From Arenicellales bacterium (GTDB lineage: Bacteria > Pseudomonadota > Gammaproteobacteria > Arenicellales > JAJDZL01): a stretch of DNA of 64,000 nucleotides. The position numbers were made by a program, and so were the translations under genes. The DNA is taken from contig OZ246969.1 in assembly GCA_965232345.1 (NCBI GenBank), forward strand, positions 2,369,613 through 2,433,612, read 5' to 3'. Below the pieces are notes generated by a model that did not search any database, was not told the origin of the DNA, and saw nothing but the letters and a program-made list of their open reading frames with translations. Below are positions 1 through 64,000 of the stretch, piece by piece; within the stretch, counting starts at the first letter, position 1; each line of letters begins with the position of its first letter.

Positions 1-1051
1 TTGAGACCGCGTCGATCGTGGCGCGGATCGCGGTCGGATGATGGGCGAAATCGTCGTAGACTTTGATGCCGTTGATGTTGGCCAGCAGTTCAAGCCTTCG
101 CTTGACGGGCTTGAACTCACACAGCGCCTCGACGGCAGTTTCGATTTTCACTCCGGCCTCGCAGGCAGTGGCGACTGCGGCGATCGCATTGGCGGTGTTG
201 TGCTGTCCCGGTATGTGCCACTTCAGATCAGCAGAGCCATAGACCCTGGAATGGATGTGTGAGCGCTGGTAGTCTTCAGACTGTGAATCGACGTACCAGT
301 CAGCCTCGCGATTGCCTGACGTGCTGAAACTGACAGTCGGGGATACCGAGCATCGATTCACGACCTCCCTGAGACGCGAGTCATCGCAATTGGCAATGAT
401 GCGCCCGGACGAAGGCAGGGTGCGAAGAAAGAATTCGAACTGCCGCTCTATATCCTCAATCGAATCGAAGATGTCTGCGTGATCGAATTCCAGGTTCAGC
501 AGTGTGGCGATCTTGGGACGGTAGTGAATGAATTTCGATCGCTTGTCAAAATAGGCGGTATCGTATTCGTCACTTTCTATGACAAACCAGTCTCCAACGC
601 CAATCCGCGAAGCGTCGGCGAAGTTCTGGGCGATTCCGCCGATCAGATAGCCCGGCGCCAGGTTCGCATACTCCAGAATCCAGGCGATCATGCTGGTTGT
701 CGTTGTCTTGCCGTGTGTGCCTGCAACGGCAATGACTTTGCGGCCTTGCAGAATATTCTCATACATCCACTGCGGGCCTGAGGTGTAGTAGATGCCCTTG
801 TCAAGCATCGCATCGACTTCCGGATTCGTGCGGCTGATGGTGTTTCCAACCAAGACCATATCCGGCCGTTGGCGCAGATTGTTCGGATGGTAGCCGGAAA
901 ACACCTCCACTTCCTGCTCGGCAAGCATGTCACTCATGGGAGGGTAGGAATTGAGATCCGATCCGGTAACTCGGAATCCAATATCTCTTGCGAGCAATGC
1001 GAGGTTGCCCATGAAGGTTCCGCAGATTCCGATAATGTGCAGATGTTTCAT
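1..1051 (-). CDS. mpl: UDP-N-acetylmuramate:L-alanyl-gamma-D-glutamyl-meso-diaminopimelate ligase (Mpl); 3' end runs off the window
   Basis: Absent from the ORF track because it is open at the window edge. My own minus-strand translation from the ATG at 1051-1049 gives MKHLHIIGICGTFMGNLALL. In frame it also gives VIAVAGTHGKTTTTSM (Mur-ligase P-loop, about nt 690-736) and VYDDFAHHPTAI (nt 61-26). ATGA start/stop overlap with the upstream ORF at 1048-1051. Confidence 0.85.
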   Translation of the reverse strand, partial: MKHLHIIGICGTFMGNLALLARDIGFRVTGSDLNSYPPMSDMLAEQEVEVFSGYHPNNLRQRPDMVLVGNTISRTNPEVDAMLDKGIYYTSGPQWMYENILQGRKVIAVAGTHGKTTTTSMIAWILEYANLAPGYLIGGIAQNFADASRIGVGDWFVIESDEYDTAYFDKRSKFIHYRPKIATLLNLEFDHADIFDSIEDIERQFEFFLRTLPSSGRIIANCDDSRLREVVNRCSVSPTVSFSTSGNREADWYVDSQSEDYQRSHIHSRVYGSADLKWHIPGQHNTANAIAAVATACEAGVKIETAVEALCEFKPVKRRLELLANINGIKVYDDFAHHPTAIRATIDAVS

Positions 1052-1593
1052 TGAATTGGCTCAGTAACCGGATCTGGAAAATCTCCGAAAAACTGCAGAA
1101 CAACAATGGAGACGGCCAAATTGACGGCCAGGGCCAGAAAGAACGCCTTGCCGTTCGAAGTCTCCAGCGCCTCTCTCAAGATGAAGGCGGAAATGCATAA
1201 GCCCCAGATGCCAAACGGCACCGCGATCAGAGCCAGCCAGAAGAAGCCTTGAGAGTCCTGCGCGAAGGCTTCCATAAACGCGATTGGAAAATACGCGACG
1301 CAGCGCACGACGGCGCTGGTGCCAAGAATTGCCGCAATGGTCTGGCGCCAGCGTTCAATGCGCTTGGCGAAATACAAAACCACAGCCACTGCAATGCCGT
1401 ATGCAAGAACTTGCCAGATGGCTATTTCAAGCTTGTTTGAGATCGGTGCGGATCCATCCAGAAAGGCTGTGGAGAGCAGCGCGGCAAGCGCCGCGAGCAG
1501 CACCGCATGATTGGATGCGGGCAGATTCTGCGGCTTGTCCCGAAAGAAGGCGATTCTGACGGTTGTTTGAATGAAGTTGCTAGCGGCAGCCAT
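1048..1593 (-). CDS. hypothetical multi-pass inner-membrane protein
   Basis: 181-aa ORF with several long hydrophobic segments (AVLLAALAALLSTAF, VLAYGIAVAVVLYF, FFWLALIAVPFGIWGLCISAFIL, FFLALAVNLAVSIVVLQFF). Translationally coupled to mpl. No family recognised. Confidence 0.55.
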   Translation of the reverse strand: MAAASNFIQTTVRIAFFRDKPQNLPASNHAVLLAALAALLSTAFLDGSAPISNKLEIAIWQVLAYGIAVAVVLYFAKRIERWRQTIAAILGTSAVVRCVAYFPIAFMEAFAQDSQGFFWLALIAVPFGIWGLCISAFILREALETSNGKAFFLALAVNLAVSIVVLQFFGDFPDPVTEPIQ

Positions 1594-2017
1594 GGGTGAA
1601 ACTGAATCCGTGATTTGTCAATTTGACTGCACTGTCTGTGTTCTAATGGCGTACTGGTCAGGCAAATGGAGTTGCGATTCGATGCATGACGGCAGTTGCT
1701 CTGCGAAATCAATCCAAAACAGTGAATTGGGCCTTGATTCGAGACGGGTCAGCTGGTCCGTCGAAATCAATGAGCAAACAGAATCCAAATGATGTTCAAA
1801 CGCTTGTCGATCAAATTCCTGCAAGACTTGCGATCAGACACTGACACGTCCAGAGAAACTGCGCAATGCAGTCCGACATGTGCTGGACAGGTAAAATTAT
1901 ATGCGACTGACCGAGACGCGGAATCCGACAATGCTGAGTTGCATTTGGTGAATGGTTGGAATTTCGGCAGTCACGAACATTCGAACGATTAAGCGATTCA
2001 TCGGACAGGGCGATTGA

Positions 2018-3118
2018 ATGAAAGAACTGAGTCAGCCGGTTACCAGCTCTGGCGCTCTCAGCGGACTGTGCGCTGAAGTAGCGGGAGAGCCGTACATTGC
2101 AGTCGATACAGAGTTCACGCGCCGTCGAACTTACCGGCCTAAGCTGGAGTTGATTCAGATCGCCACCGACGATGTCATTTTCTGTGTCGATGCGAAGTCT
2201 GTAACTGACTGGTTTGAATTGAGAGAGGTTTTCGCTGCGCCATCGACGGCCCTCGTGTTTCACTCGGCCGATCAAGACCTTGAAGCGCTTGAACAGCACC
2301 GGTTGGTTCCCAACCGAATCATTGACTCGCAAATCGCAGCACAGCTGTGCGGTGAGACGAAACTGTCATACAAACACCTTGTGAATGAGCACCTGGGCGT
2401 TGCGCTGCCCAAGGACCAGACGCAGACCCGATGGAGCAGACGGCCGCTCACATCTGAGCAGATTCGTTATGCGCTGAACGATGTGCGATATATCTTGCCT
2501 CTGTATCGGCGCTTGCGCGGTCAACTGAAACAAGCCAGCAGACTGTCCTGGCTTGAGGAGGAGTGCCAGAGGCTGCGCGACCTTCCGCGCGGCGATGCGA
2601 TGATGGCGGATGCATGGAAGTCATTCAATGGTGGATCGATGCTTTCGATATCAGACCAGCAAATCGCAAAACATCTCCTGACTTGGCGGGAGCAAAGAGC
2701 GAGCAAAATCGACTTGCCGCGTCAGTGGGTGCTGTCCGATCAGCAAATCACTGCGTTGCTCAAAGACAAGCCTTCTTCAGTGGAGCAAACTGCGAAGCGG
2801 CTGAACGTCAAGAAATCACAAGTGCCGTTCTGGGTGAAAGCCGTGCATTCTATATTGAATGCGCATCAGGAGAATGCGGATTTGCCGGTATGGCAGACTT
2901 GGAGAGCGCTCAGCGCCGCTGAAAAAAGAAGGGTGGAGAAACTGCTCGACGATCTTTACCGTATTGCCGATCAGGCCAACCTACCGGGAGCGTATCTGTG
3001 CAACCGGCAAGAGGCCGTGGAGACTGTGTGCGGTTCAAGAACCGCTCGAATGTTCTCCGGTTGGAGATGGGCGCTTGCGGCTTCGGCAATCGAATCCCTG
3101 CTTGACGAAGAAGATTGA
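2018..3118 (+). CDS. rnd: ribonuclease D (DEDD 3'-5' exonuclease plus HRDC-type C-terminus)
   Basis: 366 aa. Contains YIAVDTEFTRRRTYRPKLELIQIAT (ExoI motif), HSADQDLEAL and YALNDVRYILPLY, which are typical of RNase D. Length is typical. Confidence 0.85.
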   Translation: MKELSQPVTSSGALSGLCAEVAGEPYIAVDTEFTRRRTYRPKLELIQIATDDVIFCVDAKSVTDWFELREVFAAPSTALVFHSADQDLEALEQHRLVPNRIIDSQIAAQLCGETKLSYKHLVNEHLGVALPKDQTQTRWSRRPLTSEQIRYALNDVRYILPLYRRLRGQLKQASRLSWLEEECQRLRDLPRGDAMMADAWKSFNGGSMLSISDQQIAKHLLTWREQRASKIDLPRQWVLSDQQITALLKDKPSSVEQTAKRLNVKKSQVPFWVKAVHSILNAHQENADLPVWQTWRALSAAEKRRVEKLLDDLYRIADQANLPGAYLCNRQEAVETVCGSRTARMFSGWRWALAASAIESLLDEED

Positions 3119-3134
3119 CTCAGAACGAATTGGA

Positions 3135-4655
3135 TCAGGCGACGCGCACTGGAAATTCTGAAAGAATCTCGCGCCACTTCCGAGGGCCTTCCACATGGGC
3201 TGAATTGCCGTCGCTGTCGACGGCGACGGTTACTGGCATGTCCTCGACTTCAAATTCGTAGATGGCTTCCATGCCGAGGTCTTCGAAAGCCAGAACTCGC
3301 GCAGAACGAATCGCTTTGGACACCAGATACGCGGCGCCGCCTACTGCGATCAGATATACAGCGCCGTGTTTCTTGATCGCCGCCAGGCCTTCCGGTCCGC
3401 GCTCAGCTTTGCCGATCATTCCAATCAGACCGGTTTTCTCGATCAGCTCGTCCGTATACATGTCCATGCGGGTTGCGGTGGTTGGACCGGCCGGCCCCAC
3501 CGCTTCGTCACCCACCGCGTCGACCGGGCCTACGTAATAGATGAACCGGTCTTTGAGATCAACTCCGCCTGGCAGGGACTCGCCGCGTCCAAAATATTCC
3601 AGCATTCGCTTATGCGCCGCATCTCTGCCGGTCAGAATCTTGCCGGATATGAGGAGTTTCTCCCCAATTCTCCACTCCTGAATTTCTGATTTTGTTGCCT
3701 TGCCGATGTCCACCCGGCGCGCTCCTGAGGTGTCCTGGAGGATTCTTGGCCACTCGTTCTGCGAAGGCAAGGGCATCTCAGCGGGACCGGAGCCATCCAA
3801 TGTGAAATGAATGTGCCTTGTGGCTGCGCAGTTCGGAATCAGGCCAACCGGCAAGGATGCCGCATGAGTGGGATATTCCTTGATCTTGACATCGAGCACA
3901 GTGGTCACTCCACCCAAGCCCTGGGCGCCGATACCCAGTTGATTGACTTCGCGATAGAGTCTGATCCGCATCTCTTCGGTGGGTGTGTTCACACCGCGTT
4001 CAAGCAGTTCGTGAATATCGATCGGGTCCATCAGGGCTTCTTTCGCGAGCACCACTGACTTCTCAGGCGTGCCGCCGATTCCGATTCCCAATATGCCCGG
4101 CGGACACCAGCCGGCTCCGAGTTTTGGCAGAGTCTCAAGCACCCAGTCAACGACATTCTGTCCGGGATTGAGAATGGTCAGTTTGGCTTTGTTTTCAGAG
4201 CCGCCGCCTTTGGCGGCCAAGGTGATGTCAACTCTGTTTCCTTCTACCAGCTCGGTGTGAAGGACTGCGGGAGTGTTGTCGCGGGTGTTCTTGCGAACGC
4301 CCCAAGGCGGACTGACTACAGAAGCCCTCAGCGGATTGTCTGGATTCAGGTAGGCGCGCCGCACTCCTTCGTCGACCAGTTCCTGCAGAGAACGGTCAGT
4401 ATCCCACTGCACGTTCATGCCTACTTTGGCGAAAACAACCACCACACCTGTATCCTGACAGATCGGACGATGCCCCTCGGCGGACATGCGCGAATTGATC
4501 AGAATTTGGGCGATTGCATCTTTAGCGGCTGGAGATTTTTCTCGTTCGTAGGCCGCGGTCATCGCTCGGACAAAATCAGCCGAGTGATAGTATGAAATGT
4601 GCTGCAGTCCATCGGCGACACTTTGAATCAGTTGGTCAGCTGAAATTTTCGCCAT
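3135..4655 (-). CDS. class I (Fe-S dependent) fumarate hydratase, single-polypeptide type
   Basis: 506 aa. Contains PICQDTGVVVVFAKVG, GGGSENKAKL and a C-terminal beta-domain-like GRDAAHKRM...VYLIAVGGAAYL. Reads as fused alpha/beta class I fumarase. Confidence 0.88.
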   Translation of the reverse strand: MAKISADQLIQSVADGLQHISYYHSADFVRAMTAAYEREKSPAAKDAIAQILINSRMSAEGHRPICQDTGVVVVFAKVGMNVQWDTDRSLQELVDEGVRRAYLNPDNPLRASVVSPPWGVRKNTRDNTPAVLHTELVEGNRVDITLAAKGGGSENKAKLTILNPGQNVVDWVLETLPKLGAGWCPPGILGIGIGGTPEKSVVLAKEALMDPIDIHELLERGVNTPTEEMRIRLYREVNQLGIGAQGLGGVTTVLDVKIKEYPTHAASLPVGLIPNCAATRHIHFTLDGSGPAEMPLPSQNEWPRILQDTSGARRVDIGKATKSEIQEWRIGEKLLISGKILTGRDAAHKRMLEYFGRGESLPGGVDLKDRFIYYVGPVDAVGDEAVGPAGPTTATRMDMYTDELIEKTGLIGMIGKAERGPEGLAAIKKHGAVYLIAVGGAAYLVSKAIRSARVLAFEDLGMEAIYEFEVEDMPVTVAVDSDGNSAHVEGPRKWREILSEFPVRVA

Positions 4656-4870
4656 CGTTTTCCAAGATTAATTTTGGGGTGTTTACGCTTGCCTTGTCGT
4701 CAGGTAACGAACTTGCCAATTCATGCAATTCGAACATACAGTCTCTCATTTCGACATCAAGACTGCTGCCTTCTTGGCACGCCGAATCTCTAATTTTCTG
4801 AAGCTATGTCCAGTCTGGTTAAACAATGATTTACATTGGCTATTCCGCTCCAAAGCAGAGTGGCAGATGG

Positions 4871-6811
4871 CTAAGCGATCTTCTCGATGCTTTCCTGCAC
4901 TGCGGACCGAATGCGCTGAAATCTTTCGTTGATTGAATTGTAGTGATCTTCTGGAACCGCGCCAGTCAGCCAGTACTGGACCATCAGATCGTTCACTTCA
5001 CTTTCTGAGTTCGTCCTTTCAGAGCGTTTGGTCATGACCGCGTTCAGACGTTCGACGTTGTATCGCATCCGTTCTTTGGCAAACGCCGGCGGAGAGTCGA
5101 GTTCGGTCAGCACCTCAAGCTGCAGACAGATGCTCTTCTTTTCTTCAAAGTTTTTATTGGCCCGCTCGCGAACAGCAGAATTCACAGAGGAGCCTGACTC
5201 TAAAACCTGGCAGGCTTCTGAAAATCGTCTCTGAATGGCATCCTCATACTCCCCGCATCTGTCTTCACAGCTTTCCCACTTACGCTTGATTTCAACAAGA
5301 ACCGAATCGGTGTCAGATTCGCGATGCGACTGCTCCAGCGTTTCGCAAATTTCCGCCTTTTTTTCCAGCAGAACAAACAGGGACTGGGCTTCCAGTTTGT
5401 TGGCCTGCTTGATCGACTGATGAAACTTGGCAACTTCGTTGTTGAATTCTGATTGAAGCGCGTCGGGTTTGCCCTTGCCCGAATCTCTCGTCTGCCGCCA
5501 GCGTTGCTGTATGTCAGACAATTTCGATACGGAAGCTTTGATTTCTGAGGGTGAGAGCTGATTGAGGGATCTGATTTCACTCAGCAGATTCTGTCTCAAC
5601 GCTGAATTTTCCTTGCGCTGCCGGTCTTTTTCCTTGAACATGTCGGCACGTCTCTGGAACTGTCGGTCGCAGGCGCTTTTGAAATCCTTCCAGAGCTCAT
5701 TCTCTTTCTTCTTCCTTGTCCGAATGACGACGGTCTTCCAATCTTTCTGGTAGATTTTCGCCCTATCGATGGCGACCTTGACGGGTTCTGCATCAAGCGC
5801 ATTGGCCTTGCGAATCAATTCCTCCCGAAACTGAATGCCCTTCTGTCTCTCCTGCTCGAGATAGGGCTGAAACCTGTCCATCACCTCATCGAATTGAGCA
5901 TTGGTCGTATCCCAATCCTTCTTGTTCAACGGAACCGCGCTCTTCCATTGCTTTCTCGCGTTTCTCAATGCCTCTCCGATGACGCGCCAGTCGGGCTGAT
6001 GTCCCCAATCGGTTGCTTCAAAGAGCCGCTCCAGATCGGCACAAATGTTCTTGCGCCGCTGTTTATTCTGCTTTCGCTGTCTCTTCTGTTCCTTGAAGAA
6101 CTCTTTGCATGGCTCGAATGCTTCGTTGTAGGCATCCGTGAAACTCTGGCGCAGCTTCTGATTCGGAAAATCTCCGGTCTTGTTCCATTTGTGCCACTGG
6201 TCTCGAATCGACTTCAATTTGGTGTGCAGCTCTCTTGGGTGCTCTTCAGAACGTTTGAGCGCGATCAGCTGATCGATCAGTTCCTGTCGGGCCTGATTCA
6301 TACTCCAGTTTCGCCACTTCTTGAGCTGCTGAATCTCGAATTGAAATTTGTTCAGCTTTTTCTGCAGCTTCTTGCGACTGGCTGGGTCGTGTTCAGTCTC
6401 TTCCAGTTTCTTGAGTCTTGCCTGGCATTGCTCGTAGAGCGAGATGCACTCCTTCAACTGCCCATCTTCCAAAGCGCCTTTCAGCTCTTTAGCGAGGTCT
6501 TTGGCTTGCCTGAGTGTCAGCTTCGCATCGATTCCACCGGATTTGGTTTCGGCGTTGTCGCTTTGCTCAGAGGATGCAGCCTTCTCTGATTCAGCAGCCT
6601 CGTCTTTATCGGCCGAATCGGAGTCTTCAGCCGGCGGTGAACTCATTGGCTCTGAAACACCAACCGTGCGGGTCTCTGAAGGATCTGAGTTCACCGATTC
6701 AGCCACCGCCGCATTGTCCGAAGCAAGGCTTTCTGTGCTGATGTCTTCAGGACTCGTCGGGCTTTCAGCGCCTGGGTTCGGTGTTTCTTCAGAGTTGAGA
6801 CTGCCAGTCAT
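4871..6811 (-). CDS. DUF349-type repeat protein with an acidic Ser/Glu-rich N-terminus
   Basis: Long Lys/Glu/Gln-rich protein with recurring W-containing helical repeats (KKWRNWSMNQARQELI, RDQWHKWNKTGDF, RKQWKSAVPLNKKDWD, YQKDWKTVVIRTRKKKENELWKDF, QQRWRQTRDSGKG, KRKWESCED). The track ORF extends to 6937, but the internal ATG at 6811 (MTGSLNSEE) looks the more likely start. Confidence 0.65.
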   Translation of the reverse strand: MTGSLNSEETPNPGAESPTSPEDISTESLASDNAAVAESVNSDPSETRTVGVSEPMSSPPAEDSDSADKDEAAESEKAASSEQSDNAETKSGGIDAKLTLRQAKDLAKELKGALEDGQLKECISLYEQCQARLKKLEETEHDPASRKKLQKKLNKFQFEIQQLKKWRNWSMNQARQELIDQLIALKRSEEHPRELHTKLKSIRDQWHKWNKTGDFPNQKLRQSFTDAYNEAFEPCKEFFKEQKRQRKQNKQRRKNICADLERLFEATDWGHQPDWRVIGEALRNARKQWKSAVPLNKKDWDTTNAQFDEVMDRFQPYLEQERQKGIQFREELIRKANALDAEPVKVAIDRAKIYQKDWKTVVIRTRKKKENELWKDFKSACDRQFQRRADMFKEKDRQRKENSALRQNLLSEIRSLNQLSPSEIKASVSKLSDIQQRWRQTRDSGKGKPDALQSEFNNEVAKFHQSIKQANKLEAQSLFVLLEKKAEICETLEQSHRESDTDSVLVEIKRKWESCEDRCGEYEDAIQRRFSEACQVLESGSSVNSAVRERANKNFEEKKSICLQLEVLTELDSPPAFAKERMRYNVERLNAVMTKRSERTNSESEVNDLMVQYWLTGAVPEDHYNSINERFQRIRSAVQESIEKIA

Positions 6812-7118
6812 TATCACTTGAAAATGAGGTTTATTGAAAAACTGAGAAAGAAAAGGACGTTCAATTGCTAACGCCCGGATCTGGCTGATGGGATTGGCGG
6901 TTGTTATAGCGGAATTTGTGCGGAATTTCAACCGCAACGGTGAATTTCGCCTTATTCAGGCTGCAGCCAAGTGAAAGGTGTCGCGTTCATTGATCAAGCC
7001 GAAGCCGGCAGTTTACTGCACCAGATAAAATCGGCATTCAGATTCCTCGCAAATTTTTACGAGCGGTGTTCCTGACCCGCGCTTTCGCACAACCGATCAC
7101 CATCAGTGGTGGCTGCAG

Positions 7119-8261
7119 CTACTGCGTGCCGCGGCGAAGCGCTTTAGCCCCGAACTTCTGATTGATTTCGTCCATGACTCCATCAATTCTCTTCTGCTGT
7201 TCCAGTGAAGCGGACTCCAGCTGCAGCTGAGGATCGTCGGCTTGGTTCTCCAGCAGACTGGTCTGAACGCCAATGAGCCGAATCTTGAAGCTTTCACCGA
7301 GTGCGGCGCGAAGCAGGTTTCGCGCGCATTGCCAGATGACCTGCGTGACATTTGTTGCGACAGGCAGTGTTTTGCTTCGAGTGATCGTTTTGAAGTTCGA
7401 GTCGCGCAGCTTGATTCCAATTGTCCGGGCGCTCAGGTTCTTGTTCCGAAGCCGTGTCGCGACATCTTCCACCAGGCTCAGCAGCGTGCTCTCAAGGTCA
7501 TGGAGATCTTCCGCGTCAGCTGCGAATGTTGTCTCCCTGGAAAGGGTGACTGACTTCCGCTGGGGGACAACCTGACGGTCATCTTCACCGTGCGCGAGTT
7601 TCAGCAGCCGTTCCGCTGCGTTTCCAACACACGGTCTGAGTGTCGCCGAATCCGCGAGGCGGAAATCCTGAATGGTGAAAATGCCGGCCAGGTTCAGTTT
7701 GTGTTCGGCCACCGGGCCGATTCCCCACAGCCGTTTGACTGGAAGCGGATCGAGAAATGCGGTCAGCGGTGGATGAACCATGACAAAGCCGTCTGGCTTC
7801 TTGAGATCACTCGCGATTTTCGCAACGAACTTGTTTGGCGCGATTCCGACGGATGCTGTGAGCTGCAGCTGGGTGAGGATATCGTTCTTGACCTGACGCG
7901 CAATGGCTGCGGCATCGCCGAATAGGCGCGTGCTGCCGGCAACATCAAGAAAAGCCTCGTCTATCGACAGCGGTTCCACCAGAGGTGTGTAGCGCTGAAA
8001 TATCTCGCGAATCTGTATGGACACCTCGATATAGCGCTGCATTCGCATGGGAATGAATACAAGATCGGGGCACAGCTTCATAGCCGTTCCAGATGGCATC
8101 GCACTGCGAACGCCGAACTGCCTGGCTTCATAACTCGCGGCCGCAACCACCCCGCGTTCTTGAGGTGTGCCGCCCACTGCGATCGGCAGTCCTGCCAGCT
8201 CAGGATGATCACGCTGCTCGACAGAGGCGTAGAACGCATCCATGTCAACGTGAATGATCAC
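7119..8261 (-). CDS. dinB: DNA polymerase IV (Y-family)
   Basis: 380 aa. Starts MIIHVDMDAFYASVEQRDHPELAGLPIAVGG; also SIDEAFLDV and VGIAPNKFVAKIASDLKKPDG. Canonical DinB motifs. Confidence 0.9.
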   Translation of the reverse strand: MIIHVDMDAFYASVEQRDHPELAGLPIAVGGTPQERGVVAAASYEARQFGVRSAMPSGTAMKLCPDLVFIPMRMQRYIEVSIQIREIFQRYTPLVEPLSIDEAFLDVAGSTRLFGDAAAIARQVKNDILTQLQLTASVGIAPNKFVAKIASDLKKPDGFVMVHPPLTAFLDPLPVKRLWGIGPVAEHKLNLAGIFTIQDFRLADSATLRPCVGNAAERLLKLAHGEDDRQVVPQRKSVTLSRETTFAADAEDLHDLESTLLSLVEDVATRLRNKNLSARTIGIKLRDSNFKTITRSKTLPVATNVTQVIWQCARNLLRAALGESFKIRLIGVQTSLLENQADDPQLQLESASLEQQKRIDGVMDEINQKFGAKALRRGTQ

Positions 8262-8390
8262 CGGCTCAAGATCATATTCTGCAGCGCCTGAAGATGAAGA
8301 TCGCCTGCAGGAACACCGTTGGCAGATTCAGCGAGCGGTCATGCGAATCGAAAGACTGTTCAAAGTATCGGATTTCTACCAGCGAATCGA

Positions 8391-9209
8391 TCAGGTTTCG
8401 ATGGGGGTTTCGTGCGAGTTGCCCCATTCTGACCAGGAGCCTGCGTATCCTCGAATTCGGCTGTAGCCGAGCGACTTCAGCATTGCGTAGCTGTGTGAGG
8501 ACCGGTGATGAGTCTGGCAGTAGGTGATGATTTCCTTGTCCGGCGTGATGCCTTGCTTCTCAAGCATATCCAGCAGATCCCCGCTGGGTTTGAAACGGTT
8601 GTTTCGAGTGCTGTCGATCGTGTCGAGCCAGTTGACATTGCGCGCGCCCGGAATATGTCCGCCTCTGAGTGACCGGACATCAAAACCCTGATACTCCATC
8701 GGCGAGCGCGCGTCCAGCAGTCCTACATCCTCGTCACCCATTTTTGACAGGATGTAGTCCTTGTCCGCATGCGATCTTCCGTTGACATGCGCAGCGTAGC
8801 GGCTGCGTTCGACTTTGCGGGGGGTGTCGCGTTCAACAGGGTGCCCCTCATTCTTCCAGGCGGTGAAACCGCCGTTCAGCAGGGAGCTGCCGGGATGCGC
8901 CAGCACATCCAGCGTCCACAGCAGCCTCGATGCGCGGCCATTTCCCTCTGAATCATAGGCGACAACATGCTTGTCCTCGGTCAGGCCGATCGCGGAAAAA
9001 GCCTCCAGAAGCATTTCCACCGGCGGTAGCTGTCCGCTTGCCGGGGGCAGCCCCGATACAATATCGAGGTAGTCGATATGAACGGCGCCTGGAATGCGTT
9101 CTTTTTCGTAAGCATCCATGTCGCCTACATCCACGACCAGAAGATTCAGCGAGCCGAGCATCGATTCCAGTTCACTCGGTTCCAATAAAAATTTTAAATC
9201 CGTCATCAT
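8391..9209 (-). CDS. sulfurtransferase with tandem rhodanese domains
   Basis: 272 aa in two rhodanese-like halves. GHIPGAVHI in the first half, GHIPGARNV plus the active-site loop YCQTHHRSSH in the second. Confidence 0.8.
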   Translation of the reverse strand: MMTDLKFLLEPSELESMLGSLNLLVVDVGDMDAYEKERIPGAVHIDYLDIVSGLPPASGQLPPVEMLLEAFSAIGLTEDKHVVAYDSEGNGRASRLLWTLDVLAHPGSSLLNGGFTAWKNEGHPVERDTPRKVERSRYAAHVNGRSHADKDYILSKMGDEDVGLLDARSPMEYQGFDVRSLRGGHIPGARNVNWLDTIDSTRNNRFKPSGDLLDMLEKQGITPDKEIITYCQTHHRSSHSYAMLKSLGYSRIRGYAGSWSEWGNSHETPIET

Positions 9210-9572
9210 CGCAAAATTTTCTTACAATCTTCGATAAATTAAAAAATAATTCTAAATTAGACCTGTCTGACAAATAATTTTAGAATAGAGTGCACAATAT
9301 AATTCCAAATTTTGATTTGTCAAGAGAAAATTTGAAAGAATTTCGATTTGAGGGTGGTGAATCGCCGGTTCCGGTTCTCAATCGGCGGGCGGGCAGTCGC
9401 AATATTCGGTTTCGACCAGCTGAATTTCGAGAAACCCGCGCTTGAAAATTCACACTCAGCCATCATTTTTGAAGTGAGATTCTGCGCGCGCGGCGGAAGA
9501 AAAGTTATCCACAAATCTTGTTAACAACTTTGTTAGTATCTTCTGAAAACAGCGAATCTCCGCAGTTTCGCA

Positions 9573-9595
9573 AGGTGGTAAATCATTTACCACCT
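9573..9595. promoter_or_regulatory. 23-bp perfect palindrome AGGTGGTAAAT-C-ATTTACCACCT in the rhodanese/relA divergent intergenic region
   Basis: Read directly: 11-bp arms around one central base, with no adjacent T-run on either strand. A consensus DnaA box TTATCCACA lies at 9505-9513. Confidence 0.4.
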
Positions 9596-9763
9596 GAAAT
9601 TTGATGAGACTGCGTCTCGAATCCAAGCCAAATTGAAAATTAAATTCAAGAACAAACAGATGTCGCATTATTTTTTCGGCAGCTCATTAACATTGCGTGA
9701 TAAAGTCTGTCTTGTCGGCTTTCCAGTTCAAATCACCCGCCAAGTTCTGATTCGGCTGACGTT

Positions 9764-11887
9764 GTGAATGCCAAGCAATCCATCGCGCAGCGACGCCTGA
9801 CCTATCTGCGGGACAAGAGAGCCAGCCAGCTGATTCGTGAAATTGCGGATCTCTATCTTGACGAATACTGCGATTACGATCGCACCCTGGCGGATACGGT
9901 CTCACTGCTCGTTGAGACGGACGCGGACCGAGATGCGGTCGCAGTCGCGGTATTGCGCGGCTTGAGGCATAAAGTGCGGATTGCGGGGGAAAGAGTCAGC
10001 GAGCGGCTGAGCCCATCCATTGCTGATCTTTACCGGGGCGCGGAGCGGCTGGACGCGCTGTCCATCAATGTCGGCCGCGGTGATGTGCAGGCAGCGAATT
10101 CAAATCAGCGCATCGATTTCAGCAGGATTCTTGTCGCCATGGTGGACGACCCTCGGGTTGTCGTCATACACCTTGCCGAGCTTCTGGTTCAGATGAGAGA
10201 TGCCAGGCGCCTTGCTGAGTCAGACCGGGAGGCATTGGCGAAACAGGTCCTGTCAGTGTACGCGCCGCTTGCCAACAAACTTGGCATGTGGCGTTTCAAG
10301 TGGGAGCTTGAGGACCTGTCATTCAAGTATCTGAACCGCCCGGAATACGATCGGATTGTCCGATATCTGGACGGCCGCCGGGCAGAGCGCGAAGCCTACA
10401 TCCGCGATTTCGTAGACGAGCTGCAGTCGCTGATGCACAAGTCCGATATCAGAGCCGTCGTCAATGGCAGAGCGAAGCACCTGTACGGCATCTGGCGCAA
10501 GCTGAATCGAAAGGGGGTTGACTTTGACAATATTTTCGATGTTCGCGCGTTCAGAATTCTGGTTGACGATATCGGCTCCTGCTATGCCGCGCTGGGGGCG
10601 GTCCACGCTTCCTGGCCGGTGATCTCGGGAGAGTTCGATGACTACGTCGCAGCGCCAAAGCCCAATGGCTACCAGTCTCTTCACACTGCGATCGTCGGTC
10701 CGAACTCCAAGACTGTGGAAGTGCAGATCCGCACCTGGCAGATGCACAACGACTGCGAATTCGGCGTTGCCGCGCACTGGCTGTACAAAGACGAGGGCAA
10801 GTCCGCCGCCTATCAGGAAGGGAAGATACGTCTGCTGCGCCAGCTGCTGGAATGGAAGGCGGAAGTTACGGAATCTGATTCGGACGCTGATGAGGATGAC
10901 GAGAGCCTTCTGGCAAAGACTTATGCATTCACACCTGCGGGTAAAGTGGTGGAGCTGCCGGCTTTCTCGACTCCGATTGACTTTGCCTATTACATCCACA
11001 CAGAAGTGGGTCATCGCTGTCGGGGCGCGCGGGTCAATGACCGCATGGTGCCGCTGACGCATGTCCTCAAGACGGGCGACTGGGTTGAGATTCAAACCGT
11101 CAAATCCGGCGGCCCCAGCCGCGATTGGCTGTCGTCGAGCCATAATTTCGCGGTTTCGGCCCGAGCGAAAGGGTCAATTCGGCACTGGTTCCGGCTTGAG
11201 GAGTACGGCCGGTATGAGGCGGAGGGCAGGGCATTGCTTGAACGCGAGCTTGGCAGGCATGGTCTTTCCAAAACCAATTTGGACAAATTGGCATTGAGCA
11301 ACGGCTTCAAGAACACTCGTGCGTTCTTTGCGGCAATCGGAGCCAAGGAACTCAAGCCGGCGGCAGCCATCTCAAGCCTGATCATTCCTGATCCTGTCGA
11401 TCCTGAGATCAGGCTGAACAGACGAACTTTCGAGCCGGAGTCCCCTTCGCTGTCGATCCTCGGGGTTGAGAATCTGCTTGCCAATCATGCGTCGTGCTGC
11501 AATCCGCTGCCGGGCGATGATGTGATCGGCTACATTACGGCGAGCCGCGGAATTTCAATTCACAAGCGCAGTTGCGGCAACTTGAGGCGCATGCTGGAAT
11601 CGCATCCGGACCGTCTGCTGCCTGTTGACTGGGAGTACGACAAAGAGAAGAAATATCCGGTCGACTTCGAGCTGCTGGCCGAAGGGCGGTCCGGACTGCT
11701 GCAGGATATCACCGCGTCAATTTCAGACTCGGGTGTCAGTCTGGTCTCAATCAACACACCGCACATCCGGCAGAACGAGGTGAATCGAATCGGCATGACC
11801 GTGGAGATCAGCTCTGCGCTCGAACTGAACAAAGCGCTGGCAAGACTGAAAACGGTTGATCGGGTTCTGCGGGTCCGCCGCCTGTAA
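9764..11887 (+). CDS. relA: GTP pyrophosphokinase (RelA/SpoT homologue, RelA-type)
   Basis: 707 aa with a GTG start. Synthetase-domain motifs RAKHLYGIWRKLNRKGVDFDNIFDVRAFRILV and YQSLHTAIVGPNSKTVEVQIRTWQMH. TGS-like region (YAFTPAGKVVELPAFSTPIDFAY) and a C-terminal ACT-like region. Confidence 0.9.
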   Translation: MNAKQSIAQRRLTYLRDKRASQLIREIADLYLDEYCDYDRTLADTVSLLVETDADRDAVAVAVLRGLRHKVRIAGERVSERLSPSIADLYRGAERLDALSINVGRGDVQAANSNQRIDFSRILVAMVDDPRVVVIHLAELLVQMRDARRLAESDREALAKQVLSVYAPLANKLGMWRFKWELEDLSFKYLNRPEYDRIVRYLDGRRAEREAYIRDFVDELQSLMHKSDIRAVVNGRAKHLYGIWRKLNRKGVDFDNIFDVRAFRILVDDIGSCYAALGAVHASWPVISGEFDDYVAAPKPNGYQSLHTAIVGPNSKTVEVQIRTWQMHNDCEFGVAAHWLYKDEGKSAAYQEGKIRLLRQLLEWKAEVTESDSDADEDDESLLAKTYAFTPAGKVVELPAFSTPIDFAYYIHTEVGHRCRGARVNDRMVPLTHVLKTGDWVEIQTVKSGGPSRDWLSSSHNFAVSARAKGSIRHWFRLEEYGRYEAEGRALLERELGRHGLSKTNLDKLALSNGFKNTRAFFAAIGAKELKPAAAISSLIIPDPVDPEIRLNRRTFEPESPSLSILGVENLLANHASCCNPLPGDDVIGYITASRGISIHKRSCGNLRRMLESHPDRLLPVDWEYDKEKKYPVDFELLAEGRSGLLQDITASISDSGVSLVSINTPHIRQNEVNRIGMTVEISSALELNKALARLKTVDRVLRVRRL

Positions 11888-11894
11888 GCCTGAG

Positions 11895-12680
11895 TTAGGA
11901 GACCGGACCGGAAATTCGAAATTCGAACTGACAATTCGACACATAGCCTCCCGACTTTTCGTCAACCGTTCTTTCTTCAAACAGCACGTTCTGATTGCGG
12001 TCAATGAGTATGACGGTTGAGCTTCGGGTGCCATAGTCCTTCAGTCTGACGAAAACTGGAACGTCTGCCGGATGCGTCGAGCGCATCGGCTTTCCGCGGC
12101 CGACTGATTGAGGCCAAAGGGATGCCTGCTGACCGGACAGAATCTGAAACAGGGATTCTGGAGTGATCTTCATTTCGGTGTCAAGCAGTCGGGTCAGTTG
12201 CCGTTTGCCTGCCTGAACCCGCGGCCAAGGCAGGTTCAGCAGCGAATTGCTGAGGGCGTGGATGCCGGACCGCAAGCTGGTTGCCAGATGACTCCGATTC
12301 GTTTGGTATCGAAGCTGGGAAAAATCGCCGAACAGCATGCCGTAGCCGTTGTAGTCGGTACGCGACCGGCAAAGTTGATCACCGAACTGGTCGCATGAAT
12401 GTTCGAAAATCAAGAACTCGCTGACAAGTTCGCCCCTGCTTCGCAGCGCTTCGCGAGGTGACTCCGGCGTGTACTGATTGGTGATCGCGGCAACTTTGCC
12501 GTTGCGATTCATGCCCAGCCAGGTGCCGCGGGCTTCGAGGTCCCGGCCCGCCAGGACTTCTGGAAAATCAGTCCAGAAATTCGCAGTCGCTGTCGGACGC
12601 TGGTAGTATTCGTCCCGGTTGGCCGCCAGAATGAACGGATACTGACGGCTCTTCTGAAATGCAGCGAATATGACACACAC
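11895..12680 (-). CDS. NRDE-family (TANGO2/DUF833-like) protein
   Basis: 261 aa. Starts MCVIFAAF...PFILAANRDEYYQRPT, carrying the family-naming NRDE motif. Confidence 0.8.
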   Translation of the reverse strand: MCVIFAAFQKSRQYPFILAANRDEYYQRPTATANFWTDFPEVLAGRDLEARGTWLGMNRNGKVAAITNQYTPESPREALRSRGELVSEFLIFEHSCDQFGDQLCRSRTDYNGYGMLFGDFSQLRYQTNRSHLATSLRSGIHALSNSLLNLPWPRVQAGKRQLTRLLDTEMKITPESLFQILSGQQASLWPQSVGRGKPMRSTHPADVPVFVRLKDYGTRSSTVILIDRNQNVLFEERTVDEKSGGYVSNCQFEFRISGPVS

Positions 12681-12805
12681 AACTGGAGAACCGCAGATAC
12701 GAAAGGATTCAGAGGCTCAGCAGCTCGTGCTGAGCGGCTGGAAACTCAAAATCAGGAATAAGACTGTTGGGAGATTCGAAGATTCGATGTCAGATAATGC
12801 GAAAC

Positions 12806-13204
12806 TCAGGCTGGCGGGTCGCAGGGCACAGTCCCGATGTCCGAGGGCAGCGTGACCTCCAGAATCTCCATATCGTCTGAGGTTGCGGTTTCGTTGTGCC
12901 GCATGCCGCCCGGCACAAACAGCGAGTCACCCTTCTCAAGATGAAACTTGTCGCCGGTTTCGAATTCCATATCGATCCAGCCATTGACAACATACAGAAA
13001 CTGGCACTCGCACTCGTGGTAATGCCAGCCGGTCGGCTCTGTCATACCCTTGATCGCGGTCATCGTCTGCGCATGCATCTTTCCTACACTGCCAGATTTC
13101 GCTCCAAGATCCCGGTAGGCGAAAAACTCTCTGCGACCTGAGATTTTCGGTGCGGATGCTGGCGTGGTTCGAGTGAGCTGCTGAGCGCTTTCTTTCAGTG
13201 ACAT
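12806..13204 (-). CDS. cupin-domain protein
   Basis: 132 aa. GWHYHECECQFLYVVNGW...GDSLFVPGGMRHN matches the two-motif cupin pattern. Confidence 0.65.
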   Translation of the reverse strand: MSLKESAQQLTRTTPASAPKISGRREFFAYRDLGAKSGSVGKMHAQTMTAIKGMTEPTGWHYHECECQFLYVVNGWIDMEFETGDKFHLEKGDSLFVPGGMRHNETATSDDMEILEVTLPSDIGTVPCDPPA

Positions 13205-13282
13205 GAACGTCTCCCGGATTGATCTTCTGCAGAGTATATATTGTGCCCAATCTCAGTGGCAAATCGACTTTCGCGGTGCTCA

Positions 13283-13942
13283 ATGGCGGGAACTTCCAAA
13301 AAACCGATTTCAAAGTGGCAGAGGTTCCGAAAAAAGGATGCCTTCGTTCGCGATGCTTCAAGAATCGGCGTTCGCTCGCGTTCCTATTTTAAGTTGGAAG
13401 AGCTCGATCGGCAATTCGGATTGCTCAAGCCCGGGATGGCTGTTCTTGATCTCGGCGCTTCACCCGGCGGCTGGTCACAGTACGCGAGTTCCGTTGTCGG
13501 TGCTGGCGGCGCTGTCTTTGCCGCGGATGTCATCGCCATGAAGCCTCTTGCAAATGTTGAGTTCATTGAATGCGATCTTACCGCAGGCGACGCGGCCGAA
13601 AGAATCGGAGCCTTGCTCGGGCCGAACAAAGCGCAGCTGATGCTGTCAGATATGGCGCCGAACATCACCGGAAACTCGGCCATCGATGCCAGGAACTATT
13701 TTGATATCTATGCGTCGATATTCAAGATTTGCCATGTTGCGCTTGCAGATAACGGTTCGCTGGCTTTCAAGTTTTTCCAGACTGACGAAACTTCGATTCT
13801 GAAACAGAGTTGTGAGAGGATTTTCAATACTTGCAGAATCTTCAAGCCAAAATCTTCCAGGGCGAAGAGCCGGGAGTCGTATTTGGTAGCGAAAGGCTAC
13901 AGGCCCCAGCCGGATGCACTGATTCTGCCGGATCATCGATAG
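13283..13942 (+). CDS. rlmE: 23S rRNA (uridine2552-2'-O)-methyltransferase RlmE/FtsJ
   Basis: VRSRSYFKLEELDRQFGLLKPGMAVLDLGASPGGWSQYA and DVIAMKPL...LMLSDMAPNITG. I prefer the ATG at 13283 (MAGTSKKP) over the track start at 13241. Sits immediately upstream of ftsH, as in many Proteobacteria. Confidence 0.9.
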   Translation: MAGTSKKPISKWQRFRKKDAFVRDASRIGVRSRSYFKLEELDRQFGLLKPGMAVLDLGASPGGWSQYASSVVGAGGAVFAADVIAMKPLANVEFIECDLTAGDAAERIGALLGPNKAQLMLSDMAPNITGNSAIDARNYFDIYASIFKICHVALADNGSLAFKFFQTDETSILKQSCERIFNTCRIFKPKSSRAKSRESYLVAKGYRPQPDALILPDHR

Positions 13943-14189
13943 GGCAGTGGAAGACACTCATTTTATTTCGCGCCTGTTATCGGCATCTGCGGGCATCTGC
14001 CTAACAGCACACGCATCAGCATTTATTCTGGTAAAATGGGCAATATTGGTTTTTCGCGAACTTTAACTTGCAATTTGATCAGCCAGACCCCACTTGCTTG
14101 AAAGAACGGACGGTCGGGAATCGCGCGGTTCGCCTCCAAGCTTAAATTCGTCAGTACAAGCCTCAATCAAATTAATCAGGACAGTAATT

Positions 14190-16115
14190 TTGGGCATCAC
14201 GAAAAATCTCCTCATGTGGGTCGTCATCGCGATGGTGCTGATGGCAATCTTCAAGAATTTCGCGCCGACCGACAGCTCCGCTGGAAAGGAAGTTGAATAT
14301 TCGACATTCCTTTCCGATGTCAAGCAAGGTCGAGTTGAGAAGGTTGTAATCGACGGACGGACAATAAAGGGTTCGTTCACAACAGGCGATTCGTTTGTCA
14401 CTTATTCGCCGGATGATCCCAAGCTGGTTGATGACCTGGTCAATGCCGGCGTGACGATTGTTGCGCAGAAAGAGGAGTCACCATCGCTGCTGATGCAGCT
14501 TTTCATCAGCTGGTTCCCGCTTCTGCTGCTGATCGGAGTGTGGATATTTTTCATGCGGCAGATGCAGGGCGGCGGTGGCCGAGGGGCGCTGAGTTTCGGC
14601 AAGAGCCGCGCCCGGCTGTTGACAGAAGACAAGAATCGGGTGACTTTTGCCGATGTTGCCGGCATCGAGGAAGCGAAGGAGGAAGTCAGCGAACTGGTTG
14701 ACTTTCTGAGCGCGCCGAACAAATTCAACGCTTTGGGCGGGCGAATCCCGCGCGGAGTGCTGATGACCGGAAGCCCCGGCACCGGCAAGACTTTGCTGGC
14801 GCGGGCGATTGCCGGTGAGGCGAAAGTGCCGTTCTTCTCCATCTCCGGATCGGATTTTGTGGAAATGTTTGTCGGTGTCGGCGCCTCGAGAGTGCGCGAC
14901 ATGTTCGAGCAGGCGAAGAAAAATGCATCGTGCATCATCTTCATCGATGAAATCGACGCAGTCGGCCGTCAGCGCGGCGCTGGCTTGGGCGGCGGCCATG
15001 ATGAGCGGGAGCAGACCCTGAACCAGCTGCTGGTCGAGATGGATGGATTCGAGGGCAATGAAGGTGTGATTGTCATTGCCGCGACCAACCGTCCTGATGT
15101 GCTTGACCCGGCGCTCTTGCGCCCGGGCCGATTCGACCGCCAGGTTCATGTTCCGCTGCCCGATATTCGCGGCCGCGAGCAGATTCTCAAAGTCCACATG
15201 AAGAAAGTCTCCATCGATTCCGATGTCGATGCCAGCATCATCGCACGCGGCACACCGGGTTTTTCCGGCGCGGATTTGGCGAACCTGGTGAATGAAGCGG
15301 CATTGTTCGCCGCTCGGGCCAATCAGGAAACTGTTACGATGGAGCAGTTCGAAATGGCGAAGGACAAGGTGCTGATGGGTGTCGAGCGCCGATCCATCGT
15401 GATGCCGGAAGAGGAGCTCCTGAACACTGCCTATCACGAGTCCGGGCATACAGTTGTCGCGAAAGCTCTGGATCACACTGATCCGGTCCACAAGGTGACG
15501 ATTATTCCGCGCGGACGCGCGCTCGGGGTCACCATGCAGCTGCCGGAGGAGGACCGGTACAGCCACAACCGCGAATATCTGCTGGCGCGAATCGCCGTGC
15601 TGATGGGCGGTCGAATCGCAGAAGAAATCTTTATGAACCAGATGACGACAGGCGCATCGAACGATTTCGAGCAGGCGACGGACATCGCACAGAAAATGGT
15701 CTCCCGCTGGGGGATGAGCGATTCGCTCGGCACGCGGGTATATGGAGACAACCAGTCTGAGGTGTTTCTGGGCCGCGATGTAACCACGCATCAGAACCTG
15801 AGTGACGCCGTGGCGGAGCAGGTCGATCAGGAAGTGACGCGCATTGTGGATGAACAGTACGAACGGGCCCGCAGAATCCTTGAGGAAAACCGCGACAAGG
15901 TTGAGGTGATGGCTAAAGCGCTGATGGACTGGGAGACCTTGGAAGCCGATCAGATCGACGACATCATGGCTGGCAAGGCGCCGCGCTCGCCGTCATCTGA
16001 TTTCGATGACTCATCCTCCCCATCAGACGGCGCCAAAGATTCCGGCGGCAGAAAGAAACGCCGCAAACGCGTTGTCAAACCTCGCATGGACCGTCCGGCG
16101 AGTGAGGAAGCGTAA
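14190..16115 (+). CDS. ftsH: ATP-dependent zinc metalloprotease FtsH
   Basis: Walker [19 protein letters not shown], Walker [13 protein letters not shown] region, and HESGH zinc motif ([11 protein letters not shown]). The track ORF opens at 14094. The N-terminal TM segment ([18 protein letters not shown]) suggests a later, possibly TTG, start near 14190, so the start is uncertain. Confidence 0.9.
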
Positions 16116-16221
16116 TCGATTGTTTCGGCTCGAGAGTTCTGATTCAATAACTTCAGATTTCGGGCTTCATCTTCATTCAGAGCGCCTTGTGCATTGCTGA
16201 TGCTGACCAGGGCGGATCGTT

Positions 16222-17583
16222 GTGAAACTGTTCGGGACTGACGGAATTCGCGGCAGGTTCGGGTCTGAGCCAATCACTCCCCAGACAGTGTTGAAACTGG
16301 GCTGGAGCATCGGTTCGGTCTGCAGGAATCAAAGCATTCAGCCAGTCGAAGTCGTGATCGGCAGGGACACCCGAGTTTCCGGGTGCATCTTGGAGTCAGC
16401 CATTGCCAGCGGTCTGATGTCTGCTGGTGTCAATGTTTCGCTGCTGGGTTGTGTGCCGACACCCGCGGTGTCCTATTTCTGCAGAAACACAGACGCTGCT
16501 GCCGGCATCGTGCTCAGCGCTTCTCACAACCCGGCGCAGGACAACGGAGTGAAACTGCTTTCATCCTGCGGGGCGAAAGTTGCCGCTGAGACTGAGCGTT
16601 CGATTGAGCAAGTCATGCGGCAGCCGATGCAGATGAGTGATCCTGACATTCTCGGTAGAGCTGCAAGAATGGATGACGCCACTCGACGGTATTCAGAATA
16701 TCTGTGCTCAACCGCCGAGTCCGCACTTGACGGACTGCGCATTGTGATCGATTGCGCGAATGGCGCAAGTTATTGGATTGCACCGAAAGTGCTTTCGGAG
16801 CTGGGCGCGGATGTGATAGCAATCGGGAATGATCCTGACGGCTGCAACATCAATCATCAGTGCGGGTCGACCAGTCCGGAATTCATTCGAAAGAGCACGT
16901 TGGAGCACGCTGCGAATGTCGGCATTGCGCTGGATGGTGACGGTGATCGAGTGTTGATGGTCGACGGGCGCGGCAATCTGGTCAATGGTGATCAGCTGCT
17001 GTTTGTCATTGCGATGGCTCGCAAGCGGGACAATCGTCTGGGCGGCGGTGTGGTCGGAACCAAGATGAGCAATATCGGTCTGGAGCGCGCATTCGCAGTG
17101 AACGGCATTCTGTTTGAGCGCACTGAGGTTGGTGACCGTTACATCGGCGCGCGGCTGGCAGCGCGCGGCTGGAATTTAGGTGGGGAGGAATGCGGACACA
17201 TCATGAATGGTGAGACCGGAGTGCCTGGAGATGGGCTGGGGGTTGCGCTTGAGGTTCTTGGCGAAATGAAAAAATCTCGCCGCACATTGGAAGAGTTGAC
17301 TGCAGGAATGCAGCTTGTGCCGCAGGCGACGGTCAATGTCCGTCTGCGGAACCGCACGACACCGCTGTCGCAGCTGAATATGAAGGATTGGCCGAAAGTG
17401 AGCCGCGCACTTGAGTCTGCTGAAACGAAACTGAACAATTGCGGGCGGGTGCTGTTGCGGGCATCCGGCACAGAACCTGTGATTCGGGTTCTGGTGGAAG
17501 GCGACAGCGATCAGAATATTCAGCAGATTGCCGATTCTCTGGCAGAAGCAGTCCGAGAAGAGTCGGCGCGAAATTTCCAATAG
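16222..17583 (+). CDS. glmM: phosphoglucosamine mutase
   Basis: 453 aa with a GTG start. MKLFGTDGIRG, active-site SASHNPAQDNG, GIALDGDGDR and GGEECGH. Confidence 0.92.
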   Translation: MKLFGTDGIRGRFGSEPITPQTVLKLGWSIGSVCRNQSIQPVEVVIGRDTRVSGCILESAIASGLMSAGVNVSLLGCVPTPAVSYFCRNTDAAAGIVLSASHNPAQDNGVKLLSSCGAKVAAETERSIEQVMRQPMQMSDPDILGRAARMDDATRRYSEYLCSTAESALDGLRIVIDCANGASYWIAPKVLSELGADVIAIGNDPDGCNINHQCGSTSPEFIRKSTLEHAANVGIALDGDGDRVLMVDGRGNLVNGDQLLFVIAMARKRDNRLGGGVVGTKMSNIGLERAFAVNGILFERTEVGDRYIGARLAARGWNLGGEECGHIMNGETGVPGDGLGVALEVLGEMKKSRRTLEELTAGMQLVPQATVNVRLRNRTTPLSQLNMKDWPKVSRALESAETKLNNCGRVLLRASGTEPVIRVLVEGDSDQNIQQIADSLAEAVREESARNFQ

Positions 17584-17588
17584 TCGTT

Positions 17589-18680
17589 CTACATTGTCAC
17601 AACATTTCGCATCCCAACGCCGGTTCGGGTGGCTTCGATCGCTTCGTTGATGTTGTCCAAAGGATAGGTGGCCGATACCAGCGCATCAAGTTCCAGCTGT
17701 TCTGACTGATAAAGCTCAATCAATCTCGCCACGTCCTCTTTCAGATTGGAACTGCCCATCTTGCTGCCGAGTATGGATTGATTTGCATCGATGAACTCGA
17801 CAGTCTCAAACGAAAAATAAACGCCGTTGGCAGGCATCCCGACCAGCACCAGCATCCCGCCGGGCCGAATCAGTCGAAACACATTTTCCATTGCCGCCGG
17901 ATGTCCGGTGGCAATGAACACTGCGTCCGCGCCGCGCTGCTGAGTCAGCTCAAGTATTGTCTCCCTCGGGTCAGTTCGATTCGAATTGACGGTGTGCGTG
18001 GCGCCCAGGCGTTTTGCGAAGTCCAGCCTATCGTCGCTGATGTCGACGGCGGTGACGGTTGCTGCGGAACTGATGCGAGCGCCTTGAATGCAATGGATGC
18101 CGACGCCGCCCGTGCCGATAACCACGATGTGCTCGCCTGCACCGACTGATGCTGTGTTGACGACTGAACCGAATCCGGTGATGACACCGCAGGTCATCAG
18201 AGACGCGCTTGCCATGTTCATCATTTCAGGGATTGGAACGACTTGCGACTTATGCAGGATCGCATACTCAGCGAAACAGCCTGTCCCGAGACCTCTGTTG
18301 ACGGATGTGCCGTCGCTCAGTTGCAATCGGTAGGGCTCATCGGTTGCGAATTCGTGCTCGCATTGGCTGTACTGCTGCCGCTGACAGAAAAAGCAATGAC
18401 CGCAGGATCTGAGCAAGGATACCGCGACATGATCTCCTGGTTTGACATGCTCCACACCGGGTCCGCAGGAATTCACTATTCCAGCCCCTTCGTGTCCGAA
18501 AAGGTTGGGCAGGTCACCGCCCCAGCCCCCGTCAATGTAGAGAATGTCGCTGTGGCAGATTCCACACGCTGAGACTTTGATCTTCACCTCATCCTGGCGC
18601 GGTTCATCAATGAAGATTTCATCGATGACTAGAGGTTTTCCAAATTCGTAGCAAAGAGCGGCTTTGATTCTTGCGGGCAT
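17589..18680 (-). CDS. zinc-dependent alcohol dehydrogenase family oxidoreductase
   Basis: 363 aa. GICHSD zinc ligand motif, structural-Zn Cys cluster (CGHCFFCQRQQYSQC), and Rossmann GxGxxG (VIGTGGVG). Confidence 0.8.
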   Translation of the reverse strand: MPARIKAALCYEFGKPLVIDEIFIDEPRQDEVKIKVSACGICHSDILYIDGGWGGDLPNLFGHEGAGIVNSCGPGVEHVKPGDHVAVSLLRSCGHCFFCQRQQYSQCEHEFATDEPYRLQLSDGTSVNRGLGTGCFAEYAILHKSQVVPIPEMMNMASASLMTCGVITGFGSVVNTASVGAGEHIVVIGTGGVGIHCIQGARISSAATVTAVDISDDRLDFAKRLGATHTVNSNRTDPRETILELTQQRGADAVFIATGHPAAMENVFRLIRPGGMLVLVGMPANGVYFSFETVEFIDANQSILGSKMGSSNLKEDVARLIELYQSEQLELDALVSATYPLDNINEAIEATRTGVGMRNVVTM

Positions 18681-18705
18681 GGGTTTGTCTCATTTGCATT
18701 GGCGG

Positions 18706-19602
18706 TCAGGTGTCGATTTTGTTTCGCTCCAGAAAATCCTGCAAGGTGGTGAAGTATGCCTCCGGTTCTTCAAAAAAAGGAACATGTGAGCTGTTTGGCA
18801 GCACTGAAACTTCAGAGTTTGGCATCGCGTTGTCCATCCGTATCGCACAGGCCGGACCGATCTCGTCATGCGTGCCGGTGATGATCAGTGCGGGCATGGT
18901 CAATTGATGCATGTCGGGAATTCTGTTCCAGTCTTTCAGGTTGCCAATGTACAGAAACTCGTTGGGTCCTTGCATTGTTCCATAGGGTCCCATATTCCAG
19001 TCATTGAGCGAAGCCATCAGAGAGTTCGGCCATTCGGTCTTCAGACGGCAGACATGGCGGTAGTTCAATATCGTGATTGCGGCCATGTACTCTGGATGAT
19101 CGAACTGTCCGAGCGATTCGTGATGCAGCATCATCTCGACCGTTTCGCTGCCCAGCGCGTTGCGCATTCTGTTGAGTTCAAGCGTCAGGTGCGGCAGGTC
19201 TCCGCAGGTGTTGGCCAGAATCAATGAATGGACTGCATCTGGATAGGTGAGAGAGTATTCGATGCTGAGCCATCCTCCCCAGGACTGACCCAGCAGGTGC
19301 ACCCGTTCGAGTTCGAGATCGCGCCTGACGGTTTCAACTTCCTCGACGTAGCGTTGGATTGTCCAAAGCGAGGTGTCAGTCGGCCGGTCGGAATTGCCGC
19401 ATCCCAATTGATCGAATGCGACGACCCGATAGCCTTCCTCAGCCAAACGGATATGCGGGTCTCTAAGGTAGTTGCAGGGCAATCCGGGACCGCCGTTCAG
19501 AAGAAAGAGAATTTCTTCACCGGTTCCGTAACTGTAGGTGACGACTCTATAGCCGTCTACCGTGACTTCCTTCACGTGATCGGGTTCTCTTGGTGCTGAC
19601 AT
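18706..19602 (-). CDS. proline iminopeptidase-family alpha/beta hydrolase
   Basis: 298 aa. LLNGGPGLPCNYL and the nucleophile elbow LLGQSWGG. A C-terminal His is present (SSHVPFFEEPE). Confidence 0.78.
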   Translation of the reverse strand: MSAPREPDHVKEVTVDGYRVVTYSYGTGEEILFLLNGGPGLPCNYLRDPHIRLAEEGYRVVAFDQLGCGNSDRPTDTSLWTIQRYVEEVETVRRDLELERVHLLGQSWGGWLSIEYSLTYPDAVHSLILANTCGDLPHLTLELNRMRNALGSETVEMMLHHESLGQFDHPEYMAAITILNYRHVCRLKTEWPNSLMASLNDWNMGPYGTMQGPNEFLYIGNLKDWNRIPDMHQLTMPALIITGTHDEIGPACAIRMDNAMPNSEVSVLPNSSHVPFFEEPEAYFTTLQDFLERNKIDT

Positions 19603-19978
19603 TTGAAATTTTCCTACATTGAGAGTTGAGTGGATTCAGCAATTATACGAGTCCATGAGTTCTGCCCAAGCCGAGCGATTTCTGAAGCAGATCTACTTTG
19701 TGCAGCAGAATCTCAAAGCAAGGTGCACTGTGAATGCGACCATCGTTCAGCAGTTTGAATTGAGTCGGCTTGTGTCAAATATTGATAGAACCTCCATGAA
19801 ATCTATCGATTTCGTCGAAACTGATACATCTCTGAAGACGAGTATCACAATGCATCATGTTTCTCGAAAAATTGGGCGACCAATCGCTTCTGTATGCCAA
19901 CAGAGTTGAAGAATATGTAAAGCGAACGGATTTGGGAGCATTGAAACCAGCAAGAATCTCCAAATGGTTTTCACTTCA

Positions 19979-21316
19979 TCAGGTACCCGCCAACTCTGAA
20001 ATTCTCCTGTTCAATTCTCTGGGTACGGCAAACTCTAGAGATTTCTTGTTGATGTGAATTTTGATCAATAGCGCGCGCTCCACCAAGTCCAGCAAATCTG
20101 CTCTGGCGGTGGCGTATGCGCAACCATGACTATTCTTGTGGGAATAGATGGTGTACGCCTGGCGCGGGTGATTTAGCGCATGATTCAGCAGGGCGAGCTG
20201 CCGGTGATTCAATGACAGTTCCTTCAGATCTTTGCCAACTCGATCGATTTGCAATTGTTTTGCTTCAACGTATTTGCAGAATTCTTTGATGCTCGTGCAT
20301 ATGACATCAAGTTGATGATGAAAAAAATAGGTCATATCGTTCTCGTCGGTTTCTACGAATTGATACGCATAACCGTATTGAGCGGGAGCTTTTTGGATTA
20401 TTCTGCTGATTGAGAAAAAAGTGAAGGTGTTATAGCCGCTTTTCAGTACAGAATGATAGAACAATGCTCTGGCAACCCTGCCATTGCCGTCAACAAAAGG
20501 GTGATCATGCCCAATCATGAAGTGCAGCGCAATTGCTCTTAGAATCGGGTGCAAATAATGGGTGTTACTGTCAGTTTGATTCGCGAAATCAATCAGATTT
20601 TGCAGTCTGGTTGGCAACTGTTCGGCGGGTGGCGGGTAAAAGAAAACTTTGCCATACTGATCGGCGATGAACACACGCTTCTCATCTTTCGTTTGAATGC
20701 GCCCGCAGTCATGTTGTTCTTGCAACGTATGATCAGTCAACAATTCATGCAAGTCCATGATTCGGTCGAAAGTCAACAGCCCATCTGAATTGTCGCGAAT
20801 TTGTGCCATGGCCTTGTAGTTGTTGAAGATCATGCGTTCATCCCGATTTCTCGGGACTCGACCACTACGAATCATGTCACTGGCAATCTGTCTTGTTGTC
20901 AGCGCTCCTTCCAACTGGCTTGATGTAATCGCCTCTTCAATTAATGACATCGCCATGAACTGAGCGTCATGCATCGACTCTACGGTTTGTCGCGGACTTG
21001 AAGCACCCCCAGTGCTGCTGTCGATAAAGTGCAGCATCTGTAGGATTTGATCGGTCAACACATAGCTGAAGTTGTTCCCAAATTGATCTTCGAAAGGCAG
21101 CGTTCTCTTTCCTGCGTTTCTGGCAATCTTGGTTGCCAGCCACCAGGTTTCTGAACTCAAGCCTTCGGGTGGAGCTAGGTACTTGAACTTATGCCAGTGA
21201 CGATATTTTGTCTGGGGTTCACCAGAAACTTCCAAAACTCTCGCCATGACAGCCGCGTCATCTCTATTCTTGTCGATCAGGTCGCGAAGTTTCGGCGCCG
21301 GTTGTATTCTTTGCAT
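19979..21316 (-). CDS. Fic-family protein (AMPylase-type motif) with an N-terminal inhibitory-helix motif
   Basis: 445 aa. Canonical Fic motif HPFVDGNGRVAR, with an upstream SSQLEG that matches the (S/T)xxxE(G/N) auto-inhibition motif. Local GC is low (38/100 at 20301-20400) versus about 50% in the flanks. Confidence 0.85.
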   Translation of the reverse strand: MQRIQPAPKLRDLIDKNRDDAAVMARVLEVSGEPQTKYRHWHKFKYLAPPEGLSSETWWLATKIARNAGKRTLPFEDQFGNNFSYVLTDQILQMLHFIDSSTGGASSPRQTVESMHDAQFMAMSLIEEAITSSQLEGALTTRQIASDMIRSGRVPRNRDERMIFNNYKAMAQIRDNSDGLLTFDRIMDLHELLTDHTLQEQHDCGRIQTKDEKRVFIADQYGKVFFYPPPAEQLPTRLQNLIDFANQTDSNTHYLHPILRAIALHFMIGHDHPFVDGNGRVARALFYHSVLKSGYNTFTFFSISRIIQKAPAQYGYAYQFVETDENDMTYFFHHQLDVICTSIKEFCKYVEAKQLQIDRVGKDLKELSLNHRQLALLNHALNHPRQAYTIYSHKNSHGCAYATARADLLDLVERALLIKIHINKKSLEFAVPRELNRRISELAGT

Positions 21317-21589
21317 TAGATTTCGTCGAATTCAAAATATATCAAATCATAGTGAATTGATAAATATAGATCAAAATGAAATCAATTGAGACAAATATTC
21401 AAATTTACATTTTCAAAACGCCGGTCTATTGAAAAATCGCACAAGTTTAACAAGTGGCGACTTAAGCTATTGAAAATATATTATAAAAAAAATCTCGATG
21501 GCACTACAAACTCACCATTTCCATCAATATTCCAACCGGTGGATATTGGTCAAAGTGTGGAACTGACTGCGAGAAAAATGAAATTCACA

Positions 21590-21670
21590 GTGACACATGA
21601 ACTGGAGGATGCGGGTCACATTCACGGGAATCGCCGTGTCACATAATGTCGGAATGGATGTGTCACATTC
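21590..21670. promoter_or_regulatory. cluster of four GTGTCAC(AT)-type repeats upstream of the Fic gene
   Basis: Read directly: GTCACATTC at 21615-21623, GTGTCACATA at 21636-21645, ATGTGTCACATTC at 21658-21670, and an inverted copy GTGACACAT at 21590-21598. Direct copies are spaced about 23-25 nt apart. Confidence 0.4.
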
Positions 21671-21876
21671 CAGTGGATTTTTCAGACTGACCTTGCCGCT
21701 GGATCACGATCACTTGTTGCCAGCGCGAAAGTTCAAGCGCAAGCTCGTCCAGGTTCGTTGCGATTGTTTTCCAATAGTAATGTAATCAGGCGATGTCGCT
21801 GGGCTTCGGAGGGCCGAAAGAAAGCCAAGTTCCTGCGTTTGAAGAAATTGAATGCAGCGGAAAATTTCAACTTGTT

Positions 21877-23406
21877 TCAGGTGACTACAGACAAATGAAT
21901 GCCTGCCTGCTGCAGGTAGAGCTTCTCCTGAATCAGATCGGCGCGCGTGAGGGGATGCTGGTTCAGCCAGTCAGTTGGAAACTCAATTGAGATTTGCTTT
22001 TTTTTCGCTTTGCAAGTCACTGATAATCCGTGTCGAGCAGTACGCGGTCGATGCAACAGGACTGCAAGGCGCAGCAATACGCAAAGCCTGCGCATGATGC
22101 GCTTAGGCAGTTGAGTGCTGTATGCATCGAATTCTTCTTTCGGGATTTTGCGTCGATGCCATCGAACCAGCGCGCCAAGCGCGGTCTGCTCAGATCGCGA
22201 GAAGCCAGCCATATCCGAATTCTGCAACAGATAAGCGCCGTGTTCTTGATACTTGGCGTGCGCGATTGATAGTCCGATTTCGTGAACCAATGCCGCCCAG
22301 CTGAGCAAATTGCGCGTTTGAGGGTATTCGGCAAACCACCTGGTCTTCACCTGATCGTACATGGAAAGGGCGGAATCTTGGACGCGGCGGGCATGCGATT
22401 GATCAACAGCCCACTGTTTGGTCAAGGCCTGAACGGTAAGTTCTCTCGCATCTTCATTGCGAAGTCGGCCCAACAGGTCGTACATCACGCCTTCGCGCAG
22501 GGCCAGATCCGAAACTTGCATTTTCTTGATCTTCAGCAGCTCGAACAATGCGCTGACAATCGCAAATCCCCCGGGAAGCACCTCACAGCGATCTGAATCA
22601 AACCCAAGCTCAACCAGATCCGAGGTATGCTTTCGATTCAGAATTTCTTCACGAAGCTGCTGCAGAGCTTGCTTCGATATTATTCCATTGCCGAGATTCA
22701 GCAGCTCGATCGCACCTCCGACTGCTCGGATAGTGCCGGAGCAGCCCAACGCTTTTTCCCAACCGTGATCGCGATACTGTTTGTTCACAGCTCTGATCTC
22801 CAATTGCGCGGCTTGTTCGGCTCGAACCATTCGCTCCTCAGTGATCCGACCATTGCGGAAATGAGTTTGTGAATGACTGACACAACCGATGTACAAGCTT
22901 TCCACCAGGTGAGGGGAGTGCCCGCTGCCGGCAATGATTTCGGTACTGCCCCCTCCGATGTCAATGACCAGCTGATTTTCGGCATTTTCCGCTGAGAGGC
23001 CGTAGCAGACTGATTCATAGATAAGCCTGGCTTCCTCGCGCCCCGTGATGACCTCAATCGAATGTCCGAGGGACCTCTCCGCTTCTGGCAGAAACTGGTG
23101 AATGTTCTTGGCTTTGCGAAAGGTATTGGTGCCGACAGCTCTGATATTGGATGATGGCACATCGCGCAGTCTTTCGCCGAAACGACACAGACAGCCCAGA
23201 GCGCGTTTTTGGGCCTGCGGTGTCAGGTTGGAATGTGAATCGAGTCCGCCCCCGAGTCGCACAATCTCCTTGATCCGATCAACAACGACCAGCCTGCCGT
23301 TTTCCAGTCGGGCAATAACAAGATGAAAACTATTTGAACCGAGATCGACAGCGGCAATGAATTCAGCGTCCGCGGTCGTCTGGAGGCGGTTGGCGACTGC
23401 GATCAC
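21877..23406 (-). CDS. ppx: exopolyphosphatase / guanosine pentaphosphate phosphohydrolase (Ppx/GppA family)
   Basis: 509 aa. AAVDLGSNSFHLVIAR, VIDIGGGSTEI, and an HD-like C-terminal domain (LSWAALVHEIGLSIAH). GTGA overlap with the upstream sixA-like gene. Confidence 0.88.
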   Translation of the reverse strand: MIAVANRLQTTADAEFIAAVDLGSNSFHLVIARLENGRLVVVDRIKEIVRLGGGLDSHSNLTPQAQKRALGCLCRFGERLRDVPSSNIRAVGTNTFRKAKNIHQFLPEAERSLGHSIEVITGREEARLIYESVCYGLSAENAENQLVIDIGGGSTEIIAGSGHSPHLVESLYIGCVSHSQTHFRNGRITEERMVRAEQAAQLEIRAVNKQYRDHGWEKALGCSGTIRAVGGAIELLNLGNGIISKQALQQLREEILNRKHTSDLVELGFDSDRCEVLPGGFAIVSALFELLKIKKMQVSDLALREGVMYDLLGRLRNEDARELTVQALTKQWAVDQSHARRVQDSALSMYDQVKTRWFAEYPQTRNLLSWAALVHEIGLSIAHAKYQEHGAYLLQNSDMAGFSRSEQTALGALVRWHRRKIPKEEFDAYSTQLPKRIMRRLCVLLRLAVLLHRPRTARHGLSVTCKAKKKQISIEFPTDWLNQHPLTRADLIQEKLYLQQAGIHLSVVT

Positions 23407-23921
23407 TGACTGCCTAGTTTGTGAAGAATTGACGGACTAAGAAACCATTGCAGGACACCTTCGGAATTGCCTGGATGGTCATTGAAGGAGATCAGGCAGG
23501 CACCGGCTTTACCGAACTTCGCGCGTTGCGCCTGAGCGCCGCAAAATTCCTGCATCAACCATCCCATGTCGGGTTCATGTCCAACCAGCACGACGGTGCC
23601 GGTTTCTCCTCTCAGCCAGCGATTGACTGTGTGAAAACTGCATCCCGGTGTCAGCAGATCAGACACCTCGAGCTGCGGGCGTTGATTTTCAGGAATGGCC
23701 TCCTGGAACAGTTGAGCGGTTTGCACGGCCCTGGTATATGGACTGCTGACGATTCGCTGTATATCACCGTCCAGGCTTTTGTACAAGCCCTTGCCAACCA
23801 GTTTCATTCGGTCGATGCCGGCGTTTGTAAGGGGACGTTTTGATTCTGGCGCACCGTCGCTGTTCATGTGAAAAACATAGCGGTCTTCGGCTGCGGCATG
23901 TCTCAATAGAACAAGTCTCAT
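23403..23921 (-). CDS. sixA: phosphohistidine phosphatase SixA-like (histidine phosphatase superfamily)
   Basis: From the internal ATG at 23921: MRLVLLRHAAAE (RHA/G catalytic motif) and VLVGHEPDMG. The track ORF start at 24005 adds an implausible extension. Confidence 0.72.
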   Translation of the reverse strand: MRLVLLRHAAAEDRYVFHMNSDGAPESKRPLTNAGIDRMKLVGKGLYKSLDGDIQRIVSSPYTRAVQTAQLFQEAIPENQRPQLEVSDLLTPGCSFHTVNRWLRGETGTVVLVGHEPDMGWLMQEFCGAQAQRAKFGKAGACLISFNDHPGNSEGVLQWFLSPSILHKLGSQ

Positions 23922-24408
23922 AACTCTACGAACAAAGCGGGTGAAGGCTGAAAAGGCTCTCGGGGGCAGTGAAAATAACGGTAGATAAGTATAAAGTAAA
24001 ACCATCGCCCATCGTGGTTAGCTTGTTCGGTTTTCGGGTTGTCAGAACACCAGATTCGAAGCGTCGAAGTGCAATATTCGAATCGGGCAGACGGTCTGAC
24101 GGAAGCATTGATTCGAGGGGGGAGCCTTCCACCAATGATCAAAGCAATATTTGTATGGGGAAAACAGACGAACGCAACTGTTTGCCCAGCAGTTGCTTTA
24201 CGGTCTGGCTGTCAGACTGCACTCCTCATCAAGCGCGATATGAGCCGCTTGCTGGCGTGGTTCATGGTGAATTCTTGAGTCTCACCAATGCAAGAAACGC
24301 AACGGTAAACCCGCGGAATTCTGCAGAAAACAGGTCGAATTCGCCTGGTCAAATCAACCCACTAAAAAGTCAATGTTAACAAGGATTTCACAGTGTTCAC
24401 AAAACTTC

Positions 24409-24430
24409 AAAAAAATCTGAGTCCTAATCA
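24409..24430. repeat. left copy of the 22-bp direct repeat AAAAAAATCTGAGTCCTAATCA (putative attL core)
   Basis: Exact 22/22 identity with 59710-59731. The flanking bases differ on both sides. Confidence 0.85.
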
Positions 24431-25182
24431 TATCTTATACTGTAATAAATTAGTATGAAGGAATAAATTGTTGAAATTCAGCTGAGCGGTTGGCGGTTGA
24501 AAAGTTCGCCGACTTGTTGGTTTCGACGGGAGAGAATTTCACAGAAAAGTTACGAGTTTCCGAACTTCAGGATCGAAAATAGTCTTGAGTGTCATCGGGC
24601 GAATTCACATGGAATCCGGCATCTCTCAAGCATCACTCCACAGCATCTCGACAAAGGTCAATGCAAAAACTGAAGAGACCGCATGAGAAGATCGGAGAAC
24701 GATTGCATGCCGCATTTGGAATGTTTCGGCATCGATCGAGAGCTGAGCTGGGTTCGGCAGTTCAGCCAGGTATTGGTCTCGCCTGACAGGCATTCGAATT
24801 CAAAGTGCAAAAACGGTGCCGGTGAGCATCGCCCGAGAGCAACATTGACATTGATGAATGATGGCAGGAATTGCCGCAGCCGGAGATTGACTGCTTGCAG
24901 AGAGTGTGGATGTGCGATCGAAATCACATTGCGGCTGGTGGAGCTGGCGAGCCAGGCCGGGACCTTTTGACATTTGGAATCGGGAATGCGCAGAGCAATT
25001 GCCATGAATGCACAATTGCCGCGGATGGCGGCTCAGGGTCAATTGCCGCGCGGCGGCGTCAGCTCGGCCCGGCTGACACAGTACGTACACTCTGTCCCAG
25101 CCCCCGCCGGCCGCCGGCGCGCGCGGACCGCCCGCGCCCCGCACCCGCCGCGGCGCGCCCGTCCGCCGCTGAGACACTTGCC

Positions 25183-25797
25183 ATGACTACCGTGCCAGAC
25201 GCGCCGCCGCCCGCCGGCCGCCTCATCGAGCGGCGCGGCCGCAAATACCTGAGCGCCGCCGAGCGCGCCCGCTTCCTCGCCGCCGCCCGGCAGGCCGCGC
25301 GCCCCGAGGTCCAGACCCTGGCCCTGACCCTGGCGCACACCGGCTGCCGCATCTCCGAAGCCCTGGCCCTGCGCGCCGCCGATGTCGACCTCGAGCAGTC
25401 GCTGCTGCGCATCCGCACGCTCAAGCGCCGCACCGAGTGCTGGCGCGAGGTGCCGGTGCCGGCCGAGCTCATCCGCAGCCTCGAACTCGTGCACCGCCTC
25501 AGAACCCGGCAGGGCCGCGCCGCCCGCAGCCGCGCGCGGCTGTGGCCCATGTCGCGCTCCAGCGCCTCGCGCCATATCCGCCGCCTCATGGACCAGGCCG
25601 CCATCCGCGGCCCGCAAGCCTGCGCCAAGGGGCTGCGCCACGGCTTTGGAATCGCCGCGGTCGCAGCCGGTGTGCCGCTCACCACCCTGGCGGCGGTGCT
25701 CGGCCACGCCAGCATCACCACCACCGCAATCTACGCCACGGCGGCCGGCAATGAGGCGCGCCAGCAGCTCAGCCGCATGTGGCGGCGCGCCCCCTAG
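25183..25797 (+). CDS. short tyrosine recombinase (catalytic domain only, about 204 aa)
   Basis: From the ATG at 25183: HTGCRISEALAL (Arg I), KGLRHGFG (H-x-x-R region), LGHASITTTAIY (His/Tyr). No recognisable N-terminal core-binding domain. Very high GC (84/100 at 25201-25300). Confidence 0.72.
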   Translation: MTTVPDAPPPAGRLIERRGRKYLSAAERARFLAAARQAARPEVQTLALTLAHTGCRISEALALRAADVDLEQSLLRIRTLKRRTECWREVPVPAELIRSLELVHRLRTRQGRAARSRARLWPMSRSSASRHIRRLMDQAAIRGPQACAKGLRHGFGIAAVAAGVPLTTLAAVLGHASITTTAIYATAAGNEARQQLSRMWRRAP

Positions 25798-25800
25798 CGC

Positions 25801-26763
25801 TCAGTCCGCATCAATGCTGTCAAGATGCTCCGCCAGACTGCGAAGATGCTCGATCTCCGGGTGCACGTAGCGCATCGTCATCTTCATGTCGGTGTGCCCG
25901 AGCAGACACTGCAGCTCCTTGTACAGCCCAAGCCTCGCCAGCTTGGTGGCCATGGTGTGCCGCAGCTTGTGCGCCGAAATGCTCACCCCGGTCGCAAACC
26001 GCACGCGGGAGAAGAAATTCGACACCGCGCGGCTGTTCATCCGGCCCTCGCGGCACGAGCGGTAGTGCGACGAGAATAGCGAGATGTCGAAGACATAGCG
26101 CTTGTCGAGCTGCGCATCCTCGCCCAGCACCGACACTGTGCGCTCGCGCAGCAGCTCGAGCGACGGCAGCAGCTTCGCCACGATCGGAATCTGCCAGCCG
26201 CGCCGATTCTTGCTCGACTCGGCGCGCAGCTCGATCGTCGCCCGCTCCAGATCCACGTCGCCCCACTTGAGCTCGGTCAGCTGCCGGCGGCGCATGCCCG
26301 TGAAGAACAGCGTCCGCAACAGCACCGCCCAGTACCAGCCCGGCTGGACCGATGTGCGCTCATCCTGCAGAAACGCCATCACCTTCCTCAGCTCCCGGTC
26401 CGTGACGATCTTGGGCCGCTCGACATTCGCCCGCATCAGCAGACCGGACAGGCTGCCCGGCGCCTCCTCCGGCATCAGCCCCCGCCCGGCGGCGAAGCTG
26501 CACAGCGCCCGCATGTGCCTGAGATAGTTGTTCCAAGTGGAGTTGCTGACGTTGCGCGCCAGCGTCCGCTCGCGCCACCGAAGCAGCGCCTCGCGAGTCA
26601 CCTCGCCTGTCCTGTGCACGCCTGAATCGCGCACGAATATATGCGCCACAAACCGGTAGTGAGTGGCCGAAGCGTCCGACAGTGCGCGCTCGCGCGCGTA
26701 CTCCCGCATCAGTTCAAATATATTCATTGACTTATCCTCCTGCGTATGCGCATGAGAGTTCAA
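25801..26763 (-). CDS. tyrosine-type site-specific integrase (XerC/D-like size)
   Basis: 320 aa. N-terminal SAM-like region, FFTGMRRRQLTELKW (Arg I), HKLRHTMAT (HxxR), LLGHTDMKMTMRYVH (His/Tyr). Its stop lies 3 nt from the stop of the convergent short recombinase. Confidence 0.85.
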   Translation of the reverse strand: MNSHAHTQEDKSMNIFELMREYARERALSDASATHYRFVAHIFVRDSGVHRTGEVTREALLRWRERTLARNVSNSTWNNYLRHMRALCSFAAGRGLMPEEAPGSLSGLLMRANVERPKIVTDRELRKVMAFLQDERTSVQPGWYWAVLLRTLFFTGMRRRQLTELKWGDVDLERATIELRAESSKNRRGWQIPIVAKLLPSLELLRERTVSVLGEDAQLDKRYVFDISLFSSHYRSCREGRMNSRAVSNFFSRVRFATGVSISAHKLRHTMATKLARLGLYKELQCLLGHTDMKMTMRYVHPEIEHLRSLAEHLDSIDAD

Positions 26764-26986
26764 AAATTAGCACGCCAATCGCCCGCCGCACCGCACGGAA
26801 TCATCCAGACAGCGCGCCGCTTCGCGCTGACATGCCGTTCGAACATACTGAATTTAGATAATTTCACCGAAAAAATCAAATTGAATTCACGCACACAGCG
26901 CATTCGCTCTTGAATTTGAGCGCTTTGTTCAATACTGTTCCATAACTGACAGGCTTCAGCAGCAACCCGATCGGCGGCGGCCGCGG

Positions 26987-28528
26987 TCAGGCGCGCGGCC
27001 CGCGAAACGGCCCCCTCAGCACATCCGAAACGCCGCCGGCAGCGCGGTCCAGCCGCCCGCTCAGCTGCCCCCAGCCGCCCGCCAGAGCCTGCGCCGAGCG
27101 CGAGCTGAGCGCGCCGATCAGCAGGAACCAGGCCAGCGGCAGCGTCAGGTACGCGGTCAGCGTGATCAGCCCCAGCACCACATCGGCCACTGTGCCGCTG
27201 CCGCCGAACTCGAACGCCAGCGCATCTGGATACATCGTCTTCAGCAGCTTCTCATCAAGAAACTCAGCCACCGCCCACAGCGCGGTCACGAACCGCAGCG
27301 CGAACAGCATCACCACCGCCCGCACGATGATGCCCGGCTGCAGCGCCGCATACGGCACCACCAGCGGCAGCATCACATACATCAGCATCAGCATCAGCGC
27401 CTGCAGCATCGGCAGCCCGACCACCACCAGCTCCATGACAATGTGCAGCAGCGCCGCCAGCGCCAGCGCGCCGATGCCGGCGGCGATCTGCTGCAGCCCG
27501 TCCGCCGACAGCCACCCCAGCGAGTTGAAGAAGATGCCGGACTCGCGGTCGGCCCGCTCGACCATGATGCGCGGCACCTGATTCAGCATGCGCCGCAGCA
27601 CCCGGTCCTCAAAGCGGCGCACCAGGTCCGGATATCTGCGCCGCTTCTCGGCATCCATGCTGTCCACCACCCGCTCGATATCGCGTTTGAACGACGGCGA
27701 CTGCTGATGCAGATTGCCCAGCAGCCGCCCGCGCAGCCCCCGCGCGGCATCGTCCCACCAGACATCGCAGCGCGGCCGTCCGGCGCCCGGACCCGCGCCG
27801 AGCCAGGCCGCGACCGGCATCCGCGCCTGATAGCCGGTTCCGCAGCGCTGGACATCCGGGCAGGCCCGGTAATAGCCCTCGGTGCGAACAAAAAGATGCG
27901 AGCCGAGCCAGTCCACCGCCTCGAAATCATCCGCCGCCTGCGGCGCGTCCGGCGCGCGCTGGTACTTGGCCAGCGACGGCTCGTAGCAGTCGCGCCGAAA
28001 CTGCCCGAGCTCGGCGATCAGGCTCTCATCGTCGATCGAAAGCTGCGCGACTCTGAGCAGACTCGCCCGCAGCACGGCCGGACTGCCCAGCCCGTCGATG
28101 ACCGACACCACCCGGTCCGTGACCAGCGACGAAGCCTGGTGCACCAGCCACCATAGAATCGGCACCCGAAATCCCTCAACTGAATAGGCACCGTCCAGAT
28201 ACGGCAGATCGGGCGCCTGCGCATGAGTCGGCGTGTCCGTGTAAGGCGCGTCGAACCGGATCTCGTCGCGGCTGACCGGCACCGCCGGCAGAAAGGCGAA
28301 CACGATCACCGCCGCGGCGCTCAGCGCGTCAAGCTCCATGCGCCTCAGCGACACAGCCGCCGCCTCGCGCATCGACTGGCTCCGCATGGGCTCCGACCAG
28401 TTGCGCCAGATCAGCACCGCCAGGGGCAGCAGCACGAGACCGCTGCCGGCCAGCAGCTGCGCGATGCCGTTGGCGATGTGCCAGCCTGTCAGCGTGGTGG
28501 CCAGCTCGAAGTAGGAGTGAACGTTCAT
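26987..28528 (-). CDS. TraG N-terminal-domain-like conjugal transfer membrane protein (terminal gene of the ICE T4SS cluster)
   Basis: About 513 aa from MNVHSYFELATTLTGW. Multiple TM segments at both ends with a large central periplasmic-looking region. Its position after the PFL_4711-like gene matches the family gene order. High GC. Confidence 0.65.
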   Translation of the reverse strand: MNVHSYFELATTLTGWHIANGIAQLLAGSGLVLLPLAVLIWRNWSEPMRSQSMREAAAVSLRRMELDALSAAAVIVFAFLPAVPVSRDEIRFDAPYTDTPTHAQAPDLPYLDGAYSVEGFRVPILWWLVHQASSLVTDRVVSVIDGLGSPAVLRASLLRVAQLSIDDESLIAELGQFRRDCYEPSLAKYQRAPDAPQAADDFEAVDWLGSHLFVRTEGYYRACPDVQRCGTGYQARMPVAAWLGAGPGAGRPRCDVWWDDAARGLRGRLLGNLHQQSPSFKRDIERVVDSMDAEKRRRYPDLVRRFEDRVLRRMLNQVPRIMVERADRESGIFFNSLGWLSADGLQQIAAGIGALALAALLHIVMELVVVGLPMLQALMLMLMYVMLPLVVPYAALQPGIIVRAVVMLFALRFVTALWAVAEFLDEKLLKTMYPDALAFEFGGSGTVADVVLGLITLTAYLTLPLAWFLLIGALSSRSAQALAGGWGQLSGRLDRAAGGVSDVLRGPFRGPRA

Positions 28529-28536
28529 GGCCCGCG

Positions 28537-29868
28537 CTACCGCAGCAGCCACTCCGGCGCCGTGCGGCGCGGCGCCTGCGGTGTCGAGAGCGCCCGGTGC
28601 GCGGCCAGCACCTCAAGCACCGTGCCCGACACCGCCTGCCGCCGGGCCTGCAGCTCCCAGCCGGCCCGCTCGATCTCCCGCTCCAGCACACTCACCTGCG
28701 CGGCCACCGTGTCGGCGACACCGCCGCCGCGCTGGATGTGCGGCTCCATCAGTCCGCTCAGCAGGAGCCGGCGCGCCAGGAACGCCTGCTCCAGCGTCTC
28801 GGCCAGCGCCGCCTCATTGGCCAGCCGCCGGATCAGAAAATCTCGGTCCGGCAGATCGCGCAGCGCCTCGATGACCGGCGCGGCCAGCGCCACATCAGCG
28901 CCCGCGAAGGCCAGCTCTCCGGCCCCGCCCTCCGGGTCCGCTGAATACACGCGCTCGCGCAGCGTCTCAGCCAGGCTGTCTGTCAGCCGGTCAACCTGGG
29001 GCAGAAGCCCCTCGCCGACCACCGTCTCCACCGCCTCTCCAGCCTGGATGCGAAAATCGCCCAGCACTCTGACCACCCAGTGTCCGGCCGCTTCCGAGGT
29101 TGGCCAGGCGCGTCGCAGCGGCGAGTCCGGCCGCGCCTCATCCGAGCGCGGCGCGGCCTCCCGGCAGTCGCTCGGCGCATCCAGCAGCAGACACCAGCCG
29201 GCCTGCGCCGCATCCCGCAGCAGCCAGATCGGCGGCGCGCCCCGGCAGCCGGCTCTGCGGTTGCCAATCCAGGTCACGCAGCCGTCGCTCGCATCCGCGC
29301 TGCGCTTCGCGCTGGCCGCGCTCTCGCCGCGCCCGGCCTCCGTCTCCCAGACCTCGGTGCGCGCCGCCTCCAGCAGGTCCTGACGCGGGGTGGCCGGCCG
29401 CGCGGCGGCGTCGAAATCCCGGCGGCACTCCTCAACCGACCAGTTCCAGCGCTCCTCGGCGCGCACCAGATAATGCTGCAGCAGCTGGCAGGCGCCGGGC
29501 TTGGCGCGGCACAGGACAGACCCCGGCAATGCGCTGGTGACCGCCTGCGGCACCGCGCTCAGCGCGGTGAGCGAATCCTCAAGGCGCGCCGAAAGAATGT
29601 CCAGCACATCCACTGTGTGGCTGAAGCCGGCGCAGGCCGAGCCCAGCGGCGCCGCCGGCCCCTTGAGCGGCGCGGCGCCCCGGCGCTCCGATGCCGCAAT
29701 GTCGGTGGCGCGCCCGCCGCCCAGCAGATAGTAGAGCGCCAGATCATGCACCCGGTCGTCCGCGCCGCGGGCGCAGTCGGCCAGCCCAAGCCCAAGCGAG
29801 CCTGCGAATGCCGCCGCCACCGCCCGCCAGAGCGCGGTCCGCAGCAGGTATCTGAGAATTCGGTTCAT
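28537..29868 (-). CDS. integrating conjugative element protein, PFL_4711 (TIGR03755)-like
   Basis: From the ATG at 29868, preceded by GGGGGAGA: signal-peptide-like MNRILRYLLRTALWRAVAAAFAGSLGLGLA, then LALYYLLGGG. Size is about 443 aa and the position is between the TraU-like and TraG-like genes. Family call from memory. Confidence 0.55.
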   Translation of the reverse strand: MNRILRYLLRTALWRAVAAAFAGSLGLGLADCARGADDRVHDLALYYLLGGGRATDIAASERRGAAPLKGPAAPLGSACAGFSHTVDVLDILSARLEDSLTALSAVPQAVTSALPGSVLCRAKPGACQLLQHYLVRAEERWNWSVEECRRDFDAAARPATPRQDLLEAARTEVWETEAGRGESAASAKRSADASDGCVTWIGNRRAGCRGAPPIWLLRDAAQAGWCLLLDAPSDCREAAPRSDEARPDSPLRRAWPTSEAAGHWVVRVLGDFRIQAGEAVETVVGEGLLPQVDRLTDSLAETLRERVYSADPEGGAGELAFAGADVALAAPVIEALRDLPDRDFLIRRLANEAALAETLEQAFLARRLLLSGLMEPHIQRGGGVADTVAAQVSVLEREIERAGWELQARRQAVSGTVLEVLAAHRALSTPQAPRRTAPEWLLR

Positions 29869-30003
29869 TGTCTCCCCCTGTGCTGTCATTTGCGGACAGA
29901 CTAACACGCGCTGACCATGCTTCAGCGCGAATATCCATCCCCGCGCGCTGACATTTTTTTCAAGCTGTCCGTCACACGCGAAACCGGCGTCTTCGAAACT
30001 ATA

Positions 30004-31194
30004 ATGAACGCCTCTTCCCACACCTGCGTCCAGCCGCCGACTGCCGTGCCCGATGTATCCGCCACCGTCGATTTTGCCGCCGCGCTGATCCGCCGCGCGT
30101 CGGTCACCCCCTGCGACGGCGGCTGTCAGCCGCTGATCGCGCAGCGCCTTGCGCGGCTTGGATTCACCATCGAGTCATTCGACTGCGGCGAGGTCTCGAA
30201 TCTGTACGCGCGGCGCGGCGCCGGCAGCCCGCACCTGACGTTCATCGGACATACCGATGTGGTGCCGACCGGCGAGCCGGAAGGATGGCGCCACCCGCCG
30301 TTTGCCGCCGCGCTGGCGGACGGCTTTCTGCACGGCCGCGGCGCGGCGGACATGAAGGGCTCCATCGCCGCCATGGTCACCGCCTGCGAGCGCGCGCTGG
30401 CGCCCGGCGGCCGCGGCTTTCCAGGCAGCCTGTCATTTCTGCTGACCAGCGACGAGGAGGGGCCGGCGGTCGATGGCGTGCGCCACGCGCTGGCGCGGCT
30501 CGATGCGCGCGGCGAGCGGCTGCAGTACTGCCTGGTCGGCGAGCCGACCTCGGAGACCGCGCTCGGCGACACCATCAAGATCGGCCGCCGAGGCTCATTG
30601 ACCGGCGTCATCACGGTGCGCGGACGGCAGGGGCACGTGGCCTACCCGCACCTGGCCGACAATCCGGTGCACCGCAGCGGCGCGCTGATCTCAGCGCTGG
30701 CGGACCTGGCCTGGAACGACGGGGACGAGGTGTTCCCCGACACAACACTGCAGATCTCCAATGTGAATGCCGGTGTCGGCGCCGAGAATGTGATTCCGGG
30801 CGAGCTTGAACTCAATTTCAACATCCGCTTCTCGCCGGCGCAGACCGCCGCCGGACTGAGACGCGAGATCGAGCGGCTGTGCCGCAGCCTGCCGCTTGAC
30901 TGCGCGATCGAATGGCGTCCGCCTGCAGATCCCTATCGCAGCCGCGGCGCCGAGCTGGCGGCGCTGGTCTCGGCCGCCGTCGCGGATGTGACCGGCAGCG
31001 AGCCGTACCGCTCGACCGGCGGCGGCACCTCGGACGGCCGCTTCGCAGCCGCCACCGGCGCGCAAGTGGTCGAGTTCGGGCCGCTCAACGCAACCATTCA
31101 CCAAGTCAATGAGTGTGTCGGCATCCGCGATCTGGATCGGCTGTCCGAAATCTACCAGCGATTGATCGAGCGTCTGGCCGACGCATCTGCATGA
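30004..31194 (+). CDS. dapE: succinyl-diaminopimelate desuccinylase
   Basis: FIGHTDVVPTGEPEGWRHPPF, GRGAADMKGSIAAM, TSDEEGPAVDG and GGGTSDGRF. M20 peptidase of DapE type. 75/100 GC at 30301-30400. Start taken at 30004 (MNASSH). Confidence 0.85.
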   Translation: MNASSHTCVQPPTAVPDVSATVDFAAALIRRASVTPCDGGCQPLIAQRLARLGFTIESFDCGEVSNLYARRGAGSPHLTFIGHTDVVPTGEPEGWRHPPFAAALADGFLHGRGAADMKGSIAAMVTACERALAPGGRGFPGSLSFLLTSDEEGPAVDGVRHALARLDARGERLQYCLVGEPTSETALGDTIKIGRRGSLTGVITVRGRQGHVAYPHLADNPVHRSGALISALADLAWNDGDEVFPDTTLQISNVNAGVGAENVIPGELELNFNIRFSPAQTAAGLRREIERLCRSLPLDCAIEWRPPADPYRSRGAELAALVSAAVADVTGSEPYRSTGGGTSDGRFAAATGAQVVEFGPLNATIHQVNECVGIRDLDRLSEIYQRLIERLADASA

Positions 31195-32426
31195 GCCGAG
31201 CGGCTGATCACGCGCAGCTCATCGCATTGGGCCGTCAGTCCTATGCGCCGAACTACCGGCCGCGCGAGGTGGTGTTCGAGACCGCCCGCGGCTGCGAGCT
31301 GACCGACACCGCGGGCAAGACCTATCTTGACTTCGGCTCCGGCATCGGCGTCAACTGCCTGGGACATCAGCATCCGGCGATCGTTGATGCGATGAACCGC
31401 CAGGCTGGCCGCCTGTGGCACTCAAGCAATGTCTACTTCAACCGGCCGGCGATCCGCCTCGCGGCGCAGCTCATCGAGAGAACCTTCGCCGAGCGCGTGT
31501 TTTTCTGCAATTCCGGGGCGGAGGCCAACGAAGCCGCGATCAAGGTGGCGCGGCGCTACGGCTATGGTCAGGCCGGCGCCCGCAAACATGTCATCATCAC
31601 GCTGCAGGGATCCTTTCACGGACGCACTCTGGCGGCTGTGACCGCAACTGCCCAGCCGAAATATCACACCGGCTTCGGCCCGCTTCCAGCCGGCTTTCGC
31701 TACTGCGGTTTCAACGACATCGATCATCTTCGGTCACTTGCCGCCGACGATGTCTGTGCCATAATGCTGGAGCCGGTTCAGGGCGAGGGCGGCATCCGAC
31801 CGGTTTCTGACGAGTTTCTGAAAGCCGCCGCGCAGCTGTGCCGCACCCATGACGCGCTTCTCATCGCCGACGAGATCCAGTGCGGCATGGGACGGACCGG
31901 CAGACTGTTCGCTTATGAATGGGTGGCTGGCATCGCACCCGATATCGTTACCGCGGCCAAAGCGCTCGGCGCCGGTCTGCCGATTGGCGCCATGCTGCTC
32001 GGGCCGAAGCCGGCCGACACTCTGCGGCCCGGCAGCCACGGCTCCACTTTTGGTGGCAATCCGATTGCCTGCGAGGTCGCAGGCGCAGTGCTCGAGACAC
32101 TTCACGCGGACGGCATGCTGAGCGGCATCGTGCGGAAAGGTCAGGCTCTTCGGAACGGACTTGCCGCCATCAGCGAGCGCACCGGCGCCTTCGGTGAGAT
32201 CCGCAGCCGGGGCATGATGATCGGCGCCGAGCTCAGCGGCGGCTGCTCGGGGAAAGCGGGTCAGATACTCAACGACTGTCTCGCTGCCGGACTGCTAGTG
32301 CTGCAGGCCGGAGACAACGTAATCCGACTGCTGCCGGCCTATACCATCAGCGATGCTGAAATCCGGACCGGGCTCGCGCGTCTCGAGCGGGCGCTGGTGC
32401 GCGGCCTCGCGGACCGGCCGCAGTGA
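31191..32426 (+). CDS. argD: class III aminotransferase, ArgD type (acetylornithine / N-succinyl-diaminopimelate aminotransferase)
   Basis: DFGSGIGVNCLGHQHPAIVDAM, FFCNSGAEANEAAIKVAR, DEIQCGMGRTGRLFAYEW, TAAKALGAGLPIGA (PLP Lys). The start ATG at 31191 overlaps the dapE stop (ATGA). Confidence 0.85.
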   Translation: MSRAADHAQLIALGRQSYAPNYRPREVVFETARGCELTDTAGKTYLDFGSGIGVNCLGHQHPAIVDAMNRQAGRLWHSSNVYFNRPAIRLAAQLIERTFAERVFFCNSGAEANEAAIKVARRYGYGQAGARKHVIITLQGSFHGRTLAAVTATAQPKYHTGFGPLPAGFRYCGFNDIDHLRSLAADDVCAIMLEPVQGEGGIRPVSDEFLKAAAQLCRTHDALLIADEIQCGMGRTGRLFAYEWVAGIAPDIVTAAKALGAGLPIGAMLLGPKPADTLRPGSHGSTFGGNPIACEVAGAVLETLHADGMLSGIVRKGQALRNGLAAISERTGAFGEIRSRGMMIGAELSGGCSGKAGQILNDCLAAGLLVLQAGDNVIRLLPAYTISDAEIRTGLARLERALVRGLADRPQ

Positions 32427-32429
32427 GTG

Positions 32430-33536
32430 TCAGACGGTGACTCCGCCCAGCGGGTCCAGCGCCCGGCAGTCCTCGCTCTGCCAGCCGACTGAGACGGCCT
32501 GGCCGTATTCCAGATTGACATGACCGCTGGCGTTCGGAATCTTGATGATGAAGTCATCGTGCCCGCACAGGCTCACGCGGGTGCGCACATGATCTCCGAG
32601 GTAAATCACTTCCTCCACCTTGGCCTGCACTGAGTTGTCACAACTGCCGGATTCGGGGTTGACTGTGACGCGTTCCGGACGGAGTGACAGGGTGGTCGCC
32701 GAGCCGACGCCATCAATGTTGACCGCCTTGGCGGTGACGACCTCGCTGTTTCGCATCTCAACCGCGCATGCGCCATTGGAGACCTGGGCAACCTTGCCCT
32801 GTAGCACATTGTTCTCGCCGATGAACTGTGCAACGAATGAATTTTCCGGCTCCTCGTACAGAACGCCGGGTGCGGCCAGCTGCTGAATGATGCCGTCGTT
32901 GAACACCGCGATTCTATTGGACATGGTCAGCGCCTCACCCTGATCATGAGTCACATAGATGACCGTCACATTCAGGTTCTCGTGAATGTGCTTGATTTCG
33001 TACTGCATCTGCTCGCGCAGCTGCTTGTCCAGAGCGCCGAGCGGCTCGTCCATCAGAACCAGCTTGGGCCGAAACACCAAGGCTCTGGCCACCGCAACCC
33101 GCTGCTGCTGCCCGCCGGACAGCTGACCGGGCAGGCGGCCGCCGAATTCGTGCAGCTGCACCATGCCGAGCGCTTGCGTCACGCGTTCGTCTATCTCGGC
33201 GGCCGGCAGTTTCCGCACCCGCAGCGGAAATGCCAGATTCTCACTCACCGTCATGTGCGGGAACAGCGCGTAGTTCTGGAACACCATGCCAATCTCGCGC
33301 TTGTGCGGAGAGACATTGTTGATCGGCACGCCATCAAGAAAAATCTCGCCATGGGTCGCGGTCTCGAACCCCGCCAGCATCATCAGACAGGTGGTTTTTC
33401 CTGAGCCTGAGGGACCGAGCAGGGTAACGAACTCGCCCTGCTCCACTGCCAGATTCAGGTTCTTGACGACCAGTGTCTCGCCGTCGTAACTTTTCTGCAC
33501 ATCTGAGAATTGCACATATGAATTTATTGGATCCAT
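32430..33536 (-). CDS. ABC transporter ATP-binding subunit (PotA/UgpC-like, with a TOBE-like C-terminus); no permease or binding protein adjacent
   Basis: 368 aa. Walker A GPSGSGKTT, signature LSGGQQQRVAVARAL, Walker B LVLMDEPLGALD. 64/100 GC at 33001-33100. Confidence 0.85.
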   Translation of the reverse strand: MDPINSYVQFSDVQKSYDGETLVVKNLNLAVEQGEFVTLLGPSGSGKTTCLMMLAGFETATHGEIFLDGVPINNVSPHKREIGMVFQNYALFPHMTVSENLAFPLRVRKLPAAEIDERVTQALGMVQLHEFGGRLPGQLSGGQQQRVAVARALVFRPKLVLMDEPLGALDKQLREQMQYEIKHIHENLNVTVIYVTHDQGEALTMSNRIAVFNDGIIQQLAAPGVLYEEPENSFVAQFIGENNVLQGKVAQVSNGACAVEMRNSEVVTAKAVNIDGVGSATTLSLRPERVTVNPESGSCDNSVQAKVEEVIYLGDHVRTRVSLCGHDDFIIKIPNASGHVNLEYGQAVSVGWQSEDCRALDPLGGVTV

Positions 33537-33607
33537 TTCAACCGTAGCCTCGCTTGCTTTTGCTCAACAGTCAATATCTTGTTCAAGTATAGACGAATCA
33601 GGCGTGC

Positions 33608-34210
33608 TTACAGGAAAAATCTTTGCGCGACATCATGACCGCCTTCCCAAAGCATGGTCACTGCAACGAAAAAAATGATCAGCACACCCACATACTCAAT
33701 CCATTTGTACTTGTTGAGCAGGTTGGCGATCATTGTCGCGCCGACCACCATCAACACCACCGACAGCATCAGACCGAAGACCAGTATCACAAGGTGTTCC
33801 CGAGCGATGCTGGCCACCGCCAGGACGTTGTCGAGCGACATGGAGATATCCGCAACCAGAATTCGGAACAGAGCCTGGCGGAACGTGACGGACCCATCTG
33901 CAGAACTCGTTTCAGATTGAGCGTCAACCGAATGACGGCGATCACTTCGCATGTCTTTCCACAGCCGCCAGCAAACCCAGAGCAGCAGCAGTCCGCCAAT
34001 CAGCAGCAGTCCCGGAATCTTGAGCAGCTGCACCGTCAGCACTGCAAAAACAATTCTTGCAATGACCGCCAGCATGATGCCGATAGTGATGACCTTCCTG
34101 CGCTGTTCGCGAGGCAGACCGGCGGCCACCAGACCGATCGCGATCGCATTGTCGCCTGCAAATAGCAGATCGACCAGAATGACTTGCATCAGTGCGCTGA
34201 GTTCGCTCAT
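33608..34210 (-). CDS. TerC-family (YjbE-like) integral membrane protein
   Basis: 200 aa. LLFAGDNAIAIGL and ADISMSLDNVLAVA duplicated motifs typical of small TerC-family proteins. Multi-TM. Confidence 0.78.
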   Translation of the reverse strand: MSELSALMQVILVDLLFAGDNAIAIGLVAAGLPREQRRKVITIGIMLAVIARIVFAVLTVQLLKIPGLLLIGGLLLLWVCWRLWKDMRSDRRHSVDAQSETSSADGSVTFRQALFRILVADISMSLDNVLAVASIAREHLVILVFGLMLSVVLMVVGATMIANLLNKYKWIEYVGVLIIFFVAVTMLWEGGHDVAQRFFL

Positions 34211-34412
34211 GACAGAGATGTTGCTGAGGATGGGGAGTGTTCAAACCCGCAAAGTATAGCGTAAGCCGGATTGCAGAGCCGCAATGATCGTCCAACGATT
34301 TGCCTGCTGGCATGAACAGGCGCGCAGATGATTCCTTTCGCCGCTTCGGCTGCCCGCTTAAAACGAGGCGGCGAACTCGGGCATTGCAATAATGCCGCCG
34401 GCCGGGATTCTC

Positions 34413-35465
34413 TCAGAAGTCAAACGCTTTCAGGAGTACGCCGCCCGCTTTGACGCAGCACTTGTACTTAGCCCAGTAGTTCCACAGGTAGCGGCCGCTT
34501 TCGGAAATCTCCGGGTGCGGCCATTCCGGCTGTGCGCCGAAAGTCTCGCACCGTCTGGCATGGTGCGGCAGCAGCATCTGCCAACGGTCAGACTGCTCAT
34601 TTGCCGAGGGCAGCCACTGGTGCCAGACCTGCCGGACACATCTGCCTTCTTCGTTGAGCCGCGGCGTTCTTTGCCATCTGCCGCCGCTCAAATGACACAG
34701 CCGCGGATTCTCGGCTTTCACGTCGCCGCGAGTGACCCGCTGCTCCGGGTTTGCTGAGAATTTCCCAGTGACATGTCCGGTACTGTCTCGCAGGACGATG
34801 TCAACCGCCCTTTGACTGGATACTGCCGCGGCCTTGCCTGCATGAGCCTGCATGACAAAACCCGAACGCGGGTAGACTGAACCCCAGGTGAATTCCGGCC
34901 ACAAGCCGATTTCGCGAACACCTCGCTCCAACGCTTCAGACCGCTTGGCGTCTGGCATTCCGCTGCGCCAGGCAATCGCATCGCGCAAAGAGACAAAGTA
35001 GGGGAAAAACGGCTGACTGGCGCTTCGGCACAAAAATCGTCTGACTCCCGGAAGCCTCACAACTGGACTGCCGATCACATCAGATTCGAAATATTTCAAC
35101 TCATCGTGCAGCAGGCGCGATGCCCCGATGCCGCTGACGCTGCCACCGGACAGGGCTTCTTTCGAGTCGATCTGCATTGAGGCGATAATTCGTGCGGCAT
35201 CCTGCCACGGAGAGTGATTCGGTTCAGGATAGGCGGCGACCACCAGATCGGGCAGGCGATGCGAGATTCTCGGTGTCGTCACGATTCGGCAACCGAAAAT
35301 AGAGCACTTCAGCCATATGCAGACTCCCGAAATTTTCCACTCCAGGCAATCCTCGCTGACCGACCGGGCAATGATCTCTGCGGTTGAGATGGTCTCTTCG
35401 CCGCGGCTCTCGGACGACAGTCCGATGCCAAGAATTGCCAGCAGCGCGAATGCAAGTCTTACCAC
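34413..35465 (-). CDS. integrating conjugative element protein, PFL_4710 (TIGR03756, TraU-like)
   Basis: 350 aa. Signal peptide, then CLEWKISGVCIWLKCSIFGC, a Cys-rich TraU-like N-terminus. Gene order fits the family. Confidence 0.68.
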   Translation of the reverse strand: MVRLAFALLAILGIGLSSESRGEETISTAEIIARSVSEDCLEWKISGVCIWLKCSIFGCRIVTTPRISHRLPDLVVAAYPEPNHSPWQDAARIIASMQIDSKEALSGGSVSGIGASRLLHDELKYFESDVIGSPVVRLPGVRRFLCRSASQPFFPYFVSLRDAIAWRSGMPDAKRSEALERGVREIGLWPEFTWGSVYPRSGFVMQAHAGKAAAVSSQRAVDIVLRDSTGHVTGKFSANPEQRVTRGDVKAENPRLCHLSGGRWQRTPRLNEEGRCVRQVWHQWLPSANEQSDRWQMLLPHHARRCETFGAQPEWPHPEISESGRYLWNYWAKYKCCVKAGGVLLKAFDF

Positions 35466-35881
35466 GACGCCGCCCGCCAGGCTGTCAAGATTGCCTGTAT
35501 GTCTGCGCTGCCATAGATCACCATGCTCTCGTCCACAACAGCGGCTGGATACCTCTTGATGCCGAACCGGTCAATGAGCGCAACAAGTTCCGACTCAGCC
35601 CGCAACGCGGTTTTGATTCTGTTAAAGTTCTGTTCGATGCGCTGCGCGGCCTGGCGCCTGGCGACTGATTCGCGAGCCGCAAGTTCATGGCTGAGAAATC
35701 GGGCGACCGACCCCACACTTCGGACATCATGAATCCAGATCTTGATTGACGGGTGGCCGGCGACAGAGGCTGTGCCGTTCACAAATAGCCGGATCGAATC
35801 CGGCAGGACAGAAGCCTGACTGAAGGCTGGAGCCAATCCCAGAATGAACCCTGCAATGAAACTGCGATACACTGCGATCAT
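35459..35881 (-). CDS. integrating conjugative element protein, PFL_4709 (TIGR03757/DUF1525)-like
   Basis: 140 aa. Signal peptide, and C-terminal GIKRYPAAVVDESMVIYGSADIQAIL resembling the family signature. Overlaps both neighbours. Confidence 0.58.
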   Translation of the reverse strand: MIAVYRSFIAGFILGLAPAFSQASVLPDSIRLFVNGTASVAGHPSIKIWIHDVRSVGSVARFLSHELAARESVARRQAAQRIEQNFNRIKTALRAESELVALIDRFGIKRYPAAVVDESMVIYGSADIQAILTAWRAASW

Positions 35882-38721
35882 CTTTGCAAGCCGCCCATTC
35901 GGTTCGAGCGCAATGACTCAGCAATCAGGTAGGCGGCCTCGACTTCCGAAATTCCGCGTTCGTTCATCAGCTCCGCCCGCGCCGCCTTCTCGCTTTTTTC
36001 CGTCTGGCTCAGCGCCAGCGCCAAGGCGGGCGGCACATTTCTGAACAATGTGACCAAGCGCGATGATATCAATGTTCCCTCGGTATACTGACCCGGCGCC
36101 TTGCGGGCTTGACGCAGCAGATCGCGCTGTGGCTCAGACAGCGATTTGAACCGTTCGATCTGACCGATCTCGTCCTCATCCATAGACAGGCAATACCACC
36201 ACTCCGGCTGATTGAGCAGTTCCTTCGCGTTGTCTGAAAACTGTCGAATGCTCTGTGTCGCGATCCAAAGCCAGGCGCCGAAAGTGCGCCACATCGCGCA
36301 GATGCGGTTGATATATGGCGTAATCAGCGGATTCTGCAGCAGCACATGGGCTTCATCAATCACTACGATGGTCTGCCTTGACTGATACTGGTTGCGCTCG
36401 ATTCGATTGTTGATCGAGGCGAAAAGACCGGTCAGCGCAACCGCCAGGCGGTCCTCGTAGCCGCGCCGGGCCAGAAGATCGAGTTCCACAACCGTGATGT
36501 CGGAGTCCGGCCACAGCTCGCCTTCGGTGTCGAACAGCCGGCCATTGAGACCGGAACAGAAAATATTGCAGGCTCCGGCCATCTGCGCGGCGCGCTGCTG
36601 CTGACGCTTGGACAGCCGGTGCTTGCCGACCTGCCCGCTTGAAGAGGCAAGGTACAGGGAGTTGACAAGATCCGAGGTCATGGTCTGCCGCCGGCCTTCC
36701 TGTTTCGAGATTCGGGCGGCATCCACCAACGCGCTGCGAATCAAGTCGAGGTCATCTCGTCTGAGCTTGTTCTCCTCATTTTTCTGACCGCCAGTGATCA
36801 TCAGCCGGGCCTGAATTTCCATCTCGCCTAGCAGATCCCGGTAATTTCCGGAATCGGCATTCTTTTCACTGTCGTCCTTGACCAGCAGATCTTGCGCATG
36901 TCGGAATGGAGGAATGGCAGAGCTGCGCTGGCCGTCGACTCGAAAATGATGGACGCTCAGTCCCTGGCGGCGGCAGTGCTCAGCGAACAGTCCAAATGTC
37001 GAGAGAGCTGAAATCAGCACCACTCTTGGACGGTGGATGGCGAGTGAGTGCAGCAGCAGATAGATCAGGAATGCCGTCTTGCCGGAGCCGGTCGGACCCA
37101 GCACCAGCGAGTGCGCGTTCTTTTCACGCTCGACAGGATTCAATGGATCGAACATCAGCGGCTCAGCGCCCCGATTGAACAGGATGCATCCGGGCGCTCC
37201 AGAACCGATCGAGCGGCCGAACACCGGCATCACCCTGGCGATGTGACTGGAAAACCACAGTCTTGAACGCCGCGTGCTGGGTTTGCTGTCCTGTCTGGGA
37301 TCAAAGCCGAACGGCAGGGCGCGCACATAGCTGTCGAGTGAGATCGGATCATACCGAGGCGCGATCGGGCGCAGCCGATGAATCGACAGGAGGCTCAGCA
37401 GCCTTTCGGTTCTGCGATTGAGATCGCTCAGGTCGGAACCGAAAACAAACACACCCGAAAACACCCGGTAGATCGAATTGCCGCGGACTATCTCGGAGAG
37501 TGCGCTGTCGGCCAGACTGCGTCGCTCCACGGCGGCAGGGTCGTCGCCCACCGAGTTTTCCTTCACTTTGGAAATCTTCTCCTCAATTGATTCTTGTGGA
37601 AAAAATACGACGCTCATCGACCAGATTGACCCCTTCGGCACCTGATCCCAGAGAGTTGCCACCGCATCGCCGAACTGCCGTTCGACTGTCAGGTGACCGA
37701 TGTCAGGCTCAGCGGTCAGCTCGTCTACGGTGATGAATCGGCTCGGCTGGCCTCTGAACCACCAGATGCCGGGCCGTTTCCAGGTCCACGGTGCGACACC
37801 GTGCAGCGCAGCGCGACTGATATCCGCACTCGCAGAGCCAGAGTAAAGCGCCATCGCGCGAGATTGCCGGTCGTTTGTCCATGGATGCGCATCAAGCAGT
37901 TCAAATGTGTTCTGGAATCCTGTATGGGCTTCTGGCTGCGGAACAAACCAGTGCGTGAGCCATTCATAAAGATCCTTGGCGCCAGCTGGAACCAACGTGA
38001 TTTCAGACTCGGCCAAGGAATGCTGCAGCTGTGCGCACAGCTGCTCGATGGTGCTGTCTTCATCTTTCTGGTGCGGAAAGCTCTTTCGCCAGATGCACAG
38101 CCGAATGCGGCGCGATTTGCCGCGCCAGCTGATTGCGTTCGAGGCGCCGTACGGATACAGCCCGCCCGGTCGAGTCAGATCGCTGAAATGCTCTTCCATT
38201 GTGCGGAACCAATGTCCGGTGTAGCGGCTGCCCAGCAGCGAGTCTTGGGTATACTGAGTCAGCCGTTCGGCAATCATGCGCGTCAGACCATCGCTGTCAT
38301 CCTGAACGAACCACTGCATTATCCAAGGCCTGAAACTGTTCTCAGGGAAGCCTTTCGCTATGGCTTGATGAACCCGTTCCTGCATGCGGATCAGCGACGC
38401 ATCGCTTCTGGCCTCCGTGTTGCCGCAGACCACATCGAACATTCTTCCGATGCTCATCAGGTCTTGCAGTCCGATCATGCCGTTGCCAAGGTCAATTCTG
38501 GGTGCCAGCAAATCTGCGAATGAGTGCGTGTTTCTCACCACCTTGCGAAATTTCGGGTCGGGATGCAGCTGTGGCTCCAGATACTCCTCCACCGTCAATG
38601 GCGCACAGTCCCGACCATCCCATTCGACTCGGGGCGACTCGGATGCCGCAGCGGAGTCAGTCCGGCCTCGGTGCGGTTCAGGCGGACTCTCGCCTGCAAT
38701 GAATCTTGACCAGAACTTCAT
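35878..38721 (-). CDS. conjugative transfer ATPase, PFL_4706 (TIGR03744; VirB4/TraC-like)
   Basis: 947 aa. Walker A LGPTGSGKTAFL, Walker B-like TIVVIDEAHVLL. Size and position are typical of the GI-type T4SS ATPase. Confidence 0.85.
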   Translation of the reverse strand: MKFWSRFIAGESPPEPHRGRTDSAAASESPRVEWDGRDCAPLTVEEYLEPQLHPDPKFRKVVRNTHSFADLLAPRIDLGNGMIGLQDLMSIGRMFDVVCGNTEARSDASLIRMQERVHQAIAKGFPENSFRPWIMQWFVQDDSDGLTRMIAERLTQYTQDSLLGSRYTGHWFRTMEEHFSDLTRPGGLYPYGASNAISWRGKSRRIRLCIWRKSFPHQKDEDSTIEQLCAQLQHSLAESEITLVPAGAKDLYEWLTHWFVPQPEAHTGFQNTFELLDAHPWTNDRQSRAMALYSGSASADISRAALHGVAPWTWKRPGIWWFRGQPSRFITVDELTAEPDIGHLTVERQFGDAVATLWDQVPKGSIWSMSVVFFPQESIEEKISKVKENSVGDDPAAVERRSLADSALSEIVRGNSIYRVFSGVFVFGSDLSDLNRRTERLLSLLSIHRLRPIAPRYDPISLDSYVRALPFGFDPRQDSKPSTRRSRLWFSSHIARVMPVFGRSIGSGAPGCILFNRGAEPLMFDPLNPVEREKNAHSLVLGPTGSGKTAFLIYLLLHSLAIHRPRVVLISALSTFGLFAEHCRRQGLSVHHFRVDGQRSSAIPPFRHAQDLLVKDDSEKNADSGNYRDLLGEMEIQARLMITGGQKNEENKLRRDDLDLIRSALVDAARISKQEGRRQTMTSDLVNSLYLASSSGQVGKHRLSKRQQQRAAQMAGACNIFCSGLNGRLFDTEGELWPDSDITVVELDLLARRGYEDRLAVALTGLFASINNRIERNQYQSRQTIVVIDEAHVLLQNPLITPYINRICAMWRTFGAWLWIATQSIRQFSDNAKELLNQPEWWYCLSMDEDEIGQIERFKSLSEPQRDLLRQARKAPGQYTEGTLISSRLVTLFRNVPPALALALSQTEKSEKAARAELMNERGISEVEAAYLIAESLRSNRMGGLQR

Positions 38722-39098
38722 TGCGGAACAACCTCCCCAGGCAGGGCATACTCGACGGACTCGTACAGTGGAAAGGTCGTCGAGTATCCTGGCACCGGAG
38801 TGCCGTCCAGCGACAGATGCGGGAATACATACAAAATGATGGTTGGATTGGGCAGGCGCGGAAAATGCACTGACAGCTCGTTGTTCACTTCCCGAGTGTA
38901 GCCAGCCAGACGCGCCGCGCTGTCTGGCATGAATGAAACGTGTCGCGGCGCCCGCTGTGTCTTGGATTGATGACGGTCATAGATTTGTCCGATGGTCATG
39001 GCTTCTTCGGAATGCGAAGATTTCGCTCGAAACGGGTTCGAGCACGAAGCCATGAAAATTGCCAGACTAATCAGTCCAGCCTTGGCGAGCATTCGCAT
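38718..39098 (-). CDS. conjugative transfer region lipoprotein (TIGR03751-like)
   Basis: Lipobox in MRMLAKAGLISLAIFMASCSNPF. Start taken at an internal Met (39098 or 39092). The track ORF start at 39182 would overlap the upstream gene by 116 nt. Confidence 0.58.
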   Translation of the reverse strand: MRMLAKAGLISLAIFMASCSNPFRAKSSHSEEAMTIGQIYDRHQSKTQRAPRHVSFMPDSAARLAGYTREVNNELSVHFPRLPNPTIILYVFPHLSLDGTPVPGYSTTFPLYESVEYALPGEVVPQ

Positions 39099-40392
39099 GA
39101 GTGGCAGAGAGGTTGAAGTTTCGAACTTTGCGCGCACTGGGGTTCTGGTCAATGTGGATGGCTTCCTCAATATGAACTGCAACGGTCAGGCCCGCCGGAA
39201 CGTAAATCGCATCGAAGGAATTCAGCTGTCGGTCATTCAGCCAGTCAGCGACTGTTGTCAAAGATTCCTTGGTTGCGTAGCCTGCCACAAACTGGTCAAT
39301 GTCTCCCACGATTGATGTCGTTTGCTCGCCAGTGTCTGGATTCGTCGACGTTTCGGACTGTGCATTGGCGATCGCTTCAGCGGTGGCTTTGGTTGTGTTG
39401 ACCAAAGTTGCCTGGGCCAGGTACTGAAGCGCGTTGGATTTGAGCTCCCCGCTGATGCATGGGTTGCCGAACTCATCCGAAATCCAGCCCAGTCCGGTGA
39501 ATGGGGACTCCGGGTTTGCGGATTTGCGGCTGGTTTGAATCGTGCCGTCTGCAAAAATGAACGTCGCCGTATCGATATTGCCTGACACACATGACAATGA
39601 CAAATCACCGCGGGCGGTTCCAGCCAGCAGCATCCCGGCCAGATAGGGAATTCGATGTCCGTTCGAAGCGAGATTGTCCGCCCCCACCAGAACTTTGAAC
39701 CGCCATGGATCCTGCAGCTGTCCGCGTATCGGAATGCGGCCCACCAGCGCGGTCAGTGCGGTCGCACCCAGCAAAGTTGTGGTAGCCGGAATGGTGAGAT
39801 GGGGCGCTCCATTCAAGTCTTCAAAACTTGAAAGACCCAGCTGTCCATCAAGAGTTTCAAGATCAGAATCAAGCAGGCCGGTCTGCATCGAGCCGATGTG
39901 CGGAGTGAGCCAGTCAGTGTCTGCAGAGGCAATCCAATGCAGCTGCTGGCCGCCATCTTCGAAATCGCCTGATTCGCTGTCAGTGGACGGGGCAAGCTGT
40001 TCCAGAGTGTCCACACGCGTCTCCAAGCCTTGCACCGCACTGGCAATCTTCTTTTCCGATTCCCTGAGTGAGCTTTGCTCAACCGACAGCAGCATCTCTT
40101 CGAGATCGCGCTTGAGTGATGAATGCAGCCTGTCTCTGGCAGTCTGATTGATGCGCGTCTGGTTTTCTATCGCCTGTTCGATGTTGGCGATTCTGGTCGC
40201 AACTGCGCGGACCTCTTCTGCTGCGTTGTCGCGGTCAGATGACCCGATCTGCCCGGTGGCGTCGGTGCCGGATTGCCGGGTCGCCTCAGATTTCTGCTGC
40301 CGCTCGTCCGGTCCTAGTGCTGACCACAGCACCACCCCGCCGAGCGCCAGCGCGATCAGCCAGAAAATCGGAAAAGCTCTGAATGCAGGCAT
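39067..40392 (-). CDS. integrating conjugative element protein, PFL_4705 (TIGR03752)-like
   Basis: 441 aa. N-terminal TM, coiled-coil segment, then a beta-rich C-terminal domain. Position upstream of the lipoprotein and ATPase genes fits the family. Confidence 0.58.
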   Translation of the reverse strand: MPAFRAFPIFWLIALALGGVVLWSALGPDERQQKSEATRQSGTDATGQIGSSDRDNAAEEVRAVATRIANIEQAIENQTRINQTARDRLHSSLKRDLEEMLLSVEQSSLRESEKKIASAVQGLETRVDTLEQLAPSTDSESGDFEDGGQQLHWIASADTDWLTPHIGSMQTGLLDSDLETLDGQLGLSSFEDLNGAPHLTIPATTTLLGATALTALVGRIPIRGQLQDPWRFKVLVGADNLASNGHRIPYLAGMLLAGTARGDLSLSCVSGNIDTATFIFADGTIQTSRKSANPESPFTGLGWISDEFGNPCISGELKSNALQYLAQATLVNTTKATAEAIANAQSETSTNPDTGEQTTSIVGDIDQFVAGYATKESLTTVADWLNDRQLNSFDAIYVPAGLTVAVHIEEAIHIDQNPSARKVRNFNLSATHANARQGWTD

Positions 40393-40395
40393 ATT

Positions 40396-41181
40396 TTAAA
40401 ATTGAGATATTTCAAAAGGATAGTCAGAAATCAAGACCAGCACAGTGGTGTCGCCGGGATGGCCTTGAGTGTGCAGCTGCGTGTGAACGAATGCCGCACT
40501 TCGCCAGGAGCCGCGCAGCTCGCGCGGATCAAGAATCATCTGCTGTGAGAGATTGTTGCTGATCTTGATCGCAGTGATGAAGTGATGCGAAGACTGCCAG
40601 CTGCCTATCGGGGTGGCTGTTACGGCGCCGGCGCACGGGGTCGGCGTTCTCACCGCACATCGAAAAATGTCCAGTGGAGATGAATCAACTGCCAGGCGCT
40701 GCACGCCCGGCAGTTCGCTCAACAGACGCTCAGGTGCATAGAGCTGCTGAACCACCCAGCGGGTCAGCTTGACAAAACTGTAGCTTGGCATGCGCGAATC
40801 CGAATCAATCTGATCATTCGATTTTTGTTTCTGGATGACGATCGGCTGACTGAACTTCTCAGAGTGCTGCGCCCGAACCCGCAGGACAACCCGGCCTTCA
40901 GGCTCTGCCAGCAGCACCAGCCTGGTCGGTGGGAAATCTTCTTTGGCAGACAGCCAAAGGTGATTTCCGATTATCTCGGCTTGAAGTTTGTGTTTGATTT
41001 CTCTTGGAATCCCAAGTCTCAGAACCTGAGCTTCGGGAATGGTGATTCGCTGCTCGGAACCGACGGCAAGCTCCAGTTCAAGCGGCGCTTCCGGCCAGTG
41101 ATAGGTCACCTCAGATGCCGAGCCATGAAGCGGGAGCAGAAGCAGAGCCAGCATGCGCAAGGTCAGCCGACGGTACATCAT
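40396..41181 (-). CDS. integrating conjugative element protein, PFL_4704 (TIGR03749/DUF3438)-like
   Basis: 261 aa. Signal peptide MMYRRLTLRMLALLLLPLHGSA, then WPEAPLELELAVGSEQRI. Confidence 0.58.
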   Translation of the reverse strand: MMYRRLTLRMLALLLLPLHGSASEVTYHWPEAPLELELAVGSEQRITIPEAQVLRLGIPREIKHKLQAEIIGNHLWLSAKEDFPPTRLVLLAEPEGRVVLRVRAQHSEKFSQPIVIQKQKSNDQIDSDSRMPSYSFVKLTRWVVQQLYAPERLLSELPGVQRLAVDSSPLDIFRCAVRTPTPCAGAVTATPIGSWQSSHHFITAIKISNNLSQQMILDPRELRGSWRSAAFVHTQLHTQGHPGDTTVLVLISDYPFEISQF

Positions 41182-41795
41182 GCCTCCTCGCTGAGAATTC
41201 TTTCCGGCATCCTTGACATCGTGTCGAGCAGGAGGCCCCAGGGGTTGAACTCCGGATCAATGGCCTTGGAAATCACTTTGAGGTGGTAGCGAATCTTGGT
41301 GTCTTTGACAGATACACCGCCAATGTTCTCCTTGAGTTCGACATCCAGAACCACAGTCCATTTTCCGGAGTCGTCCAATGCGACCGTGTCTCGGAAGTTT
41401 GAATTCTCAAGTGGAATGAGAAATCGCGTGCGGCCCAATAGTTCAGAAGCGCGCTTTTGGCTGTCATGTCTCAGCCAGGCTTGGAATTCCGGGGTCAGGA
41501 ATTCAGTCAGGCGTTCGAGGTTTTTCGGATAGTCCTCGAAACAGTCATGCGGACAGCGATTCAGCTGCTGCCAGATGTAGCCGGCAAAGTTGTATACCTC
41601 CCATGGATGAATGGTGTTGAGGGAGACTTGACTGCCGTATCTCAGGTCAGGCGGTATGCTGATGCGCTGCACTCTCGCGGCGTGCTGCCATCCATACAGT
41701 GCGCCGACGAGACAAATTGCCAGAAAAATCGAAACCGCGCGCAGTGTGAGAATGTGGCTGTAAAGATTGGCGTCAGCATGCAGATAACGCGCCAT
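41178..41795 (-). CDS. integrating conjugative element protein, PFL_4703 (TIGR03746/DUF2895)-like
   Basis: 205 aa. N-terminal TM, then IPPDLRYGS...VYNFAGYIWQQLNRCPHDCFEDYPKN, which resembles the family core. Confidence 0.62.
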   Translation of the reverse strand: MARYLHADANLYSHILTLRAVSIFLAICLVGALYGWQHAARVQRISIPPDLRYGSQVSLNTIHPWEVYNFAGYIWQQLNRCPHDCFEDYPKNLERLTEFLTPEFQAWLRHDSQKRASELLGRTRFLIPLENSNFRDTVALDDSGKWTVVLDVELKENIGGVSVKDTKIRYHLKVISKAIDPEFNPWGLLLDTMSRMPERILSEEA

Positions 41796-41799
41796 CGTT

Positions 41800-42147
41800 T
41801 CATGCCTCCCTGATCGTTGACCAGCGGCCGGATTTGTAAACGAGATGCTTGCCCAGCAGAGGGTGAATCAGGCAGTAGACGCGACGCAGATGCCACCCCT
41901 CGGGTCTTCCCAGCTTGATTGACTTGAGCAGATTCGCAATCGCGGCCACGAGAAGCAGCAGTCCTCCGACAAACACAGCGAAGCCGATGAACACAGCGTG
42001 CAGCCCGTCCAGCACTGCGAATCCAATCAGGAACGCCGCTGGCAGCCAAGCGCAGCCGACTGCGATTGCAATGGAATAAAGCTCGCTCGCGCTGCAGCCC
42101 TTGTACAGCCGCGTTTCGTAGTCCAGCGGAGCGCACGGCAGCAGCAT
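41800..42147 (-). CDS. conjugative transfer region protein (TIGR03750/DUF3487)-like
   Basis: About 115 aa from the internal Met at 42147, directly after the upstream stop. Two TM helices, then KLGRPEGWHLRRV. Confidence 0.55.
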   Translation of the reverse strand: MLLPCAPLDYETRLYKGCSASELYSIAIAVGCAWLPAAFLIGFAVLDGLHAVFIGFAVFVGGLLLLVAAIANLLKSIKLGRPEGWHLRRVYCLIHPLLGKHLVYKSGRWSTIREA

Positions 42148-42149
42148 GG

Positions 42150-42545
42150 CTAAATCGTCAGGATGTCGCTCAGTCTTTCTGATCCCCACCAGGCGCCGAA
42201 AATGACGACCAGAATGACAAGCAGGCCCGCGCCGAAGTACACACTGAATCGGCCCCACTCACCTTTTCTCCTGGCGTCATTCACTTCGGAGATCAATCCG
42301 CTCGAAAAACCAATCAGCGCAAAAACGACAATAATCGTCAAGCCGAGAAAGATGATGTAACGAATGCTCGCCACGACGTACCGGATGGGATCATCTTCGC
42401 TGAATGATTCGTTGCCGATATCGGGCGGGGAAGGCAGAATGTTCTGTGCATCCGCGGCGCCTGAAAAAAACCACAGTGCCGCCGTCAGCATTATCACCAG
42501 CATCCGCCAGCTAACAGAATGATTTGAAATTTGCAGTCTATTCAT
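42150..42545 (-). CDS. ICE membrane protein, PFL_4702 (TIGR03745)-like; candidate T4SS pilin-like subunit
   Basis: 131 aa. Signal peptide ending AADAQ, followed by two TM helices. Confidence 0.55.
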   Translation of the reverse strand: MNRLQISNHSVSWRMLVIMLTAALWFFSGAADAQNILPSPPDIGNESFSEDDPIRYVVASIRYIIFLGLTIIVVFALIGFSSGLISEVNDARRKGEWGRFSVYFGAGLLVILVVIFGAWWGSERLSDILTI

Positions 42546-42546
42546 G

Positions 42547-42768
42547 TCATAAGAAAGCGATGAGTGTCAAGAAAACCAGCACGACAACAAGTGATCTGAA
42601 GCACTCGAACAACAGATCGATGAAGTTGATTCGATGGCTCCGCAGCTGCCCGAGAGAGCAATGCACAACCCAGATCCACCATGCGATCGATGTCGCGGCA
42701 AGGGTGCTCCCAATGATGATTTTGAGCGTCGTGAAATCAAGATTCGCTACGGTTCCCATGCTGTTCAT
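42547..42768 (-). CDS. small ICE membrane protein, PFL_4701 (TIGR03758/DUF3262)-like
   Basis: 73 aa with two TM helices. Position fits the family. Confidence 0.5.
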   Translation of the reverse strand: MNSMGTVANLDFTTLKIIIGSTLAATSIAWWIWVVHCSLGQLRSHRINFIDLLFECFRSLVVVLVFLTLIAFL

Positions 42769-42770
42769 CC

Positions 42771-43226
42771 TTACCGGCCATAGTTTCCGACGATGGGGTC
42801 CAGCGTTCTCGGCATGTAGACCGGGGTGCGTACATGTGCCTGAATCCCCTGAGTGATGGAGAGCATGTCAGATCGCAGCTGGTAGTAATCAAACCGGATC
42901 CGCGCGTCTGGGTCCGCACTAGACTCCGCTTCCCGTATCAATGCTTCCAGTTCCTCGATTGCCTTCGCCAGCCGCGACAGGATTTGCAGCTCCGATGAGC
43001 TGCTGCGCGTTACGACGATGGGCTGATAGACATAAGGTGCGGAATCAAGATCGGCCATTGAATCTGTGATGACTTCAACGGTTGAGATCTCCCTCGGCGC
43101 GCAGGCAACCAGACTGGACAGTGCGATCAGCAACATGAACTTTATTCGTGAGTTGACAGAGAATTTCCTTATAGATTGAACCTGGCTGTCTAGCCAAGCA
43201 AAATTCGACCATTCATTGATGCACAT
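42771..43226 (-). CDS. RAQPRD-family ICE protein (divergent motif)
   Basis: 151 aa. Signal peptide with Cys (LSSLVACAPRE). C-terminal RIRFDYYQLRSDMLSITQGIQAHVRTPVYMPRTLDPIVGNYGR, where MPRTLD occupies the position of the family-naming RAQPRD motif. Confidence 0.52.
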   Translation of the reverse strand: MCINEWSNFAWLDSQVQSIRKFSVNSRIKFMLLIALSSLVACAPREISTVEVITDSMADLDSAPYVYQPIVVTRSSSSELQILSRLAKAIEELEALIREAESSADPDARIRFDYYQLRSDMLSITQGIQAHVRTPVYMPRTLDPIVGNYGR

Positions 43227-44009
43227 TTATTTCACCTGCCGCTGTTGATTTGTTCTGCCAGCTCGGTAGATTCCCGGCCTCACTTCAAGCATGCGTCCTT
43301 CGGCCTGTCTGATTGCAATTTTTCCAGAACGAAGCGTTTCATGAGGGATCTGATTGATGCCGGCCCAGGATCTGGAATTGAAATCGCCGCGGCTGTCCTG
43401 GACATAGACATCCAGCGAACCGCCGCGATTGACATGGTCCAGTCCGTTCTGCAGCAGCTGGGCGCAGTTCGCATCGCTGCATCGAAATGAGGTGACGAGA
43501 ATCAGACGTTCGCTGTTTTGAGCTGTGTGCGTTGCTTTGGAAGACAGCTCGCGGACGGCTTTGATGTATGCGGCCTCAAACTCCAGAATTGCGGCGGTTG
43601 TCTCAAGCTGCCGCCGGGCGAACAATCTGGCGTAATGATTGCGCTGCGCGTCACTGGCTGCGAATATCCCCAGCCACTCCAGCGGTGTCAGCTCAGCGGA
43701 TACCAAGCCTTGATGCTGTGACTTCAATCTCCTGATCTGAGACAACTCCTCGATTGACAGGCTCCAGGCTTCGGCAGTTTCAATCTCCGCTTCAGTCAAT
43801 TCGCTGCTGGCTATTTCACTCTGTCGAATCGAATCGGCGATTCCAACAGATGCGGGATTTGAAAATGCGAAAAGAAGCACTGCGATTGCCAAGCGAATCG
43901 CGAATGGGGTCAAATTCACAACCCGCCGAACATTCGCGCCCCGGTGTTCTTCCGCCCCGATGAATGCACCGGCTTGTCTGCAACTCAAATTGAGATCGGA
44001 CATCGACAT
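43227..44009 (-). CDS. ICE protein, possibly PFL_4693 (TIGR03759)-like
   Basis: 260 aa. N-terminal TM/signal, TPLEWLGIFA, helical middle, and a C-terminal CSDANC pair. Assignment rests on position and general resemblance only. Confidence 0.42.
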   Translation of the reverse strand: MSMSDLNLSCRQAGAFIGAEEHRGANVRRVVNLTPFAIRLAIAVLLFAFSNPASVGIADSIRQSEIASSELTEAEIETAEAWSLSIEELSQIRRLKSQHQGLVSAELTPLEWLGIFAASDAQRNHYARLFARRQLETTAAILEFEAAYIKAVRELSSKATHTAQNSERLILVTSFRCSDANCAQLLQNGLDHVNRGGSLDVYVQDSRGDFNSRSWAGINQIPHETLRSGKIAIRQAEGRMLEVRPGIYRAGRTNQQRQVK

Positions 44010-44722
44010 CAGCCCGAGACCTGAAGCTGTACTTCTTTGCCTGAAGCGGCCTGGAACAGGGCAGAGCGGCTGCTGGGATCAACCTTCAGCAGCAGCCATC
44101 CTGCCCGAGTGGATTGCGGACCGATCATGGCGATTTTCCCATCAAGCTCGATCACCGCGTTCCACTCGTTATTCCAGCGGTCGATCGCAATCAATCGAAA
44201 AGGCGGCGTCTGGTCGCTTGATTCAGAAGGCTTTCTCGACTCAGTGATCTTTGCGGCAAGCTGTGAAACCTGTGTTTCAAGCTCAAGAATCTGCACCTCC
44301 AGACGCTGCGCCACTGAAGATTGCATGATGATGGCAGACTCAAGTTTAGGCAAAGTCTCAGTGATCGGCAGCAGGCGATCGTCAAAATACAGATATGCGT
44401 CATTTTGCTGACTCAGCGCCAATTTGATCTCTTCAAGCATGGAGACGACCTCGGACTGCGATGCAATGGCTGCAGCATCCGCCAGATCGCTCACGACCAG
44501 CGTCGCCGCGGTTGTCTCCGGCACAACTGAACTGGAGCGATCGACCTGAAGATTCGCTTCGGACGAGTTGATGTCCACAATTTCCTGAACCGAAACCGGT
44601 GGCGACTGCAGGCCGCGCACACTGGCGCGTAAGTACCACTGCACCCAGGATGCGGCGCCGATAATGATGGCGACTGCTCCCAGCAGAATCAATTTGCGAG
44701 AGGGTTTTCGAATCGATTTCAT
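44009..44722 (-). CDS. membrane-anchored hypothetical protein at the distal end of the pil cluster (PilM-position)
   Basis: 237 aa. N-terminal TM (KLILLGAVAIIIGAASW), a coiled-coil-like middle, and a beta-rich C-terminus. No motif recognised. Confidence 0.4.
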   Translation of the reverse strand: MKSIRKPSRKLILLGAVAIIIGAASWVQWYLRASVRGLQSPPVSVQEIVDINSSEANLQVDRSSSVVPETTAATLVVSDLADAAAIASQSEVVSMLEEIKLALSQQNDAYLYFDDRLLPITETLPKLESAIIMQSSVAQRLEVQILELETQVSQLAAKITESRKPSESSDQTPPFRLIAIDRWNNEWNAVIELDGKIAMIGPQSTRAGWLLLKVDPSSRSALFQAASGKEVQLQVSG

Positions 44723-44940
44723 TGCCTGAACAGTCCTGAATTTTCAAACCCGCCCTCGTCGGTTCCATCTTTTTGAGGCAGTTGAAGGACGATGGATGCG
44801 CCTGTTCCCGCTGTCGATCCTTTTTGGAAGTCTCTTCTCGCATTCGATGTGAGCGTTTGAGCGATCCCGCCGAAGATGATGCAACGGTTTTCGCGGCGGT
44901 GTTTCGATGGGCTTGCGCATGGCGGCTCAGATTTTCGCGG

Positions 44941-45417
44941 TCAGTCGATCAAGCGCAGGCCGTAAAGACCCAGCGCCGAAATGCCAAGTCCGACCCCGAA
45001 CGGTTTTTCCTCTCTGCGCAGGTAGACGGTCATCATCAGCAATGACGCGCCGACAAGCATTGCAGGAATTGATGGATAGCCGAGCCAGGCGCCCAGCGCA
45101 CCGAGAAACTTGGCATCTCCGAAACCAATTCCGGTCGACCCTTGATGTCTGATCTGCCAGATTCGCAATGCTTGAATTCCGCAGAATCCGATCGATGCGC
45201 CTAGCAGAGCCGCTTCAAAGGCAACCACCAGATCAAACATGTTGGTCGTGACGCCGCAGACACCCAGCGGAATCACGATGCAGTCCGAAAGCTGATTCTT
45301 GAGATGGTCTTGAACGGCGAGCAGGATAACTGCGGCGCTGAACACCAAGAACAGAATCGGTTGAATTGCTGCAGCCAGCTTGGCAGACATCACATCATTT
45401 GAGTGAGGTTGACTCAC
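44941..45417 (-). CDS. prepilin peptidase-like (A24 family, short form; R64 PilU-like)
   Basis: 158 aa, polytopic. GIGFGDAKFLGALGAWLG matches the second catalytic-Asp motif (GxGDxK) of A24 peptidases. Confidence 0.68.
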   Translation of the reverse strand: MSQPHSNDVMSAKLAAAIQPILFLVFSAAVILLAVQDHLKNQLSDCIVIPLGVCGVTTNMFDLVVAFEAALLGASIGFCGIQALRIWQIRHQGSTGIGFGDAKFLGALGAWLGYPSIPAMLVGASLLMMTVYLRREEKPFGVGLGISALGLYGLRLID

Positions 45418-45487
45418 CGCCTTCTGTCAAATACGTTGATCTTTTCCAGAACGCTGATCTGGCTCTGACTCCTGCGCGGCGAATGAA

Positions 45488-46918
45488 TCAGCAATGTGTC
45501 GCTCCATTTTCGCACCAGCCATCACACAAGCCGTTGCTGTTCAGGCAGCAAGTTGAGTAAATCCTGATGGTGTGATCATCGCAGCCAAGAGTTGACAGAT
45601 TTCGAGATCTGTAGGCATGCACGCTGGAAATTCCGACCCATGTGCCGCAGGCATGGCAGGTCCCGCCGCAGCTCAGCGAACCCGGATTCTGTGCCAGCAC
45701 CGTAGCCCGAGTTGGGGTGCATGACTGTATCGGATTCGTTATGTTGTCAAGAATGTCTTGAGTGTTCTGATCAATTTGCTGACGATTGCTTGCAATCGCA
45801 GCGGTGTTCACGTTCACCCTGCCAGTCAAATCGAAAATATCGGAAAAATTTCTTCTTATCTCCTGCTGATTGCTTGCAATCGCGCGCATATTGGCCTGAA
45901 TGTCTTGTTCATTGACCGTAACTCTCGAAGTGAGACGGTTGATGTCTGTGTCAATTCGAACGACATCCGGCGCTTGATTGAACTTTTCGAAGCCATCGCC
46001 GGAAACACCGTCGACCGGTTCAACCTCAAGCAGATCGAACTCGGCTGATGAGGCTTGCAGAGAGTCGGCTTCGACTTGTCCTGCAACCAGAAGGTCACCT
46101 GTGGTCGTGTTCACTTCAACGTCCCCCGGACCCTCGACAATCAGACCGGCTGCTGACATATTGACCTCCATGCCATTCTGAAAATTCAGTCCGTCTGTCA
46201 TTTCATTGCCGCCGTCGATTCGCAAAAAAGGCGCGTTTCCTGTTGCCAGCGCACCCACCCTCGCCTGCAGGCGAGCGAGATCATCAACTTGGTCGGGATC
46301 GTAGTTGGGATCGTCGGGGTCGAAGATGACAGCCGCAGGGTCAGGCTCGACGAACATCAATTCAAAGAAGTCCATGACACCGGCGCCGGTCTGCTCGAGT
46401 GCAGTCTGGAAGGCGGCGGCCGCAAGATCGGGGCGCGAGTCCGGCAGTCCGTCATCATTGGCATCGTCTCCGCTGCGGAACACACCGAAGTCAATGACTC
46501 CAAGTGATCCAGCCGGGGTGATGCTGACATCGATTTCAAGATCGCCGTATGTCAATGCGTCCCCGGTATCGGATCTCGCATATGGAATCGGCGTTTCAGA
46601 GCTGAATGAGCATGACAGAAAACGCGGCCCGGTCGGGTCATCGCAGTCCTGCAGCTGCGCAACAGTGTAATTGCCGCTCGAAGCCGGCGGACTCTGCGCC
46701 AGCCAGGTTGACGATGCGCGTGCGTAGGTTGCGATCGCGCGGCCGGCGTTTTGTGCGTTGCTGATCTCAATTTGACTCACCCTGTTCTGCGCCCAGACCG
46801 CCAGAATGGTCACGCCAATGCTCAGAACGATCAGAGTTTCGGCGAGAGAGATCGCACCATTCTGGCTCTGTCTGGACTGGCCGAAAAATCGATTGCATAA
46901 AATTCGAAGCAAAATCAT
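45488..46918 (-). CDS. pilV: type IVb minor pilin / tip adhesin, PilV-like
   Basis: Prepilin-like N-terminus ...SQNGAISLAETLIVLSIGVTILAV, parallel to the PilS-like leader. 476 aa from Met 46918. Internal 28-aa AIASN(Q/R)Q(E/Q)I repeat and a Cys-rich C-terminal region. Confidence 0.68.
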   Translation of the reverse strand: MILLRILCNRFFGQSRQSQNGAISLAETLIVLSIGVTILAVWAQNRVSQIEISNAQNAGRAIATYARASSTWLAQSPPASSGNYTVAQLQDCDDPTGPRFLSCSFSSETPIPYARSDTGDALTYGDLEIDVSITPAGSLGVIDFGVFRSGDDANDDGLPDSRPDLAAAAFQTALEQTGAGVMDFFELMFVEPDPAAVIFDPDDPNYDPDQVDDLARLQARVGALATGNAPFLRIDGGNEMTDGLNFQNGMEVNMSAAGLIVEGPGDVEVNTTTGDLLVAGQVEADSLQASSAEFDLLEVEPVDGVSGDGFEKFNQAPDVVRIDTDINRLTSRVTVNEQDIQANMRAIASNQQEIRRNFSDIFDLTGRVNVNTAAIASNRQQIDQNTQDILDNITNPIQSCTPTRATVLAQNPGSLSCGGTCHACGTWVGISSVHAYRSRNLSTLGCDDHTIRIYSTCCLNSNGLCDGWCENGATHC

Positions 46919-46920
46919 GA

Positions 46921-47517
46921 CTAGCCTCGAAACGTCCAAGTGACATCGTTTGGCGGCGACACTGCGCACAGCGCGGCGATATCAGCCGCGAGGGATTCGT
47001 CGTTTTCCGTATTTGGATCATCCGTCGCATCCAGATCCAGCACCGTTCCGCCGATGTCAATTGAATTCGCCATCTCCGCAGTGGTGGCGACCAGCGAGGT
47101 ACAGGCATCGCCCGGCATGCTCTCAAATTCGATAGTGAATGTCTGTCCACTGCCGGCGATCTCCACGTCGCCGCTCCACGGATGCTGTGGAGAGGACTCG
47201 CCTGCGATAAGAAAGTGCTGTGGAAACCCCGCCAGATTGCGGGCAAGTGCAGTGTTGAGACCGCCGAAGTTATTGCGCACCCCGAATGTCATGCGCACGC
47301 TGGACACAATTTGCGTGAGTCCAGTCATTCCAGTCGAAGCATTCCGTGCCGCAACCAGTGCCGGAATGCCTGCGAAGACCACCGCCAGCACCGTTGCCCC
47401 GACACCCAGTGCGATCAGGGTCTCAGCAACGGTAATGGCGCCTTTCTCGCGGTCGTCGGGTGACTTTCTGCGAAATGCATTGTTGAAAAGTTGGATAAGA
47501 AATTGAAACAGTTTCAT
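46921..47517 (-). CDS. pilS: type IVb major prepilin, PilS-like
   Basis: From the ATG at 47517, preceded by GGAGC: long basic leader MKLFQFLIQLFNNAFRRKSPDDREKG, then AITVAETLIALGVGATVLAVVFAG. Confidence 0.7.
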   Translation of the reverse strand: MKLFQFLIQLFNNAFRRKSPDDREKGAITVAETLIALGVGATVLAVVFAGIPALVAARNASTGMTGLTQIVSSVRMTFGVRNNFGGLNTALARNLAGFPQHFLIAGESSPQHPWSGDVEIAGSGQTFTIEFESMPGDACTSLVATTAEMANSIDIGGTVLDLDATDDPNTENDESLAADIAALCAVSPPNDVTWTFRG

Positions 47518-47545
47518 GATTGAGCTCCGTATTGACAGTGAATGA

Positions 47546-48604
47546 TCAGAATGTTGAGTTTTGAAGAGTGAAAACCACCCGGGCAATGCCGACATATATC
47601 CAGACTGCAGCTGCACCGATGCCGAGCAGGAGGACCGAGGAGAGAGTCTTTGTGGTGCGTTTCAGTTTTGCCAGAGCCCTTTCCAAATCTTCGTCAGCAA
47701 TCCGTTCTGCGTGTGTCGCGAAGTCACCGATGCGCTCGTAAATTCGCAGCGTGTCCAGTGTCTCGGCAGAAAACAGTCCAGTGTCAAGCGCCTGGTCGAC
47801 ACTGTCACCCCGATAAAGATTCGAGCGCATTGTGCGAACGTGCGATGCCAGATACTTGGGAAGACCGCGCTCCAGCTGGCTCAGGGCTTTTATCCGCTGC
47901 ACACCGGCATGCATCAGTGCCAGCAGGGCGCTCAGAATCTCAGGTCCTGAAAACTGCCGGTAGAGCGCGAAGGGGGGATACCAGTCAAACTGCTCCCGCA
48001 AGGGACCTGACCAGCGAGGCGCAGCCCAGACAGAAATCGCAAGAACCGATGCGAGCGCCGCGGCCAGGTACGCGCCCCAAGTGGATACAAAGTTTGAGAA
48101 TGCGAGAACGCTGAGCGACACCATCGGCCATTTGGACTGGTCGAGAACCGCACTCATTGCTGAAAGAGCCTGACCCGGCAGCAGAGCGATGACCAGACTG
48201 CCGCCACACAGCAGCAGGGTGGGATAGGTGAGTCCCGAAATCAGCGTTGATCGCAGCTTCTGCCGGACTGTCGCCATGCGCGCCGCCTGCTCGAAACCCT
48301 CTGCAATCCTGCCTTCCTGAGTGATCTGAATGATCGCCAGCTCCTCCTGCGGCACCCACCCGACTGCGCCTGTGGAGAAGCTGCGGGATCTGATTGCCGC
48401 ACGCTGGTGCATGGCGAAGCGCAACGAAACTGAATTCTCCACTTTGCTTTCACATAGAAACTCCAGGGCTGCAGCGATCGGCACCCCTGAACGGCTGAGC
48501 GAGGCCAGCCGCATCCACAGCCTGGCGCGCGTATGCGCAGATGAGCGAAAGCGCTGCCGGTGCAGATACTGAGCGGTTTGTTCAAACCAGACTGGTGTCA
48601 GCAT
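47546..48604 (-). CDS. pilR: type IV pilus platform membrane protein (GspF/PilC family; R64 PilR-like)
   Basis: 352 aa with a duplicated GspF-like architecture and three TM regions. Follows the ATPase gene. Confidence 0.78.
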   Translation of the reverse strand: MLTPVWFEQTAQYLHRQRFRSSAHTRARLWMRLASLSRSGVPIAAALEFLCESKVENSVSLRFAMHQRAAIRSRSFSTGAVGWVPQEELAIIQITQEGRIAEGFEQAARMATVRQKLRSTLISGLTYPTLLLCGGSLVIALLPGQALSAMSAVLDQSKWPMVSLSVLAFSNFVSTWGAYLAAALASVLAISVWAAPRWSGPLREQFDWYPPFALYRQFSGPEILSALLALMHAGVQRIKALSQLERGLPKYLASHVRTMRSNLYRGDSVDQALDTGLFSAETLDTLRIYERIGDFATHAERIADEDLERALAKLKRTTKTLSSVLLLGIGAAAVWIYVGIARVVFTLQNSTF

Positions 48605-50231
48605 GTGCGGATGTCTCCAAACTCAGGTTTTCGGATGGTGTTCGGTAATTTTCAGGACTTTCATTGGGTGCCGGTTCTGCCGTCAGGGAACCGATCTGCC
48701 ATTCGACATCAGTCGGCGAGACCAGTCCTTTGGCAATCAACCGCGCCCCCTGGCGAATGACGGGACGGCCGTTCAGGTCATTGAGCCAGTGCCGCCGGGC
48801 GCTGTGATAGTCACCTTTGCTCAGCTTGAAGATCATCTCATCATCCGGCAGGACGATTTCTGCCATGACTGTGCGGCCGACAACCCCGCTTCCGCCGCAT
48901 CGTTCGCAATCCTCATCGCCCCGATAGCAGATATCTGAAGCATCAAGTCCGCATGCTTCCACGGCGATTGTTGCCCTTCGCACGCTGTCTTTGCGCCGAT
49001 GGTCGCTGCCTCGGCCTTTTCGGGCCCATAAATCCGAGCTGATCTTGCAGTCCGGACACAGTTTCGGCACCAGAGACTGATACATCAAGCCCTTCAGCAC
49101 ATCGGGCGCGCACAGAAGACTGGTGTTGATGCCAAGGCCGGTCAGCCGTCCCACAATGCCAAGCGCCGTGGACGCGTGAACGGTCGTGTAGACGCGGTGC
49201 CCCGACTGGGCGAATTTGACTGTCAGCAGGGCCGACTGCAGATCGCGGATCTCACCGACCATAAGCGTGTCGGGATCACAGCGCAGAGCGCCGCGGATCG
49301 CAAAGGAGAATTCATCACCGCCGGAAGATCCTTTTCTTCTGATCACCGGCACCTGCGTGGCGCCCGGAATCACACGTTCAGGCGGGTCCTCAACGGTGAT
49401 GATGCGCAGTCGGGAATGATGCATCTCGAGCTCCTCATTCAGCATGCTCACAATCGATGTGCTCTTCCCACTGCCGACGCCACCGGCCATGACAAGCAGA
49501 CCCGAAGGCCGCTGCACCACGGTCTGAATCGCCTGAATCTGTTCAGGTTCGTAGCCCAATTCGTCAAGATGCAGGGTATCCTCGCTGCCTGGCAATATTC
49601 GCAGGACCATGTCATACCCGTCCGGAGATGCGGGAATCGTGCCCACTCGGACTCGCACCCGTCTGCCATTTGCCAGAATCGTATCGGCAACTGCGTCCTG
49701 TGGCTCATGGCGGTTCCAAGTCACTGCCTGGTCGTGCCCCAGCACTTCGTATATGAACCGGCATGTCTGATCGGCCAGCACTTCCGGCCATTCCGCATAA
49801 CGGACGATCTGCCCGCTGATGCGAAAACTGACCAAGGCGGACACTCGACGTCTCACGATGTGAATGTCCGAAGCGTCTTCTGCGACAGCTTTCGCCAGAA
49901 GCACGCGGACAATGTCCTGGCCGCGTTCGAAGTCAAGGTCAGCCGAACGGGGATTGGCAATTCTTTCTGCATCCGCATAGATGTCCTCCAGAATGTTCGG
50001 AGTCACCTCGATCTGATCGATAATCTGTACGTTCTGCCTTTTCAGATTCTCCCGAAGCTGCGCCTTGAGTCGCGCCGGGTACTGCAGCGCTGTAAACAGG
50101 ATGTAGGCGGCTGTCGGCGGCTCATCCTCCGACACAGCCGCATAGAACAAGCGTTCTGACTGGTCGATCGGCACCCACGATTCCGGGCCGCCTGTAAGCA
50201 CCAGTTTGTAGGCGGGCAGATCGGAGTTCAT
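48582..50231 (-). CDS. pilQ: type IV pilus assembly ATPase (GspE/PulE family; R64 PilQ-like)
   Basis: 549 aa. Walker A MAGGVGSGKSTS, Asp box, Walker B LMVGEIRD, His box, and a tetracysteine motif (CPDC...CERCGGSG). Confidence 0.88.
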   Translation of the reverse strand: MNSDLPAYKLVLTGGPESWVPIDQSERLFYAAVSEDEPPTAAYILFTALQYPARLKAQLRENLKRQNVQIIDQIEVTPNILEDIYADAERIANPRSADLDFERGQDIVRVLLAKAVAEDASDIHIVRRRVSALVSFRISGQIVRYAEWPEVLADQTCRFIYEVLGHDQAVTWNRHEPQDAVADTILANGRRVRVRVGTIPASPDGYDMVLRILPGSEDTLHLDELGYEPEQIQAIQTVVQRPSGLLVMAGGVGSGKSTSIVSMLNEELEMHHSRLRIITVEDPPERVIPGATQVPVIRRKGSSGGDEFSFAIRGALRCDPDTLMVGEIRDLQSALLTVKFAQSGHRVYTTVHASTALGIVGRLTGLGINTSLLCAPDVLKGLMYQSLVPKLCPDCKISSDLWARKGRGSDHRRKDSVRRATIAVEACGLDASDICYRGDEDCERCGGSGVVGRTVMAEIVLPDDEMIFKLSKGDYHSARRHWLNDLNGRPVIRQGARLIAKGLVSPTDVEWQIGSLTAEPAPNESPENYRTPSENLSLETSAHADTSLV

Positions 50232-50743
50232 TGCGGATTCACCTTGTCTGTCTGCTGTGGTGTGGAGCGTCCCGATAGTCCGATCGAGATTTCGTGTCCG
50301 GAAACCAGCAGGCGCATGCCGCGCGGATGCACTTCCGTCACCAGCGCCAGGCGAATGGAATCACCGTTCCGCAGCCGATATTCCCTGCCATCGAGGCGCG
50401 CATAAGCTGTCAGGCCGTCGGCGTTTCCGACGATCGCATAAACCTCCAGATTCTGGTCGAACCAGTTGACTCGATCCATGCCGGGATTGGATTCATGCGC
50501 TTCATCCTGAGCGGAAACCTGCGGCGGCGGACTGCTGTGGCTTGAGTGAATCTCAGAAATCTTGGCCACCAGCTGCTGATATTCGAGCACGCGTCGCAGA
50601 ATGTCCTGCTGATTCTGCAGACAGTCCAGCAGCGCGACCGTGCCCGAGCTCGAACTGCAGACGGCAGGAATTTCCGGCATCTGCTGCGCGGGCGCCCAGT
50701 GCGGCAGGACAAGCCACAGGCTCGCGATCGACCTAATCAGCAT
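50228..50743 (-). CDS. PilP-like pilus biogenesis protein
   Basis: Signal-like MLIRSIASLWLVLPHWAPAQQ from the internal Met at 50743. Small, sits between the pilO-like and pilQ-like genes, and its C-terminus is beta-rich. Confidence 0.5.
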   Translation of the reverse strand: MLIRSIASLWLVLPHWAPAQQMPEIPAVCSSSSGTVALLDCLQNQQDILRRVLEYQQLVAKISEIHSSHSSPPPQVSAQDEAHESNPGMDRVNWFDQNLEVYAIVGNADGLTAYARLDGREYRLRNGDSIRLALVTEVHPRGMRLLVSGHEISIGLSGRSTPQQTDKVNPQ

Positions 50744-51992
50744 ACGCAAAGTAATCTCCCTCCAGCTCCCAGCTGAACGAATCCGCCAGCGTGACTTTGA
50801 CTCGAGAGACATGCAGCGGCAGCTCCTTGAGACTGATCGCGGCAGCGATCATTTCATTCAGCTGACTGCTGCCGCCGATCAGCCGCGAGCGTGTGACGGG
50901 ATATCGCTCTCCGAATGGCCGCGCTGGATCAAGCGTCCAATGGCCGGGCAGCTTCGCAAGCTGATCCAGCAGCTGCATGCGCTCAGATTTCTGGTCCAGC
51001 CGTTTCTCAAACTCATCGTCTTCCGACCTGAGCGTCGCGGCGAATGGAATGATTTCGGTCACAATCTTGGCATCGTGACTGAATTCGAACTGACGAGATT
51101 CAAGATATGCGGATATGTCATTGACATCGCCGTGTTCTCGAAGCCATGTCACTGAAATGACATCATCTTGCCATTCGTAAGAATGAGTGCGCCAGCCGCC
51201 GGCGCGCAAAGGGCGATCATAGACTGTATCTGAAAGCGTGGCCAGCAGCAAAGCGGCGTGCTGACTCAGTTGCTGACTCAGAGCGACTCTTTCCTGATCA
51301 AATGTCTTTTGGAAAGCCTGCTGGCGCAGCAGCCGCTGCCGGTCCGCTTCGTCGGCATGATCGATGTATTGCCATGCGCCGACTGCTGAACAGGCCAGCA
51401 GCGCTCCAACCGCAACTCCCAGAACGGGTTTGTTGAGCTTGCGTGTCTGTATGGGACGGCAGGTGATGTCACTTGCCGGAGCGACGCCATCCACCAATTC
51501 TGCGAAGTCCAGATTCAGAGCTCCTTCGATCTCAAATTCGCCGAATTTGTCATAAAGCGGGATGTTCTTTCCTGCGATGTCAGAACGGATCTCTTTCAGT
51601 CTCTCTTCAATGAAGAACTTCTGGCCGATCAGGTCGCCAGCTGGAAAAACCGCCCCGTCTTCGATGGTGCACAGCCAGTACAGATTGGCCGCGAGGCGCT
51701 CGATCAGAACAACGGAGCGCTGAGCCTGAGCGAGATGGGCAGCGCCGCTGTTCAGTCCGAGATCCTCCTTGTCGGGTGTCGCGCCCAACTGGCTGCCGGC
51801 GGGGGTCTCCATTTCAGTGTATCCAACTACGTTCATGTCCAGAGACAGCAGCTCGCGTGTTTTTCGCCGCTCGCGTCCGGTCGGCGACCGCAAGGCAGGA
51901 GCCAGCCAAGTCAGCCCGATCGCCATATCCTGATCACAGAATCGATGAACGGTCACCTTGTCGCCTCCAGATTCTGCGGCCGGAAAAGTCAA
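50733..51992 (-). CDS. PilO-like pilus biogenesis protein
   Basis: 419-aa ORF (alternative start Met at 51926) with a mid-protein TM (VLGVAVGALLACSAVGAW). Position after the secretin gene is as in R64/PAPI-1 clusters. Confidence 0.5.
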   Translation of the reverse strand: MTFPAAESGGDKVTVHRFCDQDMAIGLTWLAPALRSPTGRERRKTRELLSLDMNVVGYTEMETPAGSQLGATPDKEDLGLNSGAAHLAQAQRSVVLIERLAANLYWLCTIEDGAVFPAGDLIGQKFFIEERLKEIRSDIAGKNIPLYDKFGEFEIEGALNLDFAELVDGVAPASDITCRPIQTRKLNKPVLGVAVGALLACSAVGAWQYIDHADEADRQRLLRQQAFQKTFDQERVALSQQLSQHAALLLATLSDTVYDRPLRAGGWRTHSYEWQDDVISVTWLREHGDVNDISAYLESRQFEFSHDAKIVTEIIPFAATLRSEDDEFEKRLDQKSERMQLLDQLAKLPGHWTLDPARPFGERYPVTRSRLIGGSSQLNEMIAAAISLKELPLHVSRVKVTLADSFSWELEGDYFAYAD

Positions 51993-53505
51993 TCGCCGGA
52001 CGAATGATGTGCGGTGTGATCAGAAGCACCAGGCTGGTGCGGGTGGTCTTGATTTTCGAATCCTTGCTGAATAGTGCGTTGCTCTTGGAATCGTCGGTCC
52101 GAAACGTGTCGAGTCCGGCAACGAACAGCAGTTCTCCTGAATTCAGTATGACCGGCAGGAGTGCGGAGCGAGACTCGAGGTTTGGCAGCTGGATGACCGG
52201 GTCCTCCGGTCCGGCATCCTGCGGAAAGCGGCTGATCTCCTTGATGCGGGTTGTTCTTACCGTCAAATTGAGCATGATTCGGTTGCTGTCGGCCAGGATT
52301 CTCGGCAGCATGTTGATTGCGATGCCATCTTGGATCTTGCCCGGCAGAAGACGCACCGCGGTCGTCCCTTCGGTGTTGACCACTTCGCGCCGCTCAAGGT
52401 AGGAGGTTTCGTCACCGAAGAAAATCGGCACTGGAAAACCGTTCAGGCCCCGAATCACTGTCGAGGTCAGTTTCGCGACTCGATTGTCTCCGGCTGACTT
52501 TCGCAGTATCACCTCGAAGTCGCTTGCATCAACGGCTGGAGCGCTGGAATGAGTCAATTGGATGCCAACAAGTCCGCCGGCATCGTCGCTGTCAAAGTTG
52601 ATTTCGGCCGCGCTTTTTCCGAATGCCTCCTTCATGAACCCTCTGAAGTTGAAGCCCGCCGCCGCATTCTCACTTTGATGAATCTCGTAAAGGTCGACAT
52701 TCACCAGAACTTGCGTGGTCAGCTCTTGATTCTTGATCGCGATCCAGTCGGCGATCCGCTGCAGAGCGGCCGGGGTGTCGACCACAGTCACTTCACCTGA
52801 CAGGCGGTTGATATTGAATCTGCCGGCTTGCGTGAGCAGACTGCTCAATGACGTTTCGATCTGCTCCCAGAAGTTCGAGGTGTCCATTGAAACGACAACC
52901 CTGTCCTGCGCCTGCAGATCCGATCCGCTGGAGCCGCTCTGAACTGATCCTGAAAGACCGACTGAAGCCTGCCACTTTGTGTCGACGGTTGGAACCAACA
53001 AGGTCCACAGGCCAAGTTCGGTATGAAAGATCTCGATTCGGTTATGACGGACGCGCCAGCTGTAACCTAAGCGGCCGGTTATGTGATTGAGCGCTTCCCT
53101 GGCAGACCCTTGCCAGTTGATCGCGGGAAGTTCGTCTGTTTCAATGTCGGCCGCGATGGTGATGGGCAAGCCGACTTGAGCGGCGATCTGGCGGGTCAGT
53201 TCATACAGCGTGACAGATTCGACGAATGTCAATTCGATTTTCTGATTGAGTTCTGCCGGTTCCGGATCGGGCGAGTCGATCACTCGAATCGGAGACTGCG
53301 GGCCTATCCACGCCTGCGGGTACTGCTGAACGAAATCTGAATCAGGCGTGCCTGCCTTGACCTGAGACGTTCGAACCAGCTCATTCTCGACTTCGTTGAC
53401 GAACTCTTCGGTCGAGGAACTGATTTCAGTCGGCAGTCGGCAGGCGGAAAGCGACACCGCTATCGCGAAAGCTGCGGACAGCTTGATGGAGCGCTCGATA
53501 TTCAT
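51934..53505 (-). CDS. pilN: type IVb pilus secretin lipoprotein, PilN-like
   Basis: 523 aa. Lipobox AIAVSLSACRLP. C-terminal secretin domain (…IAINMLPRILADSNRIMLNLTVRTTRI…LLFVAGLDTFRTDD…LVLLITPHII). Confidence 0.78.
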   Translation of the reverse strand: MNIERSIKLSAAFAIAVSLSACRLPTEISSSTEEFVNEVENELVRTSQVKAGTPDSDFVQQYPQAWIGPQSPIRVIDSPDPEPAELNQKIELTFVESVTLYELTRQIAAQVGLPITIAADIETDELPAINWQGSAREALNHITGRLGYSWRVRHNRIEIFHTELGLWTLLVPTVDTKWQASVGLSGSVQSGSSGSDLQAQDRVVVSMDTSNFWEQIETSLSSLLTQAGRFNINRLSGEVTVVDTPAALQRIADWIAIKNQELTTQVLVNVDLYEIHQSENAAAGFNFRGFMKEAFGKSAAEINFDSDDAGGLVGIQLTHSSAPAVDASDFEVILRKSAGDNRVAKLTSTVIRGLNGFPVPIFFGDETSYLERREVVNTEGTTAVRLLPGKIQDGIAINMLPRILADSNRIMLNLTVRTTRIKEISRFPQDAGPEDPVIQLPNLESRSALLPVILNSGELLFVAGLDTFRTDDSKSNALFSKDSKIKTTRTSLVLLITPHIIRPAIDFSGRRIWRRQGDRSSIL

Positions 53506-54278
53506 CTTGAGCTGGAGCTTGTGTATGCGTCTGGTTCAATCACAAGAACTGAATTGCCGCTGTAGAACTTGCCGATCAGGGGGACCGGAGCGTTTCGATA
53601 GTGCGCGAGCAGCGAACTGACCGCGTCAACCAGTGTGCCCGAGAAGGCTGAAGACTGCGTGATCGCGTAATCGTGGCGAGTGCGCCATTCCAGCGACCAG
53701 TCAGCCAGCTGTGTCCAGCTTTCCAGATTCTCCCGCAGCGTCATGGAACTTTGCAGCTGCCAGGTCCCCGGACTTGTCAATGCGGAGTCATTGGCAGGGT
53801 CGGCCGCATTGGTTCGAACCTGCGAATTTGAAGCCGCCGCCGGTGACTCAATGACCTCGATCGAATCCGCACCGGCGCGCTGAAACCACAGTATCCGCTG
53901 GCCGACATCCTCGTGCAGCTCCCAAGGCTGTCCGACTATGGTCTTCACCGCGGTTCGCACATCCAGCGGTCCGATCGACCGATGAGTTTCCGGCAGCGGC
54001 ATTGCGAGGGTTTGCTGAATGTCCGCGGTTGCGACATGCCTGAATCCGGATCGGTAGAGAATGTAGTCAATCGCCGTCCCGACTGTTTCGACATACGGTG
54101 GAAACCGCGTTTCGATCACAGCAGACAGCAAATCGACCTGGCTGGATTCGGCCGCCAGCGAGTGCAATGAGTAGCGATTCATGCGCTCCATCTCAACGGC
54201 CGAGGTCGCTTCGCAAGACATTGTCAGCGCGAGCGATCCCAATGTTCGGACCGCAAGATTTGTCCTGAAAATATTCAT
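53502..54278 (-). CDS. pilL: PilL-like conjugative transfer region protein (TIGR03748-like, with a TcpQ-like C-terminus)
   Basis: 258 aa. NRYSLHSLAAESSQVDLLSAVIETRFPPYVETVGTAIDYILYRSGF, and C-terminal TLRENLESWTQLADWSLEW. First gene of the pil cluster. Confidence 0.62.
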   Translation of the reverse strand: MNIFRTNLAVRTLGSLALTMSCEATSAVEMERMNRYSLHSLAAESSQVDLLSAVIETRFPPYVETVGTAIDYILYRSGFRHVATADIQQTLAMPLPETHRSIGPLDVRTAVKTIVGQPWELHEDVGQRILWFQRAGADSIEVIESPAAASNSQVRTNAADPANDSALTSPGTWQLQSSMTLRENLESWTQLADWSLEWRTRHDYAITQSSAFSGTLVDAVSSLLAHYRNAPVPLIGKFYSGNSVLVIEPDAYTSSSSR

Positions 54279-54390
54279 ACGCTGAACTATGCGCTGATTT
54301 GCGGAAAAGTGAAAGGATTAATTTGATATCAGCAGCGGATAATTAATTTTGAGGCCGCGGGCAGGTTGAAGACAGCCTTTCGGACGCTCA

Positions 54391-55302
54391 TCATGCCGGC
54401 GCGGGAATTTTGCTCATGAGATAATTTCGCGCCTTCCAGGCGAGGGCGCTGGATGTGAAAATCGCCTTGGGATCGTTTTCCAGAATCTTTATCCAGTCCA
54501 TGACGTAGGAATCGTGACGCAGCTCGCCGAAAATGTGATAGTCCGCACACAAGAATGCGGACCCAATCTCCGCGATCAGCTCCTCGTACGCATATCCAAC
54601 CGACTTGAATGGAAAGGGATCGACGATGCCGGCCCGATTCAACCTGGACTTATGGCCGGTCCAGTGGGTCAGCTCATGCATGAGGGTGCTGTAGTAGCCG
54701 GCGGTTGACTCGAATGCGGCTTTCGGCGGCATGCAGATGACATCTGATTCGGGAAAATAGGTGGCGACAGTCCCCGCATGCCGCACTTTCGCGCCGCACA
54801 GCTTGATCAGGTCATCGGCGCTGTGATGGGATTCCCAGTTCTGTTCCAGGGTGTGCGTCGGATATCTGCCTTTGGCGACTTTCTCAGGCAGGCCGACGCA
54901 CTGCTCCACATTGAACAATGTGAATGCGCGGGCGATTTTGTAGGGCTGCGCTTTCGGCTGCTCTTCATTTTCGTCATCTTCCAGTTTGCTGGCGACTTCG
55001 ATTTTCTTGAACAGCACAGCGACTGAGCCTTTTTCCCCTTTGCGAATCCGGCCGCCAAGCTTGGAAGCCTGGCGAAAGGACAGCCAGCGGTCGTACTCGT
55101 AGCCGCGGGCGATGGCAGATGCCCAGAGAATGGTGACATTGATTCCTGTGTATCGACGTTCAGTTACCGCATTGACTGGGTACCCCGGCACGGGACAGCA
55201 TTCTGACCAGGGCTTCCGCCATGGCGGTGCGCCGTTTTTCAGCGCGTCGATAAATACTTTTGTAACTTTTGTGAAAACACTTTGAGATTTTTCGTTGGTC
55301 AT
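54391..55302 (-). CDS. ArdC-like antirestriction protein (N-terminal ssDNA-binding domain plus zincin metalloprotease domain)
   Basis: 303 aa. N-terminus ...GAPPWRKPW...NAVTERRYTGINVTILW and C-terminal HELTHWTGH (HExxH). Confidence 0.8.
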   Translation of the reverse strand: MTNEKSQSVFTKVTKVFIDALKNGAPPWRKPWSECCPVPGYPVNAVTERRYTGINVTILWASAIARGYEYDRWLSFRQASKLGGRIRKGEKGSVAVLFKKIEVASKLEDDENEEQPKAQPYKIARAFTLFNVEQCVGLPEKVAKGRYPTHTLEQNWESHHSADDLIKLCGAKVRHAGTVATYFPESDVICMPPKAAFESTAGYYSTLMHELTHWTGHKSRLNRAGIVDPFPFKSVGYAYEELIAEIGSAFLCADYHIFGELRHDSYVMDWIKILENDPKAIFTSSALAWKARNYLMSKIPAPA

Positions 55303-55427
55303 CGTTCCAGAATGAAAATGAAATTGGAACGAAAGTTAACTGATTCTGCAGTGAGTTCAAACAAAAAACATGGAATTCAACCTGACAGGTTTTTTCGCGC
55401 GGCATTTGATCAGCGACATTGCGTCGG

Positions 55428-56774
55428 CTAATTTTGCTTCGAGTCGTCTGCCGCGGATGCGTCGGAGTCGGACCCCGAATCCAAAGCTTGTTCCAGAATG
55501 CGCTGGCGGTATCGTCGCTCAGTTTCGCTGAAATTCTTTTGAGTGTCATTTGCCGCCGCACGCTGCTCGAAAATTCTCTCGGCGTTTTCAATCTGAAACT
55601 GGCCGTCCTCCCTGAGACCGATTCCATGCTGTGTGAGCCGCTTGCAGTAGGTGGACATCAGTGAGACTGGATTCCAGACCGGCGCGCATCGGTTCGCCAA
55701 TCCCGCCTTGATCCGGCCATCCAATTCATCGAGCAGAAGCTGATGCCATGAGTCCCATGGTTTCGGAGGTTCTGGCAGACTCGCGGGCAGCCGTTTCAGG
55801 TTAAGAACGATCAGATGTTTCTGATTGTCGCTCACGGACTCTGGGAACACCAGGTTCGGCTCAAGTTCCAGCAGTTCTTTTTCAGTTGCATCGTTGTAGT
55901 AATTGCTTTTTTTCACTTCCTTACTACCAGTAGGTACTACAGAGTCTGATCGAACTGATGATTTGGACTGGTCTTTTGCTAAGTTGCTGATATCACCGTA
56001 GTTCATCTCGTGAACTGCGGTGATATTCTTGTCGTTGTGATGAGCGCGATGGACTGAGTCGCCGGTTTGATCTCCGATGTCCTCCAATTCGGGGTAAGTG
56101 CCGAAGTAGCTGATTTCAGCATCGCCTTCCAGAGCCATCCAGGCATCTGCCCGCCGTTCGAAGGGGTGTTTGTATTCCATCACATTCCGCCCCGAGCCGA
56201 TCTCATGCCGCAGTGAACTCAGGATCAGCTCAGCAATCTTGCGAACATCGGAATTTCGATGCTTCCTGCTGTCGTTCACAAATCCCATGTAATTGGAATC
56301 AAGTTCGAACGTATCGGTCAATGCCAAGGGTTCACCGTGAACCATGTAAATATTGCCATCTCTTGTGAACTGACCCGACTCATTGCGTTCCTGATCCCGG
56401 CAGAGCAGGGTGATCCAGCGGGTCAGGCGCAGTTTTGCTATGGAGCTTGAAACGGTGCCGCGCGAGATGTTGAGCATGGATTGAATCTCGTCGTAGCTGG
56501 GAAATGAGGCGAGCGACATGTCGGGTGTGCATCGAGACCGGATTGCAAGCCAAACCAGCTTGTCGTACGGATTGAGCACCGGGTCGAAGATCAGCAGCCG
56601 GGGATGTGAGTCGTACCAGTTGTCCGTGAAAATCATTCCGTGCGAGACGCTCTCGCCTCTTCGGAAATTCTTTGCCGCAGACAGGATTCTCGACAGGTTT
56701 CGCTTTATGGATTTGGGTTCAGAATAATCAGCCATGAATCTCGCACCGGGTGAATGGAAATTGGCAGCTCTCAC
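55428..56774 (-). CDS. STY4528-family-like pathogenicity-island protein with wHTH
   Basis: 448 aa. HGMIFTDNWYDSHPRLLIFDPVLNPYDKLVWLAIR...SFPSYDEIQSMLNISRGTVSSSIAKLRLTRWITLL resembles the SPI-7/PAPI-1 STY4528 family N-terminus (from memory). Confidence 0.58.
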   Translation of the reverse strand: MRAANFHSPGARFMADYSEPKSIKRNLSRILSAAKNFRRGESVSHGMIFTDNWYDSHPRLLIFDPVLNPYDKLVWLAIRSRCTPDMSLASFPSYDEIQSMLNISRGTVSSSIAKLRLTRWITLLCRDQERNESGQFTRDGNIYMVHGEPLALTDTFELDSNYMGFVNDSRKHRNSDVRKIAELILSSLRHEIGSGRNVMEYKHPFERRADAWMALEGDAEISYFGTYPELEDIGDQTGDSVHRAHHNDKNITAVHEMNYGDISNLAKDQSKSSVRSDSVVPTGSKEVKKSNYYNDATEKELLELEPNLVFPESVSDNQKHLIVLNLKRLPASLPEPPKPWDSWHQLLLDELDGRIKAGLANRCAPVWNPVSLMSTYCKRLTQHGIGLREDGQFQIENAERIFEQRAAANDTQKNFSETERRYRQRILEQALDSGSDSDASAADDSKQN

Positions 56775-56838
56775 CTCTTACCGCCGCTGGAACTGCGTTG
56801 CAGCCACCGGCGGTGCGAGATTCATTCGACTCCGCGTT

Positions 56839-57420
56839 CTATGCGCTTCGCAGCTGTTTGAGCGAGCCGTCATTCTCCCACTCCTGAATCAGACTCCAGA
56901 TGACCCGGAGCGACACCTCCCGCTTCAGTGACTTGAAGATATCCAAAAACTCTCCAGGCCCGAAGCTGGTGGACTCCTTCAGCGACTTCTCCACCGCTTT
57001 CCAAACCGACTTCTCAACTTCCATTGACGGCTGTATCGGCCGTCCCGGGGCCAGCTCCGACAATCCGAACTGACATCTTCTGAGCTTGAATTGAGTCCGG
57101 GTCATGCCGGTGAGCGAGCGCATCAGCTGCGGCGGAGCGTCGCAGCAGATGAGTTCGTTGATCATGCTCTCCCTGGTGTTCTCCCGAATGACATAATCAA
57201 TCATTCGCCAGAAGATCTTTCGATTCAGATTGATCGACAGAAAATGCGATTTTGTCGATGCCAGGCGCAGTGCATCCGTAGTTGACAGCGTGCTGAGCGC
57301 CCGCACTTCGCTGGGCCCGAACCCCATTTCATACAGAGCGTTGTAGTCACCCTCTTCCTCGCAGCGGTGAAAGAAAAGCACGATTGATCTGATTAGTTCA
57401 GTTTCTTTGCTGATAGACAT
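56839..57420 (-). CDS. DUF2857-like ICE protein
   Basis: 193 aa. Sits directly downstream of the ParB-like gene, as in SPI-7/PAPI-1-type islands. Call made by position and size only. Confidence 0.42.
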   Translation of the reverse strand: MSISKETELIRSIVLFFHRCEEEGDYNALYEMGFGPSEVRALSTLSTTDALRLASTKSHFLSINLNRKIFWRMIDYVIRENTRESMINELICCDAPPQLMRSLTGMTRTQFKLRRCQFGLSELAPGRPIQPSMEVEKSVWKAVEKSLKESTSFGPGEFLDIFKSLKREVSLRVIWSLIQEWENDGSLKQLRSA

Positions 57421-59112
57421 TTATTTACCTCCAGTGTCAGACAAACGAAACAAATGCAGATTGTGCTCGTTTGCCAAATGATGCAGATTTCGATAGGACT
57501 CTGTCAGAGTTTGAATACTGGCCCAGCTCTCGTCATCCAGTTGGCGCAGACAGAAGCCAATCAGGCCGATATGGGGAAATGTACACTTCATTTTTCCCTT
57601 TGCGTGAGAAATTAGTGATTTCGGATCGCCCGATTTAATGAAGTGAAGCAGATCCGTCTTTCCGATCAGTTTTGCGGTGGCGGGACGGGCGCATTCAGTC
57701 GCCCATTGCAGATCGCAGAACTCCACCAGCAGCCACCACAGCGCTTCTCGAGTTGCCGCGGCAGTCGGATTGAGCAGCTCGACCGGGGGCGGGTAGTCAC
57801 AAACGATATAGCCAATCCCCCAATCCCCTGTATTCACAATGATGCGTTTCTTGTTTGACGGATTGACCAGAAAGCTGTGCTGCTTTCCGATTTGTGAGGC
57901 CGCGGCATACGCGTTGCCCCTGAGCGTCGACAGCTTCAGTTCAAGTTCCGAGCGCTGCGGCGGCTTGGCAGATCTGCGCGGTTTCTGGCTTTGAGAATCG
58001 GAATTTTCTGAGTCGCTCTGTTTGGGCGGGTTGACGCCCAGAGTGATGGATTTGAACTCAGGCAGTTTGCCGTAGGGACGCTTCAGCTTGCCTTCAGCTT
58101 TTGCGCTTTTCAGCAGATCACTGGAGTTGATCGGCAGTTTGGGGTGGGCAGCTTCGTGTTTTTGAGCTTGCTCAAACTGTTCCAGTTCCGGGAGAATCTG
58201 TTCGAATGACTCGTGAAGCGGTGTCGATGAGAAACTCAGGTATCCATCAATGCGCAATGAGACATCCTGTATGGAGGTTGACACTTCCTTTGCCAGATTG
58301 GCTTCCAGTGAACGGCGAAAAAACTCCTTGTCCCATTCCGCCTCCGGGTAGCCAATCAGCGCCTGTTGAAATAATTTTCTTGACTGTGCGGCTGTCTTGT
58401 CAAACTCTTTGCAGACATCGCGGAAGGCATTCTGCAGTTTTCGCACACTTAGAATTGACCTGCGTCCCATTGATTCACAAGTGGTCGACGATAAGTTGGG
58501 CTCAATCATCTCAACCGCGTAGAGCATGATCGAAAGAGAGCTCAACGTAACGCTGTATCCTCTTTCGATAAGCTTCTGATGAGAGTGGCGAACTGACGAT
58601 GTCTCTTCATCTTCAGATTCGGTCTGCAGATGATCGATGGCGGCCTTGATGCCGACTGCCTTGTCAATGAAGCACAACGATTTCCGCAGCTCGTTTTCCT
58701 GCAGATGACCAATAATGGCATCAGATTCATAGCCGGACCAGGGCATGAAGGAGCACTCGACAAAACGGAACTTGTAGTCACCTGTTTCCTCAAACAGTTC
58801 TTTGATCGCTTGCAGTCTGGTGTTGCCGCCTTTGTACACAATGAAATTCTGATGGCCCGGACGACGGGTGATGACGATCGGTTGGATCAGTCCGTTCCGG
58901 GCGATGGATTGCTTGATCTTCTGGTAGTTGGGATTCGCGCGTCGCCGCGGGTTGTTCTCATAGGGTTGGATGCTTGAGATTGGCAGGGTGATCAGCGCTC
59001 GATCAGTCAGTGATTCAAAAATGTCCACATCACTTGTTTGACCAGATTTTTCATTGGTAGACTGTGCATTTTCGCCGTGTTCGGGCAATGGGCGTTTCTT
59101 CATGGTTGGCAC
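57421..59112 (-). CDS. ParB-like nuclease-domain protein (ICE PFGI-1-class ParB-like)
   Basis: 563 aa. N-terminal ParB/Srx box: PISSIQPYENNPRRRANPNYQKIKQSIARNGLIQPIVITRRPG...YKGGNTRLQA. Confidence 0.8.
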   Translation of the reverse strand: MPTMKKRPLPEHGENAQSTNEKSGQTSDVDIFESLTDRALITLPISSIQPYENNPRRRANPNYQKIKQSIARNGLIQPIVITRRPGHQNFIVYKGGNTRLQAIKELFEETGDYKFRFVECSFMPWSGYESDAIIGHLQENELRKSLCFIDKAVGIKAAIDHLQTESEDEETSSVRHSHQKLIERGYSVTLSSLSIMLYAVEMIEPNLSSTTCESMGRRSILSVRKLQNAFRDVCKEFDKTAAQSRKLFQQALIGYPEAEWDKEFFRRSLEANLAKEVSTSIQDVSLRIDGYLSFSSTPLHESFEQILPELEQFEQAQKHEAAHPKLPINSSDLLKSAKAEGKLKRPYGKLPEFKSITLGVNPPKQSDSENSDSQSQKPRRSAKPPQRSELELKLSTLRGNAYAAASQIGKQHSFLVNPSNKKRIIVNTGDWGIGYIVCDYPPPVELLNPTAAATREALWWLLVEFCDLQWATECARPATAKLIGKTDLLHFIKSGDPKSLISHAKGKMKCTFPHIGLIGFCLRQLDDESWASIQTLTESYRNLHHLANEHNLHLFRLSDTGGK

Positions 59113-59308
59113 CTCTCAGTTGAACAAAAAGACAAGCGACGAAACAAGAATCGACTCTTGCTTGCCGACTGCTGGTGAAAAATTCGACTCGCGGTTCGAT
59201 TTCGGCCCCTGACGCCCAAAATTGATGGGCCGCGAGTGGATATGACGCGCCTTGAGCAACGCATTCTCGGAGGAGACAAGGGCGCGAGGTCGCAGAAGGA
59301 CCGAATTT

Positions 59309-59397
59309 CGCGTGCACCAGTCCGGTAGACTAAATTAGTCTTTTTTGGAGTGTTTACCGGGTAAACACTCCAAAAATGGACAAATTTGGTGCACGCG
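59309..59397. repeat. nested inverted repeats in the non-coding right arm of the element
   Basis: Read directly. Outer arms: CGCGTGCACCA (59309-59319) / TGGTGCACGCG (59387-59397). Inner palindrome: TTTTTGGAGTGTTTACC-G-GGTAAACACTCCAAAAA (59342-59376, 17-bp arms). A further GACTAA-A-TTAGTC lies at 59328-59340. Confidence 0.7.
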
Positions 59398-59709
59398 AGC
59401 CCTCCATTTCGTCGATTCGGTACATTTTTGCTGAAAAAGTGGTCTACTTTGATCATGGGAGGTGTCGTCGTTGTCAAGCCGGGTGAGAGTTGCATTGTGT
59501 CAGAGTGGCGCTGCTGCTCAACTTATGGGATCAAACAATTTGAATGGGGAAGATCGCGCGCTGTTCCCCGCAACGAAGCCGAATGAATTCGCGTATAATC
59601 TGGATATCCCAAGTGTGCTTCTTGGCGCGCGGACCGCAGTTGCGGGTACGGCCATCTTCGTGATTTCAGCCTTGTTTCCATCCATATTCAATGAGGGTCT
59701 GTGATCACT

Positions 59710-59731
59710 AAAAAAATCTGAGTCCTAATCA
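59710..59731. repeat. right copy of the 22-bp direct repeat (putative attR core)
   Basis: Exact copy of 24409-24430. Here it forms A7-TCTGA / GTCCTAA / TCAG-T7 with the adjoining host-side sequence. Confidence 0.85.
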
Positions 59732-60011
59732 GTTTTTTTGGAAGTGCCCCCTGTTTTTTCGGCGCTGTGCCGTCCAATAAAATCCCTTTTTTTCGCATCA
59801 CTGCAACTAAAATGTAGTGAGCCGATCTCCTCACTGCGTCACTCTTGACTGAATCGCTTCGCAACCGGTTCGAAGCAGGTGGAGATGGGATCAGAACAGG
59901 CGAGAAGCCTGAAAGAGCGTGAATTTGATTTTCAGCTTGCCGGCGCGCAGACAAACTCGGCTAAAGCGAATACTCGGTTTGCTTGTTGCGGCGCACGGCT
60001 AGATATTCGGC

Positions 60012-61178
60012 ATGAGAGATATCCGGCAAAAGACCAAGGCAGTCCGAGCAGGGCAGGTCCGAACCCCAGAACGGGAGCACAGCGATCCGATATTCGCGAC
60101 TTCCAGCTTTGTGTTCGGCAGCGCGGAGCACGCGGCCCGGATGTTTGCCGAGACCGAAATCGGCAATGTCTATTCCAGGTTCACCAACCCCACAACACGG
60201 GCCTTCGAAGAGCGGCTTGCCAGTTTGGAAAACGCCCGCTTCTGCAGCGGCACCGCATCTGGAATGTCAGCGATTCTGGCGCTCTGCATGACCGTTCTTC
60301 GCTCTGGCGACAAGATTGCCGCGACCAGGGGCTTGTTCGGCTCCACGGTCAATCTTTTCGGCAATATTCTGACGCGGTTCGGCATTCAGCCAAGTTTTTA
60401 CTCTCCGAGTGAGATCTGCTCCATGCCGCTGGATCCTGAAACCCGGATGATCTTTATCGAAAGTCCATCGAATCCGCTCTGCGAGATCGTGGACATCGCT
60501 CGACTGGCGCAGGTCAGCAAATCGCTTTCGGACTGCATTCTGGTCGTGGACAACTGTGCTTGCACACCTTTCCTGCAGCAGCCGCTTGAGCTCGGCGCAG
60601 ATGTGGTCATTCACTCCGCCACAAAATTTCTGGACGGGCAGGGTCGGGCGGTTGGCGGCGCTGTCGCCACCAATGATGAGGATTTGGCCAAAGGCATCGT
60701 AGGATTCCTGCGAACTGCCGGTCCTTCGATGAGTCCGTTCAACGCCTGGATTTTTCATAAAGGTCTTGAGACCCTTTCGGTTCGAATGAAGGAATCATGC
60801 GCAAACGCGGCGCAGATTGCGAGCTGGCTGCAGGAACATCCGAAAGTTGCCAGAGTGCATTACCCGGGACTGACAGACCATCCGGGGCATGAGCTTGCCG
60901 CTCGCCAACAGAGTGATTTCGGCGCGTTGCTATCGTTTGAGGTGAAAGGCGGGAAGGCGGCCGCTTGGAATTTGATCGATCATGTGGAGATATTTTCTGT
61001 GACCGCGAATTTGGGAGATGTGAAGAGCACGATCACCCACCCTGCGTCGACCACTCATTCGAGAGTGCAGGCATCTGATCGAAGGCGGATGAGAATCAGT
61101 GATGGACTGATTCGGCTTTCAATCGGCTTGGAAGATGTTCGGGATCTGATCGAAGACCTGCAGTTCGCCATGGATTAA
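60012..61178 (+). CDS. metZ: O-succinylhomoserine sulfhydrylase
   Basis: 388 aa. AVRAGQVRTPEREHSDPIFATSSFVF, GNVYSRFTNPTTRAFEERLA, and the PLP-Lys motif HSATKFLDGQGR. Reads as MetZ rather than MetB/MetC. Confidence 0.86.
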   Translation: MRDIRQKTKAVRAGQVRTPEREHSDPIFATSSFVFGSAEHAARMFAETEIGNVYSRFTNPTTRAFEERLASLENARFCSGTASGMSAILALCMTVLRSGDKIAATRGLFGSTVNLFGNILTRFGIQPSFYSPSEICSMPLDPETRMIFIESPSNPLCEIVDIARLAQVSKSLSDCILVVDNCACTPFLQQPLELGADVVIHSATKFLDGQGRAVGGAVATNDEDLAKGIVGFLRTAGPSMSPFNAWIFHKGLETLSVRMKESCANAAQIASWLQEHPKVARVHYPGLTDHPGHELAARQQSDFGALLSFEVKGGKAAAWNLIDHVEIFSVTANLGDVKSTITHPASTTHSRVQASDRRRMRISDGLIRLSIGLEDVRDLIEDLQFAMD

Positions 61179-61203
61179 TCGTGATGATATTGAGATTCTA
61201 ATT

Positions 61204-61228
61204 CCGCAGTTCATTGGACGAACTGCGG
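61204..61228 (+). terminator. candidate metZ terminator hairpin
   Basis: CCGCAGTTC-ATTGGAC-GAACTGCGG: perfect 9-bp stem with a 7-nt loop, 26 nt after the stop. The T-run (CGTTTTT) is about 20 nt further downstream, so this is not a textbook intrinsic terminator. Confidence 0.4.
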
Positions 61229-61481
61229 TGTGGAACTTGCTTCGTTTTTGCCAACTCTGATTGAGTATGCATGTAATCTCTGGATTGGGAATGTTGGAAC
61301 GATTCACTTTCTTCAGAGAAACTGAATTTGCAAGTCATCGATATTGAGTAGAAAGGAAATTTGTTTCTTCAATGAGAGTTGCTCCGTCAGTCGGAGTTGA
61401 GGGAATTCAAGATCCATTTTGCAATTCCTCAATCTGTTCCTATAGCGAAAGCCGCTCCGTTAACCGAAAGGGCTAGAATCT

Positions 61482-62084
61482 TTACCATCCACAATAGCCG
61501 TTGATGAATTCATTAAATAATCTGCGGTCGTCCGCCTCCAAACCAAATTCGATAAAACCTTCAATACCGTAGTTCGGAAATAAATAATTGAAATGAAAGG
61601 GCTCAGATATAGATGATCTAGAACGAATAAATTCATGGATGAAACTGCCCATATCACTCCTCCATCCGCTAGCTGATATTCCGCTTTGAGTATCTGATAT
61701 TGGGATGGCTGACCAGTTGCTTACGTGCGCGCCTCCTCCGGCGGTCAGTTGAACATGCCGCACTCCTGTTTTTGCTGGCAAACGGGGGTGAGGAAACTGC
61801 AAATAAAACTGCACATTTATCTCCGAAATATGACAACCGAACGTTACTTCCGGCCGTATGTCCCACCGCGTATTCGGATCAGCTGACCACCCACGACCAG
61901 TACAAGTCAACGATCTTGTCGGTGCTATCAGAATACAGTTGACCGACGACTCAAACGCGGCGGCATTGACTGGCTGGCTAGCATTCGCTGACAGCGAAGA
62001 GTTCCACATCAGTAGAATCAACATAACTCCAGCGAAGTGACAGATTTTGCATCCAAATGGAGATTTCATCTCACCTTTCGACAT
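61482..62084 (-). CDS. hypothetical secreted or membrane-anchored protein
   Basis: ORF with a signal-like FAGVMLILLMWNSSLSANA. No family recognised. The track ORF extends with a GTG start to 62135, which is inside the IS inverted repeat, so the start is uncertain. Confidence 0.35.
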   Translation of the reverse strand: MSKGEMKSPFGCKICHFAGVMLILLMWNSSLSANASQPVNAAAFESSVNCILIAPTRSLTCTGRGWSADPNTRWDIRPEVTFGCHISEINVQFYLQFPHPRLPAKTGVRHVQLTAGGGAHVSNWSAIPISDTQSGISASGWRSDMGSFIHEFIRSRSSISEPFHFNYLFPNYGIEGFIEFGLEADDRRLFNEFINGYCGW

Positions 62085-62128
62085 AAACTGAGCGACAGAG
62101 TGAACTGCCTTGGTAGAAAACTGTATAA

Positions 62129-63515
62129 AGGGCACCTCTATTTACCCCTGATTTCGAGCCAATTTAGAGGCACGCGAACTGAAATTTGAATTTTTTTCTG
62201 ATTCCGACTCATTTTTTCGAATTTTCCGAGAAATCCAACAAAAATCCGGCGAAAACCGGCTGAATTCGCCATATTCCGGGCCTTCAACCCCCTCATTCCG
62301 CCCATTCGGGCGCAACTTCCCCTACGCCGCCGCCGCCGACGGCTGCAAGGACTTCATCCGCCGGATGTTGTAGCAAAGATTGCGCAGCCCAATCCAGCAC
62401 TCCGCCCGCTTGATGCCGATGCACCGCATCGTATGCTCCGGCATCTCCATGTGCATGGCGCCGAACACATGCTCCACCCGCGCCCGCACGCTCGAATAAG
62501 ACCGGTTCAACTCCTTCTGCCGCCGCGTCAGCTTCGCCGCCCGCGTCCCCTTGAAATTGATGCGCGGCTTGTAGCCGCGCGCCCTCAGATCCTTCACCCG
62601 ATCCTCCGACCGGTAGGCGCTGTCCGCCCACACCTGCACCTCGCCCTCCGGATGCTCCGGCAGAAACTCATCGAACACCTTGTGATCGTTGCGGCTCGCC
62701 TCGGTCACCCCGTAGTCCGCAATGAACTTGGTGTCCCGGTCCACCGCCACATGATTCTTGTAGCCGTAATACGTCTCATTGTTCTTCTTGGTCCAGCGCG
62801 CATCCACGTCCTTCTGCCTGAGTTTATTGGGCTTTTCCTGCCAGTCCTCCGGCACCTCGCCGGACTTCACCGTCTCATTGTCCGCGCGGCTGTTGCGCTG
62901 GCGCGGCACCTCGACCATCGTCGAGTCCACGATCCGGCCGCTGGTCAGCTCGTAGCCGCGCGCCTCGATCTGCTCGCGGAACAGCTTGAACAGCTCCTCC
63001 ATCCGGCCGCTCTCGCTCAGCTGGTTGCGGTACTTCCACAAAGTCTTCTCATCCGGCACCCGGTCGTCGCTCTCCAGCCCGACAAAGCGGTTGAAGCTGC
63101 GCCGGTCCAGCAGCAGGTGCTGCAGCTTGCGGTCGCTCAGCGAGTACATCACCCCCAGCAGCAGCGCGCGGAACATCACCAGCTCGTCCCAGGGCGGCCT
63201 TCCAGGGCCCTGCCGGGCGGAGTCGGTGCCGAAAATCTCCTGGAGCGGCTCGCGGAACCCCTCCCAGTCGACCAGTTTTTTGAGCGGCTTCAGGTCGTCG
63301 AACTCATCCAGCGCCCGATCCTGCATCTCGCGTTCGAAAAGATGTCCTCCTCGCATGGTAAAATAAACCTCGGTAACTCAATCAAATGAAACACTTATCA
63401 ATGGTTCAATGATATCACACCACAATCGGGAATGTGCGTTTAATCGGTTTTTTTTCAAATATTTTTGCTGATACGGTCACGAATAATCGCGGATACTAAT
63501 AAATAGAGGTGCCCT
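62129..63515 (-). mobile_element. IS5-family insertion sequence (about 1.39 kb)
   Basis: 16-bp terminal inverted repeats AGGGCACCTCTATTTA (62129-62144) / TAAATAGAGGTGCCCT (63500-63515), read directly. They enclose a single DDE transposase ORF. TAA occurs on both sides (62126-62128; 63515-63517), so a 3-bp target duplication is possible, depending on the exact end assignment. Confidence 0.8.
62322..63356 (-). CDS. IS5-family DDE transposase
   Basis: 344 aa. ...DSTMVEVPRQRNS..., YGYKNHVAVD, WADSAYRS, and a C-terminal ...RARVEHVFGAMH... typical of IS5-group transposases. Confidence 0.85.
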   Translation of the reverse strand: MRGGHLFEREMQDRALDEFDDLKPLKKLVDWEGFREPLQEIFGTDSARQGPGRPPWDELVMFRALLLGVMYSLSDRKLQHLLLDRRSFNRFVGLESDDRVPDEKTLWKYRNQLSESGRMEELFKLFREQIEARGYELTSGRIVDSTMVEVPRQRNSRADNETVKSGEVPEDWQEKPNKLRQKDVDARWTKKNNETYYGYKNHVAVDRDTKFIADYGVTEASRNDHKVFDEFLPEHPEGEVQVWADSAYRSEDRVKDLRARGYKPRINFKGTRAAKLTRRQKELNRSYSSVRARVEHVFGAMHMEMPEHTMRCIGIKRAECWIGLRNLCYNIRRMKSLQPSAAAA

Positions 63516-63709
63516 AACCCAAGTTTAACATTTCCGCAGCGGCCCGAACCTTGAAAACCGTGATTCCGGCCTGATCGGAGCCGGAATTCCCGATTTTCCA
63601 TCCATTTCCGACCCTTTTTCCGCCTGTTTGGGGGTCAATCTGCAGTTCTCCAGAAAGTAGTGCCAACATTTGCATCATTGGCCCTGATTCCCCCTCCCGG
63701 TCCTGTAAA

Positions 63710-64000
63710 ATGACGGCCATGTTCATCAGAAAGACCAAGACCGCCACCAACAGGGACGGCACGGCGCGCGGCAGCTACCGGCTGGTGCAGAGCGAGCGCG
63801 ACGGCGAGAAGGTGCGCCAGCGCACGCTTTTGAACCTGGGCGCCAGCTTCAGCGTTGAAAAAGAAAAATGGAAGCTTTTATGCCAGCGCGTCGGGGAGCT
63901 GCTGGCGGCGCAGCACAGCTTCGACTTCGCGGGGCCCGACCCGGAGCTCGAGTCCGAGGCCCGGCGGATCGCCAAACGGCTGCTGGAGCGGCGCGGAACC
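63710..64000 (+). CDS. N-terminal part of an IS1634/IS4-superfamily-like transposase; runs off the window
   Basis: My own translation: MTAMFIRKTKTATNRDGTARGSYRLVQSERDGEKVRQRTLLNLGASF... This resembles the conserved N-terminus of IS1634-family transposases (from memory). Open to the window end, so it is absent from the ORF track. Confidence 0.55.
   Translation, partial: MTAMFIRKTKTATNRDGTARGSYRLVQSERDGEKVRQRTLLNLGASFSVEKEKWKLLCQRVGELLAAQHSFDFAGPDPELESEARRIAKRLLERRGT

What the first reader, a model, noticed from the sequence alone, without database searches (positions are those of the whole stretch)
24409..59731. 35.3-kb ICE-like island precisely delimited by a perfect 22-bp direct repeat between sixA and metZ
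AAAAAAATCTGAGTCCTAATCA occurs exactly twice in the window (24409-24430 and 59710-59731), and the sequences diverge immediately outside the repeat on both sides. The repeat brackets everything that looks mobile: two tyrosine recombinases at the left end, a contiguous minus-strand block of GI-type T4SS genes, a type IVb pilus cluster, and ArdC-like, STY4528-like, DUF2857-like and ParB-like genes at the right end. Everything outside it is housekeeping. A chance 22-nt exact match in 64 kb is negligible, so this is best read as an attL/attR pair.
Basis: seen in the sequence. Interest (0 to 1): 0.8.

Follow-up and report, generated by a model that had tools for sequence, protein, structure and literature searches.

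The report
Ancient ICE-derived island lacking DNA-transfer genes
The 22-bp repeat really does mark the two ends of a 35-kb integrated element of a known conjugative family, but the element has no relaxase or coupling protein, carries housekeeping-type genes, and has been inherited vertically at this site across a whole clade of uncultured gammaproteobacteria.

Summary
AAAAAAATCTGAGTCCTAATCA occurs exactly twice (24409-24430 and 59710-59731). It is not a dispersed repeat.

Its reading as attL/attR is well supported:
- Three related species carry the orthologous island at the same sixA|metZ site.
- Each has its own exact direct repeat (22, 26 and 19 bp) around a shared core, CTGA-GTCYYAA-TCAG.
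- Joining the two outer flanks restores a 15/17 palindrome.
- Two intact tyrosine recombinases sit next to attL.

The label "ICE" is only partly right:
- The island has a GI-type (MPF_G) T4SS, a type IVb pilus, and ParB, DUF2857, STY4528 and ArdC.
- It has no T4CP (TraD) and no MobH relaxase. This holds in the window and in the parts of the relatives' islands that I could read.
- TraC and MetZ distances co-vary across 15 genomes (Mantel r=0.91).
- Synonymous sites are saturated between species, and dN/dS is about 0.04-0.37.
- Island composition matches the host in three relatives.
- dapE, argD, a potA-like ATPase and terC sit inside the T4SS operon in all species.

No empty site was found.

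An 8-kb GC3-rich block at the attL end is unexplained.

Verdict: an anciently fixed ICE derivative that cannot transfer itself and probably can still excise. It is a new variant of a known kind, of moderate interest.

The parts
24409..24430 (+). attL core: left copy of the 22-bp direct repeat, containing CTGA-GTCCTAA-TCA.
   Evidence: Species-specific exact counterparts occur in sp2 and sp3.
24431..25182 (.). AT-rich non-coding end of the island between attL and IntA. Inferred to be the P' arm and the int promoter region.
   Evidence: GC 0.40-0.51. No credible ORF.
25183..25797 (+). IntA: a tyrosine recombinase of about 204 aa with the catalytic domain only. The mechanical ORF starts at 24871; the likely start is the Met at 25183.
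   Evidence: - Pfam PF00589.
- Alignment to XerA/XerD shows the R...RH...H...Y residues.
- 68-73% identical orthologues in sp2 and sp3.
25801..26763 (-). IntB: a Xer-like tyrosine recombinase, convergent with IntA. It is 308 aa from the start at 26724.
   Evidence: - Pfam and NCBIfam hits.
- Catalytic motifs present.
- Orthologues at 61-67% identity in the same genomes that hold the metZ orthologues.
- Small family: 139 clusters at E<=1e-30 among 1.84 billion representatives.
26987..30021 (-). T4SS distal genes: TraG_N-like (26987-28552) and TIGR03755-like (28537-30021).
29917..34210 (.). Housekeeping-type insert inside the T4SS operon: dapE (29917-31194, +), argD/dapC (31113-32426, +), potA-like ABC ATPase (32430-33536, -) and terC/yjbE (33608-34210, -).
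   Evidence: - NCBIfam: dapE 491 bits (cutoff 284), argD 465 bits (cutoff 410), potA 383 bits (cutoff 356).
- In sp2, sp3 and sp4 all four genes lie at the same place; in sp5 terC, the ABC ATPase and a partial aminotransferase gene are seen before the fetched DNA ends, with extra ORFs in between.
34413..44722 (-). MPF_G (GI-type) T4SS core. In order:
- TIGR03756/TraU
- TIGR03757
- TraC/VirB4 (35878-38721)
- TIGR03751, TIGR03752, TIGR03749, TIGR03746, TIGR03750
- DUF2976-like
- RAQPRD
- TIGR03759-like
- an unknown 237-aa ORF

The TraD/TIGR03747 block expected between TIGR03759 and RAQPRD is missing. Those two genes abut at 43226/43227.
44941..54278 (-). Type IVb pilus cluster:
- PilU prepilin peptidase
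- a PilV-like 493-aa ORF
- PilS pilin
- PilR platform protein
- PilQ ATPase
- a PilP-like ORF
- PilO
- PilN secretin
- PilL/TcpQ lipoprotein
54391..59112 (-). Maintenance and establishment module: ArdC, an STY4528-family replication protein, DUF2857, and a PFGI-1-type ParB (TIGR03764).
59342..59376 (.). Perfect palindrome with 17-nt arms (TTTTTGGAGTGTTTACC G GGTAAACACTCCAAAAA) between parB and attR. It is a candidate parS, origin or oriT-like site.
   Evidence: -, family I11.
- A related palindrome at the same place in sp3.
- Six copies in a 390-bp x 3.2 tandem array in sp2.
59710..59731 (+). attR core: right copy of the 22-bp direct repeat.
23403..23921 (-). Left flank: sixA-like phosphohistidine phosphatase, followed by ppx (21877-23406).
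   Evidence: -.
- sixA scores 64 bits, just under the 74.5 cutoff.
- 83-84% identical and syntenic in sp2 and sp3.
60012..61178 (+). Right flank: metZ (O-succinylhomoserine sulfhydrylase), preceded by a conserved leader at about 59925-60010.

Best explanation
The interval 24409-59731 is one integrated element of the PFGI-1/ICEclc/PAPI-1/ICEHin1056 lineage, which uses an MPF_G 'GI-type' T4SS and a type IVb pilus.

**How it got there (inferred).** It entered a palindromic attB in the divergent sixA|metZ intergenic region by tyrosine-recombinase site-specific recombination. The 22-bp repeats are the attL and attR cores. The likely strand-exchange region is the 7-bp centre GTCCTAA, flanked by inverted arms.

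**How old it is (shown by comparison).** The integration predates the radiation of a clade of uncultured gammaproteobacteria. Since then the island has been inherited vertically.

**What it lost.** In the common ancestor of the species I could examine, it had already lost the DNA-processing and coupling module: the TraD T4CP, TIGR03747 and the MobH relaxase. ParA was lost later, in the window's lineage. It therefore cannot conjugate on its own.

**What it kept.** Under purifying selection it retains the T4SS, the pilus, the ParB/DUF2857/STY4528/ArdC module, both recombinases and both att sites.

**Inferred, not shown.**
- IntB, possibly together with IntA, can still recombine attL x attR. That is why the two cores stay identical within each genome while differing between species.
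- The dapE/argD/potA-like/terC block inside the T4SS operon makes loss of the island costly. This would help explain its fixation.
For: **Boundaries and att sites**
- The repeat is exact, occurs twice and is not dispersed.
- The orthologous island lies at the same site in sp2 (about 37.1 kb), sp3 (about 35.4 kb) and sp4 (right junction seen next to metZ; left junction not reached). A middle stretch of a fifth species (sp5) has the same gene order.
- Exact repeats are species-specific:
  - window: AAAAAAATCTGAGTCCTAATCA
  - sp2: AAAATTTGAGTCCCAATCAGTTTTTC
  - sp3: AAAACCTGAGTCTTAATCA
- The sp4 attR carries CACTGAGTCTTAATCAG.
- Joining the outer flanks of the window gives arms that match 15/17 around GTCCTAA. 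The reconstructed attP gives only 9/17.
- IntA and IntB both carry catalytic residues and are conserved across species.

**Family**
- These NCBIfam models score above their cutoffs: TIGR03744, TIGR03746, TIGR03749, TIGR03751, TIGR03752, TIGR03756, RAQPRD, the TIGR03764 ParB and STY4528.

**No T4CP or relaxase**
- Every ORF of at least 190 aa in the island is assigned or lies antisense to an assigned gene.
- No intergenic gap exceeds about 750 bp.
- A canonical relative has TraD and TIGR03747 between TIGR03759 and RAQPRD, and MobH beyond the integrase.
- tblastn with those proteins finds nothing in the window or in the relatives' loci (E>0.08). The TraC, TIGR03755, TraG_N and TIGR03759 controls all hit.

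**Vertical history**
- TraC and MetZ pairwise distances in 15 genomes give Mantel r=0.915, p=1e-4.
- All island genes give the same tree, ((W, sp2, sp3), sp4).
- pS is 0.65-0.83 in most island genes and in the flanks, with dN/dS between 0.04 and 0.37.
- Island GC3 equals host GC3 in sp3, sp4 and sp5.
Against: - No empty attB was found in any relative. No circular junction could be looked for. Integration is therefore inferred, not observed.
- MetZ is physically adjacent to the island, so it is not an independent host marker.
- The middle of the sp2 and sp3 islands was not read. There, absence of the T4CP and relaxase rests on island size.
- The rest of the 3.54-Mb source genome could not be searched. 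A T4CP and relaxase acting in trans cannot be excluded. Nor can a second copy of dapE or argD elsewhere.
- Identity of the left arms of attL and attR is not produced by strand exchange within a 7-bp overlap. It needs co-selection or another homogenising process.
- The 8-kb GC3-rich block at the attL end is not explained by simple vertical descent.
Confidence: 0.75

Rival explanations
1. It is an active, self-transmissible ICE that has integrated independently and recently at a conserved attB in each species.
For: - The element has intact att repeats, two intact recombinases, a nearly complete T4SS and pilus, and ArdC.
- The same attachment site is used in several species.
Against: - There is no T4CP and no relaxase, and no remnant of either.
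- Synonymous sites between the islands of different species are as saturated as in flanking core genes.
- TraC and MetZ distances are congruent.
- Island composition matches the host in hosts of 42%, 46% and 50% GC.
Confidence: 0.04
2. It is a mobilisable passenger. It excises through IntA/IntB, then is nicked and transferred by the relaxase and T4CP of a co-resident complete MPF_G ICE. The palindrome at 59342-59376 would serve as the oriT-like site.
For: - The att cores stay identical within each genome.
- A conserved palindrome, amplified in sp2, lies near attR.
- Second, divergent TraC paralogues (47-49% identity) lie on contigs whose length matches that of two related genomes (matching by length only). 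So other MPF_G elements probably circulate in this clade.
Against: - No between-species exchange is detectable.
- A passenger would not need to keep a full T4SS and pilus under purifying selection.
- No helper element was seen, because the source genome could not be read.
Confidence: 0.15
3. It is a dead remnant. The repeats and recombinases are relics, and the T4SS and pilus genes are decaying.
For: - The transfer module and ParA are lost.
- One sp3 strain variant (L006) has the T4SS side replaced from within traU by an IS605 tnpB fragment and benE.
- sp5 has methyltransferase insertions and lacks some small genes.
Against: - All about 35 genes are intact, with orthologue-like lengths, in the window and in every part of the relatives' islands that was read. 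This holds despite saturated synonymous divergence.
- dN/dS is 0.04-0.37.
- The att cores are exact within each genome but differ between genomes. Neutral relics would not behave this way.
Confidence: 0.06

Closest known systems
PAPI-1 / pKLC102 (Pseudomonas aeruginosa) and SPI-7 (Salmonella Typhi): ICEs with a GI-type T4SS and a type IVb pilus
   Same: - Same overall layout. ParB, DUF2857, STY4528 and ArdC are followed by the pilL-V type IVb pilus cluster, then the TIGR037xx T4SS genes with TraC, then TraG_N, with the integrase at the far end. Comparison with the published layouts rests on my own knowledge.
- A 35-bp palindrome lies near the par end.
   Different: - No TraD, TIGR03747 or MobH/TraI.
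- No ParA or DnaB in the window.
- No tRNA target. The site is an intergenic palindrome.
- There are two small recombinases, and IntB is only 22% identical to the integrase of a family member.
- The element is 35 kb rather than about 100 kb.
- Its TraC is only about 37% identical to the nearest plasmid-borne relatives.
- It is fixed and co-diverges with the host.
ICEHin1056 / ICEclc / PFGI-1 (the MPF_G model systems; Guglielmini et al. 2014, PMC4027160)
   Same: It has homologues of most tfc/TIGR037xx components, in the canonical order.
   Different: - It lacks the T4CP (Tfc6/TraD) and the relaxase.
- A housekeeping-type insert splits TIGR03756 from TIGR03755.
MOBless T4SS as a class, and T4CP-less examples such as Bordetella Ptl, Brucella VirB and Helicobacter ComB (Guglielmini et al. 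2013, PMC3548315)
   Same: It is a chromosomal T4SS without a neighbouring relaxase, kept intact over long times. This is the pattern that paper reads as exaptation. The paper states that relaxase loss recurs in all MPF types, and that only MPF_T and MPF_I have been shown to deliver proteins.
   Different: - This one still has integrases and att sites, which many MOBless T4SS lack.
- It belongs to MPF_G, for which that 2013 paper reports no non-conjugative function.
- No substrate or function is known.
Domesticated plasmids and chromids that carry core genes (for example the Pantoea plasmids, PMC12612815, seen)
   Same: A formerly mobile replicon became stably inherited in a lineage and carries housekeeping-type genes.
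   Different: - Here the element is integrated, not extrachromosomal.
- Essentiality of its dapE and argD copies is not shown.

Membership tests
Element integrated by site-specific recombination (attL/attR) | Identical core sequence in direct orientation at both ends | tested here: met
   A 22/22 exact repeat in the window. The repeats are 26 bp in sp2 and 19 bp in sp3, at the same boundaries.
Element integrated by site-specific recombination (attL/attR) | Recombinase gene next to one end | tested here: met
   IntA and IntB lie within 2.4 kb of attL. Both carry catalytic residues.
Element integrated by site-specific recombination (attL/attR) | Empty site (single core between sixA and metZ) in a relative | tested here: inconclusive
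   All relatives whose metZ or sixA junction was read carry the island there. Pattern scans of genomes and metagenomes gave only chance hits. As a surrogate, joining the window's flanks restores a 15/17 palindrome.
Element integrated by site-specific recombination (attL/attR) | Circular attP junction or restored attB in reads | not testable with these tools
   No read data are available.
Self-transmissible ICE (CONJscan/ICEfinder logic: integrase + relaxase + T4CP + VirB4 + MPF genes) | VirB4/TraC ATPase with class-specific MPF genes | tested here: met
   TIGR03744 scores 864 bits against a cutoff of 521. TIGR03746, TIGR03749, TIGR03751, TIGR03752 and TIGR03756 also exceed their cutoffs.
Self-transmissible ICE (CONJscan/ICEfinder logic: integrase + relaxase + T4CP + VirB4 + MPF genes) | Type IV coupling protein (TraD/VirD4) | tested here: not met
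   No Pfam or NCBIfam hit in any island ORF. tblastn with a family TraD finds nothing (E>0.2) while the controls hit. The genes that flank it in a canonical relative abut at 43226/43227.
Self-transmissible ICE (CONJscan/ICEfinder logic: integrase + relaxase + T4CP + VirB4 + MPF genes) | Relaxase (MOBH/TraI in this lineage) | tested here: not met
   No hit by Pfam, NCBIfam or tblastn with a family MobH. No unassigned space is large enough to hold one.
Self-transmissible ICE (CONJscan/ICEfinder logic: integrase + relaxase + T4CP + VirB4 + MPF genes) | Integrase | tested here: met
PFGI-1/ICEclc/PAPI-1 lineage (descent, not function) | PFGI-1-type ParB, DUF2857, STY4528 and RAQPRD, with TIGR037xx synteny | tested here: met
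   TIGR03764 scores 194 bits (cutoff 144), STY4528 143 bits (cutoff 130) and RAQPRD 56 bits (cutoff 50). The gene order matches the Stutzerimonas plasmid relative.
PFGI-1/ICEclc/PAPI-1 lineage (descent, not function) | Integration into the 3' end of a tRNA gene | tested here: not met
   ARAGORN finds no tRNA in the 64 kb and there is no Rfam hit. The site is intergenic.
Exapted (MOBless) T4SS | T4SS without a relaxase, kept intact by purifying selection over long divergence | tested here: met
Exapted (MOBless) T4SS | A demonstrated non-conjugative function or substrate | not testable with these tools
   No candidate effector was identified, and an experiment would be needed.

The most novel reading that the evidence does not exclude
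A whole clade of uncultured gammaproteobacteria has kept an ICE-derived island with four unusual properties, over a divergence of about 20-40% in MetZ.
- A GI-type (MPF_G) T4SS without relaxase or T4CP, together with a type IVb pilus, has been recruited for a host function such as secretion, adhesion or DNA uptake.
- The island is locked in place because it captured the lineage's dapE and argD inside the T4SS operon.
- A two-recombinase excision and integration system remains active, and it keeps attL and attR evolving in concert.
- The GC3 gradient that peaks at the attL end records recurrent recombination that starts at that end.
Probability: 0.25. Interest if true: 0.7.

Novelty: new variant of a known kind. 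Interest (0 to 1): 0.5.

Why it matters
ICEs are usually treated as transient, mobile and quick to decay once they lose transfer functions. Here an element of a well-known ICE lineage lost its relaxase and coupling protein long ago. It has nonetheless kept its T4SS, pilus, partition genes, recombinases and attachment sites intact through order-level divergence.

- If the T4SS and pilus serve the host, this would be the first candidate non-conjugative use of an MPF_G system that I know of.
- If dapE and argD are the only copies in the genome, it shows how an integrated element can fix itself by capturing essential genes.
- The three species-specific but internally identical att cores give a ready-made set of natural att variants. 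They could be used to study how a tyrosine recombinase and its sites co-evolve.

Tried and rejected
- **tRNA or known RNA as target.** No tRNA and no Rfam family in the window.
- **Dispersed or REP-like repeat.** Rejected.
- **Retrieving the source genome or same-species strains.** Exact-protein look-ups with MetZ, SixA, TraC and P0001 found nothing on record. No same-species empty site or second strain could be examined.
- **Empty site by pattern scan.** A scan for the core plus the metZ leader in JGI metagenomes gave two hits inside long ORFs. About that many chance hits are expected.
- **Shufflon or invertible switch acted on by IntA.** No suitable inverted repeats near pilV or near the integrases.
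- **GC-rich left block as a foreign replacement from outside the clade.** Rejected as the simple explanation. Its proteins are as similar to sp2, sp3 and sp4 as those of the rest of the island and give the same tree.
- **IntB as the usual family integrase.** It is only 22% identical to the integrase of a canonical plasmid relative. It belongs to a small separate subfamily.
- **metZ leader as a known SAM riboswitch.** No Rfam match even at E<=1. Four sequences give little covariation.
- **The 666-aa 'gene' in sp2 next to attR.** It is a 390-bp tandem array of the palindrome and probably not a gene.
Full report
**1. Observation**

The 22-mer AAAAAAATCTGAGTCCTAATCA occurs exactly twice, at 24409-24430 and 59710-59731. 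Both copies are on the + strand. No further copy appears at up to 3 mismatches, and none is expected by chance. Sequence outside the copies diverges at once on both sides. It is the only long exact direct repeat bracketing the region. A 20-nt version was scanned against one genome for each of 185,579 species. It hit once, in a 34% GC Flavobacteriales MAG, which is about the chance expectation. So it is not a dispersed repeat. No tRNA, tmRNA or Rfam family lies in the window.

**2. Gene content**

From left to right, the island holds:
- IntA, about 204 aa, catalytic domain only, + strand.
- IntB, 308 aa, Xer-like, convergent with IntA.
- TraG_N and TIGR03755.
- A 5-kb insert: dapE, argD/dapC, a potA-like ABC ATPase and terC/yjbE.
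- TIGR03756/TraU, TIGR03757, TraC/VirB4 (TIGR03744), TIGR03751, TIGR03752, TIGR03749, TIGR03746, TIGR03750, a DUF2976-like ORF, RAQPRD and a TIGR03759-like ORF.
- A type IVb pilus cluster: PilU, V, S, R, Q, P, O, N and L.
- ArdC, an STY4528-family replication protein, DUF2857 and a PFGI-1-type ParB.

This is the PFGI-1/ICEclc/PAPI-1/ICEHin1056 (MPF_G) lineage.

The flanks are ppx and a sixA-like gene on the left and metZ on the right. Further left lie ordinary core genes: RNase D, fumarase, dinB, relA/spoT, ftsH and glmM-like. The flanks also hold a Fic/DOC gene in an AT-rich patch and an IS5 transposase. So they are not purely housekeeping.

**3. What is missing**

A canonical relative, a Stutzerimonas plasmid, shows the expected order:
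- TIGR03759, two small genes, TraD (the T4CP), TIGR03747, then RAQPRD and on to TraC.
- TIGR03757, TIGR03756, TIGR03755 and TraG_N.
- The integrase, then the MobH relaxase.

In the window, TIGR03759 and RAQPRD abut at 43226/43227, and TraG_N is followed directly by the integrases. Every ORF of at least 190 aa is either assigned or antisense to an assigned gene, and no intergenic gap exceeds about 750 bp.

I ran tblastn with the relative's TraD, TIGR03747 and MobH against the window and against all loci fetched from related species. It gave nothing (E>0.08). The TraC, TIGR03755, TraG_N and TIGR03759 controls all hit. ParA, present next to attR in sp4, is also absent from the window.

The element therefore fails two defining criteria of a self-transmissible ICE.

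**4. Relatives**

The source genome (a 3.54-Mb contig, P0001) could not be retrieved. MetZ, IntB and TraC homologue searches and context look-ups gave the following.

| Species | Contig (bp) | MetZ identity | What was read |
|---|---|---|---|
| sp2 | 3,805,514 | 80% | Both ends |
| sp3 | 1,077,259 | 81% | Both ends |
| sp4 | 3,425,439 | 68% | Island read except its left tip (attL and the 3' end of the integrase) |
| sp5 | 3,785,581 | 64% | Middle part |

In sp2, sp3 and sp4 the same island was seen at one or both of its junctions with sixA and metZ, and sp5 shows the same gene order. The dapE-argD-ABC-terC insert lies between TraU and TIGR03755 in sp2, sp3 and sp4. In sp5, terC, the ABC ATPase and a partial aminotransferase gene are seen before the fetched DNA ends. 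Island sizes from record coordinates are about 37.1 kb in sp2 and 35.4 kb in sp3. That leaves no room for a T4CP and a relaxase. The sp4 gene list runs from ParA to the integrase and contains neither.

No relative has an empty site.

**5. The att sites**

At both junctions each species has its own exact repeat:

| Species | Repeat | Length |
|---|---|---|
| Window | AAAAAAATCTGAGTCCTAATCA | 22 bp |
| sp2 | AAAATTTGAGTCCCAATCAGTTTTTC | 26 bp |
| sp3 | AAAACCTGAGTCTTAATCA | 19 bp |

The sp4 attR has CACTGAGTCTTAATCAG. The shared core is CTGA-GTCYYAA-TCAG.

The two copies are identical within a genome but differ between genomes at 2-4 positions. Two neutral relics could not behave this way. It implies that both sites remain under joint constraint or are homogenised, as expected if they are still recombined.

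Joining the window's outer flanks gives ACTTCAAAAAAATCTGA|GTCCTAA|TCAGTTTTTTTGGAAGT. Its arms match 15/17, against 9/17 for the reconstructed attP. This symmetry uses bases outside the repeat on both flanks. It is therefore independent evidence that the flanks were once contiguous, and it has the form of a tyrosine-recombinase core site.

IntA and IntB both carry the catalytic Arg, His/Lys, Arg, His and Tyr residues. They are conserved at 61-73% identity. IntB belongs to a small subfamily: 139 clusters at E<=1e-30 among 1.84 billion representatives. It is only 22% identical to the integrase of the plasmid relative.

**6. History**

Their pairwise distance matrices correlate with Mantel r=0.915, p=1e-4, and show matching sub-clades.
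- Every island gene gives the same tree, ((window, sp2, sp3), sp4). Identities are 55-91%, similar to those of SixA, Ppx and MetZ.
- Synonymous sites are saturated in most island genes and in the flanks (pS 0.65-0.83). dN/dS is 0.04-0.37 for island genes.
- Island GC3 equals host GC3 in sp3, sp4 and sp5, whose hosts have 46%, 42% and 50% GC.

Together these results indicate ancient integration, vertical descent and purifying selection. They give no sign of recent exchange between species.

There are two caveats. MetZ is linked to the island, so it is not an independent host marker.

**7. Interpretation**

The ICE reading holds for ancestry but not for present function. MOBless T4SSs are a recognised class, interpreted as frequent exaptations. 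According to Guglielmini et al. 2013 (PMC3548315), only MPF_T and MPF_I systems had been shown to deliver proteins. This island is a T4CP-less, MOBless MPF_G example that unusually retains integrases and att sites.

- I rate continued excision competence at about 0.5-0.6.
- Mobilisation in trans by a co-resident ICE remains possible. Divergent TraC paralogues lie on contigs whose length matches two related genomes, which suggests that other MPF_G elements circulate in the clade.
- The dapE hit passes two equivalog cutoffs and the argD hit passes its subfamily cutoff. The ABC ATPase is the most conserved gene of the locus, at 84-91% identity. This suggests, but does not prove, that losing the island would be costly.

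**8. Unexplained**

A block from about 24.9 to 33.3 kb, running from IntA into the ABC ATPase gene, has GC 0.62-0.78 and GC3 0.74-0.87. The flanks have GC3 0.55-0.63. The orthologous block is also raised in sp2 (0.63-0.77 against about 0.50) but not in sp3, sp4 or sp5. The edge is sharp at the attL side and decays inward. Protein identities and tree topology there match the rest of the island.

Two readings remain open:
- Replacement of the att-proximal end by an unsampled GC-rich member of the same island family.
- Local GC-biased recombination.

**9. Other features**

- A perfect palindrome with 17-nt arms lies at 59342-59376, between parB and attR. It has a related counterpart in sp3 and is amplified to six copies in a 390-bp tandem array in sp2. 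It is a candidate parS, origin or oriT-like site.
- One sp3 strain variant (L006) has the T4SS side replaced, from within traU, by an IS605 tnpB fragment and benE.

Noticed in passing
window 24900-33300; L004 4200-11600: An 8-kb block at the attL end of the island has GC3 of 0.74-0.87, against 0.55-0.63 in the flanks. The orthologous block is also raised in sp2 but not in sp3, sp4 or sp5. Its proteins are no more divergent than those of the rest of the island. The edge is sharp at attL and decays gradually inward.
   Followed up: partly
window 29917-34210: Housekeeping-type genes sit inside the T4SS operon in every species examined: dapE, argD/dapC, a potA-like ABC ATPase without partner permease genes, and terC/yjbE. 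The ABC ATPase is 84-91% identical between species, which makes it the most conserved gene of the locus.
   Followed up: partly
window 59342-59376; L003 9020-9078; L002 7777-9010: A perfect 35-bp palindrome lies between parB and attR. A related palindrome occupies the same place in sp3. In sp2 six copies form a 390-bp x 3.2 tandem array that gene callers annotated as a 666-aa ORF.
   Followed up: partly
window 59925-60010 (and L002, L003, L009 about 9905-10000): A strongly conserved leader of about 90 nt lies upstream of metZ (…TTTGATTTTCAGCTTGCCGGCGCG…GGCTAAAGCGAA…GGTTTGC…). It has no Rfam match even at E<=1. Four sequences give too little covariation to support a structure.
   Followed up: partly
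window 19979-21316: A Fic/DOC-domain gene sits in a 45-48% GC patch (about 19-22 kb). It is absent from the corresponding flank in sp2 and sp3, so it is probably a separate small insertion.
   Followed up: no
window 62322-63356: An IS5-family transposase with GC3 of 0.88 lies in the right flank, next to an unknown 217-aa ORF (61482-62135). Neither is present in the relatives' flanks.
   Followed up: no
L006 1-2300: A strain variant of sp3 is nearly identical to L005 from the 3' end of traU onward (23 mismatches in about 18.6 kb). Upstream of that point it carries an IS605 tnpB fragment and benE instead of the T4SS. This is either an IS-associated deletion or rearrangement, or an assembly chimera at 5x coverage.
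   Followed up: partly
L008 1-10906: A distant IntB homologue (36% identity) sits at the end of a different island of about 10 kb. That island holds HTH regulators, a large helicase, Gp49 and ProQ, and lies next to phaC in a JGI contig. No TGAGTC..AATCA core was found there.
   Followed up: no
L012/L013 3300-4760 and 15570-16870: In sp5 the island has acquired N6/N4 DNA methyltransferase genes with T5orf172 domains, inserted in the T4SS region. So the island still accepts insertions.
   Followed up: no

Follow-up and report, generated by a model that had tools for sequence, protein, structure and literature searches.

A 35-kb MPF_G island in marine Arenicellales that retains T4SS and type IVb pilus genes without a coupling protein or relaxase

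In PAPI-1 and pKLC102 of P. aeruginosa and in SPI-7 of S. Typhi, an MPF_G T4SS occurs together with a type IVb pilus cluster (pilL-pilV), a protein of the STY4528 family, and a ParB of the PFGI-1 class. These elements reach at least 100 kb and carry TraD, TraI, Soj/ParA, DnaB, and TopB; PAPI-1 is self-transmissible and has a XerC-like integrase with tRNA-Lys as its target. The model of the MPF_G family, which also contains ICEHin1056, is ICEclc (Pseudomonas knackmussii B13 / P. putida), whose transfer depends on each of iceD4 (TraD), TIGR03747, and traI (PMC10018362). Other T4SS function without VirD4, namely Bartonella Trw, used in adhesion; Bordetella Ptl, which exports a periplasmic substrate; Brucella VirB; and H. 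pylori ComB, which serves DNA uptake (PMC12857230). Additionally, T4SS of the MOBless kind are common, and exaptation has been proposed for many of them (PMC3548315).

We compared with these systems an island found in the window, that is, the whole 64-kb stretch of Arenicellales DNA that was analyzed. The island shares the combination of MPF_G and type IVb pilus with PAPI-1, pKLC102, and SPI-7, but it measures 35 kb and lacks TraD, TraI, Soj/ParA, DnaB, and TopB. As in ICEclc, the order of TIGR03759, RAQPRD, TIGR03745, 03750, 03746, 03749, 03752, 03751, VirB4, 03757, TraU, 03755, and TraG_N is kept, and both elements have a ParB/DUF2857-type module and integrate at att repeats. However, the IceD4 (TraD), Orf68241 (TIGR03747), VirB1 transglycosylase, DUF2859 protein, and TraI of ICEclc are all absent from the island; ICEclc has no pil cluster and carries its cargo outside the MPF operon, whereas the island has a pil cluster and genes inside the operon. 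Within the collections searched, the nearest annotated MPF_G cluster lies in the 113-156 kb region of the Methylophaga thalassica plasmid NZ_CP143310.1 and has the same backbone order. There, TIGR03759 is followed by a hypothetical gene, SLT, an ICE protein, TraD, TIGR03747, and RAQPRD, and the five-gene block between the two outer genes is missing in the island. The plasmid also encodes TraI, 1.6 kb after TraG, and ParA, neither of which the island has, whereas its stretch contains no pil cluster and no embedded dapE/argD. The TraC of the best annotated relative is only 37% identical to that of the island.

The island is bounded by an exact 22-bp direct repeat (AAAAAAATCTGAGTCCTAATCA), with attL at 24409..24430 and attR at 59710..59731 (both unstranded), and spans 35,301 bp with one att copy counted or 35,323 bp with both. 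The attL core reads TGATTAGGACTCAG on the minus strand and has the form (C)TGA-N7-TCAG; homologous cores flank the island on both sides in three further genomes. Within each of the four genomes, the attL and attR cores (CTGA-N7-TCAG) are identical, whereas the 7-bp spacer depends on the lineage (TTAGGAC; TTAAGAC in two genomes; TTAACCC), which points to continued excision competence. Two short-read contigs stop at the same base, 8 nt past the att core, and one of the two measures 35,145 bp, the expected att-to-att span. The core is identical at 14 of 15 positions to the anticodon arm of tRNA-Lys(CUU), and the island lies beside a tRNA-Lys gene in one relative. GC3 changes steeply at attL.

As in MPF_G ICEs, a site-specific integrase accompanies the flanking att repeats. 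IntA, a short tyrosine recombinase (24871..25797, plus strand; Pfam Phage_integrase, E 2.4e-19), is 57-74% identical to its counterparts in loci L018, L019, L025, and L028; its homologous portion of about 200 aa begins near 25171, and the additional N-terminal stretch of the ORF is likely to be spurious. The second tyrosine recombinase, IntB (25801..26763, minus strand), is XerC/D-like, is called with about 304-308 aa in relatives, and is convergent with IntA. In one genome, a second IntB-like integrase, a tandem-integrase remnant, lies immediately outside att. The first-pass annotation had missed the second recombinase, the covarying att core, and the dapE/argD/potA-like/terC block described below.

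The first-pass annotation had described full MPF and pilus machinery with about 15 T4SS families, and the profile searches agree, resulting in 14-15 families of the MPF_G (ICEclc/PAPI-1) type in addition to the pilus cluster. All channel genes are on the minus strand. The TraG_N-type MPF inner-membrane protein (26987..28552; Pfam PF07916, 109 bits), equivalent to ICEclc orf53587, is intact wherever the loci of relatives extend that far, and its gene lies 223 nt from the integrase, as previously noted. It is followed by a TIGR03755-family MPF protein (28537..30021; E 9.5e-56, 189 bits, under the 270-bit cutoff), TIGR03756 (TraU-like; 34413-35465), and TIGR03757 (DUF1525; 35459-35881). TraC, the VirB4-type ATPase (TIGR03744; 35878..38721), scored 864 bits against a cutoff of 521, and its Walker A (GPTGSGKT) and Walker B (VVIDEA) motifs are both retained in 17/17 relatives. 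The MPF core at 38718..42768 comprises a TIGR03751 lipoprotein, TIGR03752, TIGR03749, TIGR03746, TIGR03750, DUF2976 (TIGR03745-like), and DUF3262 (42547-42768), beyond which lie RAQPRD (42771-43226) and TIGR03759 (43227-44009). TIGR03746, 03749, 03751, 03752, 03756, and RAQPRD were above their cutoffs; TIGR03750, 03755, 03757, 03759, DUF2976, and DUF3262 were under theirs, yet with E-values from 6e-4 to 1e-56. These MPF_G-specific accessory families stand in the canonical order, and the order that the first-pass annotation had given proved correct against both Methylophaga thalassica NZ_CP143310.1 and the ICEclc table (PMC10018362).

The same annotation had seen no T4CP, relaxase, ParA, or DnaB between the repeats and had noticed that two neighbors abut without a gap; both observations stood, and the HMM search it proposed for T4CP and relaxase matched none of the element's ORFs. 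No NCBIfam or Pfam match to T4CP (TraD), TIGR03747, TraI, ParA, or DnaB was obtained among all island and flank ORFs of the window, and tblastn with TraD, TIGR03747, SLT, TraI, and ParA of a canonical relative gave nothing in the same 64 kb. The best match of these queries (E 0.67) fell on the Walker A motif of TraC, whereas other genes of that relative, used as positive controls, gave E 1e-15 to 1e-26. A VirB1-like transglycosylase is absent from the island, the MOBH relaxase TraI (TIGR03760 / TraI_2) had no HMM or tblastn match in the window and 23 related loci, and no HUH, HD, or Rep_trans profile matched an island ORF. RAQPRD and TIGR03759 meet at 43226/43227, the site where canonical elements have five genes including TraD; TraD and TIGR03747 would not fit there, and the largest unassigned gap of the island is 440 bp. 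The content is the reverse of that of an IME (relaxase and/or oriT, no MPF), with a full MPF and no relaxase, and matches that of VirD4-less T4SS loci, which have neither T4CP nor relaxase. No T4CP or relaxase was found within about 10 kb of either island end in any genome examined, nor in the 28 kb of flank in the window; on the host chromosome, the search covered 64 kb of 3,544,205 bp. Judging from the ICEclc deletion data (PMC10018362), self-transfer by conjugation is not expected.

The type IVb pilus cluster (44941..54278, minus strand), assigned by profile searches and intact in relatives, encodes a prepilin peptidase, a PilV-like minor pilin or adhesin, the PilS pilin, the PilR platform, the PilQ ATPase, PilP, PilO, the PilN secretin, and PilL. 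Ten pilus genes had been counted before; nine are clear, and the tenth (44009..44722, minus strand) is a conserved unknown. Its bitopic product of 237 aa contains a TM helix, a long coiled-coil segment, and a small domain of beta structure; it weakly matches the Methylophaga gene that lies upstream of TIGR03759, and neither a Walker A motif nor a nuclease domain was found in it. Next comes a DNA-side module (54391..59112, minus strand) of ArdC, an STY4528-family HTH protein, DUF2857, and a PFGI-1-class ParB, assigned by profile searches and 41-74% identical in L022 and L023. ArdC, an anti-restriction protein that acts as DNA enters a new cell, is composed here of an ssDNA-binding domain and a metalloprotease. 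ParB had been named the outermost right-end gene, lacking parA and dnaB; that lack holds, but a 131-aa ORF (59100-59495), not conserved in relatives, lies beyond it. Upstream of parB, the palindrome GTGTTTAC-N3-GTAAACAC (59350..59368, unstranded) is unique in the window, was matched in 0/100 shuffles, and has a positional counterpart in L022 and L029; by sequence it resembles a parS site or an operator.

Four further genes are embedded in the MPF cluster. The dapE gene (succinyl-diaminopimelate desuccinylase; 29917..31194, plus strand; NF009557, 491 bits against a 284-bit cutoff), with its true start near 30060, occupies the identical position in all relatives whose locus extends that far. It is followed by an argD/dapC-type acetylornithine/succinyl-DAP aminotransferase (31113..32426, plus strand; TIGR00707, 465 bits versus 410), also syntenic in relatives. 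A PotA-like orphan ABC ATPase with a TOBE domain (32430..33536, minus strand; profile search) shows the strongest conservation of all island genes (77-91% identity, dN/dS 0.03-0.05), and a TerC/YjbE-family membrane protein (33608..34210, minus strand) matched TIGR03717 with 202 bits versus 135. No effector-like genes were found in the island.

This stripped-down form occurs in at least 18 marine Arenicellales species, i.e., the present one and 17 relatives with identical gene order and TraC identities of 59-79%. The hosts are uncultured MAGs, and some members of the group are sponge symbionts. All 17 relatives lack the same block, share the four embedded genes terC, potA-like, argD, and dapE, and show the same abutment of RAQPRD and TIGR03759, and where the loci extend that far, each of the ~23 backbone genes is a single intact ORF. 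The deletion had been read as peculiar to this element; on the sequence comparison, its junctions are instead ancestral to a whole clade. For unsaturated pairs, dN/dS ranges from 0.03 to 0.45 whether the genes belong to the T4SS, the pilus, or the embedded set, and the T4SS and pilus values are comparable to those of dapE and argD when dS is equal. Identity between elements follows the Ppx identity of their hosts for TraC (r = 0.97, n = 7) and ParB (r = 0.93, n = 12), both correlations being of identity values, not reconciled trees, from few genomes; the four-genome topology is identical for host and element genes. The sixA-ppx flank is common to four genomes, and the more distant genomes have the island at other loci. 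Stable vertical inheritance and purifying selection in a host lineage, as would be expected of an exapted T4SS, are both seen.

The first-pass annotation had offered, unranked, a helper-dependent streamlined derivative, a decaying ICE, and a T4SS/pilus set retained for a non-conjugative role. Retention for a non-conjugative role is the best supported of the three, on the grounds of ancient loss, purifying selection, and a divergence that parallels that of the host. We consider it somewhat probable that the island is anciently streamlined, chromosomally inherited, and still excisable, with its T4SS and pilus in a T4CP-independent role. An MPF_G ancestor would have lost the block of VirB1, DUF2859, TraD (T4CP), and TIGR03747, and also the MOBH relaxase, ParA, and DnaB, before the host clade radiated. 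It would have kept the entire MPF channel (TraC/VirB4-powered), the type IVb pilus (PilQ-powered), the ParB-DUF2857-STY4528-ArdC module, and the IntA/IntB module acting on the CTGA-N7-TCAG core, and terC, the potA-like ATPase, argD, and dapE would have been captured into the MPF operon. Inheritance since then would have been with the chromosome, mostly adjoining sixA-ppx, with all genes under purifying selection. Channel and pili would still be assembled, and since nothing in the island appears to nick DNA or couple a cytoplasmic substrate, the machine would act without a T4CP, as the known VirD4-less systems do; for this group, with its sponge symbionts, the simplest interpretation would be a role at the cell surface or in cell contact. 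The island may excise as a circle via IntA/IntB, its own genes alone probably being insufficient for self-transfer.

Counting against this explanation are the retained genes of mobile-DNA type (ArdC, ParB, the STY4528 'replication' protein, two recombinases), the functional-looking att sites, the other loci in distant genomes, and the second IntB-like integrase outside att. The same observations, with the covarying cores, the position adjoining tRNA-Lys, the contigs breaking exactly at att, and a GC3 step suggesting a recombination history distinct from that of the chromosome, would fit an island that is still horizontally transmissible, providing channel, pilus, ArdC, and oriT, while T4CP and relaxase are encoded elsewhere by a conserved chromosomal pair ('split' ICE) or a co-resident helper. 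We find this possible but rather doubtful: neither gene lies near the island ends in the genomes and flank searched, the helper would have to match the island in universality and age, and element and host co-diverge. Moreover, a T4CP-bearing helper normally has its own MPF, and strong selection on the island MPF would then be hard to explain; the MPF_G T4CP clade is also monophyletic and co-inherited with VirB4 (PMC3548315). Quite improbable, in our view, is an ICE that transmits itself by a new type of mechanism and whose relaxase and/or coupling function goes unrecognized in a TcpM-like nickase recombinase, STY4528, or the long ParB. Two recombinases are present where one suffices, the DNA-handling genes are conserved, and no fold is assigned to STY4528 (448 aa) or to the C-terminal 270 aa of ParB; however, STY4528, ParB, and DUF2857 also occur in canonical family elements that encode TraI and TraD, no HUH, HD, or Rep_trans domain was matched, and the Walker A motifs of the island are confined to TraC, PilQ, and the ABC ATPase, so that no NTPase could substitute for the T4CP motor. 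A decaying ICE, with T4SS and pilus as non-functional passengers kept through dapE/argD carriage, agrees with the loss of transfer-essential genes and the embedded housekeeping-type genes, but is highly improbable and was rejected: neither pseudogenes nor patchy MPF loss were found in the 17 species, dN/dS is well below 1, the TraC ATPase motifs are invariant, and at a divergence that saturates dS, neutral decay would have destroyed the ORFs.

Like the VirD4-less T4SS, the island has a conjugation-derived channel without T4CP and relaxase that is fixed in a host lineage (PMC12857230); those named, which serve in adhesion, two-step secretion, or DNA uptake, are all MPF_T (VirB-like) and lack integrases, att sites, ArdC, ParB, and a type IVb pilus, whereas the island has all five. 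Like the MOBless T4SS (Guglielmini et al. 2011, 2012), it is chromosomal, has no neighboring relaxase, and suggests exaptation instead of decay; however, MOBless T4SS are usually described without neighboring integrases, whereas the island has two recombinases and att sites and additionally lacks a T4CP. It is improbable that the island is a self-mobile element passing DNA through an MPF_G channel while having neither a VirD4-type coupling protein nor a known relaxase. In that case, IntA/IntB or another island protein would process DNA, or the T4SS and type IVb pilus would form a device for DNA exchange or uptake between symbionts; such movement, if true, would account for selection having kept ArdC, ParB, STY4528, the two recombinases, and the matched att spacers for as long as the channel. 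Under the preferred reading of a T4CP-independent role, the island would be a MOBless T4SS, apparently the first for MPF_G, as no earlier one of this kind was found in the literature, and a long-retained machine as opposed to a decaying mobile element.

An exact 22-bp direct repeat, AAAAAAATCTGAGTCCTAATCA, is present at 24409-24430 (attL) and 59710-59731 (attR) and encloses 35.3 kb. The island opens with two tyrosine recombinases, IntA (24871-25797, + strand) and IntB (25801-26763, - strand), followed by the left part of the T4SS, which comprises TraG_N (26987-28552, -) and TIGR03755 (28537-30021, -). Next come the embedded genes dapE and argD (29917-32426, +), a potA-like ABC ATPase (32430-33536, -), and terC/yjbE (33608-34210, -); a housekeeping-type quartet of dapE, argD/dapC, potA-like, and terC/yjbE (29917-34210) lies within the T4SS operon. 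The main part of the T4SS, on the - strand, has the order TIGR03756/TraU, TIGR03757, TraC/TIGR03744 (35878-38721; 864 bits), TIGR03751, 03752, 03749, 03746, 03750, DUF2976, DUF3262 (42547-42768), RAQPRD (42771-43226), and TIGR03759 (43227-44009). The remaining genes, also on the - strand, encode a 237-aa conserved protein of no assigned family (44009-44722), a pilus cluster (prepilin peptidase, PilV-like, PilS, PilR, PilQ, PilP, PilO, PilN, and PilL; 44941-54278), and a DNA-side module (ArdC, STY4528-family, DUF2857, and PFGI-1-class ParB; 54391-59112).

Both flanks are ordinary chromosome: RNase D, fumarase, DUF349, dinB, rhodanese, relA, TANGO2, rlmE, ftsH, glmM, ADH, hydrolase, a Fic gene, ppx, and sixA on the left, and metZ, an unassigned 217-aa ORF (61482-62135), and an IS5-family transposase (62322-63356) on the right. 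The latter two, located after metZ, are outside the island. The Fic-domain gene (19979-21316), with ppx on one side and the proline-iminopeptidase-family hydrolase on the other, occupies a stretch of low GC content (45-47%), is missing from the syntenic stretch of two related loci (L018 and L028), and looks like a small lineage-specific insertion. No Rfam family was found in the window, including a riboswitch upstream of terC. Beyond parB, a 131-aa ORF (59100-59495) showed no conservation, and the ORFs predicted at the corresponding position in the related loci L022, L023, and L029 were unrelated to it and look spurious; the approximately 600 bp from parB to attR are probably non-coding and regulatory. 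Upstream of parB, the palindrome GTGTTTAC-N3-GTAAACAC (59350-59368) resembles a parS half-site, occurs once in the window, and was matched in 0 of 100 shuffles. It is conserved in relatives (L022 9688-9704, L029 9693-9709, L023 10978-10994, and L019 13525-13541), at differing positions: within parB in L023, and beyond tRNA-Lys, outside the presumed island end, in L019.

The first-pass annotation had reported that the island lacks a T4CP, a relaxase, ParA, and DnaB, and the profile searches agreed, as no ORF of the island or of the window flanks matched the T4CP, TIGR03747, MOBH relaxase, ParA, or DnaB models. When the island was translated in all six frames, in-frame Walker A motifs were confined to TraC, PilQ, and the ABC ATPase, and the longest stretch without an assigned gene was 440 bp. 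We also submitted the TraD, TIGR03747, SLT, TraI, and ParA proteins of Methylophaga thalassica to tblastn against the whole window and 23 related loci, which returned nothing; the best match (E 0.05) fell on the Walker A region of TraC, whereas positive controls from the same record (TIGR03759, RAQPRD, TIGR03755, and TraG) gave E values of 1e-15 to 1e-44. A T4CP or relaxase hidden among the hypothetical ORFs was rejected, since searches by HMM, by PDB sequence, and by tblastn all turned up nothing; the quality of AlphaFold single-sequence models of 44009-44722 (pLDDT 55) and 55428-56774 (pLDDT 35) did not suffice for a fold search.

The Methylophaga thalassica plasmid NZ_CP143310.1, an annotated relative whose TraC is 37% identical, carries the order TIGR03759, hypothetical, SLT transglycosylase, ICE protein, TraD (685 aa), TIGR03747, and RAQPRD, then TIGR03745, 03750, PFL_4703, 03749, 03752, 03751, TraC, 03757, 03756, (03755), hypothetical, and TraG_N, with TraI 1.6 kb past TraG. 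The gene table of ICEclc agrees with this order (PMC10018362). The gene order given in the first-pass annotation was therefore correct, and because the HMM and tblastn searches were negative with positive controls, the absence is confirmed. Transfer of ICEclc requires each of iceD4 (TraD), orf68241 (TIGR03747), and traI (PMC10018362). By these deletion data, an island without TraD, TIGR03747, and TraI would be unable to transfer itself.

A TraC protein scan with one genome per GTDB species retrieved 17 loci, all from Arenicellales MAGs, with TraC identities of 59-79%. Gene order was identical in 17/17 loci, and TIGR03759 abuts RAQPRD in all of them. The terC, potA-like, argD, and dapE genes lie between TIGR03756 and TIGR03755 in every relative whose locus reaches there, and IntB directly follows TraG wherever the loci extend far enough. 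Each gene is one uninterrupted ORF in every locus covering it, and all 17 TraC proteins retain GPTG[SA]GKT and VVIDEA. Nei-Gojobori dN/dS was 0.03-0.45 for all T4SS, pilus, and embedded genes (unsaturated pairs, dS 0.2-0.6), with similar dS along the island. The right-hand module (ParB, DUF2857, STY4528, ArdC, and PilL-R) was conserved in the three relatives examined. Because order, intact ORFs, and dN/dS are common to the relatives, the T4CP block and the relaxase were lost before the clade radiated, not privately in this island, and the rest has been kept by selection. A decaying ICE, one of the alternatives named in the first-pass annotation, was rejected on the same clade-wide grounds of intact genes, purifying selection, and shared architecture. 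In relatives, the TIGR03756/terC/ABC gene junctions are an insertion hot spot; the lineage-specific inserts found there (L007 14482-16352; L014 14420-16558 and 18141-19787) code for DNA methylase fragments, a DDE transposase, and a DruA-like protein that carries a fused DDE-transposase-associated domain, and were rejected as transfer genes due to this transposase and methylase content.

Ranking homologues of ppx, a flanking host gene, returned the same genomes as the island carriers. Ppx identities of 79, 79, 79, 78, 66, 63, and 61% compare with TraC identities of 78, 77, 74, 78, 64, 63, and 63% (r = 0.97, n = 7), and Ppx against ParB gave r = 0.93 (n = 12), this co-divergence being one of identity values from few genomes. 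Pairwise identities in four genomes gave one topology, ((3458003, 469422), window), 2960598, for host genes (FtsH, GlmM, ADH, Ppx, and SixA) and island genes (IntB, T3755, ArgD, TraG, and ABC). The block sixA-ppx-adh-glmM-ftsH adjoins the island in all four of these, and metZ is on the other side in three. In the distant genome 1794440 the island is beside tRNA-Lys(CTT), and in another, 3147672, it is not at sixA, which there adjoins tpiA-secG-nuo. One relative, L028 (GCA_965243645.1, CBDEVD010000004.1), has a second IntB-like integrase (10001-10915), 53% identical to the window IntB; it lies between the island att and sixA, hence outside the island, and may be what is left of another element formerly inserted in tandem.

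The att sequence, at both ends, is TGATTAGGACTCAGATTTTTTT (22 bp) in the window, ACTGATTAAGACTCAGT (17 bp) in genome 3458003, ACTGATTAAGACTCAG (16 bp) in 469422, and CCTGATTAACCCTCAGT (17 bp) in 2960598. All four fit CTGA-N7-TCAG, with 4-bp inverted arms and a 7-bp spacer; such arms around a spacer are the layout of a tyrosine-recombinase core with its overlap region. The spacer is the same at both ends of each genome and varies among lineages (TTAGGAC, TTAAGAC, TTAAGAC, and TTAACCC), its differences following the host topology. Given vertical inheritance, parallel spacer change at both ends would be expected if selection had continued to act on attL x attR recombination, for which the spacers must be identical; the att sites look functional even now. 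The att core matches, at 14/15 positions, the anticodon stem-loop encoded by the tRNA-Lys(CUU) gene beside the island in 1794440, and in the related locus L019 (12583-12658, 12206-12220) the island is approximately 360 bp from a real tRNA-Lys gene. A tRNA was absent from the window and from attB and attP as reconstructed for four genomes, and tRNA as the integration target was rejected, as the sixA-adjacent sites have none and only the core resembles the tRNA-Lys anticodon arm. The idea that the short recombinase IntA drives a shufflon or an invertible switch was also rejected, as no convincing inverted repeats surround pilV or attL.

Two independent short-read Logan contigs, L020 (SRR33960553) and L021 (SRR33960551), share an identical end point 8 nt past the att core of that genome. 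The length of one, 35,145 bp, is that expected for an att-to-att stretch, and its other end lies 11,370 bp beyond the pilR start, the pilR-to-att distance in the four genomes above being 11.1-11.8 kb. These ends suggest a branching of the assembly graph at each of the two att sites. Such branching would arise from an excised circle or polymorphic occupancy, and hints that natural populations may contain the excised circle or an empty site. A search of JGI metagenomes for the circle junction (parB-att-intA) with a ParB profile recovered only relatives of 32-37% identity and no clade members.

Among the embedded genes, the potA-like ABC ATPase is an orphan, 77-91% identical across species with dN/dS of 0.03-0.05. 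If dapE and argD are the sole copies in these hosts, the island cannot be lost. GC3 falls steeply inward from attL (24871-33536), from 91% in IntA, 86% in IntB, 87% in TraG, and 85% in TIGR03755 to 84% in dapE, 76% in argD, 75% in ABC, and 66% in terC, and then stays at 58-69%, the baseline of island and host; sixA and ppx, just outside attL, have 52-58%. The same genes show a weaker GC3 rise in four relatives (L004, L005, L008, and L016), and GC-biased conversion near the recombination site could be one cause. Overall GC of the left 8 kb (IntA to argD) is 65-74% versus approximately 55% in the rest. A recent graft from a high-GC ICE as the cause of the missing genes was rejected, as the segment is also GC-elevated in those four higher-GC relatives and protein identities run without discontinuity.

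A complete MPF and type IVb pilus under purifying selection across deep host divergence fits the proposal that MOBless T4SSs are exaptations (PMC3548315). VirD4-less systems include Trw, which serves adhesion, Ptl and Brucella VirB, which carry out two-step secretion, and ComB, which takes up DNA (PMC12857230). The island resembles them in having a channel without a T4CP; all four are MPF_T, and the island is MPF_G. In the literature we found neither an MPF_G precedent for a VirD4-less T4SS nor a paper linking Arenicellales with a T4SS.

We favor, with moderate confidence, an island that is chromosomally inherited and still excisable through its att sites, whose channel and pili would need no T4CP for their work, the simplest role being surface contact or adhesion. 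The main rival places the T4CP and relaxase elsewhere; the retained ArdC, ParB, STY4528, double recombinase, and att covariation speak for this arrangement, which we consider rather unlikely. A relaxase or coupling function that has escaped recognition inside the island is very improbable, because TraC, PilQ, and the ABC ATPase are the sole NTPases, and because the candidate proteins are shared with canonical elements of the family, whose members carry TraI and TraD.

To our knowledge, T4SSs without a coupling protein are known only from a few VirB-type (MPF_T) systems, namely Ptl, Brucella VirB, ComB, and Trw, and conjugation is the only function shown for the ICEclc/PAPI-1 class (MPF_G). For annotation, 'ICE' calls from MPF_G TIGRFAMs alone may misjudge mobility. 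The island represents a natural, order-level 'experiment', in which an MPF_G channel and type IVb pilus were selected long after loss of the T4CP, its TIGR03747 partner, and the relaxase, while the element still retains its DNA-handling genes and sites for excision. With it one can ask whether excision outlives transfer, and it provides a concrete system to ask what role a MOBless T4SS plays in free-living or symbiotic marine bacteria. It also bears on how an ICE turns into a permanent organ of the chromosome, with dapE and argD perhaps acting as the lock in this case.

What the first reader, a model, noticed from the sequence alone, without database searches (positions are those of the whole stretch)
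59706..59744. Integration site is not a tRNA: the reconstructed attB is a 39-bp A/T-rich near-palindrome with a 7-bp central spacer
Joining the host-side flanks gives CTTCAAAAAAATCTGA-GTCCTAA-TCAGTTTTTTTGGAAG (host left arm 24405-24420, spacer 24421-27, host right arm 59729-59744). The two 16-nt arms are complementary at 14/16 positions around a 7-bp spacer. That is the classical core-site geometry for a tyrosine recombinase. PAPI-1- and ICEclc-type elements normally target tRNA-Lys or tRNA-Gly 3' ends. I found no tRNA-like T-arm or acceptor sequence in 24005-24870 or 59112-60011. The site lies about 280 nt upstream of metZ and about 490 nt upstream of the sixA-ppx operon, so insertion splits a divergent promoter region.
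Basis: partly seen in the sequence, partly recalled or inferred. Interest (0 to 1): 0.6.

Follow-up and report, generated by a model that had tools for sequence, protein, structure and literature searches.

The report
ICE attachment site mimics anticodon arm
A 35-kb island derived from a conjugative element lies between two exact 22-bp repeats in a non-tRNA intergenic spot, and the small palindrome it uses as its insertion site looks like a lone tRNA anticodon stem-loop, which is a modest twist on how such elements normally insert.

Summary
An exact 22-bp direct repeat (24409-24430 and 59710-59731) brackets a 35.3-kb island of the ICEHin1056/PAPI-1/PFGI-1 type, between sixA-ppx and metZ. ARAGORN and Rfam find no tRNA, tmRNA or known RNA at either junction.

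The rebuilt attB is a significant near-palindrome: arms of the form A-run-YCTGA / TCAGK-T-run around a 7-bp spacer. Seven related genomes carry the same island at the same locus. All keep a YTGA-GKCYYAA-TCA core inside otherwise unalignable DNA. Their repeats are perfect but species-specific (19, 22 and 26 bp), and compensating changes preserve the inverted arms. In one species, a strain polymorphism breaks exactly at the core.

- More distant homologues of the full-length integrase sit next to tRNA-Thr, Lys or Met genes, or next to tRNA fragments that end in the anticodon stem. The site matches their anticodon arm (ACTGA-CTTGTAA-TCAGT), so it looks like an anticodon-arm mimic.
- The second "recombinase" is a protein of about 200 aa with only the catalytic domain.
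- The island has no detectable relaxase or coupling protein.

No truly empty site was found. This is a new variant of a known kind, of modest interest.

The parts
24409..24430 (+). Left copy of the 22-bp direct repeat, within attL.
   Evidence: Exact repeat. Sequence read.
24405..24443 (+). attL core. It consists of the host arm B (CTTCAAAAAAATCTGA), the spacer GTCCTAA (24421-24427) and the element arm C' (TCATATCTTATACTGT).
   Evidence: The same layout is seen in relatives L006, L095 and L096.
59710..59731 (+). Right copy of the 22-bp direct repeat, within attR.
59706..59744 (+). attR core, which is the finding's interval. It consists of the element arm C (CACTAAAAAAATCTGA), the spacer GTCCTAA (59722-59728) and the host arm B' (TCAGTTTTTTTGGAAG). 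It is a near-palindrome and matches the rebuilt attB except for its first 4 nt.
   Evidence: It is conserved upstream of metZ in L002-L005 and L010-L014.
25801..26763 (-). Int2, a full-length tyrosine integrase. The gene call in the source genome is 308 aa, so the start is probably near 26727. It is the likely att recombinase.
   Evidence: - Pfam Phage_integrase, 1.7e-24.
- The catalytic residues R, K, H, R, H and Y are invariant in the family alignment A2.
- It is 30.6% identical to the ICEHin1056 integrase, E = 4e-28.
- More distant relatives sit next to tRNA genes.
25183..25797 (+). Int1, a 204-aa tyrosine recombinase with only the catalytic domain. It is convergent with Int2 and lies between Int2 and attL. 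The mechanical ORF runs back to 24871.
   Evidence: - Pfam and NCBIfam hits cover only residues 120-300 of the long ORF.
- Orthologues are called at 197-205 aa.
- tblastn aligns 192 aa.
- The family alignment A4 keeps R..K..KxxRH..H..Y.
- The best PDB match is the XerA catalytic domain.
24431..59709 (-). Body of the island. It contains:
- TraG_N (26987-28552) and TIGR03755 (28537-30021).
- Cargo genes: M20 peptidase, aminotransferase, ABC ATPase and TerC (29917-34210).
- TraU (34413-35465) and the TraC/VirB4-like gene (35878-38721).
- Other MPF_G genes (38.7-44.0 kb).
- A type IVb pilus cluster (44.9-54.3 kb).
- ArdC (54391-55302).
- An STY4528-family replication protein (55428-56774).
- DUF2857 (56839-57420).
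- A ParB-like gene (57421-59112).

No relaxase, coupling protein or ParA was detected.
   Evidence: Pfam and NCBIfam scans. The layout is syntenic in L006, L095 and L096.
21877..24005 (-). Left host flank: the SixA-like gene (23403-24005) and ppx (21877-23406).
   Evidence: The same genes flank attL in L006, L095 and L096.
60012..61178 (+). Right host flank: metZ (O-succinylhomoserine sulfhydrylase).
   Evidence: The island's end lies directly upstream of metZ in L002-L005 and in L010, L013 and L014.

Best explanation
**What it is.** The interval is attR of a 35.3-kb ICE-derived island of the ICEHin1056/PAPI-1/PFGI-1 class. The island is integrated by tyrosine-recombinase site-specific recombination into an intergenic site between sixA-ppx and metZ.

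**How it works.** The target (attB) is a simple core site. Two inverted arms (...AAAYCTGA / TCAGKTTT...) bind the integrase, and a 7-bp asymmetric overlap (GTCCTAA here) is where the strands are exchanged. The 22-bp repeat is the stretch shared by attP and attB: the left arm, the overlap and 3 bp of the right arm.

**Which enzyme.** The enzyme is most probably Int2 (25801-26763). Int2's wider family integrates into tRNA genes at the anticodon loop. This site is not a tRNA gene, but it copies the sequence and geometry of a tRNA-Thr/Lys anticodon stem-loop: a CTGA/TCAG stem, a 7-nt loop of the form xTxxTAA, and the same orientation relative to the integrase. The lineage therefore seems to have moved from a tRNA gene to a free-standing anticodon-arm look-alike.

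**Shown versus inferred.**
- Shown: the repeats, the absence of an RNA gene, conservation and covariation of the core, the breakpoint at the core, and tRNA adjacency in relatives.
- Inferred: the cleavage positions, Int2 as the catalyst, present-day activity, and the evolutionary direction of the switch.
For: 1. The repeat is exact, 22 bp, and not expected by chance. The tyrosine recombinases lie directly inside attL.
2. The same island sits between sixA-ppx and metZ in related genomes whose metZ is 69-81% identical. The spacing between the two att spacers is 35.3, 35.4 and 37.1 kb in three species (my arithmetic on the coordinates).
3. The core YTGA-GKCYYAA-TCA is the only conserved block between the island and the metZ leader.
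4. Within each of three genomes the two repeat copies are identical but species-specific:
   - 22 bp with spacer GTCCTAA.
   - 19 bp with spacer GTCTTAA.
   - 26 bp with spacer GTCCCAA.
5. The inverted arms are kept by changes on both sides at +-5 (C:G versus A:T) and +-7 (A:T versus C:G). In total 83% of cells pair, against 30-56% when the partner is slid. Hairpin z-scores are -2.9 and -4.1.
6. In the species with 74% metZ identity, contigs with and without the ParA/ParB end of the island diverge exactly at AAGCCAA|CTGAGGCTTAATCAG.
7. Int2 relatives at 30-42% identity in metagenomes lie 66-521 bp from a tRNA gene or tRNA fragment in at least 22 loci.
   - Thr(UGU/CGU) and Lys(UUU) account for 9 of the 16 full tRNAs. 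Their anticodon arms read ACTGA-CTTGTAA-TCAGT and TCTGA-CTTTTAA-TCAGG.
   - L017 has a 3' fragment ending at ...CTGATTACAAGTCA|A. L022 and L023 keep only the 5' half, the loop and TGA.
   - The boundary therefore falls 3 nt beyond the loop, as it does at the window's repeat (TCA|).
8. Int2 is about 30% identical to the ICEHin1056 integrase.
9. Precedent: a 19-bp anticodon-loop segment alone suffices as attB for ICEAfe1, and integrase subfamilies use symmetric anticodon-loop sublocations (bioRxiv 10.1101/2020.11.02.365908, discussion).
Against: - No empty attB and no attP junction was recovered, so the reconstruction is logical rather than observed.
- The cleavage points are not mapped. The overlap could lie elsewhere within the 19 bp (-9 to +3) shared by all three repeat pairs.
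- The left arm outside the spacer is identical in attL (host-derived) and attR (element-derived), and it changes in step between species: TCTGA, CCTGA, TTTGA. Exchange confined to a 7-bp overlap does not homogenise that arm. The host right arm does not track these changes in two of the three species.
- The repeat extends towards what would be the tRNA 5' side. In tRNA-targeting relatives it extends towards the 3' side.
- For the tRNA-adjacent relatives, the second repeat copy was never found inside the fetched loci. Their crossover sublocation is inferred from fragment boundaries only.
- The island has no detectable relaxase or coupling protein, so current mobility is uncertain.
Confidence: 0.75

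Rival explanations
1. The core is the last remnant of a real tRNA-Thr/Lys gene that once lay between sixA and metZ. That gene was the ancestral target, and everything except the anticodon arm has decayed.
For: - The core resembles Thr/Lys anticodon arms, and the integrase family targets tRNA genes.
- In a distant relative, a tRNA-Thr-linked element with a 36%-identical integrase appears to share its 18,364-bp contig with a metZ homologue. This rests on matching contig lengths for P0048 and P0162.
- L022 and L023 show a tRNA-Thr target whose 3' half is no longer recognisable.
Against: - Outside the 4-nt stems, the flanks of 11 att copies match tRNA-Thr only at chance level: 2-11 of 27 on the 5' side and 6-12 of 34 on the 3' side.
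- ARAGORN finds nothing in the window or in the 15 loci L002-L008, L010-L014 and L095-L097 (L010-L014 and L095-L096 were not scanned but show no tRNA-like flanks).
- Loop position 32 is G, which is atypical for a tRNA.
Confidence: 0.1
2. The palindrome is mainly a host element, such as an operator, a bidirectional terminator or a structured DNA/RNA hairpin in the sixA/metZ control region. The island merely uses it, and its conservation reflects the host function.
For: - The palindrome belongs to attB and attR, not to attP.
- It sits at a fixed distance (about 270-360 bp) upstream of metZ in all species.
- Covariation fits a hairpin as well as it fits symmetric protein binding.
Against: - The terminator scan does not call it. 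The stem has only 2 G-C pairs, and no gene converges on it.
- No Rfam family matches it.
- The spacer and left arm are duplicated at the far end of the island, and the strain polymorphism breaks exactly there. Together these point to recombination.
- No island-free genome is available to test whether the core is conserved on its own.
Confidence: 0.12
3. The att recombination is carried out by Int1, or by an Int1+Int2 hetero-complex like XerC/XerD, rather than by Int2 alone.
For: - Int1 lies between Int2 and attL in every island of the non-tRNA clade examined: the window, L006, L095 and L096.
- It is absent between the integrase and the tRNA in the tRNA-targeting relatives.
- It keeps a catalytic R-K-(K)-R-H-Y set and is more conserved than Int2: 68-79% against 61-66% identity.
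Against: - Int1 lacks the N-terminal core-binding domain.
- Its family has more than 2,000 members, against 51 for Int2. By matching contig lengths, some lie on contigs with no listed Int2 homologue.
- All four arms share one consensus (TCA-R-N-TTTT), which argues against two binding specificities.
- Int2-type enzymes work without Int1 at tRNA sites that have the same core.
Confidence: 0.15
4. The island is a fixed, vertically inherited fossil. The repeats mark an ancient insertion and no longer function.
For: - The island is at the same locus in all relatives down to 69% metZ identity.
- Island proteins have diverged about as much as host proteins: 51-91% against 78-81%.
- No relaxase or coupling protein is present, and the window's copy also lacks ParA.
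- Truncated variants exist: L007, L011 and L012.
Against: - The repeats are perfect (22/22, 19/19, 26/26) and species-specific, although the surrounding intergenic DNA is unalignable. This needs selection or repeated recombination.
- The Int2 catalytic residues are intact.
- A presence/absence polymorphism breaks at the core within one species.
Confidence: 0.2
5. The site is a dif-like Xer site and the island is an IMEX that exploits the host XerCD.
For: The recombinases score weakly against XerC, XerD and XerA models.
Against: - All scores are far below the curated cut-offs: 60-84 bits against 220-335.
- There is no dif-like sequence in the window.
- The site has a 7-bp spacer and different arms.
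- The element encodes its own integrase of the ICEHin1056 type.
Confidence: 0.01

Closest known systems
ICEHin1056 / PAPI-1 / pKLC102 / ICEclc / PFGI-1 / SPI-7 family (MPF_G ICEs)
   Same: - The same T4SS gene set: TIGR03752, TIGR03755 and TIGR03759 families, TraC-, TraU- and TraG_N-like genes, DUF2895, DUF3438, DUF3487 and RAQPRD.
- A type IVb pilus cluster.
- ParB-like, DUF2857 and STY4528 replication genes at the end opposite the integrase.
- An integrase about 30% identical to that of ICEHin1056.
- Short direct repeats at both ends.
   Different: - The target is intergenic, not a tRNA gene. 75% of MPF_G ICEs flank a tRNA (PMC5587801), and PAPI-1 uses tRNA-Lys (PMC2704930).
- It is only 35 kb, against a median of 80 kb (PMC5587801).
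- No MOBH relaxase, coupling protein or ParA was detected.
- It has an extra recombinase of about 200 aa next to the integrase.
Anticodon-loop sublocation of tRNA-targeting integrases (for example ICEAfe1, whose 19-bp anticodon-loop segment suffices as attB)
   Same: - A 7-nt asymmetric centre flanked by a symmetric 4-5-bp stem.
- The identity boundary falls 3 nt beyond the loop.
- The orientation relative to the integrase is the same.
- Homologous integrases use real tRNA-Thr, Lys and Met genes (bioRxiv 10.1101/2020.11.02.365908).
   Different: - There is no tRNA gene around the arm.
- The shared attP/attB segment extends to the '5' side' instead of restoring a 3' half.
- The arms are lengthened by A and T runs.
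Lambda-type simple attB core (B-O-B') for tyrosine recombinases
   Same: - Inverted core-type half-sites around a 7-bp overlap that is identical in the two partners.
- attP is less symmetric than attB.
   Different: - No arm-type repeats, excisionase or IHF sites were identified.
- The cleavage positions are not mapped.

Membership tests
MPF_G (ICEHin1056/PAPI-1/PFGI-1-class) ICE | MPF_G type IV secretion genes, including a VirB4/TraC-like ATPase | tested here: met
   The following were found: TraC_F_IV, TraU, TraG_N, TIGR03752, TIGR03755, TIGR03759, DUF2895, DUF3438, DUF3487 and RAQPRD.
MPF_G (ICEHin1056/PAPI-1/PFGI-1-class) ICE | Integrase at one end and direct repeats at both ends | tested here: met
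   Int2 lies inside attL, and the 22-bp repeat is exact.
MPF_G (ICEHin1056/PAPI-1/PFGI-1-class) ICE | Relaxase (MOBH) and type IV coupling protein, which are needed for self-transfer | tested here: not met
   No Pfam or NCBIfam hit was found in any ORF of 300 aa or more. The only unassigned large ORF is 493 aa and lies inside the pilus cluster. ICEHin1056 has mobH next to its integrase.
MPF_G (ICEHin1056/PAPI-1/PFGI-1-class) ICE | Partition and replication module (ParA/Soj, ParB, replication protein) at the end opposite the integrase | tested here: inconclusive
   ParB-like, DUF2857 and STY4528 genes are present. ParA is absent in the window but present in L010, L013 and L014.
tRNA/tmRNA-gene (tDNA) island | An intact tRNA or tmRNA gene at one junction and its displaced fragment at the other | tested here: not met
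   ARAGORN finds no gene. Rfam finds nothing. The flanks match tRNA-Thr at chance level.
Tyrosine-recombinase core att site | Inverted half-sites around a 6-8-bp overlap that is identical in attL and attR | tested here: met
   The arms pair at 14 of 16 positions. The spacer is identical in both copies in 3 of 3 genomes. Covariation supports the arms.
Tyrosine-recombinase core att site | Staggered cleavage at the spacer boundaries by the cognate enzyme | not testable with these tools
   This needs biochemical mapping.
Anticodon-loop sublocation class | Crossover in a 7-nt loop between symmetric stems, used by homologous integrases | tested here: inconclusive
   The geometry and sequence match. 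The relatives' tRNA fragments end in the anticodon stem. No relative gave both repeat copies.
dif / IMEX | A 28-bp dif-like site recombined by the host XerCD | tested here: not met
   There is no dif-like match. Xer model scores are far below the cut-offs.
Intrinsic terminator | A G+C-rich stem followed by a T run, downstream of a gene | tested here: not met
   The scan does not call it. The stem has only 2 G-C pairs, and the flanking genes diverge from the site.

The most novel reading that the evidence does not exclude
A lineage of ICEHin1056-type elements escaped its dependence on tRNA genes by adopting a free-standing mimic of the anticodon arm. It then lost its relaxase and coupling protein and has co-diverged with its hosts across genus-to-family distances. 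Throughout, attL and attR have stayed perfectly matched and have changed in step between species. On this reading the island is a domesticated T4SS/pilus island that still excises in a programmed way, possibly helped by the conserved mini-recombinase Int1 and possibly through a folded hairpin form of the site. Excision would then switch the sixA-ppx/metZ control region.
Probability: 0.12. Interest if true: 0.6.

Novelty: new variant of a known kind. Interest (0 to 1): 0.35.

Why it matters
The site shows concretely how an integrase family that normally needs tRNA genes can move to a non-tRNA target. The recombinase reads only the anticodon stem-loop geometry, so a 15-20-bp look-alike is enough. 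That helps island-finding software, which relies on tRNA genes and misses such sites. It also provides a short natural attB (about 39 bp) with three natural spacer variants that could be tested as orthogonal landing pads.

The side observations raise a separate question: whether this is still a mobile element or a domesticated secretion and pilus island. Those observations are a relaxase-less 35-kb island held at one locus across many species, att copies that co-evolve, and a very widespread 195-aa recombinase family.

Non-tRNA targets are not rare among ICEs in general. About a quarter of MPF_G ICEs lack a flanking tRNA. The surprise for a specialist is therefore moderate.

Tried and rejected
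- **20-mer scan of representative genomes.** An exact 20-mer from the repeat gave one hit, in a Flavobacteriales MAG. It lies inside a 2,141-aa ORF and has no right arm, so it is a chance match.
- **Exact-protein look-ups for the source genome.** Look-ups of metZ, sixA and P0001 returned nothing.
- **Search for an empty site.** All seven relative genomes that I could open carry the island or a remnant of it. The nearest thing to an empty site is the L011/L012 allele, which lacks the ParA-to-TraU part and breaks at the core.
- **Second repeat copies in the tRNA-adjacent relatives.** None was found within the fetched loci.
- **Decayed tRNA around the core.** Rejected, because the flanks match at chance level.
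- **dif/Xer site.** Rejected.
- **Terminator or known RNA family.** Rejected.
- **Arm-type repeats or an invertible segment near Int1.** Nothing is conserved there.
- **The ORF convergent with the ICEHin1056 integrase as an Int1 homologue.** No similarity was found.
- **Transposon target-site duplication.** Rejected. The repeat is 19-26 bp and conserved in sequence, the element has no transposase, and tyrosine recombinases lie next to the repeat.
Full report
**Observation**

AAAAAAATCTGAGTCCTAATCA occurs exactly twice, at 24409-24430 and 59710-59731, 35,301 bp apart. No further copy appears with up to 3 mismatches, and none appeared in 100 shuffles.

Joining the outer flanks gives CTTCAAAAAAATCTGA-GTCCTAA-TCAGTTTTTTTGGAAG. 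Its arms are complementary at 14 of 16 positions. As single-stranded DNA it folds better than 199 of 200 shuffles (z = -2.9).

ARAGORN finds no tRNA or tmRNA anywhere in the window. Rfam finds nothing relevant at either junction at E<=10 and nothing at gathering threshold in the whole window.

**What lies between the repeats**

Pfam and NCBIfam scans identify an island of the ICEHin1056/PAPI-1/PFGI-1/SPI-7 class. Reading from right to left:
- A ParB-like protein, DUF2857, an STY4528-family replication protein and ArdC.
- A type IVb pilus cluster.
- The MPF_G secretion genes: TIGR03759, RAQPRD, DUF2976, DUF3487, DUF2895, DUF3438, TIGR03752, TraC, DUF1525 and TraU.
- A cargo block: TerC, an ABC ATPase, an aminotransferase and an M20 peptidase.
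- TIGR03755 and TraG_N.
- Two convergent tyrosine recombinases just inside attL.

No relaxase, coupling protein or ParA was detected. The only large unassigned ORF (493 aa) lies inside the pilus cluster. The host flanks are a SixA-like phosphatase plus Ppx on the left and metZ on the right.

**The two recombinases differ**

Int2 (25801-26763, called at 308 aa in the source genome) is a full-length integrase.
- Its catalytic residues R, K, H, R, H and Y are invariant in the family alignment.
- It is 30.6% identical to the integrase of ICEHin1056 (E = 4e-28), which lies next to that element's MobH relaxase.

Int1 is really about 204 aa (25183-25797). The longer mechanical ORF is an artefact of the 70% G+C.
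- Database hits cover only the catalytic domain.
- Orthologues are called at 197-205 aa on the opposite strand to Int2.
- It belongs to a very large and strongly conserved family of about 195-aa proteins: more than 2,000 homologues at 58-80% identity, with an invariant R..K..KGLRH..H..Y pattern.

**Comparative evidence for the att site**

The closest metZ homologues (69-81% identity) come from unnamed, long-read-assembled gammaproteobacterial genomes. Seven relative genomes across five metZ clusters and one Int2-anchored locus were opened. In every one, the same island or a remnant of it lies directly upstream of metZ or directly beside sixA-ppx.

Between the island and a conserved metZ leader, the intergenic DNA cannot be aligned except for one block, AAA-YYTGA-GKCYYAA-TCAG-KT.

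Both junctions were recovered in three genomes. In each, the repeats are perfect but specific to the species:

| Genome | Repeat | Length | Spacer |
|---|---|---|---|
| window | AAAAAAATCTGAGTCCTAATCA | 22 bp | GTCCTAA |
| L006/L003 | AAAACCTGAGTCTTAATCA | 19 bp | GTCTTAA |
| L095/L002 | AAAATTTGAGTCCCAATCAGTTTTTC | 26 bp | GTCCCAA |

The spacer is always identical in the two copies, as an overlap region must be. The inverted arms are kept by changes on both sides: position +-5 is C:G or A:T, and position +-7 is A:T or C:G. Overall 83% of cells pair, against 30-56% when the partner is slid. With only six sequences, 15-28 of 500 shuffles reach the observed values.

The rebuilt attB of L006/L003 folds with z = -4.1. 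The rebuilt attP sequences are not palindromic.

In the species with 74% metZ identity, some contigs carry the ParA/ParB end of the island and others carry only TerC-ABC-aminotransferase plus 1.8 kb of non-coding DNA. The two kinds are 99% identical to the right of the core and unrelated to the left. The break falls at AAGCCAA|CTGAGGCTTAATCAG. This is the nearest thing to direct evidence that recombination happens at the core.

**The site looks like an anticodon arm**

A metagenome scan with the Int2 family alignment returned relatives at 30-42% identity. In at least 22 of these loci, a tRNA gene or tRNA fragment lies 66-521 bp beyond the integrase gene. Most of the remaining contigs end too soon to tell.
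- The full genes are Thr(UGU), Thr(CGU), Lys(UUU), Met, Leu, Gly and Pro.
- Thr and Lys make up 9 of the 16 full genes. Their anticodon arms read ACTGA-CTTGTAA-TCAGT, ACTGA-TTCGTAA-TCAGT and TCTGA-CTTTTAA-TCAGG.
- On the window's + strand the site reads TCTGA-GTCCTAA-TCAGT. It has the same stem, T at loop position 2, TAA at the 3' end of the loop, and the same orientation relative to the integrase.

The fragment boundaries agree with this picture.
- L017 carries only a tRNA-Thr 3' fragment, which stops 3 nt past the loop (...CTGATTACAAGTCA|A).
- L022 and L023 keep only the 5' half, the loop and TGA.
- L018, L021 and L042 have fragments that begin at the anticodon stem.
- The window's repeat also stops 3 nt past the spacer (TCA|).

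Outside the 4-nt stems, the flanks of 11 att copies match tRNA-Thr only at chance level. The site is therefore an isolated look-alike, not a recognisable decayed gene.

Published work supports the logic. Integrase subfamilies use the symmetric anticodon-loop sublocation, and 19 bp around the anticodon loop suffice as attB for ICEAfe1 (bioRxiv 10.1101/2020.11.02.365908). PAPI-1 uses tRNA-Lys (PMC2704930). In one survey, 75% of MPF_G ICEs flank a tRNA (PMC5587801), so a non-tRNA target is a minority state but not unprecedented.

**Mechanism I commit to (confidence about 0.75)**

Int2 binds four core-type half-sites with the consensus TCA-R-N-TTTT and exchanges strands across the 7-bp spacer. The 22-bp repeat is the part shared by attP and attB. 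The lineage moved from a tRNA anticodon arm to this mimic.

The following steps are inferred rather than shown:
- the cleavage positions;
- Int2 as the catalyst;
- present-day activity;
- the direction of the evolutionary switch.

**Unexplained points**

- The left arm outside the spacer is identical in attL (host DNA) and attR (element DNA), and it differs between species: TCTGA, CCTGA, TTTGA. Exchange limited to 7 bp cannot homogenise it. The host right arm does not follow these changes in two species, so co-evolution with the integrase is not a full answer.
- The role of Int1 is unknown.
- The island has no relaxase or coupling protein, yet it keeps intact genes and perfect att sites while diverging roughly in step with its hosts. 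Island proteins are 51-91% identical, host proteins 78-81%.

**Verdict**

The main addition is that the site mimics a tRNA anticodon arm. The main gap is that no empty site was found. This is a new variant of a known kind, and the interest is modest (0.35).

Noticed in passing
window 25000-32000: A patch of about 7 kb has roughly 70% G+C, against about 55% in the rest of the island and host. It covers Int1, Int2, TraG_N, TIGR03755, the M20 peptidase and part of the aminotransferase. The orthologous module in relative L006 has 44-53% G+C, like its host, although the proteins are 66-72% identical. This looks like a segment imported from a high-G+C relative of the island. The att-proximal 450 bp are not affected.
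   Followed up: partly
window 59917-59967 (also L002-L005 and L012, about 45-95 nt upstream of metZ): A block GCGTGAATTTGATTTTCAGCTTGCCGGCGCG...GGCTAAAGCGAA is almost invariant in six species, while the rest of the intergenic region is unalignable. It has no Rfam match at E<=10 or at gathering threshold. The consensus fold shows little covariation. It may be a Met/SAM-responsive leader of metZ.
   Followed up: partly
window 24431-59709: The island has no detectable MOBH relaxase, type IV coupling protein or ParA. Even so, its 35-37-kb layout, including the TerC/ABC/aminotransferase/M20 cargo, is conserved in species whose metZ is only 69-81% identical. A ParA (CbiA, 266 aa) is present next to att in L010, L013 and L014.
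   Followed up: partly
window 25183-25797 (+): Int1 belongs to a family of about 195-aa tyrosine recombinases that have only the catalytic domain. The family has more than 2,000 members at 58-80% identity, including hits labelled Chloroflexota and Acidiferrobacterales. In all members the first His of the HxxR motif is replaced by Lys (PKGLRH). I did not find a characterised member.
   Followed up: partly
window 59342-59376: A perfect 17+17-nt palindrome, TTTTTGGAGTGTTTACC-G-GGTAAACACTCCAAAAA, lies between the ParB-like gene and attR, inside a 131-aa ORF with no family hit. Its core recurs six times at regular spacing in the same position in L002 and once in L004. It could be a parS-like or iteron site, and it suggests that the ORFs called there are not real genes.
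   Followed up: partly
L007 1-2500; L011/L012 1-4640: Relatives carry deletion variants of the island. L007 has an IS605-family OrfB and a BenE gene in place of everything beyond the last 24 codons of TraU. L011 and L012 keep only the cargo side, plus 1.8 kb of repeat-rich non-coding DNA that contains an inverted fragment of the STY4528 gene.
   Followed up: partly
attL/attR of window, L006/L003 and L095/L002: Positions -4 and -5 of the left arm lie outside the proposed 7-bp overlap. They are identical in the host-derived and element-derived copies within each genome, but they differ between species: TC, CC, TT. Simple exchange within the spacer does not explain this.
   Followed up: no
L029 3540-6118; L041 6886-9102: In two metagenome contigs an Int2-like gene is followed directly by a ParB-like gene. 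In L041 a full tRNA-Thr lies between them. This is the arrangement expected for a circular or tandem form of a related element.
   Followed up: no
window 19979-21316 and 62322-63356: A Fic-domain protein lies just left of ppx, and an IS5-type DDE transposase lies 1.1 kb beyond metZ. A local G+C dip occurs at 20-22 kb and another at 61-62 kb.
   Followed up: no
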